Positions 1 through 61,386 of a stretch of 61,386 nucleotides of DNA are shown piece by piece. The translations under genes were made by a program, and so were the position numbers. The DNA lies in IMG/VR virus record IMGVR_UViG_3300017724_000002, positions 1-61,386 of that record; one strand, written 5' to 3'. The notes under the pieces were generated by a model. It was not told the origin of the DNA, ran no database searches, and worked only from the letters and a program-made list of their open reading frames with translations. How positions within the stretch are numbered: the stretch's first letter is position 1; each line of letters opens with the position of its first letter. The stretch is from a virus (taxonomy: Duplodnaviria > Caudoviricetes).

Positions 1-123
1 AAAATGTGGGAAAGAGGAAAGTCTGTCACAGATTATACCAGTAGCGAGTTTAATAAAACAGACGATATGATGGAAACAGTCATGGGCGGTTGCGGTTGCG
101 GTTGTAGCGGTGATTCTGTTGAA
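1..123 (+). repeat. Terminal direct repeat, left copy (circular assembly overlap)
   Basis: 1-123 is identical to 61264-61386 (aaaatgtgggaaagagg...gattctgttgaa). It falls inside a CDS, so it is an assembly overlap indicating a complete circular or permuted genome. Confidence 0.95.
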
Positions 124-1494
124 GCGGCAGAATTACCAAAACCAAATAATACAGAATCACATGATGAATTTATGAGTCGTTGCACAGAAATGGGCTTTGA
201 CAGTCAAGAGTGCATGGAAGCACACAAAGGACACAAATTCAAAGAAGATGTTGAAGGCTATGGTAGCGGCGGAGGTAGCGGTGGTTACTCCAACAGTTGC
301 CAAACAGGTTACAAAATGCAGGGCGGTAAGTGTGTTAAGGCTACCTTCCAGTTAGATGTTGAAATTGATGTTAACGATATGGTTCTTCAAGCAAGTACCG
401 GCGAATACATTGTTGCTATATCCGGTATTGCTTTTCACGAAGGAATAAACAAGAACGGATGGGAAATTACACGCAAAGGCGCAGACCTTGCTATTGCGCA
501 AATGATTGGCGCAGATTTAACACTTAACCATCCTACTTCGGAAAATGGTCGATTTAAAAGAAATATGAATGGCGGTGTTGAAGAAGCAGTAGTTGGTTTT
601 GTTACCGAAGCATCTATTGTTGATAAAATAGGCGGAAACTGGGAAGTTAAATTCAAAGCAGAAGTCCACAGAAAAGAATTGTTTGAGGCTCTTGAATCCG
701 GTCTTTGGTTAAGACAAGGTTACGGAGTATCTATTGGTGGCAGTGGTATTCCCGATGATATGGTAGAAGCAGAAGATGGAAGAATGATTATGACATTTGA
801 AAGTGATTTTGTTTTTGACCATCTTGCAATTGTGCATAAACCTGCATATAACGGCGCAAAAATTGAAAGTGTCGAAAGAGTAAAAATGGCAGAATCCGCA
901 GAAGTCTTTAATAGTCATCCGTATTCTCTTCAGAATATCGCAACGGAGAGAAATACTATGTCAGAAGAAATTGTAGCATCCGAAATTAGCGAAGAGGAAG
1001 TTGTTGAAACTCCTATCGCAGAAGAAAGCACTATCGACTATTCCGCAGAAATTGAGGCTCTTAAGGCTTCACTTGCAGAAAAGGAAGAAGAACTAAACGC
1101 AATTAAAGCCGCAGAAGAGGCAGTAGCCGAAGAAGCACGCCTTGAACTTGTAAAGAAAGCAACAGAAATGGGAATCGCCGGTATTGATGCGCTTCCTTCT
1201 GAAACTCTTGAGTCAATCATTGCTTCCTTTGAGGCAAATACTCCAACCGAAGAGGTTGTTGAAATGACACCAGTTGCAAGCAGTGTTGAGGCATCCGAAA
1301 CACCTGCAACCCCTGCATCAACAGAAGTTGTTGCAAACTATCTTAACAGAAAGAAACTTAACACTCCGGTTGGTATTTATGCAAAAGCATGGAACGCATG
1401 GGCTAAGGCTTGGAATCAAACCTTGTCTGCCAGTGAAAAAGACCGATTCGGTGCTAAGACTTTTGAAGAACTAAAAGAAAAAAACATGATTTAA
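1..1494 (+). CDS. 3' part of multidomain prohead protease + scaffold (CDS starts at 60346 and crosses the junction; ~803 aa)
   Basis: HK97-type protease motifs (ISGIAFHEGINKNG, LTLNHP, GVSIGG, FDHLAIVHKPAY) followed by an acidic coiled coil. Lies between portal and MCP, in frame with the ORF from 60346. Confidence 0.85.
   Translation, partial: KMWERGKSVTDYTSSEFNKTDDMMETVMGGCGCGCSGDSVEAAELPKPNNTESHDEFMSRCTEMGFDSQECMEAHKGHKFKEDVEGYGSGGGSGGYSNSCQTGYKMQGGKCVKATFQLDVEIDVNDMVLQASTGEYIVAISGIAFHEGINKNGWEITRKGADLAIAQMIGADLTLNHPTSENGRFKRNMNGGVEEAVVGFVTEASIVDKIGGNWEVKFKAEVHRKELFEALESGLWLRQGYGVSIGGSGIPDDMVEAEDGRMIMTFESDFVFDHLAIVHKPAYNGAKIESVERVKMAESAEVFNSHPYSLQNIATERNTMSEEIVASEISEEEVVETPIAEESTIDYSAEIEALKASLAEKEEELNAIKAAEEAVAEEARLELVKKATEMGIAGIDALPSETLESIIASFEANTPTEEVVEMTPVASSVEASETPATPASTEVVANYLNRKKLNTPVGIYAKAWNAWAKAWNQTLSASEKDRFGAKTFEELKEKNMI
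958..1494 (+). CDS. Putative nested in-frame scaffolding protein (178 aa, MSEEIVASEISEEE...)
   Basis: Internal TATA-like CTTTAATA at 906-913, SD-like GGAGAG at 945-950 and in-frame ATG at 958. Product is an acidic coiled coil. Confidence 0.55.
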   Translation: MSEEIVASEISEEEVVETPIAEESTIDYSAEIEALKASLAEKEEELNAIKAAEEAVAEEARLELVKKATEMGIAGIDALPSETLESIIASFEANTPTEEVVEMTPVASSVEASETPATPASTEVVANYLNRKKLNTPVGIYAKAWNAWAKAWNQTLSASEKDRFGAKTFEELKEKNMI

Positions 1495-1505
1495 GGTGAT
1501 TAAAA

Positions 1506-1928
1506 ATGCAATTGAATAACCCAAGAACAGGAACAATAAAAACAGTAGCAAGTCAAGCACTTGTTAAAGGAACTATGGCAGGTCTATGCTTGCACATGGA
1601 TGGAACAACATTTGAAGTTTGCGCACAATCCGATGTAGTAATCGGAGTTACCGCAGACGAGCAAGAAAGAGATGTTAGCGGCTATGTATTAGCAGGTGCA
1701 AGCATCGGTTATTACACATTGGGCGGAGTCCTAATGCTCGCTTCAAAGGCTACAACCACTTATGCAGTCGGCGGATTTGTTTATGCTGACGATGATGGTT
1801 TAGTTGCCGCCGCACAAGCAGGTTCTTCCAAGAAGGTCGGAATCTATGTAGGCGCAAGCGCAGTTACTACAGGTAGCACCGCAGGAGATTTGATAGCAGT
1901 TGATACCTCATTTGCGGAGAAGGTTTGA
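1506..1928 (+). CDS. Capsid cement/decoration protein (DUF2190-like)
   Basis: 140 aa, Gly/Ala-rich beta protein (VIGVT...VGGFVYADDDG...VGIYV) between scaffold and MCP. Confidence 0.6.
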   Translation: MQLNNPRTGTIKTVASQALVKGTMAGLCLHMDGTTFEVCAQSDVVIGVTADEQERDVSGYVLAGASIGYYTLGGVLMLASKATTTYAVGGFVYADDDGLVAAAQAGSSKKVGIYVGASAVTTGSTAGDLIAVDTSFAEKV

Positions 1929-1942
1929 AGTCAATAAATTAA

Positions 1943-2866
1943 ATGGAGATGAATAAGATGAATAATACATTAGAAGAAATACTAACAGTTGAAGCCGCCA
2001 CAGGACAATTCGGACAAGCCGATGCAGTCCTTGAACAAACCTTAAGAGATTTTATCGAACTACAATCCACTACTATTGCAGTTGGAACACAATTAGTCGG
2101 TGTACGCTCAGTACCATACCTTGAATTTACATGGTATTCCGGTGCAGAAGGAACATTTACTTATCCTCTTGCTGACAATGCAGTAACAGACCCAACCAAG
2201 ATTGGAACTGCATCTTACTCAGTACACTTGAAGAAAGGTCAAGGTCGATGTATCTTCCTCGACTCAACACTACTTCGTGGAGAATCCTTTGAGAACATGG
2301 ATAGACAACAAATGGCTATTGTCCGAAACAGGGCATCAGTCATTGACAACCTAATCATATCTGCTCTTATTGATGGTGCAGGTCAAAGCGTTGCAATAAG
2401 CGGCGGTGCAGAATGGGATAGCGGAAGCGGCGACGCAGAAGCAAACATTTTGTCTGCTATGGATTTGATTTTCACCAATGGCCGTGTGTCCGGTGATGAG
2501 GCAGTTGCTATTGTTTTACCAACCACTGCAAGAAAGACTTTGATGGCTACTACCCTTTACGGAAATGTCGTTGAATCCCTTGCTGATAACTTGTCAAGAA
2601 AGATGAACATTACCTTCTATTACAGTCGTGATGCACTTCTTGCTGACACTGCTCTAGTCCTAATTCCGGGTGCTGAAACTGCTGAGTTTTTGCAATACAA
2701 CGGTGACGGTTTCCAAGAAACTGAATTGACTCGTATTCCGGGTGTAGGTTTTGACTGGATGCTAACTGGTTACATGGCTTGTATTGTTCACGAACACCAA
2801 GACAGTCAAGTAGCAGGCAGTGGAAAGAACGATAGAATCTGTAAGATTACAAACATTACTGCTTGA
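1943..2866 (+). CDS. Major capsid protein, HK97 fold (likely start 1958)
   Basis: ~300 aa, position after protease and cement, HK97-like pattern (IDNLIISALIDGAG...W...ANILSAMDLI). Confidence 0.8.
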   Translation: MEMNKMNNTLEEILTVEAATGQFGQADAVLEQTLRDFIELQSTTIAVGTQLVGVRSVPYLEFTWYSGAEGTFTYPLADNAVTDPTKIGTASYSVHLKKGQGRCIFLDSTLLRGESFENMDRQQMAIVRNRASVIDNLIISALIDGAGQSVAISGGAEWDSGSGDAEANILSAMDLIFTNGRVSGDEAVAIVLPTTARKTLMATTLYGNVVESLADNLSRKMNITFYYSRDALLADTALVLIPGAETAEFLQYNGDGFQETELTRIPGVGFDWMLTGYMACIVHEHQDSQVAGSGKNDRICKITNITA

Positions 2867-2878
2867 GGGTGATTTCGG

Positions 2879-3262
2879 TTGTCAAGAACCAATGAAATAA
2901 CCGCATCCTTTAGGGTTACGGCAGGCGGAGGCGCAGAAGCAGTTAGTGCTTCTAAGACAAACGCATCTTTTACTTCCGGTGATTCAGCAGTAATTAATGG
3001 CACTGCGCCAAATACTACTGCGCAATCATGGACTGTTGCAGACTTTTTAGGTGCAGGTGTCGCCGCAGGCGGAGTTTATTTTGAGAATCGTGATGGTGCA
3101 ATAGCAATTACATTAGAATGCCAAGTATCATCTGCCGCAAAAGTCCTTCTTTCGATTCCGGCAGGCGGAGTATTTTGTGCAAGATTTGCTGATGCAGTCG
3201 ATGTAATTAAAGTCACTGCCGCTTCATCAACCGCAGACTACTCATTAGTATTTGCGGAGTGA
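2879..3262 (+). CDS. Putative virion structural protein
   Basis: TTG start after GAGGGTGA SD; beta-rich Ala/Ser/Thr composition; directly after MCP. Confidence 0.5.
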   Translation: MSRTNEITASFRVTAGGGAEAVSASKTNASFTSGDSAVINGTAPNTTAQSWTVADFLGAGVAAGGVYFENRDGAIAITLECQVSSAAKVLLSIPAGGVFCARFADAVDVIKVTAASSTADYSLVFAE

Positions 3263-3268
3263 TGTTAA

Positions 3269-3484
3269 ATGGATTACGATTACGCAAAGTTTTACTCTTC
3301 ACACATAGGGCATGAGTTGCCCGATGAAGAAGAAATTGCAAAGTGCAATTCAAAAAAATGTATTCGTGATTGCATAAAAGCAATGAAACCACTTGCAAAA
3401 GCAAAACCAAAGTCTAAAAAACCTTCTTTAAAGAAGGATAAGATTCTTGAAGAAGTCGTAAAGGAGGCTTCAAATGAAGAGTAA
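3269..3484 (+). CDS. Small Lys-rich hypothetical protein
   Basis: ORF with GGAGTGA SD in the structural operon. Confidence 0.55.
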   Translation: MDYDYAKFYSSHIGHELPDEEEIAKCNSKKCIRDCIKAMKPLAKAKPKSKKPSLKKDKILEEVVKEASNEE

Positions 3485-3908
3485 ATCAGCAGTTGCTAAA
3501 GCACTGAAAGATAAAGGATTGCCTCTTCCCGAAGAAGATTCATTCGATGCAATGATGCACCGATTAAATACATGGGAAACTTCAAGAGGTTATTTATTCA
3601 GAAGAATTAAATCAAGATTCTATGCTTCTCAAAAACTACCTGCTGATATTCCTTTTGGAACAGTAGTGTTTGTTCCTGCAAGTGAATTTGCTCGCAAAGT
3701 TATGAAAACTGGCGCAATGTTCCCATTGGGTCGTGCAGAATACAACCCTAAAGTCCACAAACTTATAGATGTTCCTAAGACTGAAACTTATTCTGAACCT
3801 AAAGCAGAAAAACCAAAAGTCGAAAAGAAAGTAACACCAAAGAAGAAAAGCAGTGCAAAGGTGAAAAAGAGTGGCAATAACAAATCCAACAGTAAGTCAG
3901 ATTCGTGA
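3474..3908 (+). CDS. Hypothetical protein with Lys-rich C-terminal tail
   Basis: ORF with GGAGG SD, overlapping its neighbours. Confidence 0.6.
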   Translation: MKSKSAVAKALKDKGLPLPEEDSFDAMMHRLNTWETSRGYLFRRIKSRFYASQKLPADIPFGTVVFVPASEFARKVMKTGAMFPLGRAEYNPKVHKLIDVPKTETYSEPKAEKPKVEKKVTPKKKSSAKVKKSGNNKSNSKSDS

Positions 3909-4269
3909 TTTGCTCAACAGACCGAGAGGACTGAATGAAGCAACGGTAAATGAATATATTACTATGCGCAGTGCGCAAGTAAATCGTATGCGCAGAAGTA
4001 GCAATCTTTATGGAGTAAATGACTCAACAGGTGTTACAGACACAGAATGCGAATCAGCAATTAAAATGCTTGTTTGCGTCGATTGTTTAAGAGTAATGAT
4101 TGATACTATTCCTATGTATTTTCCCGAAGCCGAGCAAAGAAGAACAGACATACGGCTCTCTCAACAAATGAAATCATTTGAAAAACATGCCGATAGTTTG
4201 CTCAAGGCGATAAGTGAAGCAGAATCTTCTGCGTTTGCAATTGATAGTAGCAACAGTCGGCAGGTGTGA
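3871..4269 (+). CDS. Putative head-tail adaptor
   Basis: 132-aa helical protein (PTVSQIRDLL...TVNEYI) with GTG start after GGTGA; position after MCP. Confidence 0.5.
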   Translation: MAITNPTVSQIRDLLNRPRGLNEATVNEYITMRSAQVNRMRRSSNLYGVNDSTGVTDTECESAIKMLVCVDCLRVMIDTIPMYFPEAEQRRTDIRLSQQMKSFEKHADSLLKAISEAESSAFAIDSSNSRQV

Positions 4270-6479
4270 TAATGGCAACATATACATGGTCAGCGTCAGC
4301 ACCGGGCGATGCGGCAAATTCTTCAAATTGGACTCCAACAGGCGTGCCTGCTACTGGCGACGACGCAATATTTAACTCAACAAGTATAGTGAATTGTAAT
4401 TGGAATATAGGAGTGGTAGGCACTATCGGCATTGATGGCACTTATACAGGTCAAATTGATATGTCAACAAATGCAGAAATAGAAACACAATTAACTTTTG
4501 GAAGAAATAATTGCATTACTTCCATAAATAATAACACTGTAATTAAATTTACTGGAACTCCGTCAACCGGAGGGTTTTACATTCGTTATGGAACAGGCAT
4601 AACAGATGCGTTTGTTGATGCTACGGCAAAAGATAACATTTTCTTTAAATTTGAAGGAGGCGTAAGTCAATTAATTGTTGGTGGTTGTTATCCTCATTTA
4701 CAGTTTGATAATGGATTTAGAGCGCAATATAATGGAACAGGCTCAAATTATAATGTTGAATGGGAAAGTATGATATTAAATGGTGGTACTGTAAATCAAG
4801 TATCATCAACACCCACTGCTAATGATAGATTAATGAATTGGATTACTAAAAATAATACACCACATAATACTATGACTGGTTCTTCATTTCAAATTACTTC
4901 AACCGCAAATACATTATTTAACGGTGGTTACGGAACATGGACTTTTCAACCAACATCAAGATTGCCAGTTGACGGTCATCCCGACTATAATGGTTGGACT
5001 TTTAAATTTGAAAATTGGATTCTTGATTCAGTTGCAGGCAATGGAGTTTTTATATTACCTTCCAGTTCTATTCTCCAATTAACAAATTTAACTATTAATC
5101 AAGGAGTATCTTTGATGGCTCATTCAACAGGCTCTATGATACATCTTGTCAATAGACCAACAATACATGGAACATGGGGATTCTTTGCTATTGCAGACGG
5201 AATATATGCGTATAAAAATAAATATAATTTAGGTGTATCATTTGGTGGAACGGGCTTAAGTGTTGTTCCCGAACATCGCATTTTGTTTGGTAAAGATAAT
5301 CAAAAACTAAATACTTCATCCAGTTTTACTTATAATAATTCAACAAATCTTCTTTCTATTGGAAGCGGAGGTATTGAGTTTAATGATGGAACAATTCAAA
5401 CTACTGCCGCAACAGGTGGGGGCGGAGGCGGAGGTAGCGGTATAACTGTTCAAGATGAAGGAATTGCAACTTCTGCTACTCTTGGTACTACTCTTAATTT
5501 TGTTGACGGTCAACATGCAGTTTCTACTGTTCCGACTACACAACCATTATGTGTTGAAGCAACAGGCGCAGGTGCAGTCAAAACTATTACTATTGATGGG
5601 TCAAAGGTCAGAACAGATGCAACAGATACTTTGCCTGCTTATCTTAACACAAAACTACAAGGAGGCACAAATATGGCTATTTTTCTTGATACTTCACTTG
5701 CGGCATCAGTAGGTCATAAATTTATATTTAATGCTACTAACGATAAAGTCAAAATATCGGCACTTGATACAACAGAAGATTTCTTAGAAAATAAATTAAT
5801 TGCAGGTTCTAACATCACTATTACCAAACCCACAATAGGAGGTAATGAAACTCTTACTATTGCTTCAACAGGCGGTGGCGGAGGGGGTAGTAGTGGTTAT
5901 CCACTATTCAAGCACGACCAATTACCTACTACTCATGGATTTAGCCCGTTTAGATTATTACAAAATGGAGATACAATAGAAATAGCCGTTACTTCGGGTG
6001 GTGATGATAATAAAGATGTGTCAGTCTTTACCCCAATAAATAGTGAAGAAGACCCCGTTATTATTGATATTATAGACATTGGTTCACATGCTACTTGCAC
6101 AGGTCGAGAGTATATGTTTTTCGGACAAGACGATAGACAACAGGTAACAACATATCGTGGAGGATTTTCAAATGCAAATCCCTACCCAATAATGTTTTGC
6201 GATAGTATGAGAGATATTATTCCGGTGACAGGTTCTCCACCTTTTATTCCAAGTGCCTTATTTTCCGAATTACAAGTATCTCCTTCAACGAGAGATACAA
6301 GACTAAACAATGTTAGAGTGATGGATGCAGGAAAACATGCAGTAGTTATGATTGACCCAAATACGGAAGAACCAATGGAAGAACCAATAAGTGTAAGAGT
6401 TTTGCTTGTTGTTGATTATCAACAAATGCACGATAGAGGAAGATATGTAGGTAATAATTATTCATTAAGGGGGTTCTGA
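4266..6479 (+). CDS. Fibre/spike-like adhesin structural protein
   Basis: N-terminal TYTW...NSSNWTPTGVPATGDDAIF beta-helix start, poly-Gly linkers, AGSNITIT fibre repeats. Confidence 0.65.
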   Translation: MIMATYTWSASAPGDAANSSNWTPTGVPATGDDAIFNSTSIVNCNWNIGVVGTIGIDGTYTGQIDMSTNAEIETQLTFGRNNCITSINNNTVIKFTGTPSTGGFYIRYGTGITDAFVDATAKDNIFFKFEGGVSQLIVGGCYPHLQFDNGFRAQYNGTGSNYNVEWESMILNGGTVNQVSSTPTANDRLMNWITKNNTPHNTMTGSSFQITSTANTLFNGGYGTWTFQPTSRLPVDGHPDYNGWTFKFENWILDSVAGNGVFILPSSSILQLTNLTINQGVSLMAHSTGSMIHLVNRPTIHGTWGFFAIADGIYAYKNKYNLGVSFGGTGLSVVPEHRILFGKDNQKLNTSSSFTYNNSTNLLSIGSGGIEFNDGTIQTTAATGGGGGGGSGITVQDEGIATSATLGTTLNFVDGQHAVSTVPTTQPLCVEATGAGAVKTITIDGSKVRTDATDTLPAYLNTKLQGGTNMAIFLDTSLAASVGHKFIFNATNDKVKISALDTTEDFLENKLIAGSNITITKPTIGGNETLTIASTGGGGGGSSGYPLFKHDQLPTTHGFSPFRLLQNGDTIEIAVTSGGDDNKDVSVFTPINSEEDPVIIDIIDIGSHATCTGREYMFFGQDDRQQVTTYRGGFSNANPYPIMFCDSMRDIIPVTGSPPFIPSALFSELQVSPSTRDTRLNNVRVMDAGKHAVVMIDPNTEEPMEEPISVRVLLVVDYQQMHDRGRYVGNNYSLRGF

Positions 6480-6480
6480 T

Positions 6481-6588
6481 ATGACACGATGTAAAATTTT
6501 AGATAAATGGTTTGACGCACAATCAAAGCGTCTTGATGAAAAAGAAAAAGTCCAACAAAAAGATTTGATAACAGGTGATAAAAAATGA
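6481..6588 (+). CDS. Microprotein (35 aa, MTRCKILDKWFDAQSKRLDEKEKVQQKDLITGDKK), not in ORF track
   Basis: Fills the gap exactly; its TGA overlaps the ATG at 6585 (ATGA). Confidence 0.55.
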   Translation: MTRCKILDKWFDAQSKRLDEKEKVQQKDLITGDKK

Positions 6589-6767
6589 GTGAAAATAACC
6601 AAAGAAGAGGAAAAATTGTATATGTGCCTCCCGAAAAGTGCTATACTAACATAAACATTGAAGAAACACCACACGGCTACCGTCTATATAGGGAGGGCGA
6701 AGCCCGTCATTTTGCAGTAGTGCCGTTATCAAAAGCAGTTGTTGTTGAATACAAAGAAAATAGGTGA
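6585..6767 (+). CDS. Small hypothetical protein
   Basis: GGTGA SD; coupled to neighbours. Confidence 0.6.
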   Translation: MSENNQRRGKIVYVPPEKCYTNINIEETPHGYRLYREGEARHFAVVPLSKAVVVEYKENR

Positions 6768-7084
6768 ATAAAATGGATTTAGAAACATTAGGAATTATAA
6801 GCGCAATAGGTTTATTTGGTGCAGGTCTTGCATTTAAGTATTGGAAAAAGTTAAAGCCAAAACTCGATTTGGCACTTGCAGACGGTCAGTTAACTCTTGA
6901 AGAAGCAATGAATTTAGTTGATGATGCTAAGGAAATTGTTGAAGAAGTTAAATCATTACCTTCTTTAAGTAAAATGCGTAAAATGCGCAAATCAGAAATA
7001 ATGAATTTGTGCGCAGAATATGATATTGATACTAAAGGAACAAAAGACCAGTTAATAGAAAAACTTAAAGAAGCGGTGAAGTAA
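6764..7084 (+). CDS. Membrane protein with C-terminal SAP/HeH-like motif
   Basis: N-terminal TM (LGIISAIGLFGAGLAF); C-terminal MRKSEIMNLCAEYDIDTKGTKDQLIEKL matches the SAP pattern. Confidence 0.6.
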   Translation: MNKMDLETLGIISAIGLFGAGLAFKYWKKLKPKLDLALADGQLTLEEAMNLVDDAKEIVEEVKSLPSLSKMRKMRKSEIMNLCAEYDIDTKGTKDQLIEKLKEAVK

Positions 7085-7085
7085 A

Positions 7086-7616
7086 ATGGTATATTATTGT
7101 AGTGTTGCTGATGTTGGCTCTCGTTTAGGTCTTGATTCTGCGCAAAGAGATAGAGCGCAGTCAAGAATTATAAGACATATTCGCCAAACAACAATTTACA
7201 TAGACCAAGCATTTCTTGAGTATGGTCGTGATGAACCAAGTCGTGAAACTGCGCAAACTACTTTAAATGGCGCAGTATCAGCAGGTGCTACAACAATTAC
7301 ATTAACAAGCCCAACAGGTTTTTCAAGTGCAGGTTCGGGCAATATTGACGGTGATTCTTTTACATGGACTGGTATATCGACTAACAATTTAACAGGTGTT
7401 ACTGGAATAAGCGCAGACCACTTAAGCGGAGTTACTGTTGAACAAGGAGAGTTTGCGCATATTGTGCGTGAAATTTGCGCAGATTTAGCGGCGGCTTCTT
7501 ATCTTGAAGATGAAGGCACACATCAAACCGGCGCAGATGGTGGACTAAGAGGGAAAACATTGCGTGATAGAGGCAATCATTGTTTGCAACGACTTGCGCA
7601 TTTAGGCAAGGCGTGA
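7086..7616 (+). CDS. Head-tail connector with inserted beta domain
   Basis: YCSVADV...ID...REICADLAA adaptor pattern, interrupted by a TTLNGAVSAGATTITL...FTWTG...LTGV module. Confidence 0.6.
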   Translation: MVYYCSVADVGSRLGLDSAQRDRAQSRIIRHIRQTTIYIDQAFLEYGRDEPSRETAQTTLNGAVSAGATTITLTSPTGFSSAGSGNIDGDSFTWTGISTNNLTGVTGISADHLSGVTVEQGEFAHIVREICADLAAASYLEDEGTHQTGADGGLRGKTLRDRGNHCLQRLAHLGKA

Positions 7617-7622
7617 TGTTAA

Positions 7623-8339
7623 ATGAGTTTTACTTCTAATGCAAGAGGAACGCATTCTAATGTTAAAGTAGTAATGAACGATAGAGCATTGCAACAGGCA
7701 TTAGTTATGTTAGGTTCAGCAGGTGAAAATGTATTAGATAACTTTCTAAAATTAATTACAAAGGAACAAGTTGCAGTAATGAAAAAAGAATTAAAGTCAA
7801 AAGCAGGTGCTTTAGCAAATGTGCGTGTACCATCACCGAAAGGTTTGCCTTTTTCTAAATCAAAAAATATTTATGTTAAAGTTGCAGATGCTTTAAAGAT
7901 TCACAAAATGAAAAAAATGGAGTACAAAATTCATACTGGCGATTCAATTGTTGATGCAGAACAAGGTGTTTTGGGTCAAAGAGGGGGAAAAATTGCGCAT
8001 ATTGTAGCCAAAGGTATGAATCCTTTTAAATATGGTAATTTACCGCCTCTTGTCATGTCAAGTACACGATGGTATAAAAAAACAGGTGTTGCAGGTTGGG
8101 TTTCAACAGGTATGAAAATGAAACGCACGCATCCGGGTTTTAAAGACACACTTGATTATATTGGGCTAATAGAAAAAAGAGTAAGAAAAGAATTTGAATC
8201 AAAGGTTGATAGCGCAATTATATCAGCAGGAGTAGCCGCAGGCTTTAGCCCATCAGAATCAATAGGCATGGGTAGCGGCGTTGGCGGAACAACAAGTGCT
8301 ACAACAGGCGGAAAAGGAATAATGAGTGCAAGGAGATGA
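7623..8339 (+). CDS. Putative neck/tail completion protein (HK97 gp10-like)
   Basis: Basic protein with a HPG motif near the C-terminus; neck position. Confidence 0.45.
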   Translation: MSFTSNARGTHSNVKVVMNDRALQQALVMLGSAGENVLDNFLKLITKEQVAVMKKELKSKAGALANVRVPSPKGLPFSKSKNIYVKVADALKIHKMKKMEYKIHTGDSIVDAEQGVLGQRGGKIAHIVAKGMNPFKYGNLPPLVMSSTRWYKKTGVAGWVSTGMKMKRTHPGFKDTLDYIGLIEKRVRKEFESKVDSAIISAGVAAGFSPSESIGMGSGVGGTTSATTGGKGIMSARR

Positions 8340-8344
8340 AGTAA

Positions 8345-9442
8345 ATGACAGTATCAAAACAAACAGATTATTGGACTACAAGATTAAACGGACATGACCC
8401 AACAAGCCCCGTTGGCGATAATAATACTGCGTGGACTTTGAATGCAGGAGTTGGCGGTGATGGTATTTCACAAAATGGTTATTGGCGTATATCATCATCC
8501 AGTGGAGGACAAACTTGGAAACAAGCCGTTATTAATGACGATAATAGTTTGACCTTGATGTGCGCTATTCATGTTGAATCTGTTCCTAGTAATGGTGAAG
8601 TCATCATGGCTTTGGATAATGGAACTCATAGAGTCGAAGTGCAAAGTGATGGAAGTTTTGACAAGGTGAAACTCGTTGGAACTACTACAACAACCTCCAA
8701 CAATCTTGACCTCGCTATGAATGAAAGTGAATCCGTTCCCTGCATTTTGCGTTTGACTTTGAGTAGTGACGGTGTTGGCCGTTTGTATATGCGTGAAATT
8801 ATTGAAGATGATGATGCACAACAACATTATCTTGAGGTTTCTGCGCAAAGTAGTAGTGCGCAGGGTGCTTTTTTCGGAACAACCACTGGCACTGTCGATT
8901 TTTATTCTGTTTATTTTACTCCGCATGGCGCATACTCTCCCGATGAAATGGATATGTCAGATTTTATTTCGCACAGTCTTTTGCGCACAGGTATGAAAGT
9001 CGTTGAAGTTTTGCAAAATTCAAATAGATTATTTTTGAAAACTCATGTTAAGTCAAGTGGTATTAGGTATGGTTATGATTTATCAAGTAATAGTATGATT
9101 AACAGATTTCCAACCCCAAGTGTTCATGTAATGATTCAAAAAAGCGAATCGCCGGAGTTTTTAACTTTAGCAGGTACACGCACAGACCAACGCTATGATG
9201 TTATTATTTTTGTTACTACTAAAGGAACAAACTATGAAAATTCTTATCGCTTAGGAACAAGTATTCTTGGAGAAGTATTTGATGAGTTATACACAAAAAC
9301 AGGACTTGAGCATGGCGTTGATAGTTTAATTTCATACGATGCAAAGTTTGATACAAAGGTTGACGATGATGAAGTAGTTTGCATACACAATTTGACTTTA
9401 ACATATATGAAGAAAATAAGAATGTTTTTGAGAGAAGCATGA
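8345..9442 (+). CDS. Putative tail terminator with N-terminal beta-sandwich domain
   Basis: C-terminal terminator-like pattern (FPTPSVHV...YDVIIFV) directly upstream of the tail tube. Confidence 0.45.
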   Translation: MTVSKQTDYWTTRLNGHDPTSPVGDNNTAWTLNAGVGGDGISQNGYWRISSSSGGQTWKQAVINDDNSLTLMCAIHVESVPSNGEVIMALDNGTHRVEVQSDGSFDKVKLVGTTTTTSNNLDLAMNESESVPCILRLTLSSDGVGRLYMREIIEDDDAQQHYLEVSAQSSSAQGAFFGTTTGTVDFYSVYFTPHGAYSPDEMDMSDFISHSLLRTGMKVVEVLQNSNRLFLKTHVKSSGIRYGYDLSSNSMINRFPTPSVHVMIQKSESPEFLTLAGTRTDQRYDVIIFVTTKGTNYENSYRLGTSILGEVFDELYTKTGLEHGVDSLISYDAKFDTKVDDDEVVCIHNLTLTYMKKIRMFLREA

Positions 9443-9496
9443 TTATAAACTTTTTAAGGGCAACCTTCATAAAGCACACACCGCTTCCTTTAGAAC

Positions 9497-10534
9497 ATGC
9501 CAAGTAACCATACACGATATGTTAGCGCAGGTAAAGAGGTAACATATAACTCTCCTGTTAGCGCAACCGCAGTCGGTGAAGTTGAATCTGAATCATTCCA
9601 ACAATCCTATGATGTAATGAAAAGAAATGATATGAACTACTACGGTGCGGCTAAAGCAATTGTTAGCAAGAAAACCGCAGAAGGTAGCATTAGCATGGCT
9701 TTGCAACCGGACAAATTTACTCTTATGATGCTTCACGGTATTATGGGTATTGACACTCCAAGCGGTGGTGCAACCGCCTCAAGAGATTTTACAGAAATAG
9801 CATTAAGTTCTGCCTCAACCCTTCCATCATACACATTCCGTATTGGCCGTGACGAGCATGAGCATATTTTTGCAGGTCAAGTTATTGAATCTATTAGCAT
9901 TTCTTCAAGTATTGGAGAGTATTCTATGCTAACAGTTAACACTACTGGCGCAAAACAAAATTCTTCAACAGGTTCTCTTGGAAATACTCTTCCAACCTAT
10001 ACAAAAGATGCGGCACACTTCTCAAAAGTATTTGTTGACTTTGAGGGAACTGCAACCAATTCAAATCACTCTTTGCTTGTTCAAAGCGTTGACTTTGAAA
10101 TAAAAACCAATAGAGATATTGATAACTCATACAGTTTAGGAGATGAAACTTGCGTGCGTGCGCCTCCTGTTACTCTAAGAGAAATTAGCGGTTCTTTAAC
10201 TTTCCACAAGTCTGTTTTATCAGCAGATACAGGAACTAACGCCGAGCCACACTTTGATGAGTTAATGGGCGCAAATAGCACAAACGCACAAGGGATATTC
10301 AATCCTGCCGGTTCAACACCTGCTCTTTCTCTATTGTTTGAGGTTGACTCAAGCAATTTTATTAGATTTGACTTTTTCAAGATTCACTTTGAAATGCCCG
10401 AAACTTCTGTATCGGGTCGTGACTCTCAAACAATGACCGTGAACTTTCACGGATTGTATGACTTAGGCGGCGCAGAATCAATGGTAAAAATTGCGTGTCA
10501 GTCGGAAGATGGAATTGCAGATTATGATGTGTGA
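9497..10534 (+). CDS. Major tail tube protein
   Basis: TRYVSAGKEVTY, EGSISM, LPSYTFRIG, REISGSLTF motifs; own TATA-like box ~24 nt upstream; precedes chaperones and TMP; no sheath gene. Confidence 0.8.
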   Translation: MPSNHTRYVSAGKEVTYNSPVSATAVGEVESESFQQSYDVMKRNDMNYYGAAKAIVSKKTAEGSISMALQPDKFTLMMLHGIMGIDTPSGGATASRDFTEIALSSASTLPSYTFRIGRDEHEHIFAGQVIESISISSSIGEYSMLTVNTTGAKQNSSTGSLGNTLPTYTKDAAHFSKVFVDFEGTATNSNHSLLVQSVDFEIKTNRDIDNSYSLGDETCVRAPPVTLREISGSLTFHKSVLSADTGTNAEPHFDELMGANSTNAQGIFNPAGSTPALSLLFEVDSSNFIRFDFFKIHFEMPETSVSGRDSQTMTVNFHGLYDLGGAESMVKIACQSEDGIADYDV

Positions 10535-10548
10535 TAGGTGGTGCTTAA

Positions 10549-10740
10549 ATGAGTCACACCATCACAGACAACACCAAACTACGAACTGCCGTAGTATATG
10601 GAAATCAATTGACAATACACAGTCAAATTCAAAGCGGTTTGCAAGGTCTTGCAAATGGCGATAAAGTTATTGATATTAGCGTAGTAAGAAAAAGCGTTGG
10701 TAATCAATTTGTAGGAATAATATCTTATGAATTAGCATGA
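10549..10740 (+). CDS. Small hypothetical protein
   Basis: ORF with GGTGGTG SD in the tail operon. Confidence 0.55.
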   Translation: MSHTITDNTKLRTAVVYGNQLTIHSQIQSGLQGLANGDKVIDISVVRKSVGNQFVGIISYELA

Positions 10741-10777
10741 TAGTAAAGTATAGTATAGAAAAGAGAAGTGAAAAAAT

Positions 10778-11128
10778 ATGCCAGTATTGAAAAAAGAAAT
10801 AGAGTTAACAGACGGAACTAAAATTTGGGTCAGACAAGCCTCCGGTATGGAGAAACTACCCATCGAAAACAAACAAGCGGGAGTATTTAGAAAGGTTAAG
10901 CATTATGGCGATGACCCGACTAAATGGACTGATGAGCAAAATGAAGAATTTGCGCAAATGCTTGATGATGCAGGCGCAGGTCTTGCAGACCAAATACAAT
11001 CATGGATTCCAAATTGTGTCATAGAGCCTGTTGATTTTGACATTAACATCTTGACTTCGGAAGAAATACGCACATTACTAAACTTTGTGCGTGGCGACAC
11101 TTTGGAGGGTGCAATCCCTTTGGGATAA
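10778..11128 (+). CDS. Tail assembly chaperone (gpG-like)
   Basis: Between tail tube and TMP; ends at slippery CCCTTTGGGA. Confidence 0.75.
   Translation: MPVLKKEIELTDGTKIWVRQASGMEKLPIENKQAGVFRKVKHYGDDPTKWTDEQNEEFAQMLDDAGAGLADQIQSWIPNCVIEPVDFDINILTSEEIRTLLNFVRGDTLEGAIPLG
11116..11125 (+). promoter_or_regulatory. Programmed -1 frameshift site (C CCT TTG / T TTG GGA)
   Basis: XXXYYYZ heptamers just before TAA 11126-11128; the -1 frame is open (PFGIIHRVLPSLC...) to 11412. Confidence 0.7.
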
Positions 11129-11139
11129 TCCATAGAGTA

Positions 11140-11412
11140 TTGCCTTCTCTATGTAGCACATTCAAAGGACAATTACCACATGAATTATACTTAAAATACA
11201 ATGAGGATAATGGCTACGAAAGAATGCAATTCGATATGGAGGTCGCAAGAGAGATAAGTGAAAGAATTACTGAGCAACACGAAGCGGCAAAGTCGGGAAG
11301 AAAAAGCCCAACGGATGCCCGAAGTGCAGTAGCCCGCCGTGACCAAAGGCGAGCAGAAAGAGTTGAGGGAAAAGATTTAAGCGACATGATAGGAAAATGG
11401 GCAAGTGATTAG
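11140..11412 (+). CDS. Tail assembly chaperone frameshift extension (gpT-like)
   Basis: -1 frame relative to 10778-11128; only a TTG start without clear SD. Confidence 0.7.
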   Translation: MPSLCSTFKGQLPHELYLKYNEDNGYERMQFDMEVAREISERITEQHEAAKSGRKSPTDARSAVARRDQRRAERVEGKDLSDMIGKWASD

Positions 11413-11414
11413 AA

Positions 11415-14400
11415 ATGGCAAGAGCAGGTGCGGCAAGAGTCTTTTTCGATGTTGTCGGAACATTTCAAGCCACAAAATTAATTGCTGATTCCAAGTCTGC
11501 CGCAACCGTTCAAACTGCAATTTTTATGGATGCCGCCGCTAATATTGCGGATTCATTTGATGAAATGGCTTCTGCCGTTCTTGAGTCCGTTGGCGAAATA
11601 ATGGATTCATTTTTTGAATTTGAGGCGCAGTTAGTCCGTGTTGAAAAATTTTATGGTGATTCCGGCGGTGTTGAAAAATTCGCAGAAGCCTCTATTGCTC
11701 TCGGTGAAGGATTTGCATTTAGTGGTGAGCAAGCATTACAAGCAAGCGCAAAAACTGCGCAATTGAAACAGGTTCTTGAATCGCAAGAAGCAATTATTGA
11801 AGCCACAAGAGGCGGTCTTTTGATGGCCGCAGTTGGTGAAATGGAAACAGAAATGGGAATGAACCGTCTTATCCAGTTAGCACAACAAACTGGATTTATG
11901 CTTGGTACTTTGACAAAGGCACAGTATGACGCACTTGGCGCAGAACAACAAGCAAATGTAGTGCGTGGAAATACATTGCGTGTGTTAGACCAATTAAACA
12001 CTGTTGAAAATACATCGGTTGCTACAATGGAAGATATTACCTTTGTTCTTAACCAATTTTCTGCGCAGGCTAATATTGCCGGTGAATCTATTGGTGAAAT
12101 GGCCGCTATGTCTGCTCTATTGCTAGAAACTGGTGAAGAAGTGAGCAGGGCAGGAACAGGTCTGCGTATGATTTATCAGCGTATTGGTAATGCAAATACA
12201 GATGCAGTAAAAACACTTCAAGAATTGATGGGTGGCGTTGATGCTTCGGTAATTACGCAAATGAAATTTTCTGATATTATTAAAGAAATTGCGCCTGCGT
12301 ATGAAACTATGACTGCCGAGCAAAAAAGAAATCTTGCGGTATCAATTGCAGGTTCTCGTCACTATGTAAAATTCTTGAAAATAATGGAAAATCAAGAGCG
12401 TCTTGTTGAGTTGCAAACAAGCGCATATCATGGTGCATACAGTGCTATTGATGAGTATAATTTAAGAACAGAAAAAGCATTTTTTGAAATGGAACAGTTG
12501 CAAGCAATGACTACAAACTTGCGTGTTGAGTTAGGTGAAAATCTTGCTGACGCATACTTGCAAGCAGAAACCGCAACATATCATTTCCTTGATGCGGTTT
12601 TATCATTAAATGAAACAGAATTAGGCGGCAATGTAATGAATAGCGTCATAATTATGTCTGGTCTATATCAAAATCTTATTGCGCCGTTTGCAAATGTTGG
12701 TTTTCAATTAATGAATATGGTTATTGCATTTAGGACTTTATCAGCAGTGCAAGCACAATTAAATCCTCAAACAATTTTACAAAGAAATAATCATATTGCT
12801 CTTGCTAACGCTACTAAAATAACAACAAATGCTTACAATGAGTTTTCATCAACATATAATGTAATGGTTGGTCAAGCGCAAATAAGAAGTAGTGCTTTTA
12901 GGGCTACTCTTGCAGAAGCAAGAATGGAACAAGGAAGGCTCAATTCTGAATTACAACTAGCATCTGCGGCTCACGCAGACGCAACGGCTCATGTTGCGGC
13001 TCATGGAAGAATACTTGCAAGAAATAATGCAGGTATGAAATCGTCTTTTGCTATACATAGTATAACAGGAAAAAGAGTATATGAAAGTAGCAACGCTATG
13101 GCTTTCCAAACTATGCGTATGAAAGAAAGTAAAGTAGCGATGGATGCGTTAAATTTAGAAATAATGGAAAATACCGGACTTCAAGTTAAGTTTATTGGAT
13201 TAAACCTTCAAGCAGGCATGGGTGCGGCAAACTATAACTCTCTTATGGCTAATGGTTTGACAACAATTGTTCAAAATACACAGGCGCATAGAGATTTAGT
13301 AAATGCAAGACAACAAGAAGCACAGGTATTAAAGCAGTCGCACATGATACTTATGCCACTAAATGCGGCAGAAATGCAACAGGCAACATTAGCAGTACAA
13401 AGGAAAAATCAAAAAATACAAGAGTTGCAAGTTGAAACTGGACTTATGCGCAGTCGCCAATTGCGCAATCAAATCGACAAGGGAGAAACAGACCCTATTT
13501 TAACAAAAGAAATTGCAAAAAATGAAAAGAAGATTTCACAGATGCAAAGAGAAAATCTTGCATTAGAAAGAGGAATATTATCTTCTAAACAAGCCAATGT
13601 CGCCGCAAAAGCAGAAATTGCTAATAACGGAATGGCTACTATGACTCTTAGACAAAAAGCAGTTGCATACGGACAGGCGGCAAGTGCAGGTTTTAAATTA
13701 GGTATTGCTGGTCAAAGTGTCAATAGAGCATTAATGCCAATGACTATGATATTGCCGTTTGTTACAGACGGCGCAGATAGTATGAAATGGATGATGGCAG
13801 GTATGGCCGCAATTATGATGGTCAAGGTTGTTACTGCAATTAGAGCAATGAATTTCAACCTAAGTAAAACAGTAATGCTTCAAGCCGCAGTTAGCGGTGG
13901 AACAAGTATTGCAATAGCCGCAATTGGTTTATTTGCGTCAAAAATGTTATTAGACCAATTTATAGGTGACGATTTCTTAGCAAGCCCTATTGATAATTTA
14001 AATGAATTTAACGATGGCCTTATAACCGCAGAAGGTACTCTTTCTGCATTAGTAGGTTCAACAGACGCAATTCTTGCAGGTGTTGTTGATGAGTCCTTTT
14101 CAGAATTAAAAAACCAACCCGAAATGATGGCTGAATCTATTGCGAAAGTTTCTCAAGAAATTACTGATTTAAAAAATGCGCAAATAGGTTTAGATTCAGA
14201 AAGCGCACTTTTCAATCAATTGGCGGCAGATATTGATGCGGCACAAAAAGCAGAAAATAATTTAAACGATTTGTTAACAGAAAGACAAAGACTTGATTTA
14301 ATTAATTCTTCTTTAGACAACAATAAATCAAATATAGCAGGCATTGATACAAAACAAAATTATCTAACTCAATTACCAACAAACAACTTCTTAAAACATA

Positions 14401-14885
14401 TCCCACTACCTAAATTAATTAAAACACATAAAGATTATTTTGTTGAATATACAGATTTATACGGTAACTTTCATAGAGAAGAAATGAAAAACAGGAAAGA
14501 AGCAAATGAAAGAATTGAAGAATTAGAAATTCAATTTGGCGAAGAAAATCTAAAAAACCAAAAAGCATATCTTGACGCAATGTTTGCGCAAGAAGAACAA
14601 GCGGCGCAAAATAGTATTGATTTATTTACAGAAACAAATGAGCAAGCAATGGGTGAAATGTTTCAGTTTGCTAATGCAAGAGAAGAGTTATTCTTCGGTC
14701 AGCGTCAGAATTTTACTGGCGCACTATACAAACAAGTATCGCAAGGAGGAATTGAAAACCTTTTGCATAAAACAGAAATTATTCAAACTAATGTCTTTAA
14801 TGGCATGACACTTCCCGAAATGGTTAGTCAAGTAGCAGATGGAGTAGTAGCGGAGTTAAACAATAGGGGAGTAATGAGCAGATGA
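11415..14885 (+). CDS. Tail tape measure protein
   Basis: 1156-aa helical, Ala-rich protein with TP901-type core (GESIGEMAAMSALL...SRAGTGLRMIYQRI) and hydrophobic segments. Confidence 0.9.
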   Translation: MARAGAARVFFDVVGTFQATKLIADSKSAATVQTAIFMDAAANIADSFDEMASAVLESVGEIMDSFFEFEAQLVRVEKFYGDSGGVEKFAEASIALGEGFAFSGEQALQASAKTAQLKQVLESQEAIIEATRGGLLMAAVGEMETEMGMNRLIQLAQQTGFMLGTLTKAQYDALGAEQQANVVRGNTLRVLDQLNTVENTSVATMEDITFVLNQFSAQANIAGESIGEMAAMSALLLETGEEVSRAGTGLRMIYQRIGNANTDAVKTLQELMGGVDASVITQMKFSDIIKEIAPAYETMTAEQKRNLAVSIAGSRHYVKFLKIMENQERLVELQTSAYHGAYSAIDEYNLRTEKAFFEMEQLQAMTTNLRVELGENLADAYLQAETATYHFLDAVLSLNETELGGNVMNSVIIMSGLYQNLIAPFANVGFQLMNMVIAFRTLSAVQAQLNPQTILQRNNHIALANATKITTNAYNEFSSTYNVMVGQAQIRSSAFRATLAEARMEQGRLNSELQLASAAHADATAHVAAHGRILARNNAGMKSSFAIHSITGKRVYESSNAMAFQTMRMKESKVAMDALNLEIMENTGLQVKFIGLNLQAGMGAANYNSLMANGLTTIVQNTQAHRDLVNARQQEAQVLKQSHMILMPLNAAEMQQATLAVQRKNQKIQELQVETGLMRSRQLRNQIDKGETDPILTKEIAKNEKKISQMQRENLALERGILSSKQANVAAKAEIANNGMATMTLRQKAVAYGQAASAGFKLGIAGQSVNRALMPMTMILPFVTDGADSMKWMMAGMAAIMMVKVVTAIRAMNFNLSKTVMLQAAVSGGTSIAIAAIGLFASKMLLDQFIGDDFLASPIDNLNEFNDGLITAEGTLSALVGSTDAILAGVVDESFSELKNQPEMMAESIAKVSQEITDLKNAQIGLDSESALFNQLAADIDAAQKAENNLNDLLTERQRLDLINSSLDNNKSNIAGIDTKQNYLTQLPTNNFLKHIPLPKLIKTHKDYFVEYTDLYGNFHREEMKNRKEANERIEELEIQFGEENLKNQKAYLDAMFAQEEQAAQNSIDLFTETNEQAMGEMFQFANAREELFFGQRQNFTGALYKQVSQGGIENLLHKTEIIQTNVFNGMTLPEMVSQVADGVVAELNNRGVMSR

Positions 14886-17800
14886 AAACAGTTAATTTTG
14901 AAAATTCTTTTTGGCTTACTGGTTATTTTGATGATTTCCATAAGCCGGTTGGTGTTGCAGACGATAAAAATACAGGCGCAGAAAGAACACACGACCATAC
15001 TATAACTCATTTTGGTAGTGTCTTAGGAGGAAATAACCCTTTCAACCCAAGATATTTTTTTGCGCACTATGATAGACTGCGCAGTGGCGGTATAAATGAC
15101 GGTTTAAACGCTATTGATTTAACAGGAATAATTACAGGTAATACAAAACTTGGCGACCCTCATAACTACTTAACTACTAATAATAATAAATTAACTATGA
15201 ATGCAGGTATTCACGAATGGATTACTGTTGACTCAACTAACTCAGATGGTATATTAACAGAAAATAATACTTATTTGTTTTCACCAAACTCTTTATGCGC
15301 AAATAGACATAAATGGAACGGCGCAGGAAATGAAGGATATTTAAGATTTAAAAATTCACATGATACTGCCGGAAATTATTATGCGCCGACTGGAACAATA
15401 GACCCGACTTATGGTGGTAGTGAAGTATTTTCACCACAAGAAAATTTAGGTGCGAGTTTTATAGGTGCAGGGCAAACTATGCTCAATAATAGAAGCGGAG
15501 GATATTCAAAACTAATTACATATACTCCAAACGCAACACAAATTCATACTCATTTTGCCGGTATCTATAACGGAGAGCAGGCTCAATCGGCATTAGACCA
15601 CACTCTAACAAGACCACAAAAATATCTTCACAATATTACTTCTCCTTCCGGTCAAAATTTTATGATTAATTCATTGTATAGCGACATAATTAGTAGTGGA
15701 AATCAACGATTAATTACTTATGATGGCGCATTGCGTTTGCGTGGTTTAGGAGAAATGTTCCATTTGCGCATTGCGTCACACAAAATTGGAGATTGGGCAT
15801 TAACTGCATATTTATTAAAAATTGGTTTTGGTGACTCAGCAACATATAATACCACGACTAATGATTTTGTTTCAAGTAATTCTTTAGCAACAATTGTTCT
15901 TCCATCAAGTTTATTTTCAAATCTTGATAAATGGAATGGTAATACACAATCAACATATAATGCAGACCAAGTATGGATAGATGTTTTTGTTCAATTTGAT
16001 TTTAACGCAAATACTTATGCAGTGTATATTAATGATGAAACAACCGCATCGGCAGGTGGTTCTCTTACAGGAGGTATAGATTATACTACGGCAAAGGGTT
16101 GGAGTCTTGATGCAGTGATTGGTACTAATGGTTCGCAAAATAGCGTGGCTCTCGATACATTAATTGATAGAGCAAGTGTTATTTTACCTCTTAACTGGCG
16201 ACATGGCGGTGTTTCATTCCCACCTCCTATTGAAGCACTTAGTTTTAATTCCGGTATAGACAAAGTATCAACACTTAGTATTACTGTACTTGATGACCAA
16301 AATGAATTTGCACTATCGGCATTGACAACAGGAAGTAGTGCAAGTGAATGGCGACTACTTATGATGAATAGTGATGAATCGAGAGTGCTTTGGTCGGGAT
16401 TTGTTGATGGAGTACAACATTCACAAAATAAACATGGAAATCTTTTACAAACTACTATTGATGCAAGAGATTCATTAGGTACTCTTGATAGAATACTTCC
16501 AATATGGGAAACAGGACAGAATGCGCACACTTCACTAAATCAACATATATCAATGGATAATTTTAACACAAAACGAAACTTTGAAACTTCGCAAATTTTA
16601 AGCAAAATGTTATTTGGCGCAAACCAATTAACTGTTTCAGAAAATACATTAGGTTTTAACTCATACGATGTTGCCGCAGGGGGAACGGTTAATGATTCTT
16701 TTAGTCGTAACAATGATGCAAGAACACGACTTTTTTCGGGTCAATCTATTCAAATGTATATTGGAGAAGATGAATACGGCGCAAACGAAATAGAAAAAGA
16801 GTGGGAAGGAGGAAACAATAGCACCTTTGGACTTCTTGATGTTATTGCCATAGATACAGACCACTCAAGTAATAAACTGCGCATTATGGTTGAGTATGAT
16901 GTTGATATTGACGGCCAACCTCCTGCTTTTACTAATGCTTATGATATGGCGCAAACACTAACAAGTCATAGAGGAATTGCCGTTGGAGATGATATTACTT
17001 TAATGGGTTCAAACGGCGCAGGAAGTTATAATGGCGACCATACTATTACTGCAATAAAAGTTTTAAGAAGAGTCCAAAGACATATTGGAACTGTTTTAGC
17101 AGGTTATCAAAATGTAAATACAACAAAGTATGTTGTTCAAATAGATACATCTTCGACATACAATACCGGCGATAACGCATTTAAATTAACTTCGGTGGTT
17201 GCAAACTATACAAATCCAAAAACTGCATATTCCACTGTTATGACTTATAGTGGGTATCAAATAAATAACTATGAAGCAAATTTTAATGACGGAGTTTCTG
17301 AATTTCCAGTCCATCTTAAATTTACAACACAATCTGCGCATGGTTTAAGCGTTGGGGATTGGTTTATGATGCCAAGCGGAATACAAGACCCTTTGGGTGC
17401 TACGCAAGGGCTACACTGTGAACCGTTACAAGTTATTGCAGTGTATGATTCGACTACATTTAGTGTTGTTGCGCCTTATGATGTATTAGGTGGTAGTTTT
17501 GGAACTGTATCTTTAACAAATATGGATATACCTAAAATGTCTGTTTATGACGCAAACCCTCTTGCTATTGCGAATAGACCTCCAAAATCAAAACCAGTTA
17601 TCTTTAAGAAAAATACTAATCTTTTATCAAATACTATTATGCAAAGACTAAGACATAGAACAATTCATGCTCGATGGATGCGTGATTTGCCTTTATCTCC
17701 TTATTTTAGAGCGCAATTTGGAGTTATTGAACCCCTTCCTTATTGGCGTTGTGGAAGTAAAACTGCAATAAATTGGTTGTTTAGCCCTAATAAAATGAAC

Positions 17801-20800
17801 GCAGGCATAGGAGGAAGCACAGTACCCGGAGTTAATCAAGTTAATACTGATGGCTCAATTTATGCTTATAGAGGACTTGATGTTACACATCACGCCAGTA
17901 ACCCTATAACTCCAAGTACCACTGAATTAAGATTTGATGATATTGCTATGTGGCATTTTATTAAAAAATACAATATGGAAGATGAAGGAATTATTCTTGA
18001 ATTGCTTGATAAAGATACTCTTGAATCACAATTTGCAATTGGAAATACTGTAACAGACCCCACATATTATTCAGCAGTGGATTGGGATGCTAATACAGAA
18101 ACATTTACTATAACTGGAACTGGTAGTGTTTCCATAGGAAAAATTGTAATACATGAAGGATTTAAGGATTTTGACCTTAATGGAGTATTTCAAGTTACAG
18201 GTTGTTTATCGACTGCGGAATATAGAGCGTCTAAAATTATCTTTGAAACTTTAATTGATGAGTTTAACTATGTGCGCAATAAATATCAAGGCAATTCCCA
18301 GTGGACTGCGGGAAGTGCGCATTATTTTGACGACCCCGATGCAATAAGAGTTAATAGAAAAGAATTAGATTTTACCGCAATACAAGTGATTTCTCCTAAT
18401 CAAATTCCTGTAACTCAAAGTGGTAAAGGAAGATACGCAGGTGCAAATGGTATAACCATAGGCGGTATAAAAGGAATTAAGAAAAAGTATGACCCCGATA
18501 GAACTATTGTTAGTCTGCGCAAAATTGATGAAAGCAATGGTTACAAGCATTTGTATGTTCTTTGGGCTGATATGCGCAATGATGGAACGGCTAATGCAGA
18601 TGGTAATTTGCGCAAACAAGAGTTTGGGATGATTTTACCAACAACAGAAAATTACAAAGTCGAAGTTTGTATTGCAGACCAATTTGATGAAAACAACAAC
18701 CCCGATGTTTTTACTGAGTTAAAGGTTGGTGAAGAGGTTGATTTGTGGCAATTTGACGCAACATCAGAACCATTTACAGGTAACTCATGGGCTTCTTTAA
18801 ATGGAGGTAGTAATTATGAACCTCTTGATGACAGATACCATAACTGGGAAACAAAAGGTGGCTCTTTTGTAATTATTGATGCCTCAAGATTTTATAACTT
18901 AAACACAATGGCTACTGGTGGAAGAAGCGGATATTCAAGTGGTGGGCTTGTTGACTTTGGCGATTATGTTCTTGCGACAAAGGGATTTCCTTATCTTACT
19001 GATGCCTATTACAAAGCAGGAATAGCATCTTATAGAAATACAGACCCACTTCCTTTCATAAACCCACAGGTTGCATTTTCCGGTGTTTCTGCGCATAAAA
19101 ACTCTCTTTATATGTTAAACGATAGAGCATTTTTAAATGGTGATATATTATTAGGCGGAACTACTTTACAGGTCGAAGATAATACTTTATTTGGAACAAG
19201 CGGAACTGGCTCGATAATTTGTCAAGCAGGGGAAAATCGTTCACAAGAAGATTTAATTTATTATTTTTCATGGACTGGAAAGGGCGTTAATACAACGGGA
19301 GATACTTTAACTGGCGTGTATATTACATCTATTCCGGTTTCTCAAATAACTGATATTGCGACAATCAACACAATTCTTGCCGCAGAAAAGGCGAATCTTG
19401 TTGCTACATCTTCAACCGTTGCTTCAAGAGCAAATATTACTCTAAAAGACCCCGATGATGAAACTTCAACAGGAACATTTAGAAAGGTTTTAGTTTTTAA
19501 CACACCATCTGCCGTATTCCCGTTGCGTCTTTCAGTAAATTTAACTGGAATTATTAAATCTGAAAATACTGCAACATACTATGCGCATGATAAACTGCGC
19601 AGTATGTTTTCTCTTTCTTGCGCAGATACTTGGGCTACAAATACATCGTTGCCTTGTCTTTATGATATGCCAAAAACACGACAAATGGTTAAAGAAATTA
19701 ATAGTACAGACACAGATTCATTTGGTTCTCATTTTGACGGCAAAAATACAACAATTTTAAGTATTGCTCAAGAAATAGTTAGCAAAGATGGTAATGGAAA
19801 AACACATCAAACTACTCTTAACTATTTGATGGATAGAGATAACATAATGACAATAAGGCAAAAAATACCAAGTGGTATCGAGTTAAATAGAAACAATATG
19901 TTAAACTCAAAAATGTCATCAAGGTTAGGTTCTCAAATAACTAATGTGCGTGTTTATTACAATGGAAATTCAAACTTTGTTGATTTCCCCGAACCAATAT
20001 CGGGAACGCCGACTCGTTGGCGCACATTAAATTATGAAAATGTATTTAGTAGTGAAGAGGCAATGGCTCTTGCAAAACAAGAGTTTTTGCGTGAAAGAAA
20101 TGCGCAAGTTTCAATTAGCGCAGAAATATTGCTTACTGAGAATCAAAAAAGTAAAATGCTTGACGGTGGCCGTTATGGTTATGTTCAAGATTCTTTTGTT
20201 AGACAGTATGTTTATGATAGGTACGCAAATGCTTCATGGACTAATAACTTTGGAGGTTTAAAGTATAGCGGCATTCAAGACTTTAGACATAGTAACAATA
20301 AAAGATTTAAACATGCCAGTGTTGACGCTGATATTATTTTACAAAGCAAGGATGATTACCCTAACAACGCAGAAGGCGCAACAGGTTTCATAATGATTCC
20401 CGACCCACAAAGATTTGATTTTGGCGCAAATGGAATACATATTAGTAAATCGGCTAACGGAAATGGATTTTTGGTTGACATAAATTCGGCAGGCGAAATA
20501 CGGTATGGCGGTGTAGGAACATTTACTGCTTTAGTTGATGGTTGGCAGGCAGTAGCAGATAACGGCGGTACAGATGCAGTTTATGTTTTCTGCGAAACAG
20601 GATTTACGCCTCCGCCAACAGATGAGTTACTTGTTCCAATGACAGTCGTTCCGGCATTTGGAAGGGCAAGAGGTTATCCATCATACGGAACAAAAAGTTT
20701 AAGTCAATGTGTAAAGGTTATGTATGTTGAAAAAGACACACCTTATGTTAGTGAAACTACTGGCAATGAATTGCGTCTTGCTATCACAATTGATGGTGGA

Positions 20801-22294
20801 AAAACATCTTCGACTTCCGGCTTTGCGACAAAACCCCCCAATGCAAGCACAACATTTAGACTGCATGTAATTGACCCAGTTTTTGATGAAGTGTCAAGCG
20901 GGTCTTTACCGCCGGAATACGATGCTACGACAGGATATGCTTCTAGTGCGCAGATAATTGGTAACGGTATGTATCGTGTGCAAGTGCCAACACAATACTC
21001 ATCGGTAGCAAAATACATAACCTTTAGTGTCGATTATGATTATTTGATGGGATTAGTGCGCAGAATGAATGACGAAACCAATAATAATATTTTTACTGGA
21101 TTTTCTGAGATAGGGAACAACGCAAATGTCTATGGCACAACCTATCCCGATGTTACTAAGAGTGCATTTAGCGCATTTCCTTTAGGAGTAAGTTTTGACC
21201 CTAACGGAACACAAGAGGATATTACAAGAGCATATTATTATGCGCCAAGAGTTAGAATTGTTGATGATTTAATTTATCAGCCTGCTACCACAGTTACATT
21301 TACAGATACACATATTGATTTAACCTCAGAAACATTGCACATAAATGACATTTCATGGAAAAAGAAAGAGCAAAGCGTCGATAGTGTTTCACTAAGTCTT
21401 GAGCGCACTGCAAAACATTTCAATTATGGGTTCACAAGTCTATTCAAGAGTATAGCAGAAGGTGGCGGCTCTCCTAACAGACCCCCAAGACCAAGACCGA
21501 AACCCCCTGCCCCGACAACCCCGACTTCCCCTGCTATACCTCCTTTGGGTAGCGGTGGAACAGTAGTCAGCGCAGGCGGTTTGCTCGGCGTAGCAAGAGG
21601 CGGAGATTCAAATACGCAAGGGTTTGCGGGTCTATCGTCGAACTTGCTCGGAACTGGAACTTTTAGAGGGATGAATGGAAGGGCTGATTTTTCAAATGAT
21701 GTTGGTTTGTCAACGGGTAATTTCGGAGTTATAGGTCAGAATAGACCATCCACTTCTTTATCAGAAGATAGGGATATTGACGGTATAGAGTCTTCTATGA
21801 TGCCAAGCGAAGGAACAAGCACGCAAACTGCTGATGGTTTCATACTGGGCGGTATTATTGATGCCGATGTTGGCGCACAAGGAGAAACACATAGTAATAG
21901 TATCAATGTGCGTGTGCCAAACGATGTTAGCGAAGGTGGGTTCGTGAGTGTTGACGCAGTGCTAACCTTTGGCGGGGCGACTACAAGTGTTGCTGAATTA
22001 ACAACAACAGTATCTTGCGCAGAAACCGGCGCATCATTTGAACAAGCAACAAGGATTCAAGGCAATACTGTCAATAGCGTAACTGCAAGAAGAACAGTAA
22101 ATATTGTAAATCCGATTTCAATAGAAGGTTCTAATATAGCAGGTAATACAATCAATGTAAAGATTGAAAGAAGTCCTGCGCAGGGTCAAGACAATGCAGG
22201 TTATACTTCTGTGACTATTCACTCAATATCTGTTAAAGTTAGAAGATATAGTAATGCCGGAAATGCTCAAAGCAATAACTTCATTCCTTATTGA
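14882..22294 (+). CDS. Giant tail tip/hub/receptor-binding protein (2470 aa)
   Basis: Follows TMP; hub-like motifs (LWSGFVDGVQ...TTIDARDSLGTLDR; QITNVRVYYNG; EEAMALAKQEFLR), many beta domains and a Pro-rich linker. Confidence 0.75.
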   Translation: MKTVNFENSFWLTGYFDDFHKPVGVADDKNTGAERTHDHTITHFGSVLGGNNPFNPRYFFAHYDRLRSGGINDGLNAIDLTGIITGNTKLGDPHNYLTTNNNKLTMNAGIHEWITVDSTNSDGILTENNTYLFSPNSLCANRHKWNGAGNEGYLRFKNSHDTAGNYYAPTGTIDPTYGGSEVFSPQENLGASFIGAGQTMLNNRSGGYSKLITYTPNATQIHTHFAGIYNGEQAQSALDHTLTRPQKYLHNITSPSGQNFMINSLYSDIISSGNQRLITYDGALRLRGLGEMFHLRIASHKIGDWALTAYLLKIGFGDSATYNTTTNDFVSSNSLATIVLPSSLFSNLDKWNGNTQSTYNADQVWIDVFVQFDFNANTYAVYINDETTASAGGSLTGGIDYTTAKGWSLDAVIGTNGSQNSVALDTLIDRASVILPLNWRHGGVSFPPPIEALSFNSGIDKVSTLSITVLDDQNEFALSALTTGSSASEWRLLMMNSDESRVLWSGFVDGVQHSQNKHGNLLQTTIDARDSLGTLDRILPIWETGQNAHTSLNQHISMDNFNTKRNFETSQILSKMLFGANQLTVSENTLGFNSYDVAAGGTVNDSFSRNNDARTRLFSGQSIQMYIGEDEYGANEIEKEWEGGNNSTFGLLDVIAIDTDHSSNKLRIMVEYDVDIDGQPPAFTNAYDMAQTLTSHRGIAVGDDITLMGSNGAGSYNGDHTITAIKVLRRVQRHIGTVLAGYQNVNTTKYVVQIDTSSTYNTGDNAFKLTSVVANYTNPKTAYSTVMTYSGYQINNYEANFNDGVSEFPVHLKFTTQSAHGLSVGDWFMMPSGIQDPLGATQGLHCEPLQVIAVYDSTTFSVVAPYDVLGGSFGTVSLTNMDIPKMSVYDANPLAIANRPPKSKPVIFKKNTNLLSNTIMQRLRHRTIHARWMRDLPLSPYFRAQFGVIEPLPYWRCGSKTAINWLFSPNKMNAGIGGSTVPGVNQVNTDGSIYAYRGLDVTHHASNPITPSTTELRFDDIAMWHFIKKYNMEDEGIILELLDKDTLESQFAIGNTVTDPTYYSAVDWDANTETFTITGTGSVSIGKIVIHEGFKDFDLNGVFQVTGCLSTAEYRASKIIFETLIDEFNYVRNKYQGNSQWTAGSAHYFDDPDAIRVNRKELDFTAIQVISPNQIPVTQSGKGRYAGANGITIGGIKGIKKKYDPDRTIVSLRKIDESNGYKHLYVLWADMRNDGTANADGNLRKQEFGMILPTTENYKVEVCIADQFDENNNPDVFTELKVGEEVDLWQFDATSEPFTGNSWASLNGGSNYEPLDDRYHNWETKGGSFVIIDASRFYNLNTMATGGRSGYSSGGLVDFGDYVLATKGFPYLTDAYYKAGIASYRNTDPLPFINPQVAFSGVSAHKNSLYMLNDRAFLNGDILLGGTTLQVEDNTLFGTSGTGSIICQAGENRSQEDLIYYFSWTGKGVNTTGDTLTGVYITSIPVSQITDIATINTILAAEKANLVATSSTVASRANITLKDPDDETSTGTFRKVLVFNTPSAVFPLRLSVNLTGIIKSENTATYYAHDKLRSMFSLSCADTWATNTSLPCLYDMPKTRQMVKEINSTDTDSFGSHFDGKNTTILSIAQEIVSKDGNGKTHQTTLNYLMDRDNIMTIRQKIPSGIELNRNNMLNSKMSSRLGSQITNVRVYYNGNSNFVDFPEPISGTPTRWRTLNYENVFSSEEAMALAKQEFLRERNAQVSISAEILLTENQKSKMLDGGRYGYVQDSFVRQYVYDRYANASWTNNFGGLKYSGIQDFRHSNNKRFKHASVDADIILQSKDDYPNNAEGATGFIMIPDPQRFDFGANGIHISKSANGNGFLVDINSAGEIRYGGVGTFTALVDGWQAVADNGGTDAVYVFCETGFTPPPTDELLVPMTVVPAFGRARGYPSYGTKSLSQCVKVMYVEKDTPYVSETTGNELRLAITIDGGKTSSTSGFATKPPNASTTFRLHVIDPVFDEVSSGSLPPEYDATTGYASSAQIIGNGMYRVQVPTQYSSVAKYITFSVDYDYLMGLVRRMNDETNNNIFTGFSEIGNNANVYGTTYPDVTKSAFSAFPLGVSFDPNGTQEDITRAYYYAPRVRIVDDLIYQPATTVTFTDTHIDLTSETLHINDISWKKKEQSVDSVSLSLERTAKHFNYGFTSLFKSIAEGGGSPNRPPRPRPKPPAPTTPTSPAIPPLGSGGTVVSAGGLLGVARGGDSNTQGFAGLSSNLLGTGTFRGMNGRADFSNDVGLSTGNFGVIGQNRPSTSLSEDRDIDGIESSMMPSEGTSTQTADGFILGGIIDADVGAQGETHSNSINVRVPNDVSEGGFVSVDAVLTFGGATTSVAELTTTVSCAETGASFEQATRIQGNTVNSVTARRTVNIVNPISIEGSNIAGNTINVKIERSPAQGQDNAGYTSVTIHSISVKVRRYSNAGNAQSNNFIPY

Positions 22295-22300
22295 AGTGGG

Positions 22301-22376
22301 GCGGGAGAGCAAGAATGAGGAAAAGAAGCAAGACACCAAACTGAAAGAAAAGTTAGAGTGAGTTTTGCTCTCCCGC
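22301..22376. terminator. Inverted repeat at the convergence of the two gene blocks
   Basis: Perfect 12-bp arms GCGGGAGAGCAA (22301-22312) / TTGCTCTCCCGC (22365-22376); 52-nt loop that is U-rich on the - strand. Confidence 0.5.
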
Positions 22377-22401
22377 AGTTTATCCTTGCTCAGACTCTCT
22401 A

Positions 22402-23103
22402 TTAAACCCACTGCTTGCGCAAATCTTTTAGCCGTCTTGCGATTGTTCTTCCGACACCCTTTATTTTCATCAAATCTTTTTGCGTGGTTTTGGATTTTAA
22501 TAACTCCGATAACGAACCATATTTCTTCATAATTTCAATGGCTATCGGTTCTGTTATACCTTGTATTGCACAAAGCGCACGCAATCTTGGGTCATCGGGA
22601 GGTTGGTTCTTCGGTATGGGTTTGAATTTACTACGCATTGCGCTATTCATGTTCAGAATAGCAAGCCATTCAACAAACTCATCCATGTCGCTAAACTCGA
22701 TTAGGCGCACTTTTGGGAATTGAGAGTATAATGTCATCTTAAATGATTTGATTATTCTTTGTTGGCGCAGAACCTCTCTCGCTACTTCCTGTCTTTTGGC
22801 TTTGCGCCCCTTGAAGTATGGTTTTAGCGTCGTATTATAGACTGCAAGTATTGGATATTCGACCGCTTCACATAACTCGGCCAATTGGTGTTTGACTGTG
22901 CGCCCGTTGCGCCCGATACCAAGAATGCTACGGTATAAATCGTTTATCTCTTTGGCTTCTATTCCGTAGTCACCTATAATGTAGTCGCCAGTGCGCAGTC
23001 TTTTAACGACACATTGCCCTTTCGGGTCTGTTTTACGATTACCCACTTTGACAAATAAACGGTGAAGGAGTTTTTCATTTTCCCTGTCGTCAGCAGTTAT
23101 CAT
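22402..23103 (-). CDS. XPF/ERCC4-type structure-specific nuclease with HhH2 domain (resolvase-like)
   Basis: DDRE...LRTGDYIIGDYGIEAKEINDLYRSI catalytic core; two HhH motifs (IQGIT, IKGVG). Confidence 0.85.
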   Translation of the reverse strand: MITADDRENEKLLHRLFVKVGNRKTDPKGQCVVKRLRTGDYIIGDYGIEAKEINDLYRSILGIGRNGRTVKHQLAELCEAVEYPILAVYNTTLKPYFKGRKAKRQEVAREVLRQQRIIKSFKMTLYSQFPKVRLIEFSDMDEFVEWLAILNMNSAMRSKFKPIPKNQPPDDPRLRALCAIQGITEPIAIEIMKKYGSLSELLKSKTTQKDLMKIKGVGRTIARRLKDLRKQWV

Positions 23104-23142
23104 TAATCTATTCTGCGCAGAACGGGTATTTAAGGAGGGGTT

Positions 23143-23430
23143 TTAATAAAGAGGGTTTTCTGCTAAAGGCTCGTTCAAAGTCCACCGCAAACTCTTAATC
23201 ACGCCACGCAATGCGTTGTAATTCCTTATCGCCCTGCGCATTTCTGTTTGGTTTGAATAACTTTTGTCTGTTAAGATTTGAAGCCACCTATCTCTTATTT
23301 TAGATGCCTCTTTGAGCATTTCTCTTATCTCTTTATCTTCTCTCACAGAACCAACACCCTTTGCCGTTGCATAAATTATGTTTTTTATACCATAGTGGAG
23401 AAGGTGCATGTTCGTATTTGCGCACTGCAC
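23143..23430 (-). CDS. Hypothetical helical protein (true start probably near 23346)
   Basis: RAIRNYNALRGVIKSLRWTL core; the 5' part overlaps the primase. Confidence 0.5.
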   Translation of the reverse strand: MQCANTNMHLLHYGIKNIIYATAKGVGSVREDKEIREMLKEASKIRDRWLQILTDKSYSNQTEMRRAIRNYNALRGVIKSLRWTLNEPLAENPLY

Positions 23431-24328
23431 CCGCTACATATTTTTTTGTTATCGCCTCATTGTAGTCTTGCCAGTCAAGACTCTCTATGAACAAGCATAT
23501 TTGGTCTGTTATTTCATGGTTTTCTTCATCGGACAATGCGGAAGGTGATGCGTAAAACGCTAACTGTCTGCGCATTTCTTGAACAAGTGCTACTCGGACA
23601 TGGTGCGGAGGGTTACTAACTTGTATCGCTCTTTCAAGACAAGTCGGTAGTGCGCAGACACCATCAACAACGCCCATTGATTTACCTTCACCAACAAACG
23701 CAGTCTGTTTGCGCACAGGCATTGGGTTGTCATTAGCCCACTTTACTAAATCAAAGCAATCGTTTTCCGCAAAAGTGCCTTGAAACGGACACAAATGTTT
23801 GTATTCCGGTAATGGTTTTGCGGGAATAGGAAAATTAAATGGGTCTTTTGCAAACTCTTCGGCAGGGATAGACACCGCCCACTTGCCACGCTTCGGGTTG
23901 TATGTTCCCGATACCCTTGTCAATTTTTCGGGATAACCGACTCCATCAAGACTACTCAATCCTTCCGCCATCTTCCTTTGGTATCTGTCAAGGTGTAAAG
24001 CCCATTCTCGGCCTCTTACGGGGCGTTTAAAGCATTGGTGGATATGAAACCCCCTGCCAGTCGCTACAAGCCTCACAACGCCACTTAAACGATGAATTAG
24101 CGCAGAAACATCAGCCTTGACTTCTTCCATAGTGAAATCATCGTTCATGTCGAAATCCCACCATGCTCTATCCATGACGGCTGAATCATAATTCCCGACT
24201 TCATCAAATGAAAATAATGAAGTGTAAATAGAAGTCTTGCCGTTCAATCTGCGAACATAACCAACAAACTCTCGCATGTTGTGACAAAAGGTTCTTTTCA
24301 GACCCACTTGACGAGGGAATTGTAGCAT
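23333..24328 (-). CDS. Archaeo-eukaryotic primase, PriS-PriL fused
   Basis: AEP motifs WDFD, TGRGFHIH, LTRVSGTYNPK; C-terminal PriL-like LPTCL...PPHHVR...CNGKGCWFC. Start 24328 supported by upstream TATA. Confidence 0.85.
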   Translation of the reverse strand: MLQFPRQVGLKRTFCHNMREFVGYVRRLNGKTSIYTSLFSFDEVGNYDSAVMDRAWWDFDMNDDFTMEEVKADVSALIHRLSGVVRLVATGRGFHIHQCFKRPVRGREWALHLDRYQRKMAEGLSSLDGVGYPEKLTRVSGTYNPKRGKWAVSIPAEEFAKDPFNFPIPAKPLPEYKHLCPFQGTFAENDCFDLVKWANDNPMPVRKQTAFVGEGKSMGVVDGVCALPTCLERAIQVSNPPHHVRVALVQEMRRQLAFYASPSALSDEENHEITDQICLFIESLDWQDYNEAITKKYVAGAVRKYEHAPSPLWYKKHNLCNGKGCWFCERR

Positions 24329-24343
24329 ATAAACCAACCGAGG

Positions 24344-24496
24344 TTAACTGTCCTTAAGAACCTCACGGTGGCCGCAGTGCTTACATATACCGATTCTTTC
24401 ATTTCCTGTTTCAATATCGCCAGTCAATAAAACCATAGGTTTTCCTTGTTCATTGCTAACTGTCATTTCACCGTCGCATTCTGCGCAAATCATCAT
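24344..24496 (-). CDS. Zn-ribbon microprotein (50 aa, MMICAECDGEM...GICKHCGHREVLKDS)
   Basis: Two CxxC pairs; ATGA overlap with upstream gene; below ORF-track cut-off. Confidence 0.65.
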   Translation of the reverse strand: MMICAECDGEMTVSNEQGKPMVLLTGDIETGNERIGICKHCGHREVLKDS

Positions 24497-24621
24497 TCTT
24501 CTTCACCTTCCGGTATAAGCATCCAATCCCATTCTTGCTTACTTTCTCTTTCGCAGTGCTTACAATGAAATTTTCCTTCAAATTGAGGATTATGCGCCAA
24601 TGGTTTCTTGCATTTCACCAT
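24493..24621 (-). CDS. Zn-binding microprotein (42 aa, MVKCKKPLAHNPQFEGKFHCKHCERE...GEEE)
   Basis: Cys/His motif; overlaps both neighbours. Confidence 0.6.
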   Translation of the reverse strand: MVKCKKPLAHNPQFEGKFHCKHCERESKQEWDWMLIPEGEEE

Positions 24622-25472
24622 TCACTGTCAACCCCCGTCAATTCGTTTTCACATTGGGGCGAAAAGTCGCACCATTGAGGGCAAAAGTAGTCATTCCACG
24701 ACATAGGGTTGTCATGCGCCTTTAGACCTTCGACTGCCTTATCCAGTGCTTTGATAAATGCGGTATGACTTCGTGAATTTACCTTTTCAACAATGAGTAT
24801 TCCCTTGTCTTTGCCAAGCATAACCTGCCTCTTAGAATCGTTGACCATCTTCATTACAAAGTCTAAGTTATCGCAGTCCGGTGCAAGATACGCAAAGTGT
24901 GTTATTGGTCGGGTTTCACCCATCAACCTAAGCATGTGCGCATAATAACATAACTCCCTGCGTGTCCGACTTAACTTACCGTCATTCATATTTCCAGTCT
25001 TTAACTCATAAATGCAAAGACCGCCTTCCGGGTGAACCAATACTGCGTCGATGAGTCCGACAAGCACTACATCACGCTCAGAATCATACACCGCACGATA
25101 CTCTTCATATTCGATAGGTTTGAATTTATCAATACCCCACAAATCAATGCGTTGTTGCTCAAGATAAACTAACTCGTCAATGCCTTCTTCGTGCGCTTCA
25201 ACGGGAATCAACGGCGCAAGTGTACTTTGGCCTTCCCAGTTATCATAAAGAACCTCAAGCCCGGTGTGTATTCTTGTTCCTCTTTCCATTTCGGGAGTAG
25301 CAGGCATTCTCATATCTTTGAGGATAACCTTCTGATACCAAAATTGTCTTGCGCACTTTGAATATGTCATAAAAGATGATTTGCTCAGTTTGAGCAGTTT
25401 GTCTTTTTCTGTTGGGTCATAACTTGAATTGGCTTTCAATTCTTCAATTGACATTTCAGTAGGGTTTTTCAA
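24615..25472 (-). CDS. Cas4-like PD-(D/E)XK exonuclease (stand-alone)
   Basis: LSKSS...C..Q, RGTRIH, GLIDAV...IYELKTG, YY, C-terminal CPQWCDFSPQC (1+3 Cys, Fe-S type). Confidence 0.85.
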   Translation of the reverse strand: MKNPTEMSIEELKANSSYDPTEKDKLLKLSKSSFMTYSKCARQFWYQKVILKDMRMPATPEMERGTRIHTGLEVLYDNWEGQSTLAPLIPVEAHEEGIDELVYLEQQRIDLWGIDKFKPIEYEEYRAVYDSERDVVLVGLIDAVLVHPEGGLCIYELKTGNMNDGKLSRTRRELCYYAHMLRLMGETRPITHFAYLAPDCDNLDFVMKMVNDSKRQVMLGKDKGILIVEKVNSRSHTAFIKALDKAVEGLKAHDNPMSWNDYFCPQWCDFSPQCENELTGVDSEW

Positions 25473-25505
25473 TCCAAACCCCCCTGCATTTTAACAACCA
25501 AATAA

Positions 25506-25802
25506 TCATTCTTCTTCGCCACCTGCTAAGTCTTTTTGACAGGCAGGGCATTCGGTTGGTAAATCAATCCCTTCAAGCAAAGGAGTATTTACTGTAAAGT
25601 CGCAGTGAGGGCAATTTTTGCTATCAAGCAAACCTTGTTTGTCAAGCATACGGATAACAACCATATTTAGTTTGTCTATTTCGTGGAAACATACTCTTAA
25701 CATCTGATTCTGTTGCTCAATAACAGTAGTTTGATTTTCAATAACTTCGTCAAGCATACCTTTCAATTCTTTGATAGTGGGCTTTCTGCCTTCTCTCGCC
25801 AT
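25506..25802 (-). CDS. Coiled-coil + Zn-ribbon protein
   Basis: CPHC...CPAC; start 25802 lies 24 nt downstream of a TATA box. Confidence 0.65.
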   Translation of the reverse strand: MAREGRKPTIKELKGMLDEVIENQTTVIEQQNQMLRVCFHEIDKLNMVVIRMLDKQGLLDSKNCPHCDFTVNTPLLEGIDLPTECPACQKDLAGGEEE

Positions 25803-25825
25803 ACTCACACCACGCATACTTCTTC

Positions 25826-25835
25826 ATATAAACCC
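25826..25835 (-). promoter_or_regulatory. Archaeal TATA box GGGTTTATAT
   Basis: 24 nt upstream of ATG 25802; same motif recurs genome-wide. Confidence 0.7.
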
Positions 25836-25840
25836 ATTGC

Positions 25841-28075
25841 TCATAACCATTCCATAGAATCTGAACCGTTTAGGGCATTCTCAAGAGTAATGACATTCCA
25901 ACCCATGACTGCATAATAAGGTAAAACTTTCTTGTAAATGAATCGTTCTGCGATATGTCGATAACCAATATGCGCAATACCTTCTATTTCAGAAGGGTCA
26001 TCAAACGCAATGTATGCGCCGTTATTGTCAAGTGTTGTCAAGAAGTAATCGTCTTTGCGGTAGCCCTTTCCTAAATGTGTATTAGCCCAGTGCGCACCTG
26101 CTCTTGCCTCTCCGAGAGTAGTGTATTGGTTTAGATTTTTACTTAACTTTGCTTTTATGCACAAATCTGCAATTGGTATCTCTTTGCGCACTACACTGCG
26201 CAGTAAATTTTCAATTGAAGAAGTGATTTCAGTTTCATTTTTGTGTTGTAAAATTCCTGTTACTACGGAAGATAGCGCACTTTTACATGCCTTCGGCAAT
26301 CTTCCCTGTTTCATTTCAATGCCCTTAACATATATTTGAGGGTCATGGTGTGCGCCGTCAGTCCATGATACGCTCGCCGCATAGCGGTTCTTAGCCATAA
26401 TTAAGAAAGTGTCGCACCACTTCTCAAACTCGGTTTCAATAGGATTCATGCGCTGATTGACTACGCTTAACAATTGAAGTCCTTTTTCGGGAGAGGCAAC
26501 ATCACACATGATAGAGTCAGTATGGCCGTAGCGCACTGTGCAACCTAACTCATTCGCAATATCACGCAGTCGGAACAGTGTTTGGCGGGAAGTGTATGTT
26601 ATCGCCGCCGCAATATCGGGGTGATAGAAACCACACTTCGAGTCACCTGCTACCCCGTACATCGAAGCGACGAGGGATTTTGTTGCGTACTGTAATGCGT
26701 CATACTTTTTGCTCTCTTTATCGGTTTGCGCAGACTTCATTTGTTCCTTGTATTTGTTGCGCAGAACAGTCATGTTATCCATCTGCCTACCGAGCAAACC
26801 AGTTTTTCTTTTGCTAAACATGACTCCGTTGCCGCAGTCAAACCCTGTTTTATCAAGAGTAGTCCAACAAATATTGTGCAGTTTAACATTACTATGATAC
26901 ATCGCTTTAATATCCATAATTCCTATATTCTTATGAACTCCGGCATCAACCTTCATAATATCTGCGCCTTCGTAATCAACCTTCTCAAATTGAGCCTTGC
27001 TCGGTATCTTTTCTTTAAACTCTTTATCACGCAATGCGAGAATAGGAAATACTTTGCTCACATAAGGCGTAGTGCGTATATCGCACTGAACAATATGTTG
27101 AATCGCAGTAAAATAGTCAAGTGCGCCGACCAAACCATCTAACTTAGGTAAAAGGCGCACATCTTGCATAGCGTAGTCAAGATATGTTCCGAAGTCGGAA
27201 TAGTAGGTATCGTGTCCGTCTTTTAACTCGACCTTTGTTTCACCTAAACAGTATTCTGAAACTGCGCCTAATCCCATTGAAGGCAGTTGACCGTTCTTCA
27301 AAGTCCATAACTTCTTGAAAGAAATCATCATGTCTATTGTGTTGTAGCCTGCAATTGGTTGCGCCCATTCCCCGAAGTCATAACGCACTTTGCGCATAGG
27401 TGATAGAGAGCGAATATCCAGTTTGTTTGCTTTGAAACGCTTGAATAACTGTTGGCAGTCTGCATTGACTACATTCCAACCAGTCAGTATATCGGGGTCT
27501 TTTCTGCGCATAAACTGAGCGAAGTATTGTAATAATGACTTTTCATCCTTGAAAATCTTGATTTGCCTTTCACCTTTGCATACCTTCAAGCCTTCGGGGT
27601 GTTCTTTGCATGGTATTTCATCATAAAGACCACTTTCATATTCGGGATGATGCGCCAAAACAAACTCGCCTTCAAAAGAATCGTGAATAACAATGATTGT
27701 TATTTCGCCACTTTCAGTTTTCCATTCCATGTCAAAGAACCAAGTCCTGTGTTCATACATCGGTATATTGACATTGTTTTCAACGAGAACCCTGTTAGTG
27801 TGCGCAATGTTAGCCTCCCATGTGCGCACCTTTTTTGCGGAGGCTGAAAGTTCATGGGTGGTTTGGAATACAACCTTTCGTAGTTTCTCTCCGTAAAGTC
27901 CTTCGTAACCTTCATCGGGCAAGACTGAAAAGGGAGGTGTTAATTTACCTATATTTTCTTCTTCGATATAACAAAAAGGGTTACAAGAGTATTTACTTTC
28001 AACACGCTTACCGTCTGCGGTTCTGTATCGAACCAGTATGTCATTCTTCTTCGTTCTCTCCACTATCAAAGTCAA
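25841..28075 (-). CDS. polB: Family B DNA polymerase
   Basis: Exo motifs FFDME, GWNVVNAD, YAMQD; pol motifs YEGA, DIKAMYHS, KSLVASMYG, YGHTDS, KNRY, KGIE. Confidence 0.97.
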   Translation of the reverse strand: MTLIVERTKKNDILVRYRTADGKRVESKYSCNPFCYIEEENIGKLTPPFSVLPDEGYEGLYGEKLRKVVFQTTHELSASAKKVRTWEANIAHTNRVLVENNVNIPMYEHRTWFFDMEWKTESGEITIIVIHDSFEGEFVLAHHPEYESGLYDEIPCKEHPEGLKVCKGERQIKIFKDEKSLLQYFAQFMRRKDPDILTGWNVVNADCQQLFKRFKANKLDIRSLSPMRKVRYDFGEWAQPIAGYNTIDMMISFKKLWTLKNGQLPSMGLGAVSEYCLGETKVELKDGHDTYYSDFGTYLDYAMQDVRLLPKLDGLVGALDYFTAIQHIVQCDIRTTPYVSKVFPILALRDKEFKEKIPSKAQFEKVDYEGADIMKVDAGVHKNIGIMDIKAMYHSNVKLHNICWTTLDKTGFDCGNGVMFSKRKTGLLGRQMDNMTVLRNKYKEQMKSAQTDKESKKYDALQYATKSLVASMYGVAGDSKCGFYHPDIAAAITYTSRQTLFRLRDIANELGCTVRYGHTDSIMCDVASPEKGLQLLSVVNQRMNPIETEFEKWCDTFLIMAKNRYAASVSWTDGAHHDPQIYVKGIEMKQGRLPKACKSALSSVVTGILQHKNETEITSSIENLLRSVVRKEIPIADLCIKAKLSKNLNQYTTLGEARAGAHWANTHLGKGYRKDDYFLTTLDNNGAYIAFDDPSEIEGIAHIGYRHIAERFIYKKVLPYYAVMGWNVITLENALNGSDSMEWL

Positions 28076-28592
28076 GCCTCCAAATATTATGATTCGCTAT
28101 GTCATTATAAACCCAATCATACAAACAGTCCTTTACATCATTAAAAGACTCGACTTTTTTGTAGCCGAGGGAGGCAACAACTGTTTCAAGCCGTTCCATT
28201 TTGACATTTTCCAACGGGTTAAGTATTGCAATCTTTGGTATGGGTAGCAATCCTTTATTTCTTTCACGCAAAAGGTATTTGTGTAGTCCTTTACTGCGCC
28301 ATTCTTTGCGCACATAGGTATTACCGACAAACACACAGTCACCGACCACTAAAGAGCCAGTGTATGCTATCGCCTTATTCCATTCAAGTAAAACCCAAAA
28401 ATCCATATCGTCGTAAAAGGCGGGATAGCCTTTTTCTGATGCTCTTTGTAAAGGCGAACCCCATAGTTGTTCAAGTGCTTCGTGAGTGCCGACAACAACG
28501 GTGCTAATCATCTTTTGCGGCCACCAGTATTTCTTGTTTCTATACCGTGTGTTTTTAACCATTTGAAGATAGTCATTGGGGAAACTGCGCAT
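28041..28592 (-). CDS. GNAT-family acetyltransferase (likely start ~28511)
   Basis: Acetyl-CoA motif A TYVRKEWRSKGLHKYLL and SLGY. Confidence 0.7.
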   Translation of the reverse strand: MRSFPNDYLQMVKNTRYRNKKYWWPQKMISTVVVGTHEALEQLWGSPLQRASEKGYPAFYDDMDFWVLLEWNKAIAYTGSLVVGDCVFVGNTYVRKEWRSKGLHKYLLRERNKGLLPIPKIAILNPLENVKMERLETVVASLGYKKVESFNDVKDCLYDWVYNDIANHNIWRLDFDSGENEEE

Positions 28593-28816
28593 TGTTTTGC
28601 AATATCGGCCATGCTTCTATCTTTGTTAACATATTCTTCAATAAGCCATTGCTCATTACGATATGTCTTTTTAGAATCTAACTCATGGGTTATGTGCGCC
28701 ATGACAAAGTGCGGCTCTCCGCATTCAAGACACACGGACTTTTGCCCCTCACCGTTCTCTAATTCAATCTTTAATTCAGTTTCACATTCTGCGCATTTGT
28801 AGTTTAGTGTTATCAT
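28508..28816 (-). CDS. Zn-ribbon + HTH DNA-binding protein
   Basis: CAEC/CLEC, then WLIEEYVNKDRSMADIAKQCAVSPMTIFKWLKTHGI. Confidence 0.75.
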   Translation of the reverse strand: MITLNYKCAECETELKIELENGEGQKSVCLECGEPHFVMAHITHELDSKKTYRNEQWLIEEYVNKDRSMADIAKQCAVSPMTIFKWLKTHGIETRNTGGRKR

Positions 28817-28817
28817 T

Positions 28818-29222
28818 TCATTTCACCCTTATGTATTCATACGGCGCACTTTTAGGCTTATACCGTTTGACAAATCCCCACTTTTCCATAACCAACATCA
28901 AACCGCCTATGTGGTTTGCAGTTACGGCATTTTGGGGAATCATAATTTTGTTCATTCTTTCAGCAACCACTGTTGAGTTAAGTGATTCGTCTATCTTCAT
29001 GTGATATTGGATTGTAGCCAGTAGCGCAATCTTCCTATTGAATTTGCGCATAGACATTACTTCGCCACATATTGCAAGTAATTCATCAACCTTATCTTGA
29101 GATAATTTTTCAAATGAACGACTGCGCAATGTTCGAGCAAAGTTAGGCTCGCTTCTCATCTTGTCTTGAATATTAATTGGCGGCATTAACAGACTCCCTT
29201 TGAAAAATACAACCGCCTGCAA
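28818..29222 (-). CDS. Putative winged-helix protein (start ~29186)
   Basis: LNSTVVAERMN...VTANHIGGLMLVMEKWGFV wHTH-like pattern. Confidence 0.5.
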   Translation of the reverse strand: MQAVVFFKGSLLMPPINIQDKMRSEPNFARTLRSRSFEKLSQDKVDELLAICGEVMSMRKFNRKIALLATIQYHMKIDESLNSTVVAERMNKIMIPQNAVTANHIGGLMLVMEKWGFVKRYKPKSAPYEYIRVK

Positions 29223-30012
29223 AGGATAATCGCAAGGACATTCCGCCGCCGTAAGGTGTCAAGTCGAAGAAAAGTAGTGTAACATCACCCTTTACTGTGC
29301 GCAGAACATTATCCAAACCTCCCGCAATGGTGGCGGTGTTTCCTAAAAAAACATTCTCTTGCAAGAGAGTTTCTGTTTTACCTCTCCCTTCTGCGCCAAC
29401 GGTTAAAATTAAACAATTATTACTCCCAACCTTCATTGTTGAGAAAGTGTAGTTTTCAATCTTCTGTCCGTTCATAGAACCGCTTTCGATAGCAGAACAT
29501 AAGAAATCTGAGTTAAGAGTAATACTCAAAGCGGGTTTGACAACCTCTCCATTCGCTAAAGTATAGCAGTCGGGGTTTAGCATCATAGTATGCTCATACC
29601 TTCTCCGGCTATCTTCGCACCACTCAGCAATTGTTTGTTTAGTGTGCGCAAAAGCCTGTGCTTGACTGCTACTTTGTAGCGTAGTTTGCTTTGAAGCGGA
29701 TTGTATTTTTATTTTGTTGTCTTTGCGAGTTAGAGTAATTAAGCCGGAATGCTTTGATAGTGCGCCGAGTAATAATGAAATATCCGCCACTGGTATTCTT
29801 CCTTCTTCATCTTTGCTATGGATATGTTCGCAAAAAGAAGATATGCTTGAAGTACCGTCACGCACTATGTTAAATGTGCGCACTTTATCGTTCTCGATGT
29901 AAAGAATTGTTCCTTTGACTTGGGGAATCATCTTCCCGTTGATATTAGCCATTCTTTGTGTTCTCTTTAGAAGGGTTACTAAGCCTTCTTTCTGTATCTC
30001 TATTTTCTCCAT
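29173..30012 (-). CDS. DNA sliding clamp (PCNA/beta-clamp fold), divergent
   Basis: ~280 aa with two repeated clamp-like domains (IEIQKEGLVTLLK...ILYIENDKV; ITLNSDFLCSAI); lies between PolB and RFC. Confidence 0.65.
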   Translation of the reverse strand: MEKIEIQKEGLVTLLKRTQRMANINGKMIPQVKGTILYIENDKVRTFNIVRDGTSSISSFCEHIHSKDEEGRIPVADISLLLGALSKHSGLITLTRKDNKIKIQSASKQTTLQSSSQAQAFAHTKQTIAEWCEDSRRRYEHTMMLNPDCYTLANGEVVKPALSITLNSDFLCSAIESGSMNGQKIENYTFSTMKVGSNNCLILTVGAEGRGKTETLLQENVFLGNTATIAGGLDNVLRTVKGDVTLLFFDLTPYGGGMSLRLSFAGGCIFQRESVNAAN

Positions 30013-30034
30013 GATAAGCCATACTCCGTTGTAG

Positions 30035-30043
30035 TTATAAACC
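30035..30043 (-). promoter_or_regulatory. Archaeal TATA box GGTTTATAA
   Basis: ~23 nt upstream of clamp ATG 30012. Confidence 0.7.
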
Positions 30044-30295
30044 TCACGCTTCAACAATTTCAACGACTTGCCCCTTTTGCTTTCTCATCTTATTTAGTAT
30101 TCTTTCGCATTGCGCACAGTTAGGATATTTACCCTTCGCAAAGGAAGGAATATGCTCATGCTTTCCTACTGACGGGAAGCCACGACAAAGAAGATACGAA
30201 TACTTGCCATCGGGGGTGCATTCAACCGCATAATGTAAGCGTTCTGAACGACCTTGCATCTGAACAAGTTTTATCTTCTTCGGCTTCTGCGCCAA
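30044..30295 (-). CDS. Small Cys/His Zn-finger protein
   Basis: H...LLC...CAQC pattern. Confidence 0.55.
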   Translation of the reverse strand: MAQKPKKIKLVQMQGRSERLHYAVECTPDGKYSYLLCRGFPSVGKHEHIPSFAKGKYPNCAQCERILNKMRKQKGQVVEIVEA

Positions 30296-30299
30296 AAAA

Positions 30300-31268
30300 T
30301 CAGCCCCAAGTCAAGAAGGGTAAGCCAGTCCATGTGACTTCTCCATCCTTGACACTTAGGACAGTGTGTGTTGAACCTAAATGTTGTTGGTTGAAGCCCT
30401 TCATTTCTTCGATTGATGCTCTAATCTCCCATGCGCCTTCTTCAAGACTCTTATCGGCCTTAACGCCTGCGGCTAGGTCGCCTTTTTTGGTGTACCTAGT
30501 CATCCACAATTGTTGCGCAAATAGGCGCATAGTGCCTTTTTCCCATTCGGGTTCTTCGCCAATCTTCATCAATCCCTTTTGACCGTTGCCAACATCTGCG
30601 AATTGCTTCTTGTCTTTCAAGTGAAATGTGAAAAATACTGCGTCAACAGGCAATTGATGCGCTCTATTTGCAATATCACGGAACAATTTGTTTCGTATGC
30701 GCCATTCGGCTTGATTGAATTTGTCGCCATCTTCAACATTCACAGGGTTTTTTGAACGGTTCATTAGAACATCAGTCATTGCAAACTCGCACCACTTCAA
30801 GAATGATGACATTCCATCCATAATTACTGCGCCTACTTCGCCATCCCTGCACTTCTGCGCAACAATGTTAATGAAGTGACCCATTTTATCGACTAATGCC
30901 GTGTAGTTGGTTGAATTGTCCTCATTAAAAATCGTATCATCCAGTTCATCATAAAGAGGAATGACGAGAATATTTTCATCATCGGGATAGTTTGCTGAAA
31001 CAGTCTGCATTGCGCTATTATCAACATCGAAGATGATAATTTGCTTATCTGCGCCGATGTGTTGACGAGCGAGTGAAACCGCAGTACCAGTCTTAGCGGT
31101 ATTTTCTTTACCTACAAGAGCCATGCGTACTGTTTGAGTACGAGAACGCTTCTGCGCAAACAATTCTGCGTAGTGCGCTTTCATATCTCTAGTCTGAGCC
31201 TTTGGTTCTTCTGCCTTGTCTGCTTTCTTCTTTGCGTTAGCCCATGCGTTTGCCATCAAATTCACCAT
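30300..31268 (-). CDS. RecA-superfamily ATPase (AAA_24/Sak4-like recombinase)
   Basis: Walker A GKENTAKT, FDVD, Walker B VIMDG, FTFH. Confidence 0.8.
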   Translation of the reverse strand: MVNLMANAWANAKKKADKAEEPKAQTRDMKAHYAELFAQKRSRTQTVRMALVGKENTAKTGTAVSLARQHIGADKQIIIFDVDNSAMQTVSANYPDDENILVIPLYDELDDTIFNEDNSTNYTALVDKMGHFINIVAQKCRDGEVGAVIMDGMSSFLKWCEFAMTDVLMNRSKNPVNVEDGDKFNQAEWRIRNKLFRDIANRAHQLPVDAVFFTFHLKDKKQFADVGNGQKGLMKIGEEPEWEKGTMRLFAQQLWMTRYTKKGDLAAGVKADKSLEEGAWEIRASIEEMKGFNQQHLGSTHTVLSVKDGEVTWTGLPFLTWG

Positions 31269-32503
31269 CCTAAGTCTGCGCCTTCTTCTGCGCCGGTTTC
31301 TTCTTCTGATGATACTTCAACACCTTCAACGGAGTCCATAGTCCACCAACCACTGACACTCATGCGTGGCATTCCGGTGGTCTTGTCAATCCAACCTCCA
31401 CCGACTGCGACAACCAATGAGCCGACTGCGAAATCAACCTTTGATTCTTCTTCCTTTGAAACCCATAGGTCAATAGGTGCGATAGGGGAAGTAATGTCAA
31501 GGTCTGCAAGTGTAATGATATAGCCACCTTGCTCTCTTGGGTCAATGTGCGCTACCTCAAGAGGTAATGCGCAAAGTGCATCCCACTTTTCTTTGTCAGA
31601 AAGTGTTGAAAGCCAACCTTCTATGTCTGCAAGTCCAGTTAAAGGAGTAGCACCGACTAAATCTTTGAGTAGTCCGTCACCGCTTGAGTCAAACGGCGCA
31701 CTGTCATACATACTGATTAGTGAGTCATCTTGACTGAATACCGAAACACCCGACTTTGTGTAACCAATATCACCATTCTTGCCGAGTTTGACCGGCAATG
31801 TACCAGTGATAAATGTTGGATGGATTGTCTTTGCATCTTCGCCGTTAAATCTAACTTTAATCGGTCTGATGGTCTTGTTATCCGCACTGTTACCCAAAAA
31901 TACGCAGTCACGCATTGGTTCACTTTGCGCACGATAGCGACCATATCTGTAATTAGGGCTACCGGAAGGCCATGTTGGGGAAGATTTATCAGCAACCATA
32001 ACAAATGAGCCTGTTCCATCTTCTAAGTCCATTGCCGCTTTAGGCAAGGAGTCAAGATGTTTTTCTGCGCAAGCCACTTCAAAGGGTTGTTTAGCCTCAA
32101 GTGTTGGGTTATGCACATATGTATATCCGCCATTGACCGAATCGTGGTTGAATAATGCGCAGACACCTTGAGAAACCAAAGCCTTGCGAGCATCTTCGTC
32201 AAGTCCTCTTAACTGATTCTTCATGTTTTCATATTGTCGTGCCGCAATGTCCTTTGTGCGTGGAACGCTAACAAACATTCCTTCGATGTTTTCGCAACCA
32301 CTGCGAGCAAGTCTTGCAGTGATAACTCTCATTTCTGCCGCCGCCATTCTTAGGCACTTCATGTCAATATCCTCTTGGGATAATCCATTTGCCTTTAAGT
32401 TTGCACTGTTAGCAGAAAGCACAGTTTCGTGCTTTGCAAGCAGTGTTTCCACAGGGCATCCAACATTCTTTGCTACTCTTTCTATTATCTTTTCGTCAAC
32501 CAT
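31262..32503 (-). CDS. Putative RPA-like ssDNA-binding protein
   Basis: Helical N-terminus, beta-rich OB-like segments, acidic C-tail (EEETGAEEGADLGW); adjacent to the recombinase. Confidence 0.5.
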   Translation of the reverse strand: MVDEKIIERVAKNVGCPVETLLAKHETVLSANSANLKANGLSQEDIDMKCLRMAAAEMRVITARLARSGCENIEGMFVSVPRTKDIAARQYENMKNQLRGLDEDARKALVSQGVCALFNHDSVNGGYTYVHNPTLEAKQPFEVACAEKHLDSLPKAAMDLEDGTGSFVMVADKSSPTWPSGSPNYRYGRYRAQSEPMRDCVFLGNSADNKTIRPIKVRFNGEDAKTIHPTFITGTLPVKLGKNGDIGYTKSGVSVFSQDDSLISMYDSAPFDSSGDGLLKDLVGATPLTGLADIEGWLSTLSDKEKWDALCALPLEVAHIDPREQGGYIITLADLDITSPIAPIDLWVSKEEESKVDFAVGSLVVAVGGGWIDKTTGMPRMSVSGWWTMDSVEGVEVSSEEETGAEEGADLGW

Positions 32504-32544
32504 TTTTTCATTCTCCGGTGTATTTTGTCCTTAGTGTGTTATCC

Positions 32545-32554
32545 ATATAAACCC
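32545..32554 (-). promoter_or_regulatory. Archaeal TATA box GGGTTTATAT
   Basis: Upstream of the SSB-like gene, which has a short leader with GGAGA SD. Confidence 0.7.
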
Positions 32555-32559
32555 AGTGG

Positions 32560-33447
32560 TTATATCCCAAGCATTCGGGTAAAATCCCATCTGACAATGC
32601 TTTCATCAACGCCATTTACCAAATCACGCTCGCTTGTTATTGCCGCCTCAACGACTTTAGCAACCGCATTAGGGTTTGTTGGATTATTCACTGCGTAGTC
32701 AAATACTGTGCGCACTACGCTACGCATATTTGCATTACCGAGCATTTTCACTGCTTGTTCCAAAGCCTTCTCGGTTGAAGCAAGGCGCAGAAATCTTCGT
32801 GCGTCAAAATCTCCGCCGATTGATTCTAAGTAACGCCATGCAGTGTCATTATTCATGCCGCATACTGCTTGCAGTGCGCCTATTGCATTGCGCAAATCGC
32901 CAGTATGAATATTGCAAATGAAGTCAACCTCTTTTTCAACGGCATATCCTTCATGGTCTGCGATGGAGAGCAGGTAGTCTTTCATATCTTGTTTCGTATG
33001 GGGTGCGAAAGTACGCACTTGACACCTTGATTGAAGCCATTGTGAAACTTTGCTCAAATCATTGCAAGTTAAGATGAAGTAAGCATCTGAGGTTTCAATA
33101 ACACCTTTTAATGCGCTTTGCGCCGCAGGGGTTAATTGGTCTGCCTCATCAAGAAGAATGATTGTTTGTTTGTAGCCATTCTGCGCAAGAGGGATTAAGT
33201 CATCTTCAACAAACTCGATACCCCTAGTTCTCTTGGATGAAGCATTGAAAGTGTGCAAAGTGTAACCCAAACTATGCGCAAGAATATTCGCCAGTGTAGT
33301 TTTGCCTGTGCCTGCACCGACTGAATAAAATAGAAAGTGTTGCATAGGTGCATCTCCTTCAATTATTCTGCTTATTTCTTGCACAATGGTTCTTTGACCG
33401 ACAAAATTATCTATTGTCTTTGGTCTGTATTTCTCCCACCAAATCAT
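32560..33447 (-). CDS. rfcS: Replication factor C small subunit (clamp loader)
   Basis: WWEKYRPKTI, GTGKTT, NAS..RGI, LLDEADQLTPAAQSAL, QSRC, GDLRNAI. Confidence 0.95.
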   Translation of the reverse strand: MIWWEKYRPKTIDNFVGQRTIVQEISRIIEGDAPMQHFLFYSVGAGTGKTTLANILAHSLGYTLHTFNASSKRTRGIEFVEDDLIPLAQNGYKQTIILLDEADQLTPAAQSALKGVIETSDAYFILTCNDLSKVSQWLQSRCQVRTFAPHTKQDMKDYLLSIADHEGYAVEKEVDFICNIHTGDLRNAIGALQAVCGMNNDTAWRYLESIGGDFDARRFLRLASTEKALEQAVKMLGNANMRSVVRTVFDYAVNNPTNPNAVAKVVEAAITSERDLVNGVDESIVRWDFTRMLGI

Positions 33448-33611
33448 CTCATCCTCTCCATTTCATCTCTATGGTAGTAGTGCATTTCTATGTCATATAA
33501 CTCATCTGCGCACTCTTTGCATACTTGTTGTGATTCGGTAGCAATAGCATCTTCGCACATCATGCAAAGAACACCCCTTCTTTTCAAGAAGTATTTGATA
33601 ATGCGCATCAT
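33444..33611 (-). CDS. Zn-finger microprotein (55 aa, ...LCMMCED...VCKECADE...)
   Basis: Two CxxC pairs; ATGA overlap with rfcS. Confidence 0.6.
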   Translation of the reverse strand: MMRIIKYFLKRRGVLCMMCEDAIATESQQVCKECADELYDIEMHYYHRDEMERMR

Positions 33612-33884
33612 TTAACAACCCACCATGTCATCATCGTCATACATTCTATCTCTAAACGCTTGATAAGCCGCATCTTCTGCGTCTGACTTAACTTGTTCCC
33701 AGTCAACATATTCGTGTTGCTGACTTGCTATTTCATGCGCAATATCATAAAGAGTATCGTCGTTATGTAAATACTCACGCAACATTTCCTTCATTTCTTC
33801 TTCTGTTAAAGAGTCCATAATCATTTCGACGGCGGAATTATAACCGCATTCTTCTGCAATATCGTTTGCGCCTTGACTGCTCAT
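33612..33884 (-). CDS. Acidic hypothetical protein
   Basis: Very D/E-rich 90-aa ORF, coupled to neighbours. Confidence 0.6.
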   Translation of the reverse strand: MSSQGANDIAEECGYNSAVEMIMDSLTEEEMKEMLREYLHNDDTLYDIAHEIASQQHEYVDWEQVKSDAEDAAYQAFRDRMYDDDDMVGC

Positions 33885-34498
33885 TCGTATTCACCTTCCA
33901 GTATTTCATCAATGAAAGGGCGCAATGCTTTGAACATGCCCTTTGGCGAAAGACCCGCCGTATTGAGGGTTAAAATTTTATGTGGGTTTTTTAACTCGCC
34001 TTCCGATGCAGAATAGTACATAGCAGTTTCAGAATAATGCGCAAGCCTTTCGGGATTTGCGCCTCTTGCAATCAGTGTGCTTTCGGGCGCACGCAACTTT
34101 ATGAGTATGCCGTTCTCGATGCAGAAGTCTGCTTCGTTATGATGGCGCACATCGTCTATTATTACAATTGATGTTTCTTTTTGGCGGTTGACTGAATCAC
34201 GCAATGCGTCAATCCAGTAATCATCATCAACCATTTCTCGCTTTGCTTGACCCAACGCTTGTAGCAGTGGGCGCACCGATTCTTTATGTTCTGCTTCTTT
34301 CAAAGACAAAAAGTATCTTGCTTCTGCTGAACCATGATTCGGCCAAAGAGCATTTGCTACTTCTTGCCGGACTGCTTCTGCGAATGAAAATGTCATTGTT
34401 GTATGCGTATGTGAAAGGTATTCCTCAAGCAAACGAGCAAGGCTTGATTTACCAGTGCGCATACGACCTGCGATTCCTATAATGAAAATCATAACCAA
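33881..34498 (-). CDS. Deoxynucleoside monophosphate kinase
   Basis: GIAGRMRTGKS, SFAEAVR, RPLLQALG, IIDDVRHHNEA, HYSET. Confidence 0.9.
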   Translation of the reverse strand: MVMIFIIGIAGRMRTGKSSLARLLEEYLSHTHTTMTFSFAEAVRQEVANALWPNHGSAEARYFLSLKEAEHKESVRPLLQALGQAKREMVDDDYWIDALRDSVNRQKETSIVIIDDVRHHNEADFCIENGILIKLRAPESTLIARGANPERLAHYSETAMYYSASEGELKNPHKILTLNTAGLSPKGMFKALRPFIDEILEGEYE

Positions 34499-34707
34499 TC
34501 AGCCCCTTTGGATTCGACCTTCAAAACATTGCCCTTGCCTAACAAATATGCAGGTTTCCCATTAGGGAAGCACTTAGGACAAGTCTTTAACGCCATAGCC
34601 TGCGCATCGGTTAAGTTAGGTCTATGCTCAACAGGTTCGCCACAAGCGTATGTTGGGTTTGAAGTGTTATACTTATTATTGCTCTTGTGTAAGTATCTTT
34701 CCGCCAT
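34489..34707 (-). CDS. Small Zn-binding protein
   Basis: YLH...YACG...CPKC; start 34707 lies ~26 nt downstream of a TATA box. Confidence 0.55.
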   Translation of the reverse strand: MAERYLHKSNNKYNTSNPTYACGEPVEHRPNLTDAQAMALKTCPKCFPNGKPAYLLGKGNVLKVESKGADWL

Positions 34708-34732
34708 GTTTGTAAGGAATATAACTGTCCTC

Positions 34733-35218
34733 TTAAACCCCACGCCTCTCACAAACAAGACATATCTCCATTTTCGGCATGTGCCTCATCTGTTTGCAGT
34801 TAGGACACCTTTGCGCAGTTTCTTTTAACTCATTTGTCATACAAGAATACGGCATTGTCAATTCAATATCTTCTTCGCTTTGAATCAAATCCCTGTCAAT
34901 ACCGAACACCATATTACGCACAGATAGTCCGTTGCTTAACTCAACCTTCGCATGACCGATTTTGACTACTTGCGCATTCTTGCTAATCAATGCCGCAAGA
35001 CTAGATTCTGAGGGAATATCACGAAACATGCCTAACCCATGCAATTTTTCTGCTACTTCTGAACGAGTCAAACCATCTTCATTTTCAAACAATATACGAA
35101 CAATTGTTCTGCGCAGGCGGGAGTTGTTCTTTGCCACTGATGCGCATACACAAAGAGAAGGTATTTTAATCATCGCCCATTGCAAGAAACATCGAGGCAG
35201 AAAAAGAAGAGTCCTCAC
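34733..35218 (-). CDS. Winged-helix + Zn-ribbon protein (start probably ~35135)
   Basis: GLTRSEVAEKL...PSESSLAALISKN; CPNC...CLVC. Confidence 0.6.
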   Translation of the reverse strand: MRTLLFLPRCFLQWAMIKIPSLCVCASVAKNNSRLRRTIVRILFENEDGLTRSEVAEKLHGLGMFRDIPSESSLAALISKNAQVVKIGHAKVELSNGLSVRNMVFGIDRDLIQSEEDIELTMPYSCMTNELKETAQRCPNCKQMRHMPKMEICLVCERRGV

Positions 35219-35363
35219 TTGTCAATCTTGGTTTTGGGTTTTCCATTGCGTGTTTATTCTGCGCCATGTAGTAAAACGGTGCAAAAAAGGCATAACAAAA
35301 ATAACCATAGACCGGAGTTAAAAAGAATAGTAACAAAATAAAAACATCTTTCATTATAACCAC
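35166..35363 (-). CDS. Small membrane protein
   Basis: Hydrophobic N-terminal half. Confidence 0.45.
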   Translation of the reverse strand: MVIMKDVFILLLFFLTPVYGYFCYAFFAPFYYMAQNKHAMENPKPRLTSEDSSFSASMFLAMGDD

Positions 35364-36112
35364 CCATCTTCATTCTGTTGCTTTTTCTTTACACCCTTTG
35401 GGAGAGAGTCTTTGTTAGATGTGCGCAGTTTGTTAGCAATGCTTTCATCTTGTCTGACTATTGTTTCCCAGTGTAAATCATCTTTGCGCACTCCAAACGG
35501 AAGCACCCCTTCTTCTTTCTTCTTCTTCTTTGGATATGCCATTCTGCGTATTGGCGTATGCGCAAAAGTAACCATTGCTTGTTGGTATATTTCGGGAACA
35601 TTGGTGAAAGCCTCAGCCAGTGTGCGCCAAAGCGATATGTCTTTGTTGTTCTCTTTAAGGAAGGCAAGCATCAACGGAATAGGTACTTTAGCGCATTCAG
35701 CAAATGCTTTCTTCCTATCACGCCACCTTAGCGTTGCGTCTATGTTACGAGTATAGTCCTGTTTTTTGAAGATACCGTCATAAATCACTGCGTCATTATT
35801 CTTTATATTAGGTGGATTTTCGCAAACAAACACCATTCTATATGCGACATAGGGCAACCACTCAAGGCATTCTTTCGCTTTAGGATTTTTTTTATGAACA
35901 ATCACGGTCAAGTCGGCGCATTGAGGGTTTGAAACAACATGGTTTCCTTCAACAAAATTACCTTCACGGTATTTCTGCGCATCATGCGTGAAAATGAGAA
36001 CGCCCACACCAAACACCTGCTCGTCTGTATTCTTTGACTCCATTCTTTTTGCGCCCTTCAAGTGCGCCTTTGCTCTCAAGAATACGCAGGGCTTTTGCGA
36101 CTGCATACACAT
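35354..36112 (-). CDS. Hypothetical protein, possibly a degenerate RFC large subunit (start probably ~36007)
   Basis: PIPLMLAFLKEN...LWRTL...YP loosely resembles the RFC-L collar; no Walker motifs. Confidence 0.35.
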   Translation of the reverse strand: MCMQSQKPCVFLRAKAHLKGAKRMESKNTDEQVFGVGVLIFTHDAQKYREGNFVEGNHVVSNPQCADLTVIVHKKNPKAKECLEWLPYVAYRMVFVCENPPNIKNNDAVIYDGIFKKQDYTRNIDATLRWRDRKKAFAECAKVPIPLMLAFLKENNKDISLWRTLAEAFTNVPEIYQQAMVTFAHTPIRRMAYPKKKKKEEGVLPFGVRKDDLHWETIVRQDESIANKLRTSNKDSLPKGVKKKQQNEDGWL

Positions 36113-36245
36113 TCATGTGCATGTGCGCTTGAGGCAATGCTATAATCGCTCTCGGCAACAACGCATCTGCGCTAAACCATTCATATGTTTGTTCCCAATC
36201 TTGCACTGCTCTTTCCACTGCAAATTTTCTATATTGCTTACTCAT
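35982..36245 (-). CDS. Winged-helix protein
   Basis: FSADALL...NVYAVAKALRILESKGALE...EYRR. Confidence 0.6.
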   Translation of the reverse strand: MSKQYRKFAVERAVQDWEQTYEWFSADALLPRAIIALPQAHMHMNVYAVAKALRILESKGALEGRKKNGVKEYRRAGVWCGRSHFHA

Positions 36246-36382
36246 AGTATTACCCCCAATTCATCATCAGCATAGCATTCTTGGCATAATCTTACTTCTC
36301 TTGGATTCTGTTTTGTCGGGGTAGTCAAGAAAGTATCTTCAATGTCTAGTTTGACCCCACACTTCTCACACGCAACCATCAT
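36242..36382 (-). CDS. Zn-finger microprotein (46 aa, MMVACEKCG...LCQECYADDELGVIL)
   Basis: Two CxxC pairs; overlaps neighbours by ATGA. Confidence 0.6.
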   Translation of the reverse strand: MMVACEKCGVKLDIEDTFLTTPTKQNPREVRLCQECYADDELGVIL

Positions 36383-37274
36383 TTCTTCCCCTCCTTTGCA
36401 ATAGTGTTGACGACTTTTTCAAACTCGGTTCTTATGCCTGCGTCTGAATGACACCAAAAAGCAATAGGATTATCTCTAAACTGAACCCATTTGTTCATGT
36501 GGTAATCATCAAATGGCTTATTCGGGAAGAACCACGCCATAAAATCATTAGCGTTAGTGCGACTGCTTATGAATCGCATTGCGCCGAAGAAACTATCTGC
36601 TTTCATTCTGTTCGCCCCCAGTCGCCTGCTACAACCAAAAGAAACTCTTCTAAATTTGTTCTTATGCGCAAATACCCAACAATGTTTGGCGCATCTTCAA
36701 CATCAATTATATTTGTTATTTTATAATTTCGACTGACATGATTGACATGGTTTGGAGTCCAGTCATCGTCACAACGGACAACGCTAGTAAAATCTGCTAC
36801 GCATTCAAGCCCCATCAATTTTCTCATGCGACAACCTCCAACACTTCGATTGATACTAGCGAGTATGTACCTGCTTTCAAATAGCCTTGCAACCACGCAA
36901 AGACATATTGATACTCTCCGGTAACTGTTTCATCGTGCGACCAATTGCCGTATTCATCTGCGAACTTCATTTCAAACTTCGTCATCATCTTCTTCTTCCT
37001 CACATAAACCAATAAACGCATCGTTCCTATAAACCCACCGATTAAATCGCTTGAATTGATGCTCACTTAGATTCCACATTTCACGAACCACTGTTGCACT
37101 GACTCGGTATCTGCCGCTAAACCAACGCAAACCATCTGTCGTCAAAATAGCAACCAATCCATCGCTAAACATTCTTTGCGCTATTTCGGGAAATTCTGAT
37201 TCGGGAATTGGTCTTGAAATTAATTGGTTGAAGTGCGCACGCCACTTTACCGGCTCACCTTCATTCATTGTCAA
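36379..37274 (-). CDS. Cluster of four small hypothetical ORFs (36379-36606, 36603-~36827, 36824-~36988, 36972-37274)
   Basis: Tightly coupled - strand ORFs with SD-like signals; no recognisable family. Confidence 0.5.
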
Positions 37275-37437
37275 CCACTCTCATATATCCGCAGTATGTG
37301 CGCTTTCCATCACGATAAATTCTGTGCGAAGCGTATAATACATTCGCAGTGTAACCGCAAGTATTACATCTGCGCATTTGCCTTGACTTCATTGAGTAAC
37401 CCAAACTGCCCCTATCCTTGCCGTATGTAACTCCCAT
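37261..37437 (-). CDS. Zn-ribbon microprotein (58 aa, ...RRCNTCGY...RTYCGYMRV...)
   Basis: CxxCG...CG pattern; fills the gap between ORFs. Confidence 0.55.
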   Translation of the reverse strand: MGVTYGKDRGSLGYSMKSRQMRRCNTCGYTANVLYASHRIYRDGKRTYCGYMRVVDNE

Positions 37438-38156
37438 CAGTCAACGACCTCCCAATCTGCATCTTCAACGACGACATGACTTGGCGATTTCATTGCGCCA
37501 ATGCGCATTTCTATCTGATTCAACAGTTTAGGTTCGTTGCGCAATGTATCGACAAGTATTCCCATAACCCCATTAACTTGCTGATGCGCAAGTAGCATTT
37601 GAGAATCAACACCAATCTCTTTCTTGAGCGTACCAATCAACTTAATGTTCGTGTTCGCCTGCGCAACAAGACGGGTGGCAGTGGATAACCATTCTGCATC
37701 AATACCGTCTTTTGACTTCTGCGCCTCCCACTCATCGAGCCATCTTGTTATGCGTGAAAATACATCCTCGGCCATATCCAATGTGCTAATCGCTTCACTG
37801 CGAGCCTTTTCAACAGTTTGCGCTTCTTCGGGGTCATAGTCCATGTGCGCAGTCATGTGTTCTTCGACAATGCCTGCTTCCCAGTTATTCTTTGCTTCGA
37901 GATAAGCAGTGGTGATTGCACCATTAAAAATCTGTATTTCCCAATCCCGCCTATCCTTATGTGCGCATAAAGGACATTCGGGGGATTCAAGAACCCACTT
38001 CAAAGCCTCTATTGTAATTGGGTCATCTTCATGCCCAAGTCTTTGTTCAACCAACCATTTACTCTTCATCATTCCCACCTTCATATTCATAAAAGAAAAA
38101 GTTTGTCTTGTAATTACTATGGTGTAAATCTTGTGTATTACCCATGAAAGAACCAA
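37437..38156 (-). CDS. Zn-finger/HTH + coiled-coil DNA-binding protein (start ~38070)
   Basis: CPLCAH..R...EEHMTAH, then helical coiled coil; architecture reminiscent of small-terminase-like proteins. Confidence 0.5.
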   Translation of the reverse strand: MVLSWVIHKIYTIVITRQTFSFMNMKVGMMKSKWLVEQRLGHEDDPITIEALKWVLESPECPLCAHKDRRDWEIQIFNGAITTAYLEAKNNWEAGIVEEHMTAHMDYDPEEAQTVEKARSEAISTLDMAEDVFSRITRWLDEWEAQKSKDGIDAEWLSTATRLVAQANTNIKLIGTLKKEIGVDSQMLLAHQQVNGVMGILVDTLRNEPKLLNQIEMRIGAMKSPSHVVVEDADWEVVD

Positions 38157-38382
38157 ACCTCTTATCCTTTTTCAATTTCTGCGCCGCACTGTTTGCGTTT
38201 GGTGGCGAATGCCTATCGTCGGGCAAATTTTCTATCAGCCAGTTAGCGGTTCTCGACTCCCCACTCACACGCAACAATTCTGCCGCCCTGTCAAGCCATT
38301 TACCATAACGCCTTCTGCGCATATTAGGAGGGTTGGGTTTACTGTGCCTCAAACTTTCACTTCCTTTTCTGCCAAGCCCCAA
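38059..38382 (-). CDS. Putative winged-helix protein
   Basis: AAELLRVSGESRTANWL...NSAAQKLKKDKRF. Confidence 0.5.
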   Translation of the reverse strand: MGLGRKGSESLRHSKPNPPNMRRRRYGKWLDRAAELLRVSGESRTANWLIENLPDDRHSPPNANSAAQKLKKDKRFGSFMGNTQDLHHSNYKTNFFFYEYEGGNDEE

Positions 38383-38630
38383 ACTCCGTCACCTAAATGC
38401 TTGAATCTCTTTTCTGTGTCATTAATTAGCGCAAAATACATTGCTTTGTGAATTGGTATTCCGCAACGCAGTTTTGTTCCTTTCTTCGTTGACGCACCGG
38501 CCACTAAATCTTTCTTGTGCATTGCGCCTCTTTCTTTGAGCAAACGCTCGCAAGAGTCAAGAAACGGTTTGTATTTTGCAACATTCCCTGTTCTGCTACT
38601 TCTATAATGTACTATCTTATTCCTTTTCAT
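38349..38630 (-). CDS. Putative winged-helix (HARE-HTH-like) protein
   Basis: LLKERGAMHKKDLV...MYFAL...RFKHLGDGVWGL. Confidence 0.55.
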   Translation of the reverse strand: MKRNKIVHYRSSRTGNVAKYKPFLDSCERLLKERGAMHKKDLVAGASTKKGTKLRCGIPIHKAMYFALINDTEKRFKHLGDGVWGLAEKEVKV

Positions 38631-39921
38631 GTGCTTTCACCTCATCAAATCCAAATCGGCACATAACACCTTTGCGCCCTCTTCCTGTTTTCTTAGGTGT
38701 GTATTCTTTGAACCACGCCTGCCCCAACAGATAATCTTCAATCCATCGCTTTGCGCCTTGATAATCATTATTGGTTATCAACCGAGCAATATCCTTTAGC
38801 AATACAGAACGGGGAATATCTTTTTCCCAAAATGTAGTGCGTATCAATCGAATATCCTCATCCATAACATTTCTGCGCATCTTCAAAGAAGATTCGAGAA
38901 TTTCACGCAGTCTGTCGTCTAACTCGACAATCAGCAAATCCTTATCCTTCCATTCACCTTTCATCATTGTGTAACCAATCGCCAGTCTGCGGAATAAATC
39001 GGATTCAAAACTGCGCACCGCTTCTTGTAAGACCCATTGCTCAAACTCTTCCCCGAATACAACGCCTTGTGGTTTCTTCGCCATAACTTGTTGTTGTCTT
39101 TCAATGAACCATTTGCGCAAGTCTATCGAATCTTGGATTAACTTTTTTCTCATTGCAGGCTCGATACTCGCTTGTTTGTTTTGCGCCTGCTTATACAAAA
39201 ATTCCTTTTCGGGAGTCATTGTAATGTCTATGATGAAGAACCTTCGGTCAAGACCGGACTCTAACTCAAACCTAGCAGGTTGTGTACCCGCCCACATTGT
39301 CATGCGTGTGTTGTACTTTACCCAACCACTGCGCATTGACTTGTTGACTCTTCCGCTATCAAGGGAAGTTAGCAATTGGTTCTTCATATCAACGGAATGG
39401 TCTTTGCGTGAAGCATCAGACATACTGCTAAACTCTTCAAAACAGACAAACCCACCGCACATATAACGAGCAAGGGGATTTCCCATAATATCGCCGTCAT
39501 CGTTGACTGAACCAAACATACCGGCCTCAGTGATACTGTTTGCGCCGAACATGGTTCTGAAACCCGTTCCTTTCAAAGCATCGTTGTTCCAAAGTAAGCC
39601 AGTGTTTTCTGCGCAGAACAAGTCAAGCAATACATTCTTTCCCGAACCTTTCTGCCCTCTAATCAAGATGTTAATGCGTGTGTCTGCAAGACGGGTTGCG
39701 GGAGTGTAAATAGGATAATCTGTATGACGCAACGGGCATTCATCAATTGTGAAAGAACCTTCGGGTGCATTGAGTGGGTCGAAGTCGCACATACTGCATT
39801 TGTTGACTGCGTTAAACATATGTGCGCCTATGCTACATAAGAAGATAGGCACTTTATCTTGCACATCAACCAAATAGTTATCATCGCAAAACTGCTGAAC
39901 CTTGTCAAATATATCAGTCAA
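38617..39921 (-). CDS. mcm: MCM-family replicative helicase, minimal (AAA+ core)
   Basis: INILIRGQKGSGK, SITEAGMFGSV, GGFVCFEEF, LLTSLDSGRV, arginine finger GLDRRF. Confidence 0.8.
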   Translation of the reverse strand: MTDIFDKVQQFCDDNYLVDVQDKVPIFLCSIGAHMFNAVNKCSMCDFDPLNAPEGSFTIDECPLRHTDYPIYTPATRLADTRINILIRGQKGSGKNVLLDLFCAENTGLLWNNDALKGTGFRTMFGANSITEAGMFGSVNDDGDIMGNPLARYMCGGFVCFEEFSSMSDASRKDHSVDMKNQLLTSLDSGRVNKSMRSGWVKYNTRMTMWAGTQPARFELESGLDRRFFIIDITMTPEKEFLYKQAQNKQASIEPAMRKKLIQDSIDLRKWFIERQQQVMAKKPQGVVFGEEFEQWVLQEAVRSFESDLFRRLAIGYTMMKGEWKDKDLLIVELDDRLREILESSLKMRRNVMDEDIRLIRTTFWEKDIPRSVLLKDIARLITNNDYQGAKRWIEDYLLGQAWFKEYTPKKTGRGRKGVMCRFGFDEVKAHEKE

Positions 39922-40111
39922 CCTTCTCAGCCTCCATCACTTCTTCATAGGCTTCAATCACCTTCTCAGCCATCCATATTTCATCTGCATGGACTGCACC
40001 GTTCTCGATAAGCGCAAGTAATATGTAGGTGGTTTCGTTTTCTGTTATGTGAAACGAGTCTTGTCGTTTGATTATTTGTAAATAATCCCATGCTTTACTT
40101 TTTACTTTCAT
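39914..40111 (-). CDS. Small hypothetical protein
   Basis: Coupled ORF in the MCM operon. Confidence 0.55.
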   Translation of the reverse strand: MKVKSKAWDYLQIIKRQDSFHITENETTYILLALIENGAVHADEIWMAEKVIEAYEEVMEAEKVD

Positions 40112-40932
40112 TGGAACATCGCCCCCGTATCTGCTATTTGATTATCTTGTGTAGCACCGACCAATTCTTTCACCCGTTCTAATGCCTCCGTAGTAAATTC
40201 AGAATATAACTTTTGCGCTCTATTAGCCGCCCCTCTTGGTATTTTGTAACCATCCTTGCGTAGTAGGTCGCACATTTCTTTGAAGTGCGCTCTTTCAAAC
40301 TGAGGCTTGTTTTTATTTGGGTAATGCTCAACAAAATGATTTGTCCGTTCCGGCGGCATAATGTAAATAGCCGAATCAATCCCTATCAAGTGCGCAATCT
40401 GTGGACTTAGCCAAGACCATAACGCCTGTAATGTTTCAACGCATTCTTCATTCCCCATATCTTCTCCACGCACTACTGCGCATTCATTGGGTAGCGGCAT
40501 TGGTTCAACAAATAATCTGTTGAGGGCGAAGGTTGTCAGTGCGCCTATACGCTCAAGATGTGCGAAGCGCATAACAATATCTCTTGCCGGAGGATAATTA
40601 AATAACCATTCATTTCTTTGCGCATTACCACTATTGCTTATCACTGGCGGAGAGTTAATCATAGCGATTAGTGTTTCTTTGTATTGAAACAAAGGCCACA
40701 TAGGATTTTGTTCTGCTAGTAATCTATGAGGCTTCGTCAAAACATGCTTTGAAGTTATGTAGCCCACCCTTGACATTTCCCTTTCTGCCTGCGCTAACTC
40801 CACGCCTAACAGGGTCGGGAGGTTGCTTGAGTCATTGGTATTGACTATCAACAAATGTGTCGCAGTATCGACGCTTGGCTTGGTATAAAAATCAGTTTCA
40901 CCGATTGTTCTAAACTCATAATTCTCGCTCAT
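40108..40932 (-). CDS. Possible PAC2/proteasome-assembly-chaperone-like protein
   Basis: Pattern LLIV...LPTLLGVELA...MSRVGYITS...WPLFQYKETLIAM...ARDIV...IGALTT resembles archaeal PAC2; first gene after a TATA box. Confidence 0.35.
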   Translation of the reverse strand: MSENYEFRTIGETDFYTKPSVDTATHLLIVNTNDSSNLPTLLGVELAQAEREMSRVGYITSKHVLTKPHRLLAEQNPMWPLFQYKETLIAMINSPPVISNSGNAQRNEWLFNYPPARDIVMRFAHLERIGALTTFALNRLFVEPMPLPNECAVVRGEDMGNEECVETLQALWSWLSPQIAHLIGIDSAIYIMPPERTNHFVEHYPNKNKPQFERAHFKEMCDLLRKDGYKIPRGAANRAQKLYSEFTTEALERVKELVGATQDNQIADTGAMFQ

Positions 40933-40957
40933 TGTTTAATGCTAAAGGGCTTGTTGG

Positions 40958-40966
40958 TATAAACCC
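40958..40966 (-). promoter_or_regulatory. Archaeal TATA box GGGTTTATA
   Basis: ~26 nt upstream of ATG 40932 (MCM operon), at the edge of element A. Confidence 0.7.
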
Positions 40967-40969
40967 TCT

Positions 40970-41190
40970 TATTTGTTTCAGACACTTTGAAAGAATTAAG
41001 AAATAAATAAAAGAGCCACTGCTCTTAACTTGTGCTAATTCTTTTAATTCCTCTTAAGGTGTGTAAGAATTATTCTAAAGGGGCGTTTTATCTAAACATC
41101 TAAGAAGAATAAAAAGAATTACGCTTCTGACCTCGCAGTGCGTCGATTATTTTCTTCCTATTTCTTTACAGGAGGTAAAAAGAATAAACT
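40970..41190. repeat. AT-rich dyad element A (homologous to 57850-58080 in inverted orientation)
   Basis: Shared blocks AATTAAGAAA, TTCCTCTTAAGGTRTGTAARAATTATTCT, TCTAAACATMTAAGAA, AAAAGAATTA, TTCCTATTTCTTT, GGTAAAAAGAAT. Confidence 0.85.
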
Positions 41191-41997
41191 CTTGACCCGG
41201 CTATGCTCAATTTCATCTATCTCTCGGAATAACATTCCCACATCACCTTTACGCCATTTCATTTTAGCACTAACTAACTCATGCCCCTTGTCGCATAACT
41301 CATAATGTCTTAGCATAATAGTGTTAATAATTGCAGTGGGCTTAGTGCGCTTTATCGTAGCGTGTGGGCGATAGTCTGCGCCATCTTCACCGCCCAAGAC
41401 CACGCTTGAAATCAGCACATCAGTTTCCAAATCAAATGCTTTACTCTCGCTCAAAGACTGCGCAATTACTAATCGAGGATAGTCACCGACTACCAGTGAA
41501 GGCAGCCACTTGATACCGACTCCATAAATGCGCATAGGCAGATAAAGACAGATTGATTCACCCCATGACTTCGGCGCAGTCAAGATTGTTTGGGGTTTGG
41601 TTTGCGCTTTAACAGACACCTGCGTATAACCATCAAACATATCAGTAGTGTTTGGTTCGGGCATATATGCGTGTGCGCACCTAAAAGCAAGAACATGGAC
41701 TTCTGTTTCGTGAATGAAATCTTGTAAGTCTTGCGCAAAAGTCTGCTCATAAACAAATTCGCCCTTCATTCCTTGATTCACAATTCTTCTTGGCATATCC
41801 GGTTGTACTGCGTCAATTAAATCCCAAATTGCGCTCTTTCCATCAACTGCCACACGATACTCACCCATGCGCAAGATAGCGAAGGGTGCAAAGAGTCTGC
41901 GCTTGCCTGCCCTGCGCCAACCAATAAATCGCTCAACAATAATATCTTGGGGGCGTGTCAAAATCCACTCGGCGCAGTATCTAAACGGTTGCATCAA
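41158..41997 (-). CDS. Hypothetical protein (start probably ~41868)
   Basis: Long - strand ORF; no family recognised. Confidence 0.55.
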   Translation of the reverse strand: MMQPFRYCAEWILTRPQDIIVERFIGWRRAGKRRLFAPFAILRMGEYRVAVDGKSAIWDLIDAVQPDMPRRIVNQGMKGEFVYEQTFAQDLQDFIHETEVHVLAFRCAHAYMPEPNTTDMFDGYTQVSVKAQTKPQTILTAPKSWGESICLYLPMRIYGVGIKWLPSLVVGDYPRLVIAQSLSESKAFDLETDVLISSVVLGGEDGADYRPHATIKRTKPTAIINTIMLRHYELCDKGHELVSAKMKWRKGDVGMLFREIDEIEHSRVKSLFFLPPVKK

Positions 41998-42021
41998 ATT
42001 AGAACAAGTGCCTCGTTCTTA

Positions 42022-42495
42022 TCAACCTGCGTTCAAGCAACATTTGCAACTCTCACGCTTAGAAAGGTTGAAATCAATATCTGAAAGATGCCGTTCATCA
42101 TCCTTCTCAAGAAGCCCTTTTTCTTTGGCTTCTTCGGTGAGTTTATCCCACTTTTTTTCTTGCTCGCTTCTTTGACTGAATGCTTTGGCTCTAAGAATAA
42201 GTCTTTTTTCTTCGTCGTCGCTTTCTGATTTGGGTTTGAGGATATGTCTTTTCTTAAGAAAGGGTTCTTCACCACCTGCCTTATGTGCATGTGCGTGCGT
42301 CTGTATGTTCTCAACGGCTCGCAGTTTTTCTTCTGCTTCAATCGCTCGCCTATACCACATCTGCATCGCTTCGTTCTTTACTTCTGCTTCCCGCTTGTAT
42401 GCTTCGCATAGTTCAATTAGAGAGTCAATCATTGTCGCTCTATCTATGGGTATAACTTCTTTGCCGGTTATGTTTTCAATTTGTTCAATCATCAT
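42022..42495 (-). CDS. Coiled-coil hypothetical protein
   Basis: E/K-rich helical ORF. Confidence 0.55.
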   Translation of the reverse strand: MMIEQIENITGKEVIPIDRATMIDSLIELCEAYKREAEVKNEAMQMWYRRAIEAEEKLRAVENIQTHAHAHKAGGEEPFLKKRHILKPKSESDDEEKRLILRAKAFSQRSEQEKKWDKLTEEAKEKGLLEKDDERHLSDIDFNLSKRESCKCCLNAG

Positions 42496-42627
42496 GTTTA
42501 TCTAAAGACTGGAAATATTTTTTCTCGGAAAATTTTCTGAATCATTCGGAAAACTTTTTTTTTCGTACTCCCTAAATAACTAAGTGTAAAAAATAAACCT
42601 AGTGCGCAAAATACATTAAGTGCAGTT

Positions 42628-43161
42628 TTAGGAAGCGGGATAATTAATTCCATAAATCCAATCTTGATTCCACCAATAAGGCGCAGGCCGACCTTTGCGC
42701 CATTCCGCAAAGTATGCCTTTTCTCCTTTGTAATACGCACGATATGCGCTTACTGCATCACCTTCCACCTTGTACTCGTCGGGCATACATTGCGCAAACT
42801 CGGTCAATTCCCCTTCGGGGATTCTGTCAGCCATCATAAACAAATGCTCAATGCCGTCTGCGCAGGCGTGAGTCTTGTCGAATCGCTTTTCGTATTCTTC
42901 GCAAAGCATTGCGGCGTGAAAGCAAGTCCACATATAATTTTCACTGGTTGCGCCAACCCAAAGAGTAGCGGGATGGTGCGCATAACCCCCCAAAAGTGGA
43001 GTTCCTTTTGATGTAAGAGGCATATCTGCATCTTCTGCGCCGTGTCTGCGTTGAGCCGAGCCAAGCATCTGAAAACACTCCACAATTAATTTTGGCACAT
43101 GCTTATCGCAATATGACATAGCCGCATAAATTGGCGATTCGTCAAGGATAAAAATATTCAT
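42628..43161 (-). CDS. Pyrimidine-dimer DNA glycosylase/AP-lyase family (T4 DenV-like)
   Basis: MNIFILD...CDKHVPKLIVECFQML...HHPATLW...LCEEYEKRFDKTHAC...QCMPDEYK...AYRAYY...WR..RPAPYWW signature. Confidence 0.85.
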   Translation of the reverse strand: MNIFILDESPIYAAMSYCDKHVPKLIVECFQMLGSAQRRHGAEDADMPLTSKGTPLLGGYAHHPATLWVGATSENYMWTCFHAAMLCEEYEKRFDKTHACADGIEHLFMMADRIPEGELTEFAQCMPDEYKVEGDAVSAYRAYYKGEKAYFAEWRKGRPAPYWWNQDWIYGINYPAS

Positions 43162-43334
43162 TCTAAAAACTCCCCAAACCATGTTTCGCCGTAGTGGTCG
43201 CAATCTTCGTTAGTGCATTCGTATATGCCTTCCTGCGCCCTGCGCACGCATTTATTGCAATGAGGGCATTTCTTGCGTGGTTTGCGTGGCATTCCAGTAA
43301 CCATCTTCGGGTTATTTTCCCAAACTTGACGCAT

Positions 43335-43613
43335 TCAAATGTCCTCTAGTTCTTTCATTTGCTTTTGCGCAACCTCTTGAAGTTTCTCAACATCTTCGAC
43401 AATGCCAAACATTTTATTCTGCACTTCGGGGTCATCTGTGATTCTTGCAACATCTGCGCACTTATCACATACGCTTTGCAATGTTTTGCTTAGTGCTTTC
43501 AAAGCCCAGTCTTGAATACCTGTTAACTTCTCATATCGTGATATTGTTTTTTGTTGTTCCTCTATCAAGCGAGCCGCCTTTGCGACAGTTTCATTCATTC
43601 CTTCTATGTTCAT
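43335..43613 (-). CDS. Coiled-coil hypothetical protein
   Basis: Helical ORF coupled to its upstream gene. Confidence 0.55.
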   Translation of the reverse strand: MNIEGMNETVAKAARLIEEQQKTISRYEKLTGIQDWALKALSKTLQSVCDKCADVARITDDPEVQNKMFGIVEDVEKLQEVAQKQMKELEDI

Positions 43614-43948
43614 ATTATGTTCGCCTCCTGTTCCGCCATTGCTTTAATCAATTGCGTTAGGCGCATGTGCGCCATTATCATATCTGTCTGCGTCTTTGCT
43701 TTATTGAACCAACCGATAACTTTCTGCGGTACATCTTGCCAACCAAACGCCTGCATAATGCGCACTTGAACCACCAAGTCGTTGCATGAATCGCAACATC
43801 GAGTATGGTCAAGCATACTTGCGTGGCTTGTGTCATCTGCGCTCAAAGGTTGCGCATTGTGGCCTTGAGTCCAATAGACCTTGCCTGCAAGGTCATCTTT
43901 GTGTTCTTTAATCGCTTTGTAGCATATCGAGCATATTTCTGTCATCAT
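43610..43948 (-). CDS. Zn-finger protein
   Basis: CSIC...GHNAQPL...RCCDSCNDLVV. Confidence 0.65.
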   Translation of the reverse strand: MMTEICSICYKAIKEHKDDLAGKVYWTQGHNAQPLSADDTSHASMLDHTRCCDSCNDLVVQVRIMQAFGWQDVPQKVIGWFNKAKTQTDMIMAHMRLTQLIKAMAEQEANII

Positions 43949-43993
43949 TTCATCTCCTGTGTTCCTTCCTGCGTGTTTAGTGATATAAACCCT

Positions 43994-44722
43994 TCACCAC
44001 TCCATGCCCCTTGTAGGGTCATCATCGTAGTCATTCATTGATAGTATGGTGTCATCCAGTGTATCTTTCACCGTTTCGGGAATTTGGTTCATTTCTGCGC
44101 TGAATCTTTTAGTGTTAAATTCATCTTCTGCGCCGTGTAACTCTTGCATCAATTCATTGACTCTTGAGAGCCAACCATGCGGTAATATTGATTCACAAAT
44201 GAGCATAGCCTCCGTGTTTTCGTGCGTTGTGTGCGTGGGGATTCCATTTAGCGCAGGGTGTTTTCCATGAACCTTTGAAATGATTGTAAAAAGGTGGTTT
44301 TTGCGCCTAAAGTCTTTATCGCCTTCTGATTCTTCGAGCATCATTTCAACACGCCTTCCAGTGACTTGACCGTTTCCCCAATTGCGCAAAATATCTTCCC
44401 ATTCTTGGGTGAACATTCCGTTGTTGCCTTTGCAACCTTCCGCCATGTCTAAGTGCGCCTTTACAATGTGAAATTCTATGCAGACTTCCCAAAGGTCAAT
44501 ATCCATTTTGTGCAAAATCTGCTCACACTCAACGAGTCTTGCCTGTGCTAACTGCGCCAAAATATCTGAAATATTAGAAAATGCGCTTGTGTTATCTGCC
44601 TTCAAAAATCCTAAATCGGGATTTAAGATTAACCCCGCATCGAAAAAAGTCTGATACAGAAAACCCACTGCGTCGCTTGGTGTTTCTATTTTCTTGCTCA
44701 TTGCGTCGTCTGCTTCGCTCAT
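43994..44722 (-). CDS. Hypothetical protein
   Basis: 242-aa ORF with GGTGA SD. Confidence 0.6.
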   Translation of the reverse strand: MSEADDAMSKKIETPSDAVGFLYQTFFDAGLILNPDLGFLKADNTSAFSNISDILAQLAQARLVECEQILHKMDIDLWEVCIEFHIVKAHLDMAEGCKGNNGMFTQEWEDILRNWGNGQVTGRRVEMMLEESEGDKDFRRKNHLFTIISKVHGKHPALNGIPTHTTHENTEAMLICESILPHGWLSRVNELMQELHGAEDEFNTKRFSAEMNQIPETVKDTLDDTILSMNDYDDDPTRGMEW

Positions 44723-44817
44723 TCTTCTTCACCTGCCAATACTTTTTCGTATTCTAAATGAACCTTTGGATGCCTTAAATGCAACCATAATAATAAATGA
44801 TTTAATTCAGTATTCAT
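44719..44817 (-). CDS. Microprotein (32 aa, MNTELNHLLLWLHLRHPKVHLEYEKVLAGEEE)
   Basis: Bridges two genes with ATGA overlaps at both ends. Confidence 0.55.
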   Translation of the reverse strand: MNTELNHLLLWLHLRHPKVHLEYEKVLAGEEE

Positions 44818-45305
44818 TCTTCTTCACCTCTTATTTCATAGTCTGCGTCTTTGCTTCCTGCGCTTGGGAATATCATGTGAGAAACTTTCTTTATCCCCAT
44901 AACCATCTCCAACATTCGGTCAACACTGCATCTCTCCGGCGTTTGCGGTATGCGCACATGAACGAGAACATCGCCAACGATTGCATAAGGTGCTTCTTGC
45001 GCAGGCATACCGAAAGCGGCATATGTGCCAATTAAGTTTGGTTCTTCGCCATAAATGCGCCCTTCTTCGTGCGCAATTACATCAATAATTTCAGCCATGA
45101 TTAGACCGGAGTTATCTTCTGCCGGTATTGGGAGTTTGACATTGCGCCCAAAGGTGCAATACTCAATCAGTCCACCGACTGCGCCTTGCATATCTTTAAG
45201 CGAAGGCTCGCCTTTTCCATTCTCTTTTTTTGCTATAATTGTAGGTTTGCTATTTGTTTCAATTTTTATCCAGTATTCTTCCAATTCAATCTCTCCTTGA
45301 TTCAA
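44814..45305 (-). CDS. DUF3846-like protein
   Basis: LKDMQGAVGGLIE...IAHEEGR...PNLIGT...IVGDVLV. Confidence 0.7.
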   Translation of the reverse strand: MNQGEIELEEYWIKIETNSKPTIIAKKENGKGEPSLKDMQGAVGGLIEYCTFGRNVKLPIPAEDNSGLIMAEIIDVIAHEEGRIYGEEPNLIGTYAAFGMPAQEAPYAIVGDVLVHVRIPQTPERCSVDRMLEMVMGIKKVSHMIFPSAGSKDADYEIRGEEE

Positions 45306-45422
45306 GCGTAGTGTCTGAGGGATATAAACCTGCCCCTCTTTTTATCCATATAACGCACGCTTTCAGCGTTTCTGCTAGTGTCCGTTTGCTCATCTGCTCA
45401 CGGTCTGCGGTGAATGCGTTGC

Positions 45423-47067
45423 TCATCTGCGCAACCTCCTTTCAATCATTGCGTCAAATTCTTCTTGTGTTTTCACAAGATAAATTGCGTGGCTGATTTG
45501 CTTGGGGCGCAAATACTTCTTTGCGTATGCTTCCGCCTTCTCATTTGCTTGCGCTATATTGCGAGTAAGGCGTGGGTTGCCCTCTATTGAAAATATGGTA
45601 TAGTCTGCGCCGAAACCAACATCAACGACAAAAGCGGGATATGTTGCGCTCACTGGAAAGCCTCCTTGAAATCTCCGCCGCATAAACATTCTTCGGCGCA
45701 GTCAGAATTTAATCTCCTGTTCATATCATCAACAAATCTGCTTGCATTTTCTGCGCTTGAAAAGAACGCAATGTGTCTGTTTGTGACTTCCTCGCCGTAC
45801 AAAAGACCGTCAAATTGTATTGCGTAGCCTTCGCCTGCGTCAGACCAAAGCATGTAAAACATTGATTTGCTCATTGTTCTTCACCCTCACAATAACATAT
45901 TTCTTCATCGGTTGAACCTGCGCATGATTTTTCGCATAATTCCATTCTTCTTTTCTTTCTCGCATCTTTAACTGCTTTCATTAATCTGTTTGCTATTCCT
46001 TTCATTCAATTGCCCCCTCTAAAGTGGTTATTGCGCTCTCTAAAGCAATATGCGCCTCATCTAACTCGCCTTCTGCTTCTTCAAGTGCCTGCGCAGATTC
46101 CTCTAACGCCTCTCCCATAGGAGTTGATTCAAGCATCCACTCGCAGATGTTGTCAAACTTTTCTGATTCTTGCGCCGCATAATCGCCGACCCAATTCCTC
46201 AATTCTTCAATTTCTGAAAGCATTTCTTGCAGTCTGCCTAATCTTTGCGCTATTTTTTTCCGGTCTTTTTGGTTCATTCCTCTTCGCCTCCTTCTTCTGC
46301 GCCACAGTCATTGCAAACTGCGCCGGTCATAGTATCACTATAATTCAAATGCTCGCATTCCGCCTTTGGCTTGCGCACCCATAGCGCACCGTCGCCGTTT
46401 CGCAAACTGATGCAGTCAATTGTTGAATGCGCAAGAGTATGATAAATTCCGATTCTGCCATCGGGCAAGCGCATAGCGTGTTGGTGCAAGACTGCGCACC
46501 AGTCGCCGCCTAATTCCTCCGGCAGTCTGATGGTTTCGTATTGCGTGGTTGGAATGAACATTCCGTCGCCCATATCCACTGCGCCTGCGCCATCAGTCCA
46601 CCCAGTCGGGTTTCCGAACATATCAACCGAGTCGCCAATTGGCTCTCCCCATTCATTTCTGCGCATCAAAGACCCGCCTCCGTCATTGCTTCTGAAACTG
46701 CGCTTGCAATGTCAATATCTTCGATGACTGCTTCGGTAGCCTTTGGCTTTGTGTATGTGTATGTGCGCTTCTTCGGCGCAATTGTTACAGTGTTGTGCTT
46801 TGCGCTTCCGTTAAAGTGCGCTCTTGTTGCGGCTGAGTTTGTCATTACTACGGTAATGTCGCCAGTCTTGCGCACATATACGCCTTTGCTGACTTGTTTC
46901 ATTTCTGCGCCGGAAATCGGGCAGATGCCGTTCATGGCTTTTTTGTTCATTTTTGCGTGCCAGTCTGACACGCCTCCATCCGGTCTGCGGCACAAGATAC
47001 CGACGACGGCATCACCTGCGACGCAATTTAATTTATATGGCTCATAATCTTGGGGTATATTCAACAT
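45423..47067 (-). CDS. Cluster of small early-type hypothetical ORFs (45423-45689, 45650-45874, 46002-46277, 46274-46669, 46666-47067)
   Basis: Coupled - strand ORFs downstream of the TATA box at 47106-47114. Confidence 0.55.
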
Positions 47068-47115
47068 TTTTTGTTCCTCCTTAACCTATCTCAAGCAGTG
47101 CGGGGTTATAACCCT

Positions 47116-47823
47116 TTAGGCATTTCCTCCGCTTCTGACCTTCTTTATGGCCGTTTTGACCTGTTCGGCGGTCAAGGGCAAGCCTTCGCCTGCGTACTGC
47201 TTGAGTGCGTCAATATTTACAGTCCATCGGAAGCGTGACCGTAGCGCATGAACAAGGAAGGCCAATTCTTCATATGCTCTTTGACCCGTTTCACACATAC
47301 CGTTCACCTTCGCCATGTGCGCCCTCGCCTTGTAGCCTCCGCCATACTTGAGTGTGCGCCCCATGTGCTTGACTTGGTGGCATCTCGGACATAATATAAT
47401 TATGCGCTCAAGATTCTGAACACAGTTTGCGTCGTCATAAGTCCAAACTTCATGCGCCTCCACTGCATGTTTGCGCCCTTGATTCAAACCGGAATCTCCG
47501 CAAATCTCGCACACATGACCCGCTTCTGCGTAGCACTGCTTGCGCAGTTTATCCCACTGCGTCTTTGTCAGCATACTGCGTAAGTTTGCGCCCCATGTGC
47601 CACTAGGCACTAACTCAATTGTGAGTTTGGGTTTCAATAATTCTGCGTGCGCCGTTGCCATAGCAACGCTCGTTTCATATCGTTCTTCTGCCTCGCATGA
47701 TGCGCACACTGGAACACCGCCAATGTTTGCGCCGTAAAGGTCGGCAGATTCTCCGCAGGGGCAAGTCCAGTTTTGGTTCGTCATATCCGAACCGACTCCA
47801 TTCCTGTTTATAGCGTTGCTCAT
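47116..47823 (-). CDS. HNH endonuclease
   Basis: LTIELVP...W..NLR...WDKLR...CEICG...EAHEVW...LCPRCHQVKH. Confidence 0.85.
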   Translation of the reverse strand: MSNAINRNGVGSDMTNQNWTCPCGESADLYGANIGGVPVCASCEAEERYETSVAMATAHAELLKPKLTIELVPSGTWGANLRSMLTKTQWDKLRKQCYAEAGHVCEICGDSGLNQGRKHAVEAHEVWTYDDANCVQNLERIIILCPRCHQVKHMGRTLKYGGGYKARAHMAKVNGMCETGQRAYEELAFLVHALRSRFRWTVNIDALKQYAGEGLPLTAEQVKTAIKKVRSGGNA

Positions 47824-47944
47824 GCTTCAACCCCCAAATTGCCCCAAAGTGCCAATATAGGGAGAATCGGCAGACATGCGCCTATGATAAGCGGGAACAT
47901 GAACGCAGGCATTCGCACAGAAAAGCGGAACAAGTGAACGGTAA

Positions 47945-49485
47945 TCATTCTTCTTCGCCTCCGTTGTTCAATGCTACCATCACCTGCTCAAAAAGGTCAT
48001 GGTCTGAAATGGTGGTTTCTGATTGTTTGCAAGTGCATGCACCTTCGCCAAACCCTTCTATGAAGGAACGGAATTGACATTCGTTAAATGGCGCAAGCAT
48101 AAGCATTTCTGCAAACAACATGAGCAAACCTTCGGTTTCTGCGCTCTTGCCTAAGTCAGACATGAAAGACGCTCTCGCCGTCTGAACATCGGGCAGTAAG
48201 TCCAATGCTCTTTGTTTAGACCATTGCATATGCGCCATTCGGCAGTTACCAGTGCAAACCGGCTCATCTGCGCATATATGCGTGTTGAAGGCTTCGCCTC
48301 GCACACTCAGCGCAGGGGCAGGCTCTTGCACATAGTCAAAAATTGAGGTTTGAATATTGGCAGGGGGTGCGGGATTATTTTTGGAGGGTGAGCAACCCGC
48401 CGCCCCGACTGCCTTTTTGAATGCAAATTCCATGAATGACGCATACGCCCATAGGACTGCGCCAATGATTAATATACCGAGAATGACATTCATTTCAAAT
48501 CGACTCCCATGAAATTTCATCTTGCTCGACCTTCTTAAAAAGAAGCCATGTTCCTTCCATGCGCTTGACCCAGTAGCCATGCCCCTTTATCTCCGCTTTG
48601 CGTGTGCGCCATTCATCCCAAAAGGTTTCGTTGCAATTGCCATACCATGTTGTGCGCTTTTTGCTCATCTTCATTTCGATGCCGAAAATCTCAAACCTTG
48701 TATAAACAGGGCGTGGTTCGGGGTGAACCTCTAATTCTGCGCCGTCAAGCCACTTCGCCAATTTTTCTTGAGCGAAGACTGTCGCTTTAGCGATTGCATC
48801 CTCTTCTTTGTGCGCAAGATTCTGAACAAATTGGCAATAGTGGGAGGTTGCGCCGTCAGATTTGGTGGACTTTACCTCAAGGTAAAGGGTATAAAATTGC
48901 TCTTTCTCGCCCGTTCTGCATACATGAAGAATACCGTCACGGCGCACTGTTTTTAGTGTGGATTGACCTTTGGCAGTGAAGGTGTTAGGGTGGACTGCGC
49001 TCATTGCTCATCAACCTCCGCCTTAAGTGCGCACAATTCATCAATCATTTCTTGCAATTTTCTTTGAATTGTTCCAAAGTGAACGCTCATCTTCTCCAAA
49101 TCGCTCATAGAAATTGTTTCATCTGAAAAGTGGCGGCGATTGTTAAGACAATCCCAGTGGAAATCAACGCCTTCCTCATAGTCATGCGCCTTATCCCTCG
49201 CCTCTCTTAGCATTTTTATCATGCCGTTTATTTTGTTGCTCATTCTTGTGCGCCCCCTGCAATGATTACCTTTTCACCGATTTTGACCTCAAAGAACATC
49301 GGGATAAGACCGACTTCAACGGTTTGGGTCAACAACCATTCAGAAAATAATTCTTCTGAATTGATTTCAGATGGCATAACGGCCACCATAAAACCGATTT
49401 CATTTGTTTCGCAGTGCATCGTTTTCGCAGTGAAAACGGGTACTACATCAGCAGGCTCAATATTGGGGTTCTGTGCTTCCTCCAT
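47945..49485 (-). CDS. Cluster of early hypothetical ORFs (47945-~48520 with TM, 48495-49004, 49001-49243, 49240-49485)
   Basis: Coupled ORFs downstream of the TATA box at 49509-49519; ATG 49485 is leaderless-spaced. Confidence 0.55.
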
Positions 49486-49508
49486 GCTATACCCTACCCA
49501 TTCAAGGG

Positions 49509-49519
49509 ATATAAACCCC
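49509..49519 (-). promoter_or_regulatory. Archaeal TATA box GGGGTTTATAT
   Basis: 24 nt upstream of ATG 49485. Confidence 0.7.
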
Positions 49520-49987
49520 ATACCCAAAATGCACCACCTGCCCCACATTATGCGAGTAATTAATTTAATGCGTATGCCTGCATGTGCCTGCATGTGCCTC
49601 ATGTGTGTATGTGCATGTATGTGCGTGGGTGCAGGCTCGGCGGGAAGGCAAAATTTTTCTTAGAGTTTCATTGCGCATATAGGCAGGGATAACCGCAGGA
49701 ATTTGCGCCGAACATTGTTCAGAACGACGCACTGCTCTCAAGTCCTTCGAGGTTTTCGGTATGGCTTGCGCTCAATCCGAATCAATCAGAATTTTTGCGG
49801 ATTTGCAAAAACCAAAAACTGCGCAAAATGCGCAGATTCAAAAAAAATAAAAAAAATCGCCCCGTTGGGTCGCAGTGGGCTGAATTGACACGGGGCGCAC
49901 ATCAATTCTTGAGCCGTTTTGTTTGTTTTTCAATCCTCCTTTTTTGTTTTTTTATTCGTTCTTTAGCCTTTCAGTCTGTCGTTTTGC

Positions 49988-51022
49988 TCAGTTTTTCTTT
50001 GCTTTGATTTTGAGCAAAGTCTTAACCACTGCGTCAACTGCTTTCTTCAATTCATGCTTTTTGTCGTTACTTCTAGGAATGCACTCAACAACATCGAAGT
50101 GGTCGCAGTGCATCATTTCTGCGGCTTTTTCTGCTAATTCGTAGGGCAAATTTTCTGAGCAACCCGAGCCGCTAGACCTTCGCCCGGTCAAAACCTTGCT
50201 CGCAGTACCCCGAAAGCCAAAGCCAACGGTTCTAAAAGCCCATGCACTCATGGCACTTGCCGCCTGCTCAAGATTTAGCGGCGCAGTTGCCGACTTTACC
50301 TTGATTATTGCGCAACCCGATTTATCACCGTTCACGACGGTTGAATAGGCCACTGAGTAGATTTCAACACATTGACCTTGAGCCTCAAGGATTTGCGCCG
50401 CCGCCATAGTTGCCGCCATTCTGAACATCATTATATCGGCATTAATGCCTCCTAGTGCATTGATTGGAACGAATAACCCGATAGTTTCCCGCTTGATTCT
50501 TCTCTTTCTTTTGTTTCTGAAAATATTTTCATCACCGTTGAGCAGTGCGTCGATTGAGAAGCCAATCATTTTTCGAGGTTCGGCTTGCATTTTGCGCAGT
50601 GAAACCACGATTTCAGAAGTAAAATTTTCTAAACCTTTGAATGCGTTTTTCGATACACTGCGAGCCTTTTCAGCGTCGGGTTTCCATGCTCGGCCTTGAT
50701 GTGCTTCATCAATAATATCTGAAACTGTGCCGGTTCTACCATACCATCGTTGGTTATTGCCCGGGTCATCCATAAGTACGGCGCAGTCATGCTTTTCAAT
50801 GCTTCTAACTGCGGCACTCATCGAAGGGGCAACGCCAATTTCACATATCCCGCCGGAATATTTGACCTCAGCATATACGACACCTTCGCCGTCTGTCTTT
50901 TTCTTGTTAAATTTAGCCATATTTTTCACCTCCATAGTTTGAGATTTTGCGCCATTAGTCGGGAGTCTTTCGAGTCCGTCATTCAGTGGCGCAGTACCCC
51001 GATTATGCGCCTCCTGCGACAT
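49988..51022 (-). CDS. vWA-like partner of MoxR ATPase (start probably ~50921)
   Basis: IGLFVPINALGG...AAAQILEAQGQCVEIY...IKVKSATAPLN...AFRTVGF; directly downstream of the AAA gene. Confidence 0.65.
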   Translation of the reverse strand: MSQEAHNRGTAPLNDGLERLPTNGAKSQTMEVKNMAKFNKKKTDGEGVVYAEVKYSGGICEIGVAPSMSAAVRSIEKHDCAVLMDDPGNNQRWYGRTGTVSDIIDEAHQGRAWKPDAEKARSVSKNAFKGLENFTSEIVVSLRKMQAEPRKMIGFSIDALLNGDENIFRNKRKRRIKRETIGLFVPINALGGINADIMMFRMAATMAAAQILEAQGQCVEIYSVAYSTVVNGDKSGCAIIKVKSATAPLNLEQAASAMSAWAFRTVGFGFRGTASKVLTGRRSSGSGCSENLPYELAEKAAEMMHCDHFDVVECIPRSNDKKHELKKAVDAVVKTLLKIKAKKN

Positions 51023-53222
51023 TCAATTGGCCGTCGTATACCGACTGCGGAATCATTGCGCACTCAATTAAATCTGAGCCGTCACCCTTGCCAACTGAGA
51101 AGTGATTCGCTATACTGCGAGCCATTTCCTCATCAACAGTTTGCGCCCACCTTGCAATAATTGCGTTCAAAGTCCAACCATTGCGAGCCATTGCGAGGCC
51201 ATGACTCAAGGCACGATATGAGAACGAAACGCTAGACTGCGCCGTTAATTCGCAAACTTTTTCATATGCCTCAAACAACTGCTCAGATGATGCCGGCTCG
51301 CCGGAATCGCTACACTCAACCTCTTTTGGCGCACTTTTCAAACCACACATACCGGCCATAATACGGACACTGCGGCGATAATGAACGACGCAAGCACTGA
51401 AACGGTCAACCAATGACTTATCCTGTTTTTGCGCCGCCACATATGCCGGTGAATAACTTAGCCCGGTCGTATTTCCTGCGGCGATTATGAAGCAATTTTT
51501 ATGCATCTGATGAACCTTCCCGGTTGCCGGGTCAACAATTGACTTATTGGCTAGAACTCCGTTTAAAACGGTCATAACGGCGTTATCTCCCTTGTCTATC
51601 TCATCAACAAAAGCAAGGCCACCCTCAAGTATTGCCTTAACTAGACCCGATTTATTCCAAGTCGTTGCGCCTTGCATCATGTTGTAATTTTTGCCGCCTA
51701 GTAGTTGGCTTGCTTCCATATCAGCAAAACATATGACCTCGCCATAATTTGCGTGTTGTTTTTTGGTTATTTCCCCGGCTTCAAGTAGCATGTCGTTGAT
51801 AGTTTTGACACAGAATGACTTCCCTATCCCGGCATCACCATTGAGCCAAACGGGCAACGGATAGCCGTTATCTGTCCTTGAAGTTATGATATTATACACG
51901 GTTGGCACTTGGGGATGATATAGACCCGTAATTTTGACAGGTTTTGACTTCTTGGATTTTTGAACCATCAACGGCGCAATCGGTTGACTGCTCTCTATTT
52001 TTTCGATTAATTCATCATATTTTGCGTCGATTTTTTGGTCTGTGTGGTTGATTTGGTCGTTTAATCTCAAATAGTCATTATTGGCTCTAGGTACAACGGT
52101 TGAAGCATCGAAATGTTCAACAATTTTCCAAACAATGTTTTGAACTGCGCTCTCATCAATTTGAGCATTTGCGCCGCCTAAATTTCCATCAAGTAAATCA
52201 ACAATTTGCGCCGCAATGACCTCTTTTGACTTTGGCTCATGCTTCAAATTATGTGTTGATTTTGTGCCGTTCAAGTCAATAGTCAACTTTTTGGTTGGTT
52301 CTTTTGTCGGTTCTGATGTTCTCAATTTCATTTTTGGATGGTACGCAGTCTGCGTTTTAGGTGGGGTTGGAACTGTCGTTGGTACTGTCGGCACTGTCTG
52401 AGAATTTCCGCCTAGAATTTCATTGATATAGTAGGCATTTTCAACGGCGCAACCGTAGCAGTGCGGCTTATTTTGTGCATAGTTTGGAGATGGTAGCATG
52501 ACCTTATACTCGCCTGTTTGAATTTCACAATGACAGTCAACGCAAGAAGTTGAGTTTTTGGAGTGCTTTCTTGCTCTCCATGCCCCTTTTACATTGCGGC
52601 CAAACTGCTCATACTCGACGGGCATTTTAGACCTAGCCATCAGACCAACGCCAAACAGACCACTGCTCAACAATTTAGGCATAAATAGCCATGCAATACC
52701 AAAAGAAAGTATCACAATACTCACGCTAAACACAACACTGCGAGCCAATAGCCAAACTTCCCCGGGAGGATTTTCTGATAAATAGCCTTCATCAATGTTA
52801 CAATCAGCGCATAGACCGTTATCAAATAGCGGCTCAGTGGTGCTTTCAACCACTAGACAGACCGGGCAAATATCCCAATCTTCAACCTCTTTAACCTCAG
52901 ATAGCGGCGCAGTGTCCGTTTTAGGTTGGTTTACTAGAGAAGAAAAGAATCTTCTCAAGAGTGCGCCCCTAAGATTTTGTCGCTTTGAGGCTAATTCTAA
53001 ACGGTGGACTGCTCGCTTAAACGAGTGTCTAGTAGGTAGCATTTGAGATGGTGTGATTATCAGACCATCGGCGGCGCAGTTTGTTGTTTCATATTCGGAT
53101 GACTCAGCGTTAGAGTCCTTGCTTATCATTTCATAGTCAACGGCGCAGGGTGCTAAAAAGACCACTGCGACCATCAACAACGCATTTATTATGCTTGTTT
53201 TAGTTTGCATTTTGCTCACCAT
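51003..53222 (-). CDS. MoxR/CbbQ-type AAA+ ATPase with long N-terminal TM and Zn-finger extension
   Basis: VWLNGDAGIGKS, LVKAILEGGLAFVDEIDK, HKNCFIIAAGNT, DKSLVDRF; start 53222 lies ~22 nt downstream of a TATA box. Confidence 0.85.
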   Translation of the reverse strand: MVSKMQTKTSIINALLMVAVVFLAPCAVDYEMISKDSNAESSEYETTNCAADGLIITPSQMLPTRHSFKRAVHRLELASKRQNLRGALLRRFFSSLVNQPKTDTAPLSEVKEVEDWDICPVCLVVESTTEPLFDNGLCADCNIDEGYLSENPPGEVWLLARSVVFSVSIVILSFGIAWLFMPKLLSSGLFGVGLMARSKMPVEYEQFGRNVKGAWRARKHSKNSTSCVDCHCEIQTGEYKVMLPSPNYAQNKPHCYGCAVENAYYINEILGGNSQTVPTVPTTVPTPPKTQTAYHPKMKLRTSEPTKEPTKKLTIDLNGTKSTHNLKHEPKSKEVIAAQIVDLLDGNLGGANAQIDESAVQNIVWKIVEHFDASTVVPRANNDYLRLNDQINHTDQKIDAKYDELIEKIESSQPIAPLMVQKSKKSKPVKITGLYHPQVPTVYNIITSRTDNGYPLPVWLNGDAGIGKSFCVKTINDMLLEAGEITKKQHANYGEVICFADMEASQLLGGKNYNMMQGATTWNKSGLVKAILEGGLAFVDEIDKGDNAVMTVLNGVLANKSIVDPATGKVHQMHKNCFIIAAGNTTGLSYSPAYVAAQKQDKSLVDRFSACVVHYRRSVRIMAGMCGLKSAPKEVECSDSGEPASSEQLFEAYEKVCELTAQSSVSFSYRALSHGLAMARNGWTLNAIIARWAQTVDEEMARSIANHFSVGKGDGSDLIECAMIPQSVYDGQLNVAGGA

Positions 53223-53243
53223 TCTGTCGTTAGTCCTTAGAGG

Positions 53244-53254
53244 ATATAAACCCC
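53244..53254 (-). promoter_or_regulatory. Archaeal TATA box GGGGTTTATAT
   Basis: ~22 nt upstream of ATG 53222, next to the first array motif. Confidence 0.7.
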
Positions 53255-53268
53255 AAACATCAGACCAA

Positions 53269-54798
53269 AAAACCGTTGTACTGAAAGCCAATAGGCTCGC
53301 AGTGTGCCTTGAGTCAAAGAGGGGTTTGATTGATATACTAAACCTTGACGCACCCCGGTTTTGATTTTCACTCAGCGCAGTTTCAAAACAGGCTTGCAGT
53401 ACATCGTTTATGGCTCAGTACGGCGTTTTGAAAAATGAAAAATCAAAATCAGCGCAGTTTGAAAATTAATAGCGGCGCAGTCTATCATTTAGAAATTGCG
53501 CAGGCTTTCAGTATAACGGTTTAGTCGAGCAGGCTTTCAGTCTATCGTTTAGGTTAATGCGCCGATTTCAAACAGGCTTTCAGTATAGCGTTTTTCTCTT
53601 ATAGATTCTGAAAATGGTCGGGTTGAAGACCGGACACTAAAACGACCAAAATAGGCTCTCAGTCTATCATTTAGAGTCAACGACGCAGAATTATTAATTG
53701 GCTCGCAGTCTATCGTTTAGGGATTTCGGCAATTCCCCGGGTTTCTAAACGGCGCACTGCTAAGGTGTAGTTTTTGCACCGATGGTAAAATAGCGGCGCA
53801 GTCTATCGTTTAGGGTGTTTTATCTGATTCCAAAGTGATTTGCAAAACTCCCGAAACCGGAAATTGACGGCGTAGGCTCTCAGTCTATCGGTTTCAATCG
53901 GTAAAGGGGCAACGGCGCACTATTGAACCATTGGTTAACTAGCGGCGACATAGCCAAAATGGCCGCAGGCTCTCAGTATATCGTTTATGTCCGGTCAAAA
54001 CAGGCCGACATGGGGCTTTCGGTCTAGCAGTCTATCGTTTAGACGCAGTGCATCGTTTAGGGTTTGCTCAGAACCCCCCCTCCGCTTCGCAGTCTATCGT
54101 TTAGAGAGGGAAATTTTGACCCATTTACCGGAAAACGGCAATTCAAAATAAAAACGCAGTACAACGGTTTTAACTTTTGAAATAGAAAACTGAGCAAAAC
54201 GATGATGCAGGAAGGCGAGATATGAACACTGCGAGCCTGTTTTTTGGCGCAAAATTACCTCAAACAAAATTAAAACCGTTGCACTGAAAAAGTCAGAAAA
54301 GCCTCATTTCATCCATTTTGCTCAATTTCCATAAATGCGCAGTTTGAAACCGTAAAACGGTAAATATGGTATTCTTATTTCAATTAATATGTTCACAAAC
54401 CGGAAAGGGTGGGGCGCAGTCTATCGGTTTTCAATCCCCGGGAGTCAATTGTCTGATGTTTGATAATTGGAAAAATGCGACGCAGTACAACGGTTATGGG
54501 GTGGGTAGGCTCTCAGTGATGCGTTTTTGGTTTTTGCTCAAAATGTCTAACAATAGCAAATAAGAGCAAATTTCCATCTGAAACAAGTCCGACGCACACC
54601 GTTTAACCTCAGTGGATTTTATTTCAATTTGCGCAGAAAAATGAAAGACAGGCTCTCAGTGTGTCGTTTTTGATTAGTTTTTGGCTCAATTTTTAGTGTC
54701 GATATGCTCAAAATATCAGAAAATCGTTATTAATTATTAATTTTTGATTTATTTTGACTTCTCAGATGAGCAAAACAGGCTCTCAGTGCATCGTTTAG
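53269..54798. repeat. Non-coding array of ~25 degenerate ~22-bp motifs (consensus ~YAGGCTYKCAGTNYATCGTTTAG)
   Basis: e.g. 53530 CAGGCTTTCAGTCTATCGTTTAG, 53652, 53699, 53791, 53966, 54088, 54776; ~4 inverted copies (53269, 53745, 54227, 54272). Confidence 0.9.
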
Positions 54799-54922
54799 GA
54801 AAATCAAACGGCGCAAAAAAATATGCTCTAAAATGCGCCAAAAACTGCGCATACTGGCGGCGGCTTACACGCCAACCACCGCAAAAAATTAGCCGTATTT
54901 TTCTGAAATTGGGCTTATAAAC

Positions 54923-56413
54923 CTAAAAAAACGGTACAAACCTTTTATTTCTTGAAATTCTTTTTGTTTTTTTGCCAGCAGACCACTTTGACGCATCTAA
55001 TGACCCTCCTATGACTGCTAAACCAGTGTTTTGTGACGACTTTACTTGGTCTATGGCGTGTGCAAGAGCCATTACGGTATCATTATGCTTGCCTTTGTCC
55101 GTTATATCGCCGTTTTTCCATACATGCGACTCTAACTCGTCAAGTAGTATGCTCATAACACGCCTTGTTTCGTCATTTCCGTATGGTATAATGACTTTTT
55201 CTTGTTCAAACCATACTCTAAGGCGATTTAGCAAGCCTTGCTTGAGTGTTTTATTAGATACCTTGCTCATTTTAAGATTTAGAGTAAGACCCTTTTGGTT
55301 AATAAGTGATTGATACAAAGACTGAAAACCTGCGCTTTCAAATGCAAATACTGGGTGCTTGTATGCGTCATCGAAGTCTTTAATCACTTTAATTTGTTTG
55401 GCAGGAGGGAAATCGTTGCGTCGCCACAAATTGACTATGTGAACATTGCCATCTTTGTCTTGTCTAACTACAATTGCAACGGTATAGTCTTGTCCGATAC
55501 CATGTGAAGGGTCAAAACCTACAATATAGTCGCCTTCATGCAATTTTTGCTTTTGCAATATTCTATCCATGTCAAGATTTTTACGAGTAAGTGTTTGTGG
55601 GAATACTGCGCTATCATCATCGACAACCATACAAAGATACTCTTGCGCAAATGCTAACTCGCCAATAGCCTCTCTTTGTTCAAGTAAAAACTCAAGAGGT
55701 CGTTCATCAGCCCAAAGACAGACAGGTTTAATGTCGGGGTCATTGCGCCATTCATCATAGTTAACAATTGCACCTTTTTGCCATGTTTCCCATGCGTCAT
55801 TACCTAACATTTCAGTATGATAAAGGTCATTCATGCTCATAGGTGTGCCAACACAAAACAAACTGGTTTTAGGTGATAGCATAGGGGTAAGTTTTTTTCT
55901 GAACCACTGCTGATATACTTCATAGGACATATCATTTTGGTCGTCAATAATGTCATCAAGAGCAATTGCGGCGGGGTGTTCACCACGAATACCCGAACCA
56001 ACCGATGTAGCCTTAATCCATGCACCATTTGTTAGACGAAGTTCAAATCTGTTACCTTTTGTTAAATCAACCTTTTTAGATAATTCGGGGTGTCTTTTAA
56101 GGTCTTGGCGTATTTCTTCTAAACGATTCATAGCAAGGTCTTTATTTGCTGAAAATAACCAAATAGTAAAAGGTTTGCCACGCCACTTTTCAAAAAGTAA
56201 CATATGTAATAACTTTACACGAAGCGTTGTGGACTTAGAATGGTCACGGGGCGCAATAATACAAACACGGTGAACCTGCTTTCCTTTATTGTTTCCATAT
56301 AAGTCAAGCCATGTTTGAATATGGTCGCCCCATTTATACCCAAGCCATTCATAAAAATGGCGTATGTCATATCTGCTACGCTCAAGATGAAAGGTTGTCA
56401 TTAAACGAACCAT
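54923..56413 (-). CDS. terL: Terminase large subunit
   Basis: APRDHSKS Walker A, GIRGEHP...LDDI Walker B, VGTP, FAQEY, nuclease GFDPS...DYT, HNDTVMALA. Confidence 0.95.
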   Translation of the reverse strand: MVRLMTTFHLERSRYDIRHFYEWLGYKWGDHIQTWLDLYGNNKGKQVHRVCIIAPRDHSKSTTLRVKLLHMLLFEKWRGKPFTIWLFSANKDLAMNRLEEIRQDLKRHPELSKKVDLTKGNRFELRLTNGAWIKATSVGSGIRGEHPAAIALDDIIDDQNDMSYEVYQQWFRKKLTPMLSPKTSLFCVGTPMSMNDLYHTEMLGNDAWETWQKGAIVNYDEWRNDPDIKPVCLWADERPLEFLLEQREAIGELAFAQEYLCMVVDDDSAVFPQTLTRKNLDMDRILQKQKLHEGDYIVGFDPSHGIGQDYTVAIVVRQDKDGNVHIVNLWRRNDFPPAKQIKVIKDFDDAYKHPVFAFESAGFQSLYQSLINQKGLTLNLKMSKVSNKTLKQGLLNRLRVWFEQEKVIIPYGNDETRRVMSILLDELESHVWKNGDITDKGKHNDTVMALAHAIDQVKSSQNTGLAVIGGSLDASKWSAGKKTKRISRNKRFVPFF

Positions 56414-56615
56414 CGTCACCACTCCTGTTAAAAATCGGGAAGCCGCAGTATTCAGCCAAAGCATACGCTAGCGACTCAACCTCGCTTCTTTCAAGCATTA
56501 TACCAACAACCATTTCTTCTGCAAACAAATTAAATGCAATATAATCCTCGCCCATATCGGCAATACGCAATTGTTTGTCGGGGCTAATCCATATGGGCAT
56601 CTGCTTTCCTTCCAT
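56382..56615 (-). CDS. Small hypothetical protein
   Basis: Coupled between phosphoesterase and terL. Confidence 0.5.
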   Translation of the reverse strand: MEGKQMPIWISPDKQLRIADMGEDYIAFNLFAEEMVVGIMLERSEVESLAYALAEYCGFPIFNRSGDDGSFNDNLSS

Positions 56616-57810
56616 TTAGTGTGTTTAATAATCTTAGTCCATGTCGAAGGTCTGTAAATGCCTGTATATCTCTTGTTTCTGAATCAAGAATAACCATAGG
56701 TGATGTTGGGCGTTCTCTTGGAAATCCGCACATTTCACCAAAACTGTCAATAGTCTTATATGCGCCGGGTCTTATTGCATAACGCTCGACTGCATGACGA
56801 GTAAATGGAACAACAGACGGTGTATGGTGGTGTCCTATAACTCCAATATCGAAATCACACTCTCCGTCATCCCACATTTTCTTAATTACACGGCTTGGGT
56901 CAAGGTTTGAATTGCCTCTTCGCTTGTGTCGAATACTAAGGTGATAAGGAACATCGCCGTGAATAACTTTGAGGTTTAACTCATACGGATGATACAAAAC
57001 TCCCCTGTCTTGAGCAAGACGCTTTAGTGGGTCATAATCTGTTGCACCGGCAGTCCAAAGGTCGTGATTACCTGCAACAATAGCCATAAGTGATGTTGGA
57101 GTCATGTTAATGTAGTGTTCACATAACTGCCACTGGATAGAAGGCGGAATTGGTGCTTTCATTGCAGGTCGTGGCTTGTCAATCATAAAGTTATCAATGT
57201 AGTCGCCTGCGTGTATAACATAACAATCGGGGTGTCCTTCAATTACTTCTGTGTCACGGCGTAGTCTTTCATGGTCGCAAAAAGGATTACCTATGTGTTG
57301 GTCACTTTGAAATGCAATTCCAATGTATCGTTGCTTAGACTTCATGTGAAAAACTGCCCAACGAGCATCTTCATTTGCAAGAATTGCCGCTTTTGAGCGT
57401 TCTTCTATAACATTCCATAGATTTTCACCTGTCGATGCAGACTTTTTCAAATGTTCAACAATAAAATGCGGTGTTTCTGTTTGTTTGACTGCTTTACGCT
57501 CATACGCACGCCTAACTCTATTATCCCAACCAGTCTTTGATATTTCGGGAAAACGCTTTGCCATAATCATTGCTAACTGATTCATGTTGCCGTCAAACTC
57601 CATTGGTATTTCTGCATTGTAGTCAACCACTTCAATACTTGGAAAAATGTCGGGTTCATGTTGTTTTAACATACGCAAACGCCAACGGTGCGATTCTGCT
57701 TCTATTTCGGGCATAATATTCGCCATGTGTCTTGAAAACTTAGCCATATTACCATCATAATGTTCTATCTCTTTTCGGACTGTATTAGTATAGTCGTCAT
57801 CACTGCTCAT
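56584..57810 (-). CDS. Calcineurin-like metallophosphoesterase with N-terminal helical repeats
   Basis: SDQHIG, AGDYIDN, AGNHD, GHHH motifs. Confidence 0.9.
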   Translation of the reverse strand: MSSDDDYTNTVRKEIEHYDGNMAKFSRHMANIMPEIEAESHRWRLRMLKQHEPDIFPSIEVVDYNAEIPMEFDGNMNQLAMIMAKRFPEISKTGWDNRVRRAYERKAVKQTETPHFIVEHLKKSASTGENLWNVIEERSKAAILANEDARWAVFHMKSKQRYIGIAFQSDQHIGNPFCDHERLRRDTEVIEGHPDCYVIHAGDYIDNFMIDKPRPAMKAPIPPSIQWQLCEHYINMTPTSLMAIVAGNHDLWTAGATDYDPLKRLAQDRGVLYHPYELNLKVIHGDVPYHLSIRHKRRGNSNLDPSRVIKKMWDDGECDFDIGVIGHHHTPSVVPFTRHAVERYAIRPGAYKTIDSFGEMCGFPRERPTSPMVILDSETRDIQAFTDLRHGLRLLNTLNGRKADAHMD

Positions 57811-57849
57811 GTTCTGTCCTTGTTTATATTAACACTTAAAGGCTTGCTT

Positions 57850-58080
57850 TAATTAATTCTTTTTACCACATAGAAAGAAATAGGAAAAAATAAATCGTTG
57901 CACTAAAAGCCTAATGTGTTAATTCTTTTATTTGTTCTTATATGTTTAGAATAAAAGGCGCATTATTCTGTAAGAATAATTTTTACATACCTTAAGAGGA
58001 AATAAAACAATAAAGGGAAATCGTGATACTCAAGCCCATTTATTCTTTCTTAATTTTTTCTTTCGCCTTGAAAGAATAAA
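57850..58080. repeat. AT-rich dyad element B at the strand-divergence point (origin candidate)
   Basis: Reverse complement aligns block-by-block with 40970-41190; lies between the divergent phosphoesterase and portal genes. Confidence 0.85.
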
Positions 58081-58238
58081 CCAACCAACCAAAATCCACC
58101 ATATTACTTCAATAACTATCAAAGCAATGCCACCCTTTGTTATAATCTCCGCAATATCCATAAATCATACAGTCCTTGTCTGACTTTTTATTGTTTTTCG
58201 GGCATACCTTGATAAAGCAAGCATTCATAACACACAAC

Positions 58239-59651
58239 ATGGCTCGGATTCCTTTCTTTGGTGAAATCGGAAAAAAGAAGCAAACCGATGAACCGAAACC
58301 CATTATCTTCACAAATGATGAAATGAGATACAATGTCGGACACCGTTCTCCGTTTCAAATGATTGCAGGTTTAAGCGATATTGTTCAAGAAACAAATAAG
58401 TTAAGAGATGACTCAAATTTTAACAATGATTTTTATTTATTTGACGAAATGCTTAAACTTGACCCCGAATTGAACGGCGCAGTGCGTGCAGTGTCTTTAA
58501 CTGCAAATAACTACAACATAAATTGGCGTTCTGCAAAAAACTCTCGCATACGCAACGCCCTACAAGCCTTGATTAATAATATTGACTTTGATGACATACT
58601 AATCAATTCTATGCGCAACCTTATGGTTTATGGAAATGATGTAAATAAATTGGTTGGAACAAGCCGTGAAGGTATAACTGATGTGCAAAATTTACCCGTT
58701 GCGCAAATAACAATACTAGATGATAGAAATAGGACTGCGACGGCAGATGAAAATACCCCAGTTATTAGTGCGCAGAAATATTTTTTGCGTGAAGGTGAAA
58801 CAACCATGCAAGAATTTCCCGCAGATGAGGTTCTTCATGTACGCATGGATTACAGAAGCAATTGGTTCACAGACAATGAAAACCGAGTTACCTATGGTAT
58901 TTGGGGTGCTTCTCGATTTACTGCTTTAAAACAGGCTATCCGAGCAAAATATAACAGTATGAATAACAGAATTGCACTTGAAGATGCAATGACAAAGCAA
59001 TACATTACAATTGACATGGAAGCAGTTAAACACATACAGAACCCCGATGAGCAAAGAGAGCGTTTGCTTTTCATTATGAATCAAGTTATTAGCACAATGG
59101 AGTCATTAAGAGGCGACCAAGTGCCTATTTTCCCCGACTATGTAAAAATACAACACATAGACCAAAGGACTGCGTTGCCGGACAGTGGCGCATTCCTTGA
59201 CAATGTTAACGCAGATATTGCCGCAGTTTTGCAAGTACCAAGAACCGCCGCAGGTCAAGAGAAGGGTAGCACTTTTGCGGCATCATATACTGCAAACCTT
59301 TGGGCAAGCAATGCTATTCGACGCATACAAAGCATATTGCGACAGTCTGTAATGGAATTATTTTCTGCGCATTTAGATTTGTTAAAGATAAATCATGTAA
59401 AAACAGACTTGCCGGACTTAATCTTTGAACCTGTTGATGAAGAAACACGACTTGACAAAATGCGCAGGGCAACATTAGGTTATTCTAACGGAGTCCTTTC
59501 GCTAAATCAATCACTTGAAATCGTAGCATTGCCTATTGAAGAGGGAGGCGATGTGCGCAAAGATGCACCAGTAAGCACCGAAACACCCGACGAAGAACCC
59601 GTCGAAGAACGAGATGAAGATGACGACATGCCAAGAGAAGGTGAAATGTAG
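58239..59651 (+). CDS. Portal protein
   Basis: ~470 aa; DPELNGAVRAV, MRNLMVYGN, FPADEVLHVR, IWGASRF, IAAVLQVP, LPDLIFEP. ATG 58239 lies ~24 nt after a TATA-like TTGATAAA. Confidence 0.85.
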   Translation: MARIPFFGEIGKKKQTDEPKPIIFTNDEMRYNVGHRSPFQMIAGLSDIVQETNKLRDDSNFNNDFYLFDEMLKLDPELNGAVRAVSLTANNYNINWRSAKNSRIRNALQALINNIDFDDILINSMRNLMVYGNDVNKLVGTSREGITDVQNLPVAQITILDDRNRTATADENTPVISAQKYFLREGETTMQEFPADEVLHVRMDYRSNWFTDNENRVTYGIWGASRFTALKQAIRAKYNSMNNRIALEDAMTKQYITIDMEAVKHIQNPDEQRERLLFIMNQVISTMESLRGDQVPIFPDYVKIQHIDQRTALPDSGAFLDNVNADIAAVLQVPRTAAGQEKGSTFAASYTANLWASNAIRRIQSILRQSVMELFSAHLDLLKINHVKTDLPDLIFEPVDEETRLDKMRRATLGYSNGVLSLNQSLEIVALPIEEGGDVRKDAPVSTETPDEEPVEERDEDDDMPREGEM

Positions 59652-59896
59652 TGTCAGATAATGTTTTGGAGTTTAGAGTCGAAAATCTTGAAGAAGATGT
59701 AAAAGACTTAAAAAGCCTTTCTGCGCAAATAGTAAAGGCGCAAACCAAAACAGATGCAAGACTTGCCGGACTTGAAGGTGAGTTACGAATCCAAAATGAA
59801 GTTTTGCAACAAGGCTTCGATTTATTGAAAAAAGTCATAATGACAGGTATTGGGGTAATTAGTGTTGTAATAACTGGTTCTTCTGTAATGATTTAA
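59651..59896 (+). CDS. Coiled-coil protein with C-terminal TM
   Basis: Heptad pattern, then IMTGIGVISVVITGSSVMI. Confidence 0.6.
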   Translation: MSDNVLEFRVENLEEDVKDLKSLSAQIVKAQTKTDARLAGLEGELRIQNEVLQQGFDLLKKVIMTGIGVISVVITGSSVMI

Positions 59897-59933
59897 CAAT
59901 ATTATTAAAAAACATAACGATACTCGCTTAAAC

Positions 59934-60341
59934 ATGGGTAGCGGTAAAGCAACATCTTTTAATGACCGAATGATTAAGCGGACAGTCATACCCGCAATCT
60001 ATCTTTGGCTTCTTGCTTGTGGCTCAGTAGTGGCTATGGGTATATGGAAACCCGATGTAGTTCTTGATAATCTTGACGGATTTATTGCTCTTATAGCAAT
60101 TATTGGCGGTACTGCCGCACCTGCACTTAATACTGTTTTGCGTATGTGGGAATCGGAACAATCCCAAGAAGTCGAAAACATTCCTACTGAGTTAAAACAC
60201 AAAAGAGAAATGTTGTCAGAAACGGAAAAACATAAGATGGAATTAGAAAAAATTGCTCAAGAACATCAACAAAAGATTCAAACACTTGAACAAGCACATC
60301 AGCATACCATTTGTGATAAGCCTAAAAAGAAAGGGGCATGA
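59934..60341 (+). CDS. Two-TM membrane protein (holin-like topology)
   Basis: Two hydrophobic helices, then a charged coiled-coil tail; own TATA-like box upstream. Confidence 0.55.
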   Translation: MGSGKATSFNDRMIKRTVIPAIYLWLLACGSVVAMGIWKPDVVLDNLDGFIALIAIIGGTAAPALNTVLRMWESEQSQEVENIPTELKHKREMLSETEKHKMELEKIAQEHQQKIQTLEQAHQHTICDKPKKKGA

Positions 60342-60345
60342 TTAA

Positions 60346-61386
60346 ATGCCCGAACTGGAAGCAATTACTAATATGAATCCTATTGCTAAAATGGAAGATT
60401 ATTTGTTTAGAACTCCCGAAGGCGCACGCAAAAAATCAAAAGAAATAGGTTTTGATGGTGAAATCCATGAATCAACACTTGCAGACGGCACTAAGTTGTA
60501 TTCCCCTGCAAAAACAGAAGATGAGTTCATTAAGTGGTATCGAAAGAATGACCCCGATGCAGAAGAAGAGTTAAGCGCATTACAGTATGGAAAACCGGGA
60601 AAGAATGACCCACGAAAGACACCTGCTAAACCAAGTGAGCGCAGAAAAGGCTCAAAGAAAAATAAACCGGGTTCTGCTAAAAAACCAAATAAAGGAATCA
60701 AAGTTAGTAAAGAAACCGAAGCCCGTCTGCGCAAAATGATGACGGAACATAACAAAAAGGTTGCAAAAAAAGGTAAAGGCTCAAAAGCAAGCATGGGTCG
60801 CCTAAAGTCTGTATATCGAAGAGGCGCAGGCGCATTTTCTCGTTCACACGCACCCAATATGTCAAGAGGCGGTTGGGGTATTGCAAGAGTTAAAGCATTC
60901 TTGTATTTGTTGCGTAATGGCAGACCAAGCAACCCAAACTACAAACAAGACAATGATTTACTCCCTCAATCACACCCAAGAGCAAGTATTGATGAAGATT
61001 ATGAAGATTGGGATAATGAAGTGTTTGAAGGCGCAGAATATCAAGGGCGCAAAGTTAAACTTAACAAACCGTTCCGAACACCTAAAGAAAAGAAAAAGTT
61101 TGCAGTGTATGTTCAAAACCCCGCAGGCAAAGTAGTTATTGTTAGATTTGGCGACCCTAACATGGAAATTAAGCGTGACGACCCAAAAAGGCGCAAAGCA
61201 TTCCGTGATAGACATAGTTGTGATGAAAAGAAAGATAAGACTACTCCGGGTTATTGGTCTTGTAAAATGTGGGAAAGAGGAAAGTCTGTCACAGATTATA
61301 CCAGTAGCGAGTTTAATAAAACAGACGATATGATGGAAACAGTCATGGGCGGTTGCGGTTGCGGTTGTAGCGGTGATTCTGTTGAA
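60346..61386 (+). CDS. 5' part of the multidomain prohead protease (missed by ORF track because it runs off the end)
   Basis: Open frame MPELEAITNM...LKSVYRRGAGAFSRSH...WGIARVKAF...KKFAVYV...VRFGDPNMEIKRDDPKRRKAFRDRHSC...TPGYWSCKMWERG joins ORF 4..1494. Confidence 0.85.
   Translation, partial: MPELEAITNMNPIAKMEDYLFRTPEGARKKSKEIGFDGEIHESTLADGTKLYSPAKTEDEFIKWYRKNDPDAEEELSALQYGKPGKNDPRKTPAKPSERRKGSKKNKPGSAKKPNKGIKVSKETEARLRKMMTEHNKKVAKKGKGSKASMGRLKSVYRRGAGAFSRSHAPNMSRGGWGIARVKAFLYLLRNGRPSNPNYKQDNDLLPQSHPRASIDEDYEDWDNEVFEGAEYQGRKVKLNKPFRTPKEKKKFAVYVQNPAGKVVIVRFGDPNMEIKRDDPKRRKAFRDRHSCDEKKDKTTPGYWSCKMWERGKSVTDYTSSEFNKTDDMMETVMGGCGCGCSGDSVE
61264..61386 (+). repeat. Terminal direct repeat, right copy
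   Basis: Identical to 1-123. Confidence 0.95.

Follow-up and report, generated by a model that had tools for sequence, protein, structure and literature searches.

Two non-coding stretches in a viral genome record of 61,386 nucleotides, here called the window and taken at its full length, look like copies of each other, and their presence raises the question of what function a tailed virus would serve by keeping two such elements far apart and in opposite orientation. The evidence is best explained by elements A and B being two ancient copies of one ~240-bp cis-acting DNA site. Most likely they are a pair of replication origins in a tailed virus with an archaeal-type replisome, a reading to which we give a probability of roughly 45%.

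Two homologous elements in inverted orientation

Element A (40953–41203, plus strand) is a non-coding, dyad-symmetric, AT-rich composite, and element B (57839–58091, minus strand) is its homologue in the opposite orientation, located between divergent operons. A profile of 22 copies recovers them in nhmmer searches with E-values of 4.9e-52 and 9.2e-57, respectively. The elements reported in the initial annotation thus exist, but both are slightly longer than the ~220 bp given there. A aligns colinearly with the reverse complement of B (~57839–58091) with a local alignment score of 124, compared to a mean of 21.4 (sd 2.8, maximum 34) in 1000 dinucleotide-preserving shuffles (z = 36.6), and BLAST of the record with A as query returns B at E 1.1e-23 and 75% identity. 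The proposed homology of an inverted pair ~17 kb apart is therefore significant, and all conserved blocks originally quoted for it were located in the sequence. The three longest inverted repeats of the window are pieces of A and B (52 nt at 81%, 46 nt at 78% and 39 nt at 90% identity), and a 29-nt block has two matches in the window and none in 100 shuffles. Identity between A and B is about 64–75%, with identical runs of 12–13 nt in common. Every reading frame of each element is interrupted by 4–8 stops, and no open stretch exceeds 38 codons, which bears out the description of both as non-coding. The AT content is 66.5% in A and 72.3% in B compared to 58.9% in the genome, and B falls in the 250-nt window that ranks second genome-wide in AT content.

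Both elements are also quasi-palindromes. Aligned to their own reverse complements, A and B score 48 and 42, with shuffles at ~21. This dyad symmetry inside each element adds to what had been observed before.

Internal organization of the elements

From the outside inward, each element consists of outer TTATTCTTT / AAAGAATAA motifs, 23-bp purine-rich arms, one iteron-type CAGT box per side, inner inverted motifs of 19–22 bp and a central G/C island of variable sequence. The symmetry axis lies near column 132 of alignment A2, and the island is central in all copies of that alignment. In A the GC-rich island at the dyad centre occupies 41080–41085; in B it occupies 57957–57961, beside an 8-bp hairpin-forming insertion in B-type copies. 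AAGAATWA-type motifs recur within the elements, and outside A and B the window contains no further copy of the arm and inner-repeat motifs. The alternation of conserved blocks with diverged spacers stands as first described, but a recognizable box lies inside the spacers.

The right box of A (41128–41153, plus strand), where an iteron-type CAGT box precedes a T-rich arm, scores 15.5–17.8 bits with the iteron position weight matrix (PWM) and contains the AGTGCGTCGATT block of the initial annotation. The left box of A (41011–41026, minus strand), identified from a terminator-like scan match and by reading of the sequence, has a CAGT core in the opposite orientation; on the minus strand it forms a hairpin of 6 bp with a T-run behind it. 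In B, the right box (57888–57913, minus strand) is a degenerate iteron-type box with TTAGT replacing TCAGT and scores 6.6 bits in the window; its orthologue in relatives reads AGGCTTTCAGTG... and scores up to 22 bits. The left box of B (58018–58037, minus strand; columns 61–80 of alignment A2) is in direct orientation relative to the right box. The orientation of the left box differs between orthologous copies.

Gene context

The source is a tailed virus of marine origin whose replication genes are of archaeal style. Among its gene products are PolB, an RFC-like clamp loader, an ERCC4-HhH nuclease, a PD-(D/E)XK nuclease and an Mre11-like nuclease. The gene set agrees with the published magrovirus set, making the label "magrovirus" plausible.

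Element A is situated at the head of a conserved replication module and is flanked by two minus-strand genes. The last ~13 codons of the upstream gene, P0003 (41158–41997, minus strand), overlap the right end of A. The first gene downstream, P0002 (40108–40932, minus strand), has a fold like that of the proteasome-assembly chaperones PbaA/PbaB; its model (pLDDT 76.6) matches 3wz2 and 3vr0 in Foldseek (E 1.1e-5, probability 1.00), and it has no match in Pfam, PHROG or NCBIfam. The second gene, P0001 (38617–39921, minus strand), putatively encodes an AAA+ ATPase of the MCM clade whose C-terminal domain resembles a winged helix, and Walker A, Walker B and RRF motifs are legible in its translation. 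Its Foldseek matches, obtained with a model of pLDDT 67 in which the ATPase core is poorly modelled, are weak and comprise Mcm5 (E 1.2e-3, TM 0.34), ChlI and Mcm4, that is, MCM and Mg-chelatase AAA+ ATPases, and the predicted fold suggests the assignment to MCM only weakly. A is directly upstream of the start of this two-gene unit, as expected if it heads an MCM operon, but the MCM-like gene is the second of the two and its fold match is weak. The wHTH proteins mentioned in the initial annotation were not found by Pfam.

Element B lies exactly where transcription had been said to diverge, between genes 56584–57810 (minus strand) and 58176–59651 (plus strand). The leftward gene encodes an Mre11-like metallophosphoesterase / DNA repair exonuclease (Pfam Metallophos 1.1e-6; PHROG 7339 4.1e-32). 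The rightward gene encodes the portal protein (Pfam Portal_T4 24.9 bits with a cut-off of 22.9, Phage_portal 7.1e-8) and is the first gene of the plus-strand structural block.

Conservation in relatives

All 70 relatives whose portal gene is preceded by at least 1200 nt carry B upstream of it, down to 54% portal identity. In 14 of 14 loci, A lies upstream of the homologue of P0002 and ends 21–35 nt from it. Copy number in relatives is constant where complete genomes are available: each of the six carries exactly two full-length copies, 16.3–19.8 kb apart, which are inverted in five genomes and of ambiguous orientation in G005. BLAST of five further genomes detected both copies in G007 and G008, inverted and ~16.5 kb apart. 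G006 has a second copy ~20 kb from weak two-strand matches at the portal-side copy, G009 a single match and G010 none.

Across genomes, A–A and B–B similarities are mostly higher than A–B similarity. Together with the retention of orthologous positions to 54% portal identity, this supports the proposal that the elements reflect selection rather than a recent duplication. The A–B similarity is 0.638 within the same genome compared to 0.590 between different genomes, and the true pairing ranks second of 5040 permutations. Such co-variation within genomes suggests either that both copies depend on one trans-acting factor or that gene conversion occasionally takes place.

An iteron array shares its box with the elements

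An ORF-free iteron array (53292–54922, plus strand) contains ~20 CAGGCTNTCAGTCTATCGTTTAGG-like boxes, the majority of them on the plus strand, with a motif common to the boxes of the elements. The array is defined by repeat families D1, D3, D6, D7, D14 and D16 and by regex and PWM scans, and the large terminase gene adjoins it. The "AGTGCnnCGATT" block in the elements is a copy of the array iteron, of which this region has ~30. A PWM made from the array only (53.2–54.9 kb) gives more than 10 bits for 34 of 49 unique element copies compared to 0.87% of shuffled elements, with one to two iteron-type boxes per element. Array and elements need not go together, since genome G005 has kept the boxes in its elements and lacks the array. 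The ORF-free array at 53.3–54.9 kb is itself a candidate origin and might reduce A and B to auxiliary sites.

A proposed pair of replication origins

Iteron-type boxes, an AT-rich least-stable stretch, dyad symmetry and the presence of two copies make up an anatomy that fits twin origins. The least stable 100- and 200-bp duplex windows lie in B in five of the six genomes, and B ranks second in the genome of the window. A ranks 3–25 in instability, and 13–51 in the window's own genome, its AT-richness being only moderate. The AT content of the two elements (66.5%/72.3%) and the stability ranks of B are those of the AT-rich, easily melted non-coding stretch expected at an origin, and in all six genomes there are two similarly organized sequences kilobases apart, as expected of twin origins.

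If A and B are origins, virus or host proteins would assemble on the ~240-bp site. A sequence-specific initiator would bind the boxes, the AT-rich arms would act as DNA unwinding element, with T-rich strands facing inward-moving synthesis, and the dyad symmetry would let two helicase rings load head to head. A candidate for the helicase is the MCM-like ATPase whose gene lies just downstream of A. The separate iteron array would modulate initiation by titrating the initiator or pairing with it, and transcription from the adjacent TATA-type promoters may help opening, as in many viral origins.

Several observations do not favour this reading. GC and AT skew, from which the initial annotation had hoped for an origin signal, follow only the direction of transcription, with no inflection at A. 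No Orc1/Cdc6-type initiator was detected in the whole record (best Cdc6_C score 11.8 bits, cut-off 25.1), and the neighbours of the elements are PbaA-like, weakly MCM-like, Mre11-like and portal genes rather than cdc6/orc1. P0002, beside A, is PbaA-like and not a DNA-binding initiator. Transcription control would account equally well for elements that abut gene starts.

Possible transcription control

A and B might instead be upstream regulatory modules at operon heads, possibly bidirectional promoters or terminator–promoter junctions, through which a virus-encoded regulator would time the replication operon (at A) and the divergent early and structural operons (at B). We regard this main rival as possible but less probable. 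Gene starts adjoin both copies: A is followed by a TATA-like promoter box, GGTTTATACC on the minus strand (40957–40966), between the element and the P0002 ATG at 40932, and B lies between divergent first genes. The box is kept as GGTATAAACC in all eight non-flipped A-type rows of alignment A2. It is the same end of the element that points towards the P0002/MCM-like operon at A and towards the portal operon at B, so two opposite-strand operons alone would explain the inverted orientation. The arms are T-rich when read outward, and the hairpin and T-run of the left box of A are on the transcribed strand, which fits termination of the upstream unit before the next promoter. The co-evolution of A and B agrees equally well with a shared regulator. 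There is also a precedent in the archaeal tailed virus HF2, whose conserved intergenic repeats were shown to be promoters (PMC8707807), and the conserved position upstream of transcription units that characterizes such repeats is seen for B in 70 of 70 relatives and for A in 14 of 14 loci.

Other features are less easily reconciled with promoters. The motif GGTTTATA, also found upstream of the starts at 25817, 28075, 32503, 43948 and 45305, is a general promoter motif present at at least six other gene starts that lack the element, while the element occurs only twice. HF2-type repeats hold the TATA box inside the repeat, whereas GGTTTATACC lies outside the core of A and has no conserved counterpart in B; no conserved TATA box adjoins the ends of B, and a TATA-like stretch inside the element (TTTTATC) is not kept among relatives. 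Approximately 240 bp of conserved dyad-symmetric motifs, together with a box shared with an array of ~30 copies in an ORF-free region without a gene to regulate, exceed the usual needs of archaeal or phage operators. Scans for sigma-70-type promoters and terminators gave matches at the level of shuffles, one hairpin excepted.

Unlikely alternatives: other cis-acting sites, inversion and RNA

A different cis-acting DNA site, whether partition/centromere-like, for packaging recognition, or a MITE fixed at two places, is improbable. The elements are small and AT-rich with terminal inverted motifs, as a MITE would be, and a packaging or partition protein site would suit a box shared with an array beside the large terminase gene. 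A mobile element is, however, difficult to reconcile with exactly two copies at orthologous positions without extra or variable insertion sites, and the many copies at non-orthologous sites typical of MITEs were not seen in the genomes examined. Two inverted copies 17 kb apart are unsuitable as a packaging start, and neither ParA/ParB nor a small terminase subunit was recognized in the scanned ORFs.

The initial annotation had also proposed paired sites for looping or for inversion of the 41–58 kb segment. That A and B recombine to invert the intervening 17 kb, as in Gin/Hin or FLP/FRT systems, or serve as DNA-looping sites is very unlikely. Related sites in inverted orientation do flank a defined segment, their identical 12–13-nt runs could act as crossover cores, and the raised A–B similarity within genomes could be obtained by occasional gene conversion. 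Such homogenization is weak, since A and B are ~64–75% identical and orthologues are closer than paralogues. Moreover, all six complete genomes mapped have the same strand arrangement, and no integrase, resolvase, invertase or recombinase was found by Pfam, PHROGs and NCBIfam in ~53 ORFs, a scan covering all but a few small and some structural ORFs. Among Logan contigs of four runs, A is bridged in the reference arrangement in X1, X3 and X13 and B in X1 and X13; X5 has no listed piece across A or B, and no strand-change joint is listed for any of the four, which bears only weakly on inversion because contigs show presence and not absence and rare variants are dropped.

Structured non-coding RNA genes, such as a long hairpin or paired sRNAs made from the palindrome, are very unlikely: the elements are quasi-palindromic, and several right boxes can form short hairpins with differing stems, a constant TTTCAGT loop and a following T-run, but there are no Rfam matches, RNAalifold predicts no pairs for 22 copies, local hairpin z-score means are –0.3, 0.0 and –0.7, orthologues differ in left-box orientation, and arm complementarity is 66.2% compared to 66.1% with partners shuffled among sequences (221 of 500 shuffles as high; 46.8–59.0% at slid registers). 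Arm pairing at the level of shuffled partners indicates motif symmetry and not compensatory pairing, and together with the lack of conserved RNA structure this points to arrays of protein-binding motifs.

Comparison with known systems

The HF2 repeats, which were shown to be promoters, measure 29 and 58 bp, head many operons and include both the TATA box and the start site (PMC8707807). As here, they are AT-rich intergenic repeats of an archaeal tailed virus, with sequence, position and orientation kept genus-wide, and one region has repeated boxes between divergent transcripts (a complex bidirectional promoter region). Unlike those repeats, A and B are ~240 bp long, occur in two copies and have the basal TATA motif outside the element.

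Turning to the pair of origins that we favour, archaeal origins are described as an AT-rich DUE flanked by ORB repeats of variable number, orientation and spacing, and Haloarcula hispanica oriC2 as under the negative control of an ORB-rich region (PMC5333045, PMC1868953). A and B resemble them in their long intergenic, AT-rich, easily melted stretch with short boxes of varying number and orientation, and archaeal replicons can have more than one origin. The accessory box-rich region of oriC2 parallels the iteron array of the window. Unlike at archaeal origins, an Orc1/Cdc6 gene was found neither beside A and B nor elsewhere in the genome, the boxes have a sequence peculiar to the virus, and extra conserved AT-rich motifs are arranged in strict dyad symmetry. 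The sequence TTTCAGTG may resemble the ORB core.

Bacillus phage SPP1 has two similarly organized origins of repeats and an AT-rich DUE, ~13 kb apart (PMC6316719), and the second copy has been suggested to form, when bound, a barrier by which the replication mode is switched (PMC6316719, PMC3485210). SPP1 is likewise a tailed virus with two related origin-type sequences (oriL and oriR), spaced by ~13 kb compared to ~17 kb here. It combines protein-binding repeats with an AT-rich unwinding element, both putative in our case (PMC6316719, PMC3485210), and one of its origins is intergenic in the late gene block. The SPP1 sites differ in being direct repeats bound by gp38, with oriL inside gene 38, whereas A and B are dyad-symmetric and intergenic. 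The SPP1 replisome is of the DnaB/PolC type, whereas that of the present virus is archaeal (PolB, RFC-like, MCM-like).

Tailed viruses and herpesviruses share a common virion lineage. The HSV origins oriS and oriL are palindromes between divergent genes, with an AT-rich centre and initiator boxes in dyad symmetry, and in KSHV the duplicated origins oriLyt-L and oriLyt-R are in inverted orientation. The inverted origin copies of herpesviruses lie in long inverted genome repeats, whereas in the window only the ~240-bp element is repeated, and neither sequence nor protein homology links the window to UL9-type initiators. A and B have in common with these origins the AT-rich sites with dyad-symmetric boxes, the position between divergent genes in the case of B, and the presence as inverted copies.

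A homologous inverted pair with one motif grammar

Elements A (40953–41203, plus strand) and B (57839–58091, minus strand), whose extents were set by the profile, are related AT-rich, non-coding stretches of ~240 bp in which all six reading frames are closed. The initial annotation had described them as homologous and inverted relative to each other, and this is borne out by a score of 124 for A against the reverse complement of B, compared to 21.4 ± 2.8 for shuffles. The three longest inverted repeats of the window all come from this pair, and its conserved blocks are found nowhere else in the window.

An alignment of 22 copies (A2), from the window and its relatives in IMG/VR, reveals one motif grammar common to all copies. 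In the plus orientation of A it runs from an outer TTATTCTTTC motif through a purine-rich arm, GAAAGAATTAAGAAAGAATAAAT, the left box, TTATTCTTTTAATT and an inner motif, CTTCTTAAGGTGTGTAAG, to a centre made up of a G/C island of variable sequence and an indel of 0–18 bp. It continues through an inverted inner motif, CTAAACAYCTAAGAAGAAT, followed by AAAAGAATAAAT, the right box AGGCTTTCAGTGCAACGATT, an inverted arm, ATTATTTTTTTCTTAATTCTTTC, and an outer AAAAAGAATAAA motif. The element is a quasi-palindrome centred near column 132 of the alignment, and profile searches therefore match both strands at each site. The right box reads outward in every aligned copy; the orientation of the left box varies, even between orthologous copies. 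The lowest duplex stability in 100- and 200-bp windows falls on B in five of six genomes, with B ranking second in the genome studied here, and A ranks 3–25 at the same window sizes. The GC/AT skew tracks the coding strand and is uninformative about A.

Complementarity between the arms is 66.2% over 80 arm pairs and 46.8–59.0% in slid register. When the 3' partners are dealt among the sequences it is 66.1%, and 221 of 500 shuffles are as high. Arm pairing thus equals that of the shuffled control, which means that the symmetry consists of the same motifs kept on both arms with no compensatory pairing, and a long hairpin or cruciform was rejected on this ground. RNAalifold predicts no pairs on the 22 copies, local hairpins in the boxes are weak (mean z –0.7 to 0.0), and scans for sigma-70 promoters and terminators remain at shuffle level. 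Across the whole window, neither Rfam at the gathering threshold nor a tRNA scan gives any match. By these tests A and B are a DNA site, neither an RNA nor a gene.

Conservation and covariation of the two copies

The twin arrangement recurs in relatives, with exactly two full-length copies, 16.3–19.8 kb apart, in each of six complete genomes (the window and G001–G005); G002 has an extra partial match of 14.9 bits. These counts come from nhmmer on the relatives' genomes, as BLAST with A is too insensitive. The copies are inverted in five of the six genomes and ambiguous in G005, and in every genome the strand switch carries one copy and the minus block the other. Four of five more distant genomes have BLAST matches: two (G007 and G008) carry both copies, inverted and ~16.5 kb apart, a third (G006) has a second copy ~20 kb from weak two-strand matches at the portal-side copy, and a fourth (G009) has a single match; the fifth (G010) has none. 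An exact 28-nt block pattern has no match in IMG/VR and was too strict, as profile searches later found relatives, and a looser 19-nt pattern, with only 18 stretches, is useless for counting copies at scale.

In 70 of 70 loci with 1200 nt or more of upstream sequence, the 22-copy profile detects B ahead of the portal gene, and the matches extend down to 54% portal identity; 10 further loci with less upstream sequence were dropped. A lies 21–35 nt upstream of the homologue of P0002, the first gene downstream of A, in 14 of 14 loci, one locus devoid of upstream sequence having been dropped. The best-scoring strand of B varies in distant relatives and was treated as ambiguous because the element is symmetric. 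In five loci (L090–L092, L094 and L095) A is apparently flipped, but the boxes there are symmetric and the centre has diverged, and the orientation was therefore also treated as ambiguous. In two loci (L015 and L042) ~0.9 kb separates B from the portal gene, compared to 80–160 nt elsewhere, which suggests an extra gene inserted at the divergence point.

Similarity between A and B is higher within a genome (0.638) than across genomes (0.590), and the true pairing ranks second among 5040 permutations; orthologous copies are usually closer still. Together with lineage-specific changes common to A and B, this points to a single trans factor that co-evolves with them or to rare gene conversion.

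An accessory iteron array built on the same box

An ORF-free array (53292–54922, 1.6 kb), bounded by the end of the terminase gene on one side and the AAA_5 start on the other, holds ~20 copies of CAGGCTNTCAGTCTATCGTTTAGG-like boxes, a ~24-bp iteron, nearly all on the plus strand. The flanking 49.4–53.3 kb holds further iteron boxes (outliers 49404–53291). A PWM scan finds 35 sites above 10 bits, compared to 2.85 expected, 14 of the 35 having been used to build the PWM. Scored on an AT-rich background, the same PWM exceeds 10 bits in 34 of 49 unique element copies, compared to 0.87% of shuffled elements, and 12 bits in 28 of the 49, compared to 0.4%. The AGTGCnnCGATT block of the initial annotation is the iteron box; in the window the right box of A scores 15.5 bits and that of B, which is degenerate, 6.6 bits.

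Arrays of 28–36 clustered sites above 12 bits are present in G001–G004. G005 has no array (one site), yet CAGT boxes are still present in its elements, and co-evolution of array and element boxes failed as a test. Since G005 keeps the boxes without the array, we regard the elements as the constant part and the array as accessory. At the equivalent place G005 has palindromes around a ATCTTCGAT core (L116:2290–2690, ~22.3–22.7 kb), which are short and perfect, with varying arms and a common core, as well as GGGCCCCCTAAA-type inverted repeats. In the window, contigs of several metagenomes break or differ in the array, where depth is raised, and the non-coding stretch 49560–49987 contains TG/CA-rich imperfect repeats (GCATGTGCCT..., TGTGTATGTGCATGTATGTGCG), poly-A runs and several iteron-like boxes. 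Candidate roles of the array are those of an origin, a titration array or a site related to packaging.

Genome organization and genes adjoining the elements

Bases 1–123 are repeated exactly at 61264–61386, and the record's classification gives it direct terminal repeats and 100% completeness. Because the repeat falls within a long ORF (60346 onward, running into 4–1494), it is an overlap left by assembly of a circular or circularly permuted genome, not a physical end. The structural block occupies the plus strand: it begins with the portal gene at 58176, crosses the junction and ends at 22294. The minus block, from 57810 down to 22402, encodes an Mre11-like phosphoesterase, the large terminase subunit, an AAA_5/MCM-like ATPase, a DUF7192 protein, an HNH endonuclease, a glycosylase-like DNA-binding protein, a deoxynucleotide kinase, an RFC-like clamp-loader ATPase, a family B DNA polymerase, a PD-(D/E)XK nuclease and an ERCC4-HhH nuclease. 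A TATA-like GGTTTATA(T) motif, often accompanied by a GGAGG-like ribosome-binding site, lies 10–45 nt upstream of at least six minus-strand starts (25817, 28075, 32503, 40932, 43948 and 45305), and is probably a general TATA-type promoter of this block. The best named relatives of the polymerase are haloarchaeal tailed viruses, at 23–24% identity; in tblastn its only matches are distant haloarchaeal and T4-like ones (<24%), and tblastn of the portal against GenBank phages gives no match. The gene set agrees with the one given for magroviruses in a section of PMC5434244, which makes an archaeal host likely, and with this gene content the virus may be a magrovirus.

P0002 (40108–40932, minus strand), which is kept beside A in relatives, has the fold of PbaA/PbaB, archaeal proteasome-assembly chaperones/activators (Foldseek E 1.1e-5, probability 1.00). 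Its predicted model hints at manipulation of the host proteasome, and the fold rules it out as the origin-binding protein. The second gene downstream of A, P0001 (38617–39921, minus strand), contains Walker A, Walker B and arginine-finger-like motifs. Its predicted model, poor in the ATPase core, resembles Mcm5, ChlI and Mcm4 only weakly in fold (E 1.2e-3 to 3.4e-3), and sequence searches against PDB, NCBIfam and Pfam return nothing. The proposal that A heads an MCM operon is thus plausible but weakly founded, the MCM match of P0001 being a weak fold match only. The Pfam MCM model touches only the AAA_5 gene (51.4–51.9 kb), at the cut-off, a level at which control genomes show the model to be unspecific, and Cdc6_C has no match over the cut-off. 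The wHTH proteins named in the initial annotation do not appear in Pfam searches among the small ORFs scanned.

Candidate functions of A and B

In A and B, iteron-type boxes flank an easily melted AT-rich stretch with dyad symmetry, in two copies. The pair sits next to replication genes and between divergent operons and is tied to the accessory box array. Herpesvirus origins have the same anatomy. It also matches archaeal replication origins as defined in passages of PMC5333045 and PMC1868953, and the twin origins of phage SPP1 are similarly built according to part of PMC6316719. On the basis of this origin-like anatomy we rank first the reading that A and B are twin replication origins, with a probability of roughly 45%. 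We infer binding, unwinding, helicase loading and control by the array as the steps from anatomy to function.

The main rival, which we consider rather unlikely, is that A and B form a module for transcription control. The same end of the element faces the operon of P0002 and the MCM-like gene in A and the portal operon in B, and since these operons are on opposite strands, this would alone explain the inverted orientation. Incoming transcripts could also end at the outward arms, which are T-rich, and conserved intergenic repeats of the archaeal tailed virus HF2 can be promoters, according to a portion of PMC8707807. However, the basal TATA motif lies outside the element and is present at other gene starts that have no element, the element is large and has only two copies, and its box also fills the ORF-free array. 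The two functions are compatible, because many viral origins include promoters.

Inversion of the 41–58 kb segment, also proposed initially, is seen in none of the six complete genomes. No recombinase family was found in the ORFs scanned of the window, and contigs of four DNA runs, which cover 40000–58999 throughout, have no strand-change joint in that range among the pieces listed; contig depth is one value per contig, in which a replication gradient would not show. Low-depth contigs of two runs (X1, depth 2.6; X3, depth 2.7) join 58059/58060, the outer end of B, to 49345 on the same strand, with ~30 other letters in between, and this joint may stem from a relative with a rearranged genome or from an effect of AT-rich repeats on assembly. 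Mosaic breakpoints at A and B were considered and rejected, as the identity profile against four relatives has no sharp breakpoints at the elements. These four relatives share a conserved replication module beyond A and conserved genes around B. Variation along the genome is highest between A and B, with a hypervariable stretch at ~42–54.5 kb and no nucleotide match at 50001–52500 even in the closest relative. By this sequence comparison, the interval appears to be a hypervariable module. The DUF7192 gene falls in the stretch 50001–52500, as does most of the AAA_5 protein (762 aa), whose features include CxxC pairs like those of Zn ribbons, hydrophobic segments and a linker rich in Pro and Thr. 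As explanations of A and B, inversion of the segment, a gene for an RNA, a mobile element and other types of site are all less likely.

Implications and comparison with known systems

Such viruses abound in surface ocean waters, and the terms origin of replication, intergenic repeat, inverted repeat and promoter are absent from the main texts of three magrovirus papers (PMC5434244, PMC11706807 and PMC10160649). A deeply conserved element pair with a motif grammar and a linked iteron array provides concrete DNA baits, with which the initiator or regulator could be identified among expressed viral proteins by DNA affinity. The elements could also serve in replicons for uncultivated marine archaea or in reading replication activity from metagenome coverage. 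Should they be transcription switches instead, they would mark out the temporal modules of these genomes.

Returning to twin origins, A, B and the iteron array might together control replication as a circuit of three sites that depends on a single iteron-binding initiator. We consider this extended model improbable as a whole; if true, it would give the abundant uncultivated tailed viruses of marine archaea their first defined origin system. In such a circuit A and B would be bidirectional origins, where dyad symmetry would let a pair of viral MCM-like helicases load head to head. The ORF-free array of ~30 iterons, between A and B and 3–4.5 kb from B, would act as a sink or pairing partner that times origin firing. 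This role would resemble that of the ORB-rich region that controls oriC2 of Haloarcula hispanica. One of the twins might later become a protein-bound fork barrier, switching replication to concatemer synthesis, much like the fork-barrier switch proposed for oriR of SPP1.

Follow-up and report, generated by a model that had tools for sequence, protein, structure and literature searches.

A single family of asymmetric, bipartite sites of about 21 bp, GGCTCGCAGT-N4-CGTTT, recurs in a 25-site non-coding array, in two dyad elements and in the gap at 49.6-50.0 kb of the window (the whole 61,386-nt stretch of viral DNA analysed here), and the motif is under selection. To this extent the proposal of the initial annotation that these places form one cis-acting system was upheld, with the difference that the motif reaches beyond intergenic DNA. 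Sequence comparisons indicate that the sites of the dyad elements are conserved far beyond the array-bearing clade and that the array arose as an expansion specific to one lineage. The array, the dyads and the in-gene copies probably share one DNA-binding factor as their reader, since a single recognition system is the economical reading of a shared motif, the selection on it and the wide conservation of the dyad sites. By analogy with iteron or ORB origins that have a control array, the role of the system is most likely the control of genome replication. Our preferred explanation, a replicator/operator in which paired-site dyads and the 25-site control array make up one family of protein-binding sites, is plausible, and we hold it at somewhat less than even confidence.

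Sites were scored with a relaxed weight matrix (PWM2) trained on 228 sites from 10 related arrays, in 220 of which the first core base is C. A first matrix, seeded on CAGT-N4-CG, was judged to be biased against variant cores and was rebuilt from the 10 arrays; for the window alone it gave the same picture of chance levels as PWM2. At a threshold of 9 bits, PWM2 finds 25 matches in the array and 22 in the rest of the genome; all of them fall within 37.8-58.3 kb, and the 25-kb structural module has none. The five copies quoted in the initial annotation are all present where they had been reported and are non-coding, save for a doubtful 58-aa ORF across 49718. The wider statement that the copies are all intergenic did not survive, as 18 of the 22 non-array matches of at least 9 bits lie in ORFs. 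To estimate chance levels, the 55.6 kb lying outside 49240-54922 were subjected to 200 dinucleotide shuffles. Four matches of at least 9 bits were found there, compared with 3.9 expected, so that in the window alone the sites at 57889 and 58015 are indistinguishable from chance; at 15.8 bits or more there were two matches, compared with 0.18 expected (P=0.02).

Dyad element 1 (40933..41157) heads the replication-gene string, which runs from 40932 down to 22402. Its core (40988-41126) is 71% A+T, against 58.9% for the genome, and its site A (41127..41152, plus strand) scores 15.8 bits. The motif had been reported in both dyad elements, and for element 1 this holds at 9 bits or more in five of five whole genomes, with scores of 20.9, 12.9, 9.4 and 23.1 bits in G001, G002, G003 and G004, respectively. 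Dyad element 2 (57811..58040), an inverted copy of element 1, has a 43-aa ORF on one side and the Mre11-like nuclease/terL genes on the other, and its core (57915-58017) is 76% A+T and contains the palindrome TTATTCT-TAC-AGAATAA. Site A (57889..57914, minus strand), in which TAGT replaces CAGT, is weak at 10.4 bits and is rescued by comparison, with at least 9 bits at this position in 10 of 13 aligned genomes and the canonical CAGT in several. Site B (58015..58040, minus strand), in which GAGT replaces CAGT, is degenerate and overlaps the stop codon of the 43-aa ORF; its 5.7 bits are not significant, and only 2 of the 13 genomes reach 9 bits. In this window the sites of element 2 comprise one degenerate member, and both have the same orientation.

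The array-less genome G004 has four matches of at least 9 bits, three of which are at element 1, at element 2 and about 175 bp after terL. At 15.8 bits or more it has three matches, compared with 0.10 expected (0/200 shuffles). A search of IMG/VR with one protein of the wide family, whose proteins share only about 40% identity, returned 149 relatives, and the wide-family set comprised 38 distinct loci whose sequence extends at least 7 kb upstream of the winged-helix gene. The element-1 position scores at least 14 bits in 17 of these 38 loci and at least 10 bits in 32. The sites are mostly inverted pairs around an A+T-rich palindromic core; in distant relatives the paired sites are 108-158 bp apart, and about 75 bp separate the right-hand site from the start of the replication string at its first gene. 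Co-variation of the motif with a reader gene, which had been suggested as a check, is uninformative because the motif hardly varies across the family.

In the window each dyad element precedes a co-directional gene string, at a distance of 50-220 bp from its first gene, and TATA-like words occur about 30 nt ahead of the ATG. A purely transcriptional operator or upstream activating site, timing the replication and nuclease-terminase strings and using the array as a sink or enhancer, would account for this placement, for that of the right-hand site in distant relatives and for the several small winged-helix-like proteins of the gene string. Just upstream of gene strings, both dyads suit an operator as well as they suit a replicator, which weighs against our preferred reading, and we regard the transcriptional explanation as possible, if on the unlikely side. 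The 25 sites and about 19 in-gene copies far exceed the needs of known operators, paired sites around an A+T-rich palindrome are origin grammar too, and elements 1 and 2 have opposite orientations relative to local transcription.

The array (53223-54922) is non-coding and lies between terL (54923..56464, minus strand, stop at 54923), which served as an anchor for finding relatives, and the AAA+ ATPase gene. The reported count of 25 copies was reproduced exactly by PWM2 at 9 bits or more, with 21 sites on the plus strand and four on the minus strand at irregular spacings of 18-143 bp that are not multiples of three. The array begins 122 bp after terL, and its terL-proximal module (54648..54800, plus strand) carries the two top-scoring sites, of 30.7 and 34.5 bits and 127 bp apart; between the sites at 54648 and 54775, A+T content reaches 80% (54693-54760). 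Together with the A+T-rich dyad cores, this stretch gives the system an origin-like grammar. All ORFs contained entirely within the array fall short of 70 aa (table 11), none in the array is longer than 113 aa (table 11, TAG=Q or code 4), no Rfam families or tRNAs were found in it, and a sigma-70 promoter and terminator scan gave counts at the level of shuffles. Protein-coding repeats were rejected on the lack of a long ORF, the spacings and the differing frames of the in-gene copies, and a CRISPR array on the variable spacing and repeats, the mixed orientation and the absence of an array in Tandem Repeats Finder. Helical phasing was not robust (of four arrays, two gave P of about 0.04-0.05 and the others 0.08 and 0.97), a point against the replication reading.

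Every array-bearing relative has sites at about +126 and +253 after terL, and the terL-nearest site, the most conserved of the array, is retained in array-less relatives. The position of the array, its start so close to terL and the high score and conservation of the nearest site would be expected of a packaging recognition region for the terminase small subunit, one that couples packaging to the neighbouring terL. We consider this very unlikely. No small-terminase gene adjoining terL was recognised, known pac and cos sites consist of a few protein sites rather than 25, and the head of the replication string is marked by the motif as well. The record's 123-bp terminal repeat falls within an ORF a long way from the array, which means that no end maps here, and the contigs of four sequencing runs show no ends in the array.

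Selection on the sites is apparent from the comparison of arrays. Four arrays each contain 22-23 sites of at least 12 bits despite differing layouts, which have turned over between G000/G001 and G002/G003. Between G000 and G001 the cores are 88.0% identical and the spacers 73.7% (Fisher p=3e-10). The array is shared by relatives with a TerL identity of about 80% or higher, and some close relatives are without it. In L013 and L015 a motif-bearing unit has been inverted in place, and this freedom of orientation fits protein binding at the DNA level rather than promoters or RNA. The 22 listed runs that contain the sequence were all DNA, mostly labelled viral metagenome and kept as contigs, with no RNA run among them; in the four compared over the array it is nearly unchanged between samples, with no clear inversions, and contigs break inside it.

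Copies of the motif outside the array are concentrated next to it. The field at 49403..53292 has 19 matches of at least 9 bits in both orientations, mostly within the genes at 49240-49602, 49988-51022 and 51003-53291, and field and array combined form a dense zone, centred on the array, that packs 44 sites into about 5.5 kb. At 7.5 bits or more, 13 matches were counted in the stretch 49240-53291, compared with 0.18 expected. The reading frame in which a copy is used differs, the copy at 52995 encoding FKRAVHRLE and that at 52724 LARSVVFS. In the gap after the DUF7192 gene (49603..49987), where the motif had been noted at 49.7-50.0 kb, the claim was confirmed by two strong sites at 49963 (plus strand, 23.2 bits) and 49718 (minus strand, 16.0 bits); a further copy is at 49864 (plus strand, 12.5 bits), and a terminator-like hairpin lies at 49819-49835. 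A strong in-gene copy (37784..37809, minus strand, 26.1 bits) sits in the ORF at 37437-38156, where it encodes EKARSEAI, and is nearly identical in four genomes. Silent sites have changed in 0 of 6 cases in this copy and in 81 of 133 in the remainder of the gene (p=0.0045).

These in-gene data bear on whether the units are self-propagating or template-switch-prone repeats with AAAC...GTTT ends that do the virus no service, the dyad matches being source copies or chance look-alikes. In-place inversion of units, the turnover of array layouts and the close relatives without an array are all in keeping with such repeats. The greater conservation of cores than spacers, the frozen silent sites at 37784 and the persistence of single sites at the same three places, both in genomes without the array and throughout a family of about 40% protein identity, argue against them, as does the unit itself, which has no REP-type hairpin potential, and we judge this explanation improbable.

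The dense, orientation-tolerant zone of 44 sites, the similar array copy number in four genomes and the lack of an integrase among the scanned ORFs could also point to a centromere-like or genome-organising platform that maintains or segregates an episomal viral genome, for which the family of repeats of EBV, the dispersed sopC sites of phage N15 and ParB-type spreading are models. A platform of this kind seems unlikely to us, given that the scanned ORFs gave no match to ParA, ParB or any other partition family, that the array is missing from close relatives and that a carrier or episomal state would have to be assumed.

In our preferred explanation, the word of about 21 bp, GGCTCGCAGT-four variable bases-CGTTT, would be read by one sequence-specific DNA-binding protein. 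The dyad element is the old, conserved form, with two sites 108-158 bp apart around an A+T-rich core with a palindrome; one dyad heads the replication-gene string and the other the nuclease-terminase string, and there is a single further site just after terL. In the clade of the window this post-terL site has multiplied into a platform of about 25 sites, with extra copies spreading to neighbouring genes. The motif family, the selection on it, the conservation of its positions and the expansion are thus observations, and protein binding, origin function and titration are inferences. The factor would act at the dyads as a replicator doubling as an operator, and the array would be a high-capacity platform that holds or pairs the factor and thereby sets the firing frequency of the dyads, in the manner of iteron control loci. 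There are relatives that do without the array, and site B of element 2 is barely a motif; both points tell against this explanation. Cumulative GC skew does not help it either, since its extremes fall where gene direction switches, at about 22 and 58 kb, and map no origin.

Several known systems resemble this arrangement in part. Iteron origins with a separate control array, such as P1 oriR/incA and F ori2/incC, share with it the clustered, asymmetric sites of about 20 bp, mostly in one orientation and irregularly spaced, the adjoining A+T-rich stretch and the second set of sites elsewhere that is able to hold or pair the reader. The array has the repeated asymmetric sites of 17-22 bp, mostly direct, that mark iterons (21 of 25 co-oriented, with a core of about 21 bp), and the 80% A+T stretch at 54693-54760 beside them. 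It differs in having terL and an ATPase at its flanks and no Rep gene between or beside the site sets (40 ORFs against Pfam), in sites that spill into coding DNA and flip in place, in its far larger size (1.7 kb and 25 sites) and in the probable archaeal host. Archaeal oriC regions contain ORB or mini-ORB boxes bound by Orc1/Cdc6, with clusters of shorter boxes in some euryarchaeal origins. Inverted boxes likewise flank an A+T-rich region upstream of the replication genes in distant relatives of the virus, whereas the sites of element 2 are co-oriented here, the motif is not obviously like the ORB consensus, and no orc1/cdc6 gene was found among 40 ORFs searched against Pfam, the nearest P-loop gene (38617-39921) having no family match. 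E. coli datA is a non-origin cluster of a handful of DnaA boxes that lowers free initiator; the idea of such a cluster is the same, but the array has 25 sites, and titration by it would be an extrapolation. HSV oriS and oriL, of which the genome has several copies and which sit in the promoters of genes for replication, have an A+T-rich palindrome flanked by boxes for the origin-binding protein. The dyad elements match them in the boxes around an A+T-rich palindrome, in the number of copies and in the proximity to replication genes, but no UL9-like protein was identified in this virus, and HSV is not known to have a multi-site array.

In EBV oriP, a family of repeats accompanies a dyad-symmetry element. 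An array (of about 20 sites in oriP) and separate paired-site dyads with an A+T-rich core, apparently for the same reader, are found in both; here there are two dyads 16.7 kb apart with the array between them, as opposed to a distance of 1 kb in oriP, an EBNA1-like protein is not known, and episomal persistence would be an assumption. By this analogy, the virus family might use a two-part cis system in which the dyads are replicators and the array of about 25 sites, in one clade, holds the same reader, a version that we think doubtful. The array may then set copy number or maintain an episome, and it would evolve by multiplication of units, in-place flips and the writing of sites into coding DNA. 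In its boldest form the reader may be the host's own initiator, which would explain a motif that stays fixed while the viral proteins drift to 40% identity.

The host initiator is one candidate reader, and the other is a conserved viral protein of 34733..35218 (minus strand) with a winged helix and a C-terminal Cys4 zinc ribbon. Its structural model (pLDDT 87) resembles 2od5 (Z 10.6) and PadR-type regulators (Z 8-9), and the third helix is its most conserved segment; we propose it as a candidate binding factor. Pfam searches with 40 ORFs and PHROGs searches with 20 revealed no initiator family, be it Rep, Orc1/Cdc6 or another, which counts against the replication reading. The conserved 434-aa P-loop protein at 38617..39921 (minus strand), in the gene string headed by dyad element 1, is a lead for a possible replicative helicase: one neighbouring cluster is assigned to the SF3 helicase family on 10% of its members. 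The protein itself had no Pfam or PDB sequence match, and its structure model is unusable because the mean pLDDT is 42. Searches of PDB sequences with three ORFs returned nothing. The gene adjoining the array (51003..53291, minus strand) was ruled out as the initiator, as it encodes a membrane-anchored AAA+ ATPase of the MoxR/CobS/midasin type, which has membrane segments near its N terminus and also carries two zinc ribbons. This gene and that for DUF7192 (49988-51022) make up a cassette that evolves fast; PADLOC gave nothing meaningful for either protein, and the ATPase as a query retrieved no relatives among viral contigs, where the terL and winged-helix queries succeeded.

In cellular genomes, one scan for a two-site pattern (pairs at most 30 bp apart) returned 15 loci, all single or low-scoring, so no cellular array was found; three small cellular clusters proved to be antisense strands of lysine- and alanine-rich coding repeats. 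A literature search on iterons and origins in archaeal viruses yielded only unrelated papers, and no description of arrays of this kind was found in PMC5434244, PMC10160649 and PMC11706807. The present data provide a precise 21-bp word, its conserved places at the heads of the replication and packaging strings and a clade-specific expansion to 25 sites, which makes the start and limitation of replication and the timing of genes in these uncultured marine viruses amenable to a bench test that needs one oligonucleotide and a set of three or four small candidates for the protein. Sister genomes with and without the array are natural controls, and the in-gene copies and in-place flips show how a family of binding sites grows inside a compact viral genome.

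The family consists of abundant marine tailed viruses that probably infect archaea. Magroviruses, of 65-100 kb, are described as encoding PolB, a clamp, RFC, an AEP primase, MCM, a RadA-like ATPase, SSB and nucleases (Philosof et al. 2017, PMC5434244). The genome studied here measures 61,263 bp. Among the scanned ORFs of the window, MCM, AEP primase and clamp were not recognised, and the archaeal-type replication genes found were PolB, an RFC-like ATPase and ERCC4 and PD-(D/E)XK nucleases. The best matches of the PolB in phage collections are haloarchaeal tailed viruses, at 23% identity.

The array (53223-54922) fills the 1.7 kb from the terL stop (54923) to the start of an AAA+ ATPase gene (53222, taken from the gene call behind P0001). 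It contains 25 sites of at least 9 bits, 21 on the + strand and 4 on the - strand, at spacings of 18 to 143 bp. The motif is bipartite and asymmetric, with GGCTCGCAGT followed by four semi-variable bases and CGTTT, and was scored using PWM2, a relaxed weight matrix built on 228 sites from 10 arrays. No credible ORFs were found in the array under table 11, TAG=Q or code 4, nor were any Rfam families or tRNAs found in the region. Between two of the compared genomes, G000 and G001, array cores are 88.0% identical (367/417 positions) and spacers 73.7% (944/1281; p=3e-10). No earlier description of such arrays was found in the magrovirus and Poseidoniales papers searched by term or by a library search. 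Directly past the terL stop, a block conserved across relatives (54800-54922, read on the - strand) contains in order a TATA-like word (TTTATAAGCC), TTTTTTGCGGTGGTTGGCG, a variable G+C hairpin and TTTTTGGCGCA; it matches no Rfam family and may act as a terminator or encode a small RNA.

The window is an entire IMG/VR virus record, made up of 61,263 bp and a terminal repeat of 123 bp (1-123 and 61264-61386). Since the repeat lies within an ORF that runs from 60346 over the record end to about 1494, it probably reflects a circular or permuted genome or assembly rather than true physical ends. The + strand genes, from 58176 round to 22294, form the portal/structural module. The - strand genes, from 58161 down to 22402, encode in order a 43-aa ORF, an Mre11-like nuclease, TerL, then (past the array) the AAA+ ATPase, DUF7192, many small ORFs, an HNH nuclease, a 434-aa P-loop protein, an RFC-like ATPase, a dNMP kinase, PolB, and PD-(D/E)XK and ERCC4 nucleases. 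The closest match of PolB is to haloarchaeal tailed viruses (23% identity), and the replication gene set looks archaeal in type. Assignment to the magroviruses is tentative: passages of PMC5434244 describe their genomes as 65-100 kb long and carrying MCM, AEP primase and clamp genes, none of which was recognised in the window. A Pfam scan of 40 ORFs gave no match to Rep, Orc1/Cdc6, ParA/ParB or integrase families.

The initial annotation had proposed that the array motif recurs in both dyad elements and near 49.7-50.0 kb, quoting five copies. All five are present where it placed them, at 49963, 49718, 41127, 57889 and 58015, with PWM2 scores of 23.2, 16.0, 15.8, 10.4 and 5.7 bits, respectively. 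Chance levels were estimated by shuffling dinucleotides 200 times in the 55.6 kb that remains when 49240-54922 is excluded; there, 4 matches of at least 9 bits were observed against 3.9 expected, and 2 of at least 15.8 bits against 0.18. Judged on the window alone, the shared motif is clear at 49718 and 49963 and significant at 41127, while 57889 and 58015 are at chance level.

A TerL search returned 31 related loci, and five near-complete genomes were retrieved. Dyad elements 1 (40933-41157) and 2 (57811-58040) are inverted copies of one ~150-bp element, in which the words at 41127 and 57889 occupy homologous positions. Site A of element 1 scores at least 9 bits in 5/5 genomes. In the element 2 alignment, the 57889 position reads ACAGGCTTTCAGT-N4-CGTTT in several of 13 genomes and reaches at least 9 bits in 10 of them, against only 2/13 for the 58015 position. 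Comparison with relatives thus alters the picture given by the window alone. In genomes G002 and G003, element 1 carries an additional site ~120 bp off that has been lost in the window. In genome G004, whose TerL is 75% identical, the array is missing and just 4 matches score at least 9 bits, three of them falling at element 1, at element 2 and 175 bp past terL; 3 matches reach at least 15.8 bits, against 0.10 expected. Another word, AAGAATAA, occurs 12 times in the window against 5.0 expected, five times in or beside the dyad elements (41105, 41180, 57972, 58040, 58072), and may be a second type of site in them. The 43-aa ORF (58030-58161, - strand), conserved in at least 9 relatives in the element 2 alignment, combines a hydrophobic core with a basic tail (MDIAEII...RRKKKLRKNKWA), and its stop codon overlaps site B of element 2.

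The noticed copies had been described as all intergenic, but the motif is not limited to intergenic DNA: by crude gene calls, 18 of the 22 non-array matches of at least 9 bits fall in ORFs, one of these ORFs being a doubtful 58-aa frame. The segment 49240-53291 alone has 13 matches of at least 7.5 bits against 0.18 expected. Because the in-gene copies occupy differing reading frames, they represent sites in the DNA rather than a repeated protein sequence. Matches span only 37.8-58.3 kb, with none in the structural module in the PWM2 scan of the window; relatives do not conserve the match at 58279, which is probably a chance one. The copy at 37784 is within a real gene and encodes EKARSEAI; across four genomes, silent-site variation was seen in 0/6 of its conserved-residue codons against 81/133 in the remaining gene (p=0.0045). 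The - strand copy at 52995-53020 encodes FKRAVHRLE. ATPase homologues share these residues without exception despite an overall identity of only 30%, and here DNA site and protein motif may constrain each other. A tandem TGCCTGCATG repeat of 5.3 copies lies at 49575-49624, and the array-less relative L021 has a far longer low-complexity stretch of GCATGTGTGCG type (14300-15100).

The wider family was sampled by an IMG/VR search with a conserved winged-helix/zinc-ribbon protein, which gave 149 relatives and 80 loci kept. Counts are based on 38 distinct loci in which 7 kb or more precedes the gene; the remaining 42 were too short or duplicates. In the 2.7 kb equivalent to element 1, a match of at least 14 bits was present in 17/38 loci and of at least 10 bits in 32/38; from the window shuffles, ~0.01-0.05 matches would be expected in 2.7 kb at cut-offs of 15.8 and 12 bits. 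Distant genomes carry the sites as inverted pairs separated by 108-158 bp; each pair flanks an A+T-rich core that contains a palindrome of its own, and its right-hand site is ~75 bp ahead of the gene that opens the replication string. Sites at this position in such distant genomes indicate an old and conserved dyad element whose arms carry the motif; the array is a later expansion in the clade with TerL ~80% identical or more. In array-less relatives, a long non-coding region past terL or its equivalent (L021 11500-12625; L064 5800-6300; L027 8930-9115) is full of different palindromes, such as AAGTCTTAC...GTAAGACTT and CCCCCCTTAGGGGGG at a 51-bp period, and holds only one or two motif copies.

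Site orientation varies among relatives. The first site past terL is on one strand in the window and in loci L008, L009 and L015, and on the opposite strand in L010, L013, L016, L018, L019, L038 and the array-less L020-L024. In L013 (~11675-11700) and L015 (~8067-8092), one and the same unit, variable middle included, lies in opposite orientations within shared flanks. Such free orientation speaks against a role as promoters or at the RNA level and fits protein binding in which position would matter more than direction. In-place inversions between close relatives also occur at ~+427/+432 past terL in several loci, and the AAAC...GTTT ends of the units might permit template-switch flips.

The main rival reading is that the motif system is a purely transcriptional switch. 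We tentatively prefer a mechanism, possible though short of probable, in which a single reader would recognise a single site family: the dyad elements would be its working sites, acting as replicator and operator, and the array a high-capacity platform holding or pairing the reader, as in iteron control loci and the EBV family of repeats. That the copies form one selected cis-acting motif family is held with much higher confidence than this specific mechanism.

The array-adjoining ATPase is of the MoxR/CobS/midasin type; conservation is higher in its N-terminal 300 aa, which contain membrane segments and two zinc ribbons. G000 and G001 share 35% identity in the ATPase and 31% in DUF7192, against 96% in TerL, so the pair (window 49988-53291; L047 15233-18567) is a fast-changing, hypervariable cassette and the ATPase is a poor candidate for an initiator. 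The structure model of the winged-helix/zinc-ribbon protein (pLDDT 87) resembles winged-helix DNA binders, scoring Z 10.6 against 2od5 and Z 8-9 against PadR-type regulators, with TFIIE-alpha, TFE-alpha and Orc1 among weak Foldseek rows, and its third helix is the most conserved segment; fold and conservation together make it a candidate reader. An extra 138-aa, winged-helix-looking protein (MPRPQNKRLTERVYHYLREQDKPMTSHEIV...; L154 4734-5150), absent from the window, is the first gene past the dyad element in distant relatives and is another possible reader.

Follow-up and report, generated by a model that had tools for sequence, protein, structure and literature searches.

Why should a compact viral genome set aside 3% of its length for a stretch filled with copies of one short word? 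The question is raised by the DNA next to the terminase gene of a marine tailed virus, whose genome of 61.3 kb was assembled as a circle; the window, by which we mean the whole stretch analysed, is 61,386 nucleotides long. Such viruses are abundant in marine viromes and nearly all of their genes are without annotation. The stretch is present in 22 listed runs from 11 studies, and PolB relatives occur on many 60-70-kb contigs. Since each of the 23 phage records matched by the large terminase subunit gene (terL) shows less than 60% identity, there is no annotated model from cultured relatives. The array offers a clear way into the question of how such a virus governs its replication, packaging or gene timing, and its 22-bp word could serve as bait for the predicted binding protein.

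An array of one 22-bp word beside terL

The array word is asymmetric and bipartite (aGGCTcgCAGT-N4-CGTTTAG), with about one helical turn between the two conserved blocks. It ends with a T-rich TTTA followed by G or A; one subtype, aGCGGCGCAGT-N4-CGTTTAG, contains GCGCA. All 25 sites reported in an earlier note on this DNA carry the motif or its 5' half when scored with a position weight matrix, 22 of them with at least 15 bits; the sites at 54155 and 54272 reach 10.9 and 13.2 bits, and the one at 54227 has the 5' half only (CAGGCTCGCAGTG; 9.6 bits). Because the matrix was trained on these very copies, statistics independent of it weigh more. Allowing up to one mismatch, CAGT-N4-CGTTT matches the genome 53 times, compared with 16.09 +/- 3.9 expected from 100 dinucleotide-preserving shuffles, none of which reached 53 (largest count 27). 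The word CAGTCTATCGTTTAG occurs five times in forward direction, and neither in reverse nor in the backwards-read control. Matrix hits of at least 15 bits number 43 in the real genome, 0 in the reversed genome and 0.27 on average in 30 shuffles. The gap at 53223-54922 holds 22 of these 43 hits (20 on the plus and 2 on the minus strand), which is 12.9 per kb, against 0.06 per kb in positions 1-49399.

The core of the array was described correctly in the earlier note; its left limit at 53269 was not, since five copies of at least 15 bits continue through 52641-53222, followed by 11 in 49.4-52.6 kb (49400-52640). About 27 strong copies lie within 52.65-54.92 kb. The irregular spacing noted before was borne out, with 18-327 nt between copies. 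The commonest spacings are 29-32 nt (23 of 126) with a period-11 signal of R = 0.33, values that are not independent across relatives, and this hints at cooperative loading. The region is indeed the largest non-coding stretch of the genome: no ORF of at least 66 aa is found in 53292-54922 (1631 nt), and the next such gap has 298 nt. It had been placed between terL and the first early gene. The position beside terL holds, and the other neighbour is an AAA+ ATPase gene that could be classed as early only presumptively. The N-terminus of this ATPase is extended in a clade-specific manner, and the extension contains hydrophobic segments and four CxxC pairs. The features of the array and its flanks are the following.

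49603-49987, both strands: second small intergenic cluster, copies 49734-, 49873+ and 49972+, weaker copy 49821-
51003-53222, minus strand: AAA+ ATPase gene (AAA_5; CobS/MoxR/midasin-like), left-hand neighbour
52641-53222, both strands: continuation of the array in the 5' end of the ATPase gene, copies 52740-, 52910+, 53011-, 53077+ and 53167-, all at least 15 bits
53223-54922, both strands: array core, the ORF-free gap from the ATPase start codon to the terL stop, 22 copies of at least 15 bits and 4 weaker ones
53245-53252, minus strand: TATA-like word GGTTTATA, preceding the ATPase start codon (ATG at 53222) by about 27 nt
53267-53316, both strands: head-to-head pair of copies 53283- and 53300+, the point at which the orientation flips
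53389-53432, plus strand: copies 53389-53413 (26.6 bits) and 53408-53432 (18.8 bits)
53470-53597, plus strand: copies starting at 53470 (23.7 bits), 53501 (19.9), 53530 (26.5) and 53573 (23.9), spaced 31, 29 and 43 nt
53652-53722, plus strand: copies starting at 53652 (24.5 bits) and 53698 (30.1; the best copy, TTGGCTCGCAGTCTATCGTTTAGGG)
53743-53767, minus strand: inverted copy (20.4 bits)
53791-53990, plus strand: copies starting at 53791 (28.2 bits), 53873 (24.2) and 53966 (26.8)
54020-54106, plus strand: copies starting at 54020 (22.1 bits), 54038 (20.8) and 54082 (24.5)
54149-54294, both strands: inverted pair of weak copies, 54157+ (10.9 bits) and 54286- (13.2 bits), with a 21-bp stem
54409-54530, plus strand: copies starting at 54409 (23.5 bits), 54475 (19.9) and 54506 (23.3)
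54649-54800, plus strand: copies starting at 54649 (28.0 bits) and 54776 (29.5), either side of an AT-rich 60-mer
54834-54922, minus strand: conserved terL-proximal island with TATA-like word, T6 run and box
54923-56464, minus strand: terL, right-hand neighbour; the array copies point to its 3' end

In the continuation of the array, three copies (one of 14.6 bits) coincide with the conserved peptides KRAVHRLE, ARSVVFS and LSSGLFG, the frame being read from the sequence. The head-to-head pair precedes the TATA-like word of the ATPase gene by about 15 nt and is a recurrent breakpoint in other samples. The stem at 54149-54294 encloses a conserved island (54194-54251) that holds the half-site 54231- and is kept in three of the 15 loci tested (L001, L004, L012). 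With 82% AT, 54701-54760 is the most AT-rich 60-mer of the genome (tied). In the terL-proximal island GGTTTATA (54916-54923) abuts the terL stop and is followed by the T6 run and then by a box, GAGGTGGTTGGCG ... TTTTTGGCGCA, which is kept even in the array-less loci L014 and L015.

The metagenome evidence consists of assembled contigs from 24 listed runs; among the listed runs that carry the stretch there is no RNA run. A single 7844-nt contig of run X1, which may be the source sample, covers 49236-57079 with 6 differences and thus runs through the whole array, a contig of X3 covers 53338-55286 and one of X5 covers 53730-54874. These contigs rule out an assembly artefact, and the objection of an assembly error, which the earlier note had raised against itself, failed. 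In X3, X5 and X7 the contig depth over 53.4-55.2 kb amounts to 2-3.5 times the flanking value. It is unusable as evidence for a terminal repeat, since depth is summed over strains and loose contig ends show alternative flanks. No physical DNA end or one-sided depth step is recorded at the array in these contig data, a kind of data in which ends would not show up. Such loose ends are found at motif copies, namely at 53290 (X1, X3, X7), 53572 (three runs), 54226 (three runs) and about 54797 (two runs); a 15-nt probe from the loose-end flank at 53290 was found in none of the loci searched.

A conserved cis-acting DNA element

That the motif should be conserved in relatives had been proposed as a test of its significance, and it is kept whereas the spacers are not. 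In the comparison with L001, 80.4% of the motif bases and 71.3% of the spacer bases are identical (Fisher p = 5e-5), and CAGT and CG are kept at 91-95%. In relatives with a terL identity of 76-88% only the motif copies and a few islands still align. All nine loci measured have 18-22 copies in the gap, and in all nine most copies point at terL (12-20 one way versus 2-6 the other). The orientation flip is the same in L001, L004, L006, L012 and L031. In five of nine array-bearing loci (the window, L001, L004, L006 and L012) the most AT-rich 60-mer of the gap is located 129-173 nt from terL; the AT content of this 60-mer is only 65-77% in several array-bearing loci and modest in four of the nine. 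Judged from these sequence comparisons, the motif array is held by purifying selection.

Nine small ORFs of 40-65 aa are present in the gap. None of them is conserved and five have stops in the closest relative, L001, which rules out hidden small genes. The region encodes neither tRNA nor tmRNA and no Rfam family lies within the array. When 150-nt tiles were folded, 21 of the 22 gave z values between -1.6 and +1.6, and the only tile with significant folding was the inverted motif pair at 54149-54294 (z of -4.4 on the minus and -2.65 on the plus strand). A structured non-coding RNA is thus rejected, there being no general folding beyond that of shuffled controls and no Rfam family. A CRISPR array does not agree with the spacing of 18-327 nt, and the only Rfam CRISPR hit is below threshold and inside terL. 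Nor is this a tandem satellite, as Tandem Repeats Finder gives just three trivial 7-9-nt runs. Since there is no conserved ORF in the gap, no tRNA, no Rfam family and almost no folding of the tiles, the element acts as DNA and not as protein or RNA. The array is a cis-acting DNA element.

A proposed expansion from single sites to an array, and possible functions

All 14 loci with a terL identity of at most 75% contain 0-2 copies, and more distant relatives have 1-10 copies, which are intergenic. In the array-less loci L013-L017 a single copy persists some 140 nt beyond the end of terL, and L013, L015 and L016 have another one upstream of the nuclease gene, like window copy 57905-, which points at the nuclease-terL operon. 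In eight loci of the group with 58-61% terL identity the copies form a palindromic tetrad (<-<-|->->) with spacing 32/29/32, located between divergent genes. Inspection of four loci (L089/L121, L124, L133, L140) placed it immediately before a conserved gene encoding 466-641 aa, and L089 also has copy pairs upstream of the portal gene. The product of this tetrad-neighbour gene has no Pfam family, no PDB sequence match and only 3 homologues, and its structural model (pLDDT 32.9) is unusable. The gene has left no trace in the window (tblastn E <= 1); having no homologue there, the protein cannot be the regulator in both clades. A SAP-like helix pair can be seen in it by eye, and a SAP regular expression returned nothing from the window proteins.

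The 1-10 intergenic, promoter-proximal copies, the tetrad in front of a gene and the single copies bracketing the nuclease-terL operon point to an operator-like ancestry, and it is the placement of copies in relatives from which we infer an operator. The window follows this pattern in part, with the flip pair just before the promoter word of the ATPase gene and copy 57905- at the nuclease-terL operon, yet only about four of its seven intergenic copies outside the array share the direction of the gene that follows. We therefore prefer, with a probability of roughly 40%, the reading that an operator-like site found across the family was multiplied in this clade to give a high-valency protein-binding platform, which acts as sink or boundary. 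Each word would be the site of one sequence-specific DNA-binding protein, and the word is probably older than the array. In the clade of the window the operator would have given rise to a bank of about 20 sites facing one way, which would occupy the interval from the late packaging operon to the next one and load many copies of the regulator, forming a high-capacity platform. Such a platform might act as a sink, buffering or timing the concentration of free regulator, and/or as a boundary or roadblock that separates the two transcription units. The putative binder may be host-encoded or a small protein of the virus; the ATPase next to the array is an unlikely candidate. The sink or boundary role is conjectural, since 20 sites with no gene to regulate go far beyond an ordinary operator. 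Loci that act as decoys or by titration are known, for instance datA of E. coli, where extra sites buffer a DNA-binding protein. The word resembles the operator sets of phages and archaeal viruses in that it recurs in intergenic, promoter-proximal positions at several operons and forms palindromic tetrads in relatives, but a single array site is asymmetric and about 20 co-oriented sites have no downstream gene.

The word is also present in an unrelated virus with no detectable shared protein. Four copies (23.7-26.8 bits) are located there in an ORF-free region, three of them at 30-nt spacing, which suggests that the binder is not tied to the local genes. Scanning 185,579 species genomes of prokaryotes with one narrow pair pattern yielded 20 stretches, none with the AGGCT flank, which look like coding tandem repeats.

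Occurrence in an unrelated virus would also be expected if the word were read by a host initiator. An iteron-type origin or copy-control locus, in which the words are initiator sites and 54701-54760 is the unwinding element, is possible though on the unlikely side. Surplus sites would then titrate or 'handcuff' the initiator, which could be that of the host, e.g. Orc1/Cdc6 if the host is archaeal. The iteron regions of P1 (incC/incA), F, R6K and RK2 have 4-14 asymmetric sites of about 19-22 bp that span two adjacent major grooves; surplus sites act as a titrating sink, and incA of P1 handcuffs the initiator. The array shares with them the asymmetric bipartite word of about 22 bp, the several direct copies (22 in 1.7 kb, 20 of them on one strand), the two opposed sets that meet at a gene start and an inverted pair near a promoter. 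The AT-rich patch flanked by copies, the two opposed sets of sites and the asymmetric 22-bp sites would fit such an origin equally well. The genome's most AT-rich 60-mer lies between two strong copies and keeps its position in five of nine array-bearing loci, the array is a mosaic breakpoint, and no initiator gene was recognised although the virus encodes PolB and a clamp loader.

Against an iteron origin stands the fact that none of the Rep, Orc or MCM families was recognised among the proteins scanned and no such gene adjoins the array; the ATPase next to it is unsupported as initiator, its family being CobS/MoxR/midasin-like, and the ORFs adjoining terL in L024 and L014 are unrelated to this ATPase. 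The array differs from iterons in its about 27 copies and its irregular spacing (18-327 nt), which is off the 22-bp register, and its motif also occurs at promoter-like places elsewhere in related genomes. The AT-richness is modest in four of nine relatives, both copies beside the AT patch share one direction, and the one pattern tried gave no motif array in prokaryote genomes. In addition, the cumulative GC skew, which tracks gene orientation, turns at about 22 kb and about 58-59 kb, away from the array. The two opposed groups of sites also brought up a fork trap of the Tus-Ter kind. It was set aside, as skew and gene convergence put any terminus near 22 kb.

Two other kinds of origin invite comparison. 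The ORB and mini-ORB arrays of archaea consist of polar sites of about 13-36 bp, located next to orc1/cdc6, with a dyad and G-string architecture. Polar sites, many copies, opposed orientation and an AT-rich stretch are found here as well; however, there is no orc1/cdc6 neighbour, no visible dyad with G-string and no inversion of the copies at the AT patch, and the host of this virus is only putatively archaeal. The family of repeats in oriP of EBV, a eukaryotic episome, has about 20 palindromic EBNA1 sites in regular 30-bp tandem units. It is similar in giving a long non-coding viral stretch to about 20 copies of one word, but the copies of our array are interspersed and polar.

The location next to terL brings packaging into play. 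Words that bind a small terminase or packaging protein, with headful packaging starting here toward terL, portal and head genes, would make the region a pac site, which we regard as improbable. The last copy ends at 54800 and terL at 54923, the copies point to terL and the structural genes, and one copy is kept after terL even in the array-less loci L013-L017. The Terminase_6C nuclease domain is present, and a circular assembly with arbitrary start fits permuted, headful-packaged DNA. Repeated short words adjoin the terminase genes of tailed viruses in lambda (R sites of cosB), SPP1 (pacL/pacR) and P1 (pac hexamers) too, yet known pac and cos regions use a handful of sites and not about 27. 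No small terminase was recognised by Pfam or PHROGs among the proteins scanned, many small proteins having no family hit, and the sole terS signal is a weak cross-hit of a terS family on an HNH endonuclease. Furthermore, copies lie upstream of unrelated genes in relatives, and in the unrelated virus that carries the motif the terminase is of the unrelated gpA type, with a terS-like gene of that virus at a distance of 4 kb; the word is thus not specific to one terminase lineage, which weakens a terminase-specific pac site.

The idea of a genome end has lost ground as well. The ends of the record share an exact 123-bp overlap, which falls within an ORF running from 60346 across the join to 1494 and therefore is no direct terminal repeat, and the circular assemblies of relatives begin at differing positions. 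Such arbitrary, differing starts fit a permuted or circular genome. The earlier proposal of a protein-loading platform survives as a multi-copy, selectively maintained element at the DNA level, for which an entry region, iteron, partition site or sponge stay candidate roles; its versions as genome end or terminase-specific pac site are weakened.

Words that served as promoter elements for the host polymerase and a viral factor would form a promoter bank. Its 20 co-oriented copies would either start short transcripts, non-coding or antisense, that run into terL at its 3' end, or soak up polymerase. The asymmetric word of about 22 nt with its T-rich end would suit a promoter, and its presence in unrelated viruses would suit one read by the host. 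All eight strong copies of L089 lie upstream of, and co-directional with, an ORF, and in the window copy 57905- faces the nuclease-terL operon and copy 53283- the ATPase gene. Nevertheless, we consider this quite improbable: the 20 array copies are followed by neither an ORF nor a conserved RNA, the genes of the virus are preceded by another promoter-like word, GGTTTATA, an RNA polymerase gene was not recognised in the virus, and of the seven intergenic copies that the window has outside the array only about four run in the direction of the gene that follows, as read from the copy list. Sigma-70 promoters (4 versus 5.3 expected) are not in excess in the region, and neither are intrinsic terminators (4 versus 3.1 expected). 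The array-less genomes G003 and G004 hold only 3 and 1 copies, which shows that the word is not a general promoter.

Finally, the copies could be a recombination substrate or relic: stretches of short homology, or what is left of a decayed gene, at which modules are exchanged more readily without any binding protein. The window ATPase is only 25-36% identical to the ATPases of relatives, compared with 80-96% for terL, and the loose ends recur at motif copies in several samples. However, simple homology would not require a strong strand bias (20 of 22), nor that CAGT and CG be conserved position by position, nor the conserved 32/29/32 tetrad of distant relatives, and a tblastn search (E <= 1) of the window showed no remnant of the gene that stands here in those relatives. 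We hold this explanation to be very improbable.

GCGCA excess and candidate trans factors

The clade with the array has an approximately 9-fold genome-wide excess of GCGCA and no GCGC outside that context, which may be even more surprising than the array. Array and excess occur together in seven of seven array-bearing loci and in none of five others; for whole genomes the numbers are 2/2 versus 0/2 and for metagenome loci 8/8 versus 0/27. Since all array-bearers form a single clade, this co-occurrence possibly represents one evolutionary event. A third signature is the virus's own promoter-like word, GGTTTATA, which is different from the array word and has 12 copies in the genome, all on the minus strand, compared with 1.7 expected per strand. 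Array, GCGCA saturation and this word co-occur in one clade and are missing from relatives that are syntenic gene for gene. The three together provide a natural experiment in the viral rewriting of genome 'grammar', possibly on a host switch.

Candidate trans factors are encoded at one further locus.

38059-38630, minus strand: two tandem genes for small basic proteins of 93 aa (38349-38630) and 107 aa (38059-38382)

The outlier copies 37800- and 38908+ bracket this pair. The 93-aa protein is present in five of five array-bearing complete genomes and in neither of two array-less ones. Its model shows a winged-helix-like topology (pLDDT 70.7), with weak fold matches (best E 0.03). Since some genomes have the motif and lack these proteins, the clade-specific winged-helix candidates cannot explain the motif elsewhere. 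A search of NCBIfam with 10 uncharacterised proteins gave nothing meaningful.

Array and GCGCA saturation could also be parts of one clade-specific 'self-marking' or decoy system, which we think unlikely. A DNA-binding protein would then read GCGCA-type words across the genome and be nucleated or soaked up at the approximately 27 composite high-affinity sites; the reader might be a host protein (defence, chromatin or initiator) or the winged-helix-like pair at 38059-38630. If true, the virus would need no enzyme to label its own DNA or to neutralise a host protein. Neither such an array nor a GCGCA excess was found described in the full-text literature searched, which included PMC13108676 and passages of PMC11706807.

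Should the protein that binds the motif belong to the host, the motif would give a rare clue, readable from sequence, to the host's identity. Apart from the motif, the genome offers weak leads on the MGII host presumed in the earlier note, namely the TATA-like promoter word, a short XPF-like nuclease and an Atlas lead to Thermoplasmatota.

The motif array beside terL

The tailed virus has a complete and circularly assembled genome, with the first 123 bases identical to the last 123. This end overlap is an assembly feature, since the join falls within an ORF, and the unique length is 61,263 bases. The genes on either side of the array are the following:

51003-53222, minus strand: CobS/MoxR/midasin-like AAA+ ATPase gene
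54923-56464, minus strand: terL
56584-57810, minus strand: Mre11-like nuclease gene
58176-59651, plus strand: portal gene

The gap between the ATPase start codon and the terL stop (53223-54922) is indeed the largest non-coding stretch, as the earlier note had stated, with 1631 nt free of ORFs compared to 298 nt for the next largest. Allowing at most one mismatch, CAGT-N4-CGTTT was found 53 times in the window versus 16.1 +/- 3.9 times in shuffles, and none of 100 shuffles reached 53. A matrix built from the motif copies themselves gave 43 matches of at least 15 bits in the window, 0.27 in shuffles and none in the reversed genome. The gap holds 22 of the 43 (20 of them on the plus strand), the first 580 nt of the ATPase gene five and the region 49.4-52.6 kb eleven, leaving only five for the remaining 55.7 kb. 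All 25 sites listed in the earlier note carry the motif, the one at 54227 with its 5' half only.

The consensus is aGGCTcgCAGT-N4-CGTTTAG, and in some copies GCGGCG replaces AGGCTC. Copies are interspersed, not tandem, with spacings of 29-32 nt being the commonest. Those in the gap point to the 3' end of terL and are thus antisense to both flanking genes; a head-to-head pair (53283-/53300+) shortly before the ATPase gene marks the change of orientation, and the closest relative L001 as well as L004, L006, L012 and L031 show the same change. The two conserved blocks one helical turn apart, the polarity, the position-specific conservation and the commonest spacings point to a putative binding site for one sequence-specific protein. 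The genome's most AT-rich 60-mer (54701-54760) is located between the last two strong copies. That the array is an iteron-type origin is possible, though we consider it rather unlikely.

The assembly error for which the earlier note had proposed read mapping was ruled out: a 7.8-kb contig of sequencing run X1 spans the array and independent samples cover it. Protein coding in the gap was likewise ruled out, five of nine small ORFs having stops in the closest relative and none of the nine being kept further out. Neither a tRNA nor an Rfam family was found in the array, and folding of tiles showed it to be generally without structured RNA; only one tile folded well (54151-54300), and there two weak motif copies in inverted orientation enclose a short conserved island.

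The motif in relatives and in an unrelated virus

Related terL genes were found in 31 IMG/VR loci. Arrays are present in those loci of 80-96% terL identity whose sequence extends beyond terL, and also in L039, L042 and L045 at 76-77%. In all nine array-bearing loci measured, the gap contains 18-22 copies, always mostly aimed at terL. Between the window and L001, motif bases are 80.4% and spacer bases 71.3% identical (p = 5e-5), compared to 92.7% for terL; in more distant array-bearers only the motif copies and a few islands can still be aligned. The motif is thus retained in array-bearing relatives, against the refuting condition named in the earlier note, and it is the spacers that diverge. 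Loci with terL at 75% identity or less have 0-2 copies in 14 of 14 cases: L013-L017 carry one about 140 nt past terL, and L013, L015 and L016 another upstream of the nuclease gene, like the window's 57905-. A further group, with terL at 58-61%, has 3-10 copies.

In eight loci of these distant relatives (L089, at 934-1027, L121, L124, L133, L140, L119, L139 and L148), four sites form a palindromic tetrad, two pointing left followed by two pointing right, spaced 32/29/32 nt. Where checked, in four loci (L089/L121, L124, L133, L140), the tetrad immediately precedes a conserved, unannotated gene for a protein of 466-641 aa, which matches no known family, has only three homologues found in 5.8 billion proteins and none in the window. 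As far as sequence can tell, the copies in relatives are distributed as an operator would be, which is why we interpret the array as a high-valency platform that arose by clade-specific amplification of this operator and would act as a sink and/or a boundary. We give this reading a probability of about 40%.

Four excellent motif copies are present in a virus with a gpA-type terminase and a Dam methylase that has no protein in common with the window. They lie in a repeat-rich region of that virus free of ORFs, three of them spaced 30 nt apart. This region of about 900 nt (L041 2300-3170, equal to G001 about 950-1820) also contains further repeat families (three copies of GGTCTTATTCCCCGTG, runs of GGTCGC, palindromes of CTGTACAGG) and the word AACGGCGCA, which is found again in the window's array. 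As the motif is shared with an unrelated virus, the protein that reads it could be host-encoded. A tandem pair of small basic proteins specific to the clade (38059-38630) is no more than a candidate reader. Its 93-aa member is found in five of five array-bearing and none of two array-less complete genomes; the predicted structure has a winged-helix topology (pLDDT 70.7), with weak fold matches (best E 0.03).

The array as a mosaic boundary

From about ATG 53222/53207 on, the ATPase ORF is genuine. Six relatives conserve its N-terminal region, which contains four CxxC pairs and hydrophobic segments, and the homologue of the array-less genome G003 consists of the AAA+ part only (498-aa ORF), missing the N-terminal ~370 residues. 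Three motif copies within the gene coincide with conserved peptides of this extension, in two reading frames; thus, gene extension and array are intertwined. Identity of the ATPase to its counterparts in relatives (alignment A1) is no more than 25-36%, versus 80-96% for terL, a contrast that indicates a module swap at the array. The motif copies at 53290, 53572, 54226 and about 54797 are recurrent sites of alternative junctions, each in two or three samples, and taken together with the identity contrast these junctions mark the array as a mosaic boundary. The junctions come from assembled contigs, which cannot reveal termini or true coverage. That the array is a pac region seems improbable to us. 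A merely passive recombination substrate is the least probable reading, to which we give very little credence.

In contigs of runs X1, X3 and X7, the array continues at precisely position 53290 into another left flank of 108 nt, and a 15-nt probe from this flank was absent from all viral loci compared. In low-depth contigs of X1 and X3, 58059/58060 is connected back to 49345 through 30-31 other letters, perhaps reflecting a small circle or a relative with a rearrangement.

The word GGTTTATA occurs 12 times on the minus strand and never on the plus strand (1.7 per strand expected):

24335, 25834, 28113, 30043, 32553, 37035, 40965, 43991, 45330, 49517, 53252 and 54923, minus strand: copies of GGTTTATA

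All lie between 24 and 55 kb, for the most part 22-47 nt ahead of start codons, and the word looks like a TATA-like promoter element. Eleven copies on one strand were found in G007 and 0-3 in the array-less G003 and G004. The gap has such a word at each end, one adjoining the terL stop and the other ahead of the ATPase gene. Sigma-70 promoters and hairpin terminators showed no excess in the array region, and a promoter bank is an explanation we doubt strongly. A box of GAGGTGGTTGGCG and TTTTTGGCGCA, about 27 nt apart (54834-54890), lies 45-100 nt past the terL stop. It is kept just past terL in all relatives (L001-L015), including the array-less L014 and L015, in which the interval is a perfect hairpin.

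GCGCA excess and gene content

On both strands GCGCA occurs 601 times, versus 64 by base composition (about 9-fold) and 137 +/- 17 in first-order Markov simulations; TGCGCA is found 168 times versus 9.5 expected (17.7-fold). All 433 GCGC lie in the context DGCGCA/TGCGCH, GCGCG is absent from the genome, and the excess uses all codon frames. It was seen in every array-bearing relative examined, namely G007 (L108-L111), L004, L006, L012, L031, L039, L042 and eight metagenome loci; array-less relatives and other viruses show none (0.7-2.0-fold). The excess may be connected with the array or independent of it, and since array-bearers form one clade, the co-occurrence of the two could reflect a single event.

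GCGCA density is 3.9 per kb in terL and 0.8 per kb in the nuclease gene versus 9.8 per kb genome-wide, making them poor islands in a rich genome (six in 1.5 kb and one in 1.2 kb). With L039, the Mre11-like nuclease shares 94% identity but terL only 76%. This poverty and the nuclease identity suggest a possible recent import of the terL-nuclease operon (54923-57810).

Further recognisable genes encode a tape-measure protein, family-B DNA polymerase (PolB), clamp loader, dNMP kinase, HNH endonuclease and a short ERCC4-HhH nuclease; most remaining proteins matched nothing in the searches made. The nearest cultured phages have less than 60% terL identity, and PolB relatives are found on many 60-70-kb marine contigs. 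Inside terL, a sub-threshold Rfam match to CRISPR-DR8 (55279-55316, minus strand; 22.2 bits versus a gathering score of 39, E 0.16) is most likely due to chance. Weak leads to an archaeal host are the 233-aa ERCC4 + HhH2 nuclease of the short XPF type (22402-23103) and a 107-aa protein (38059-38382) with Atlas neighbours from Thermoplasmatota (score 0.88-0.89). The T4-like replication and nucleotide genes (clamp loader, dNMP kinase, endonuclease V-like) point away from such a host.
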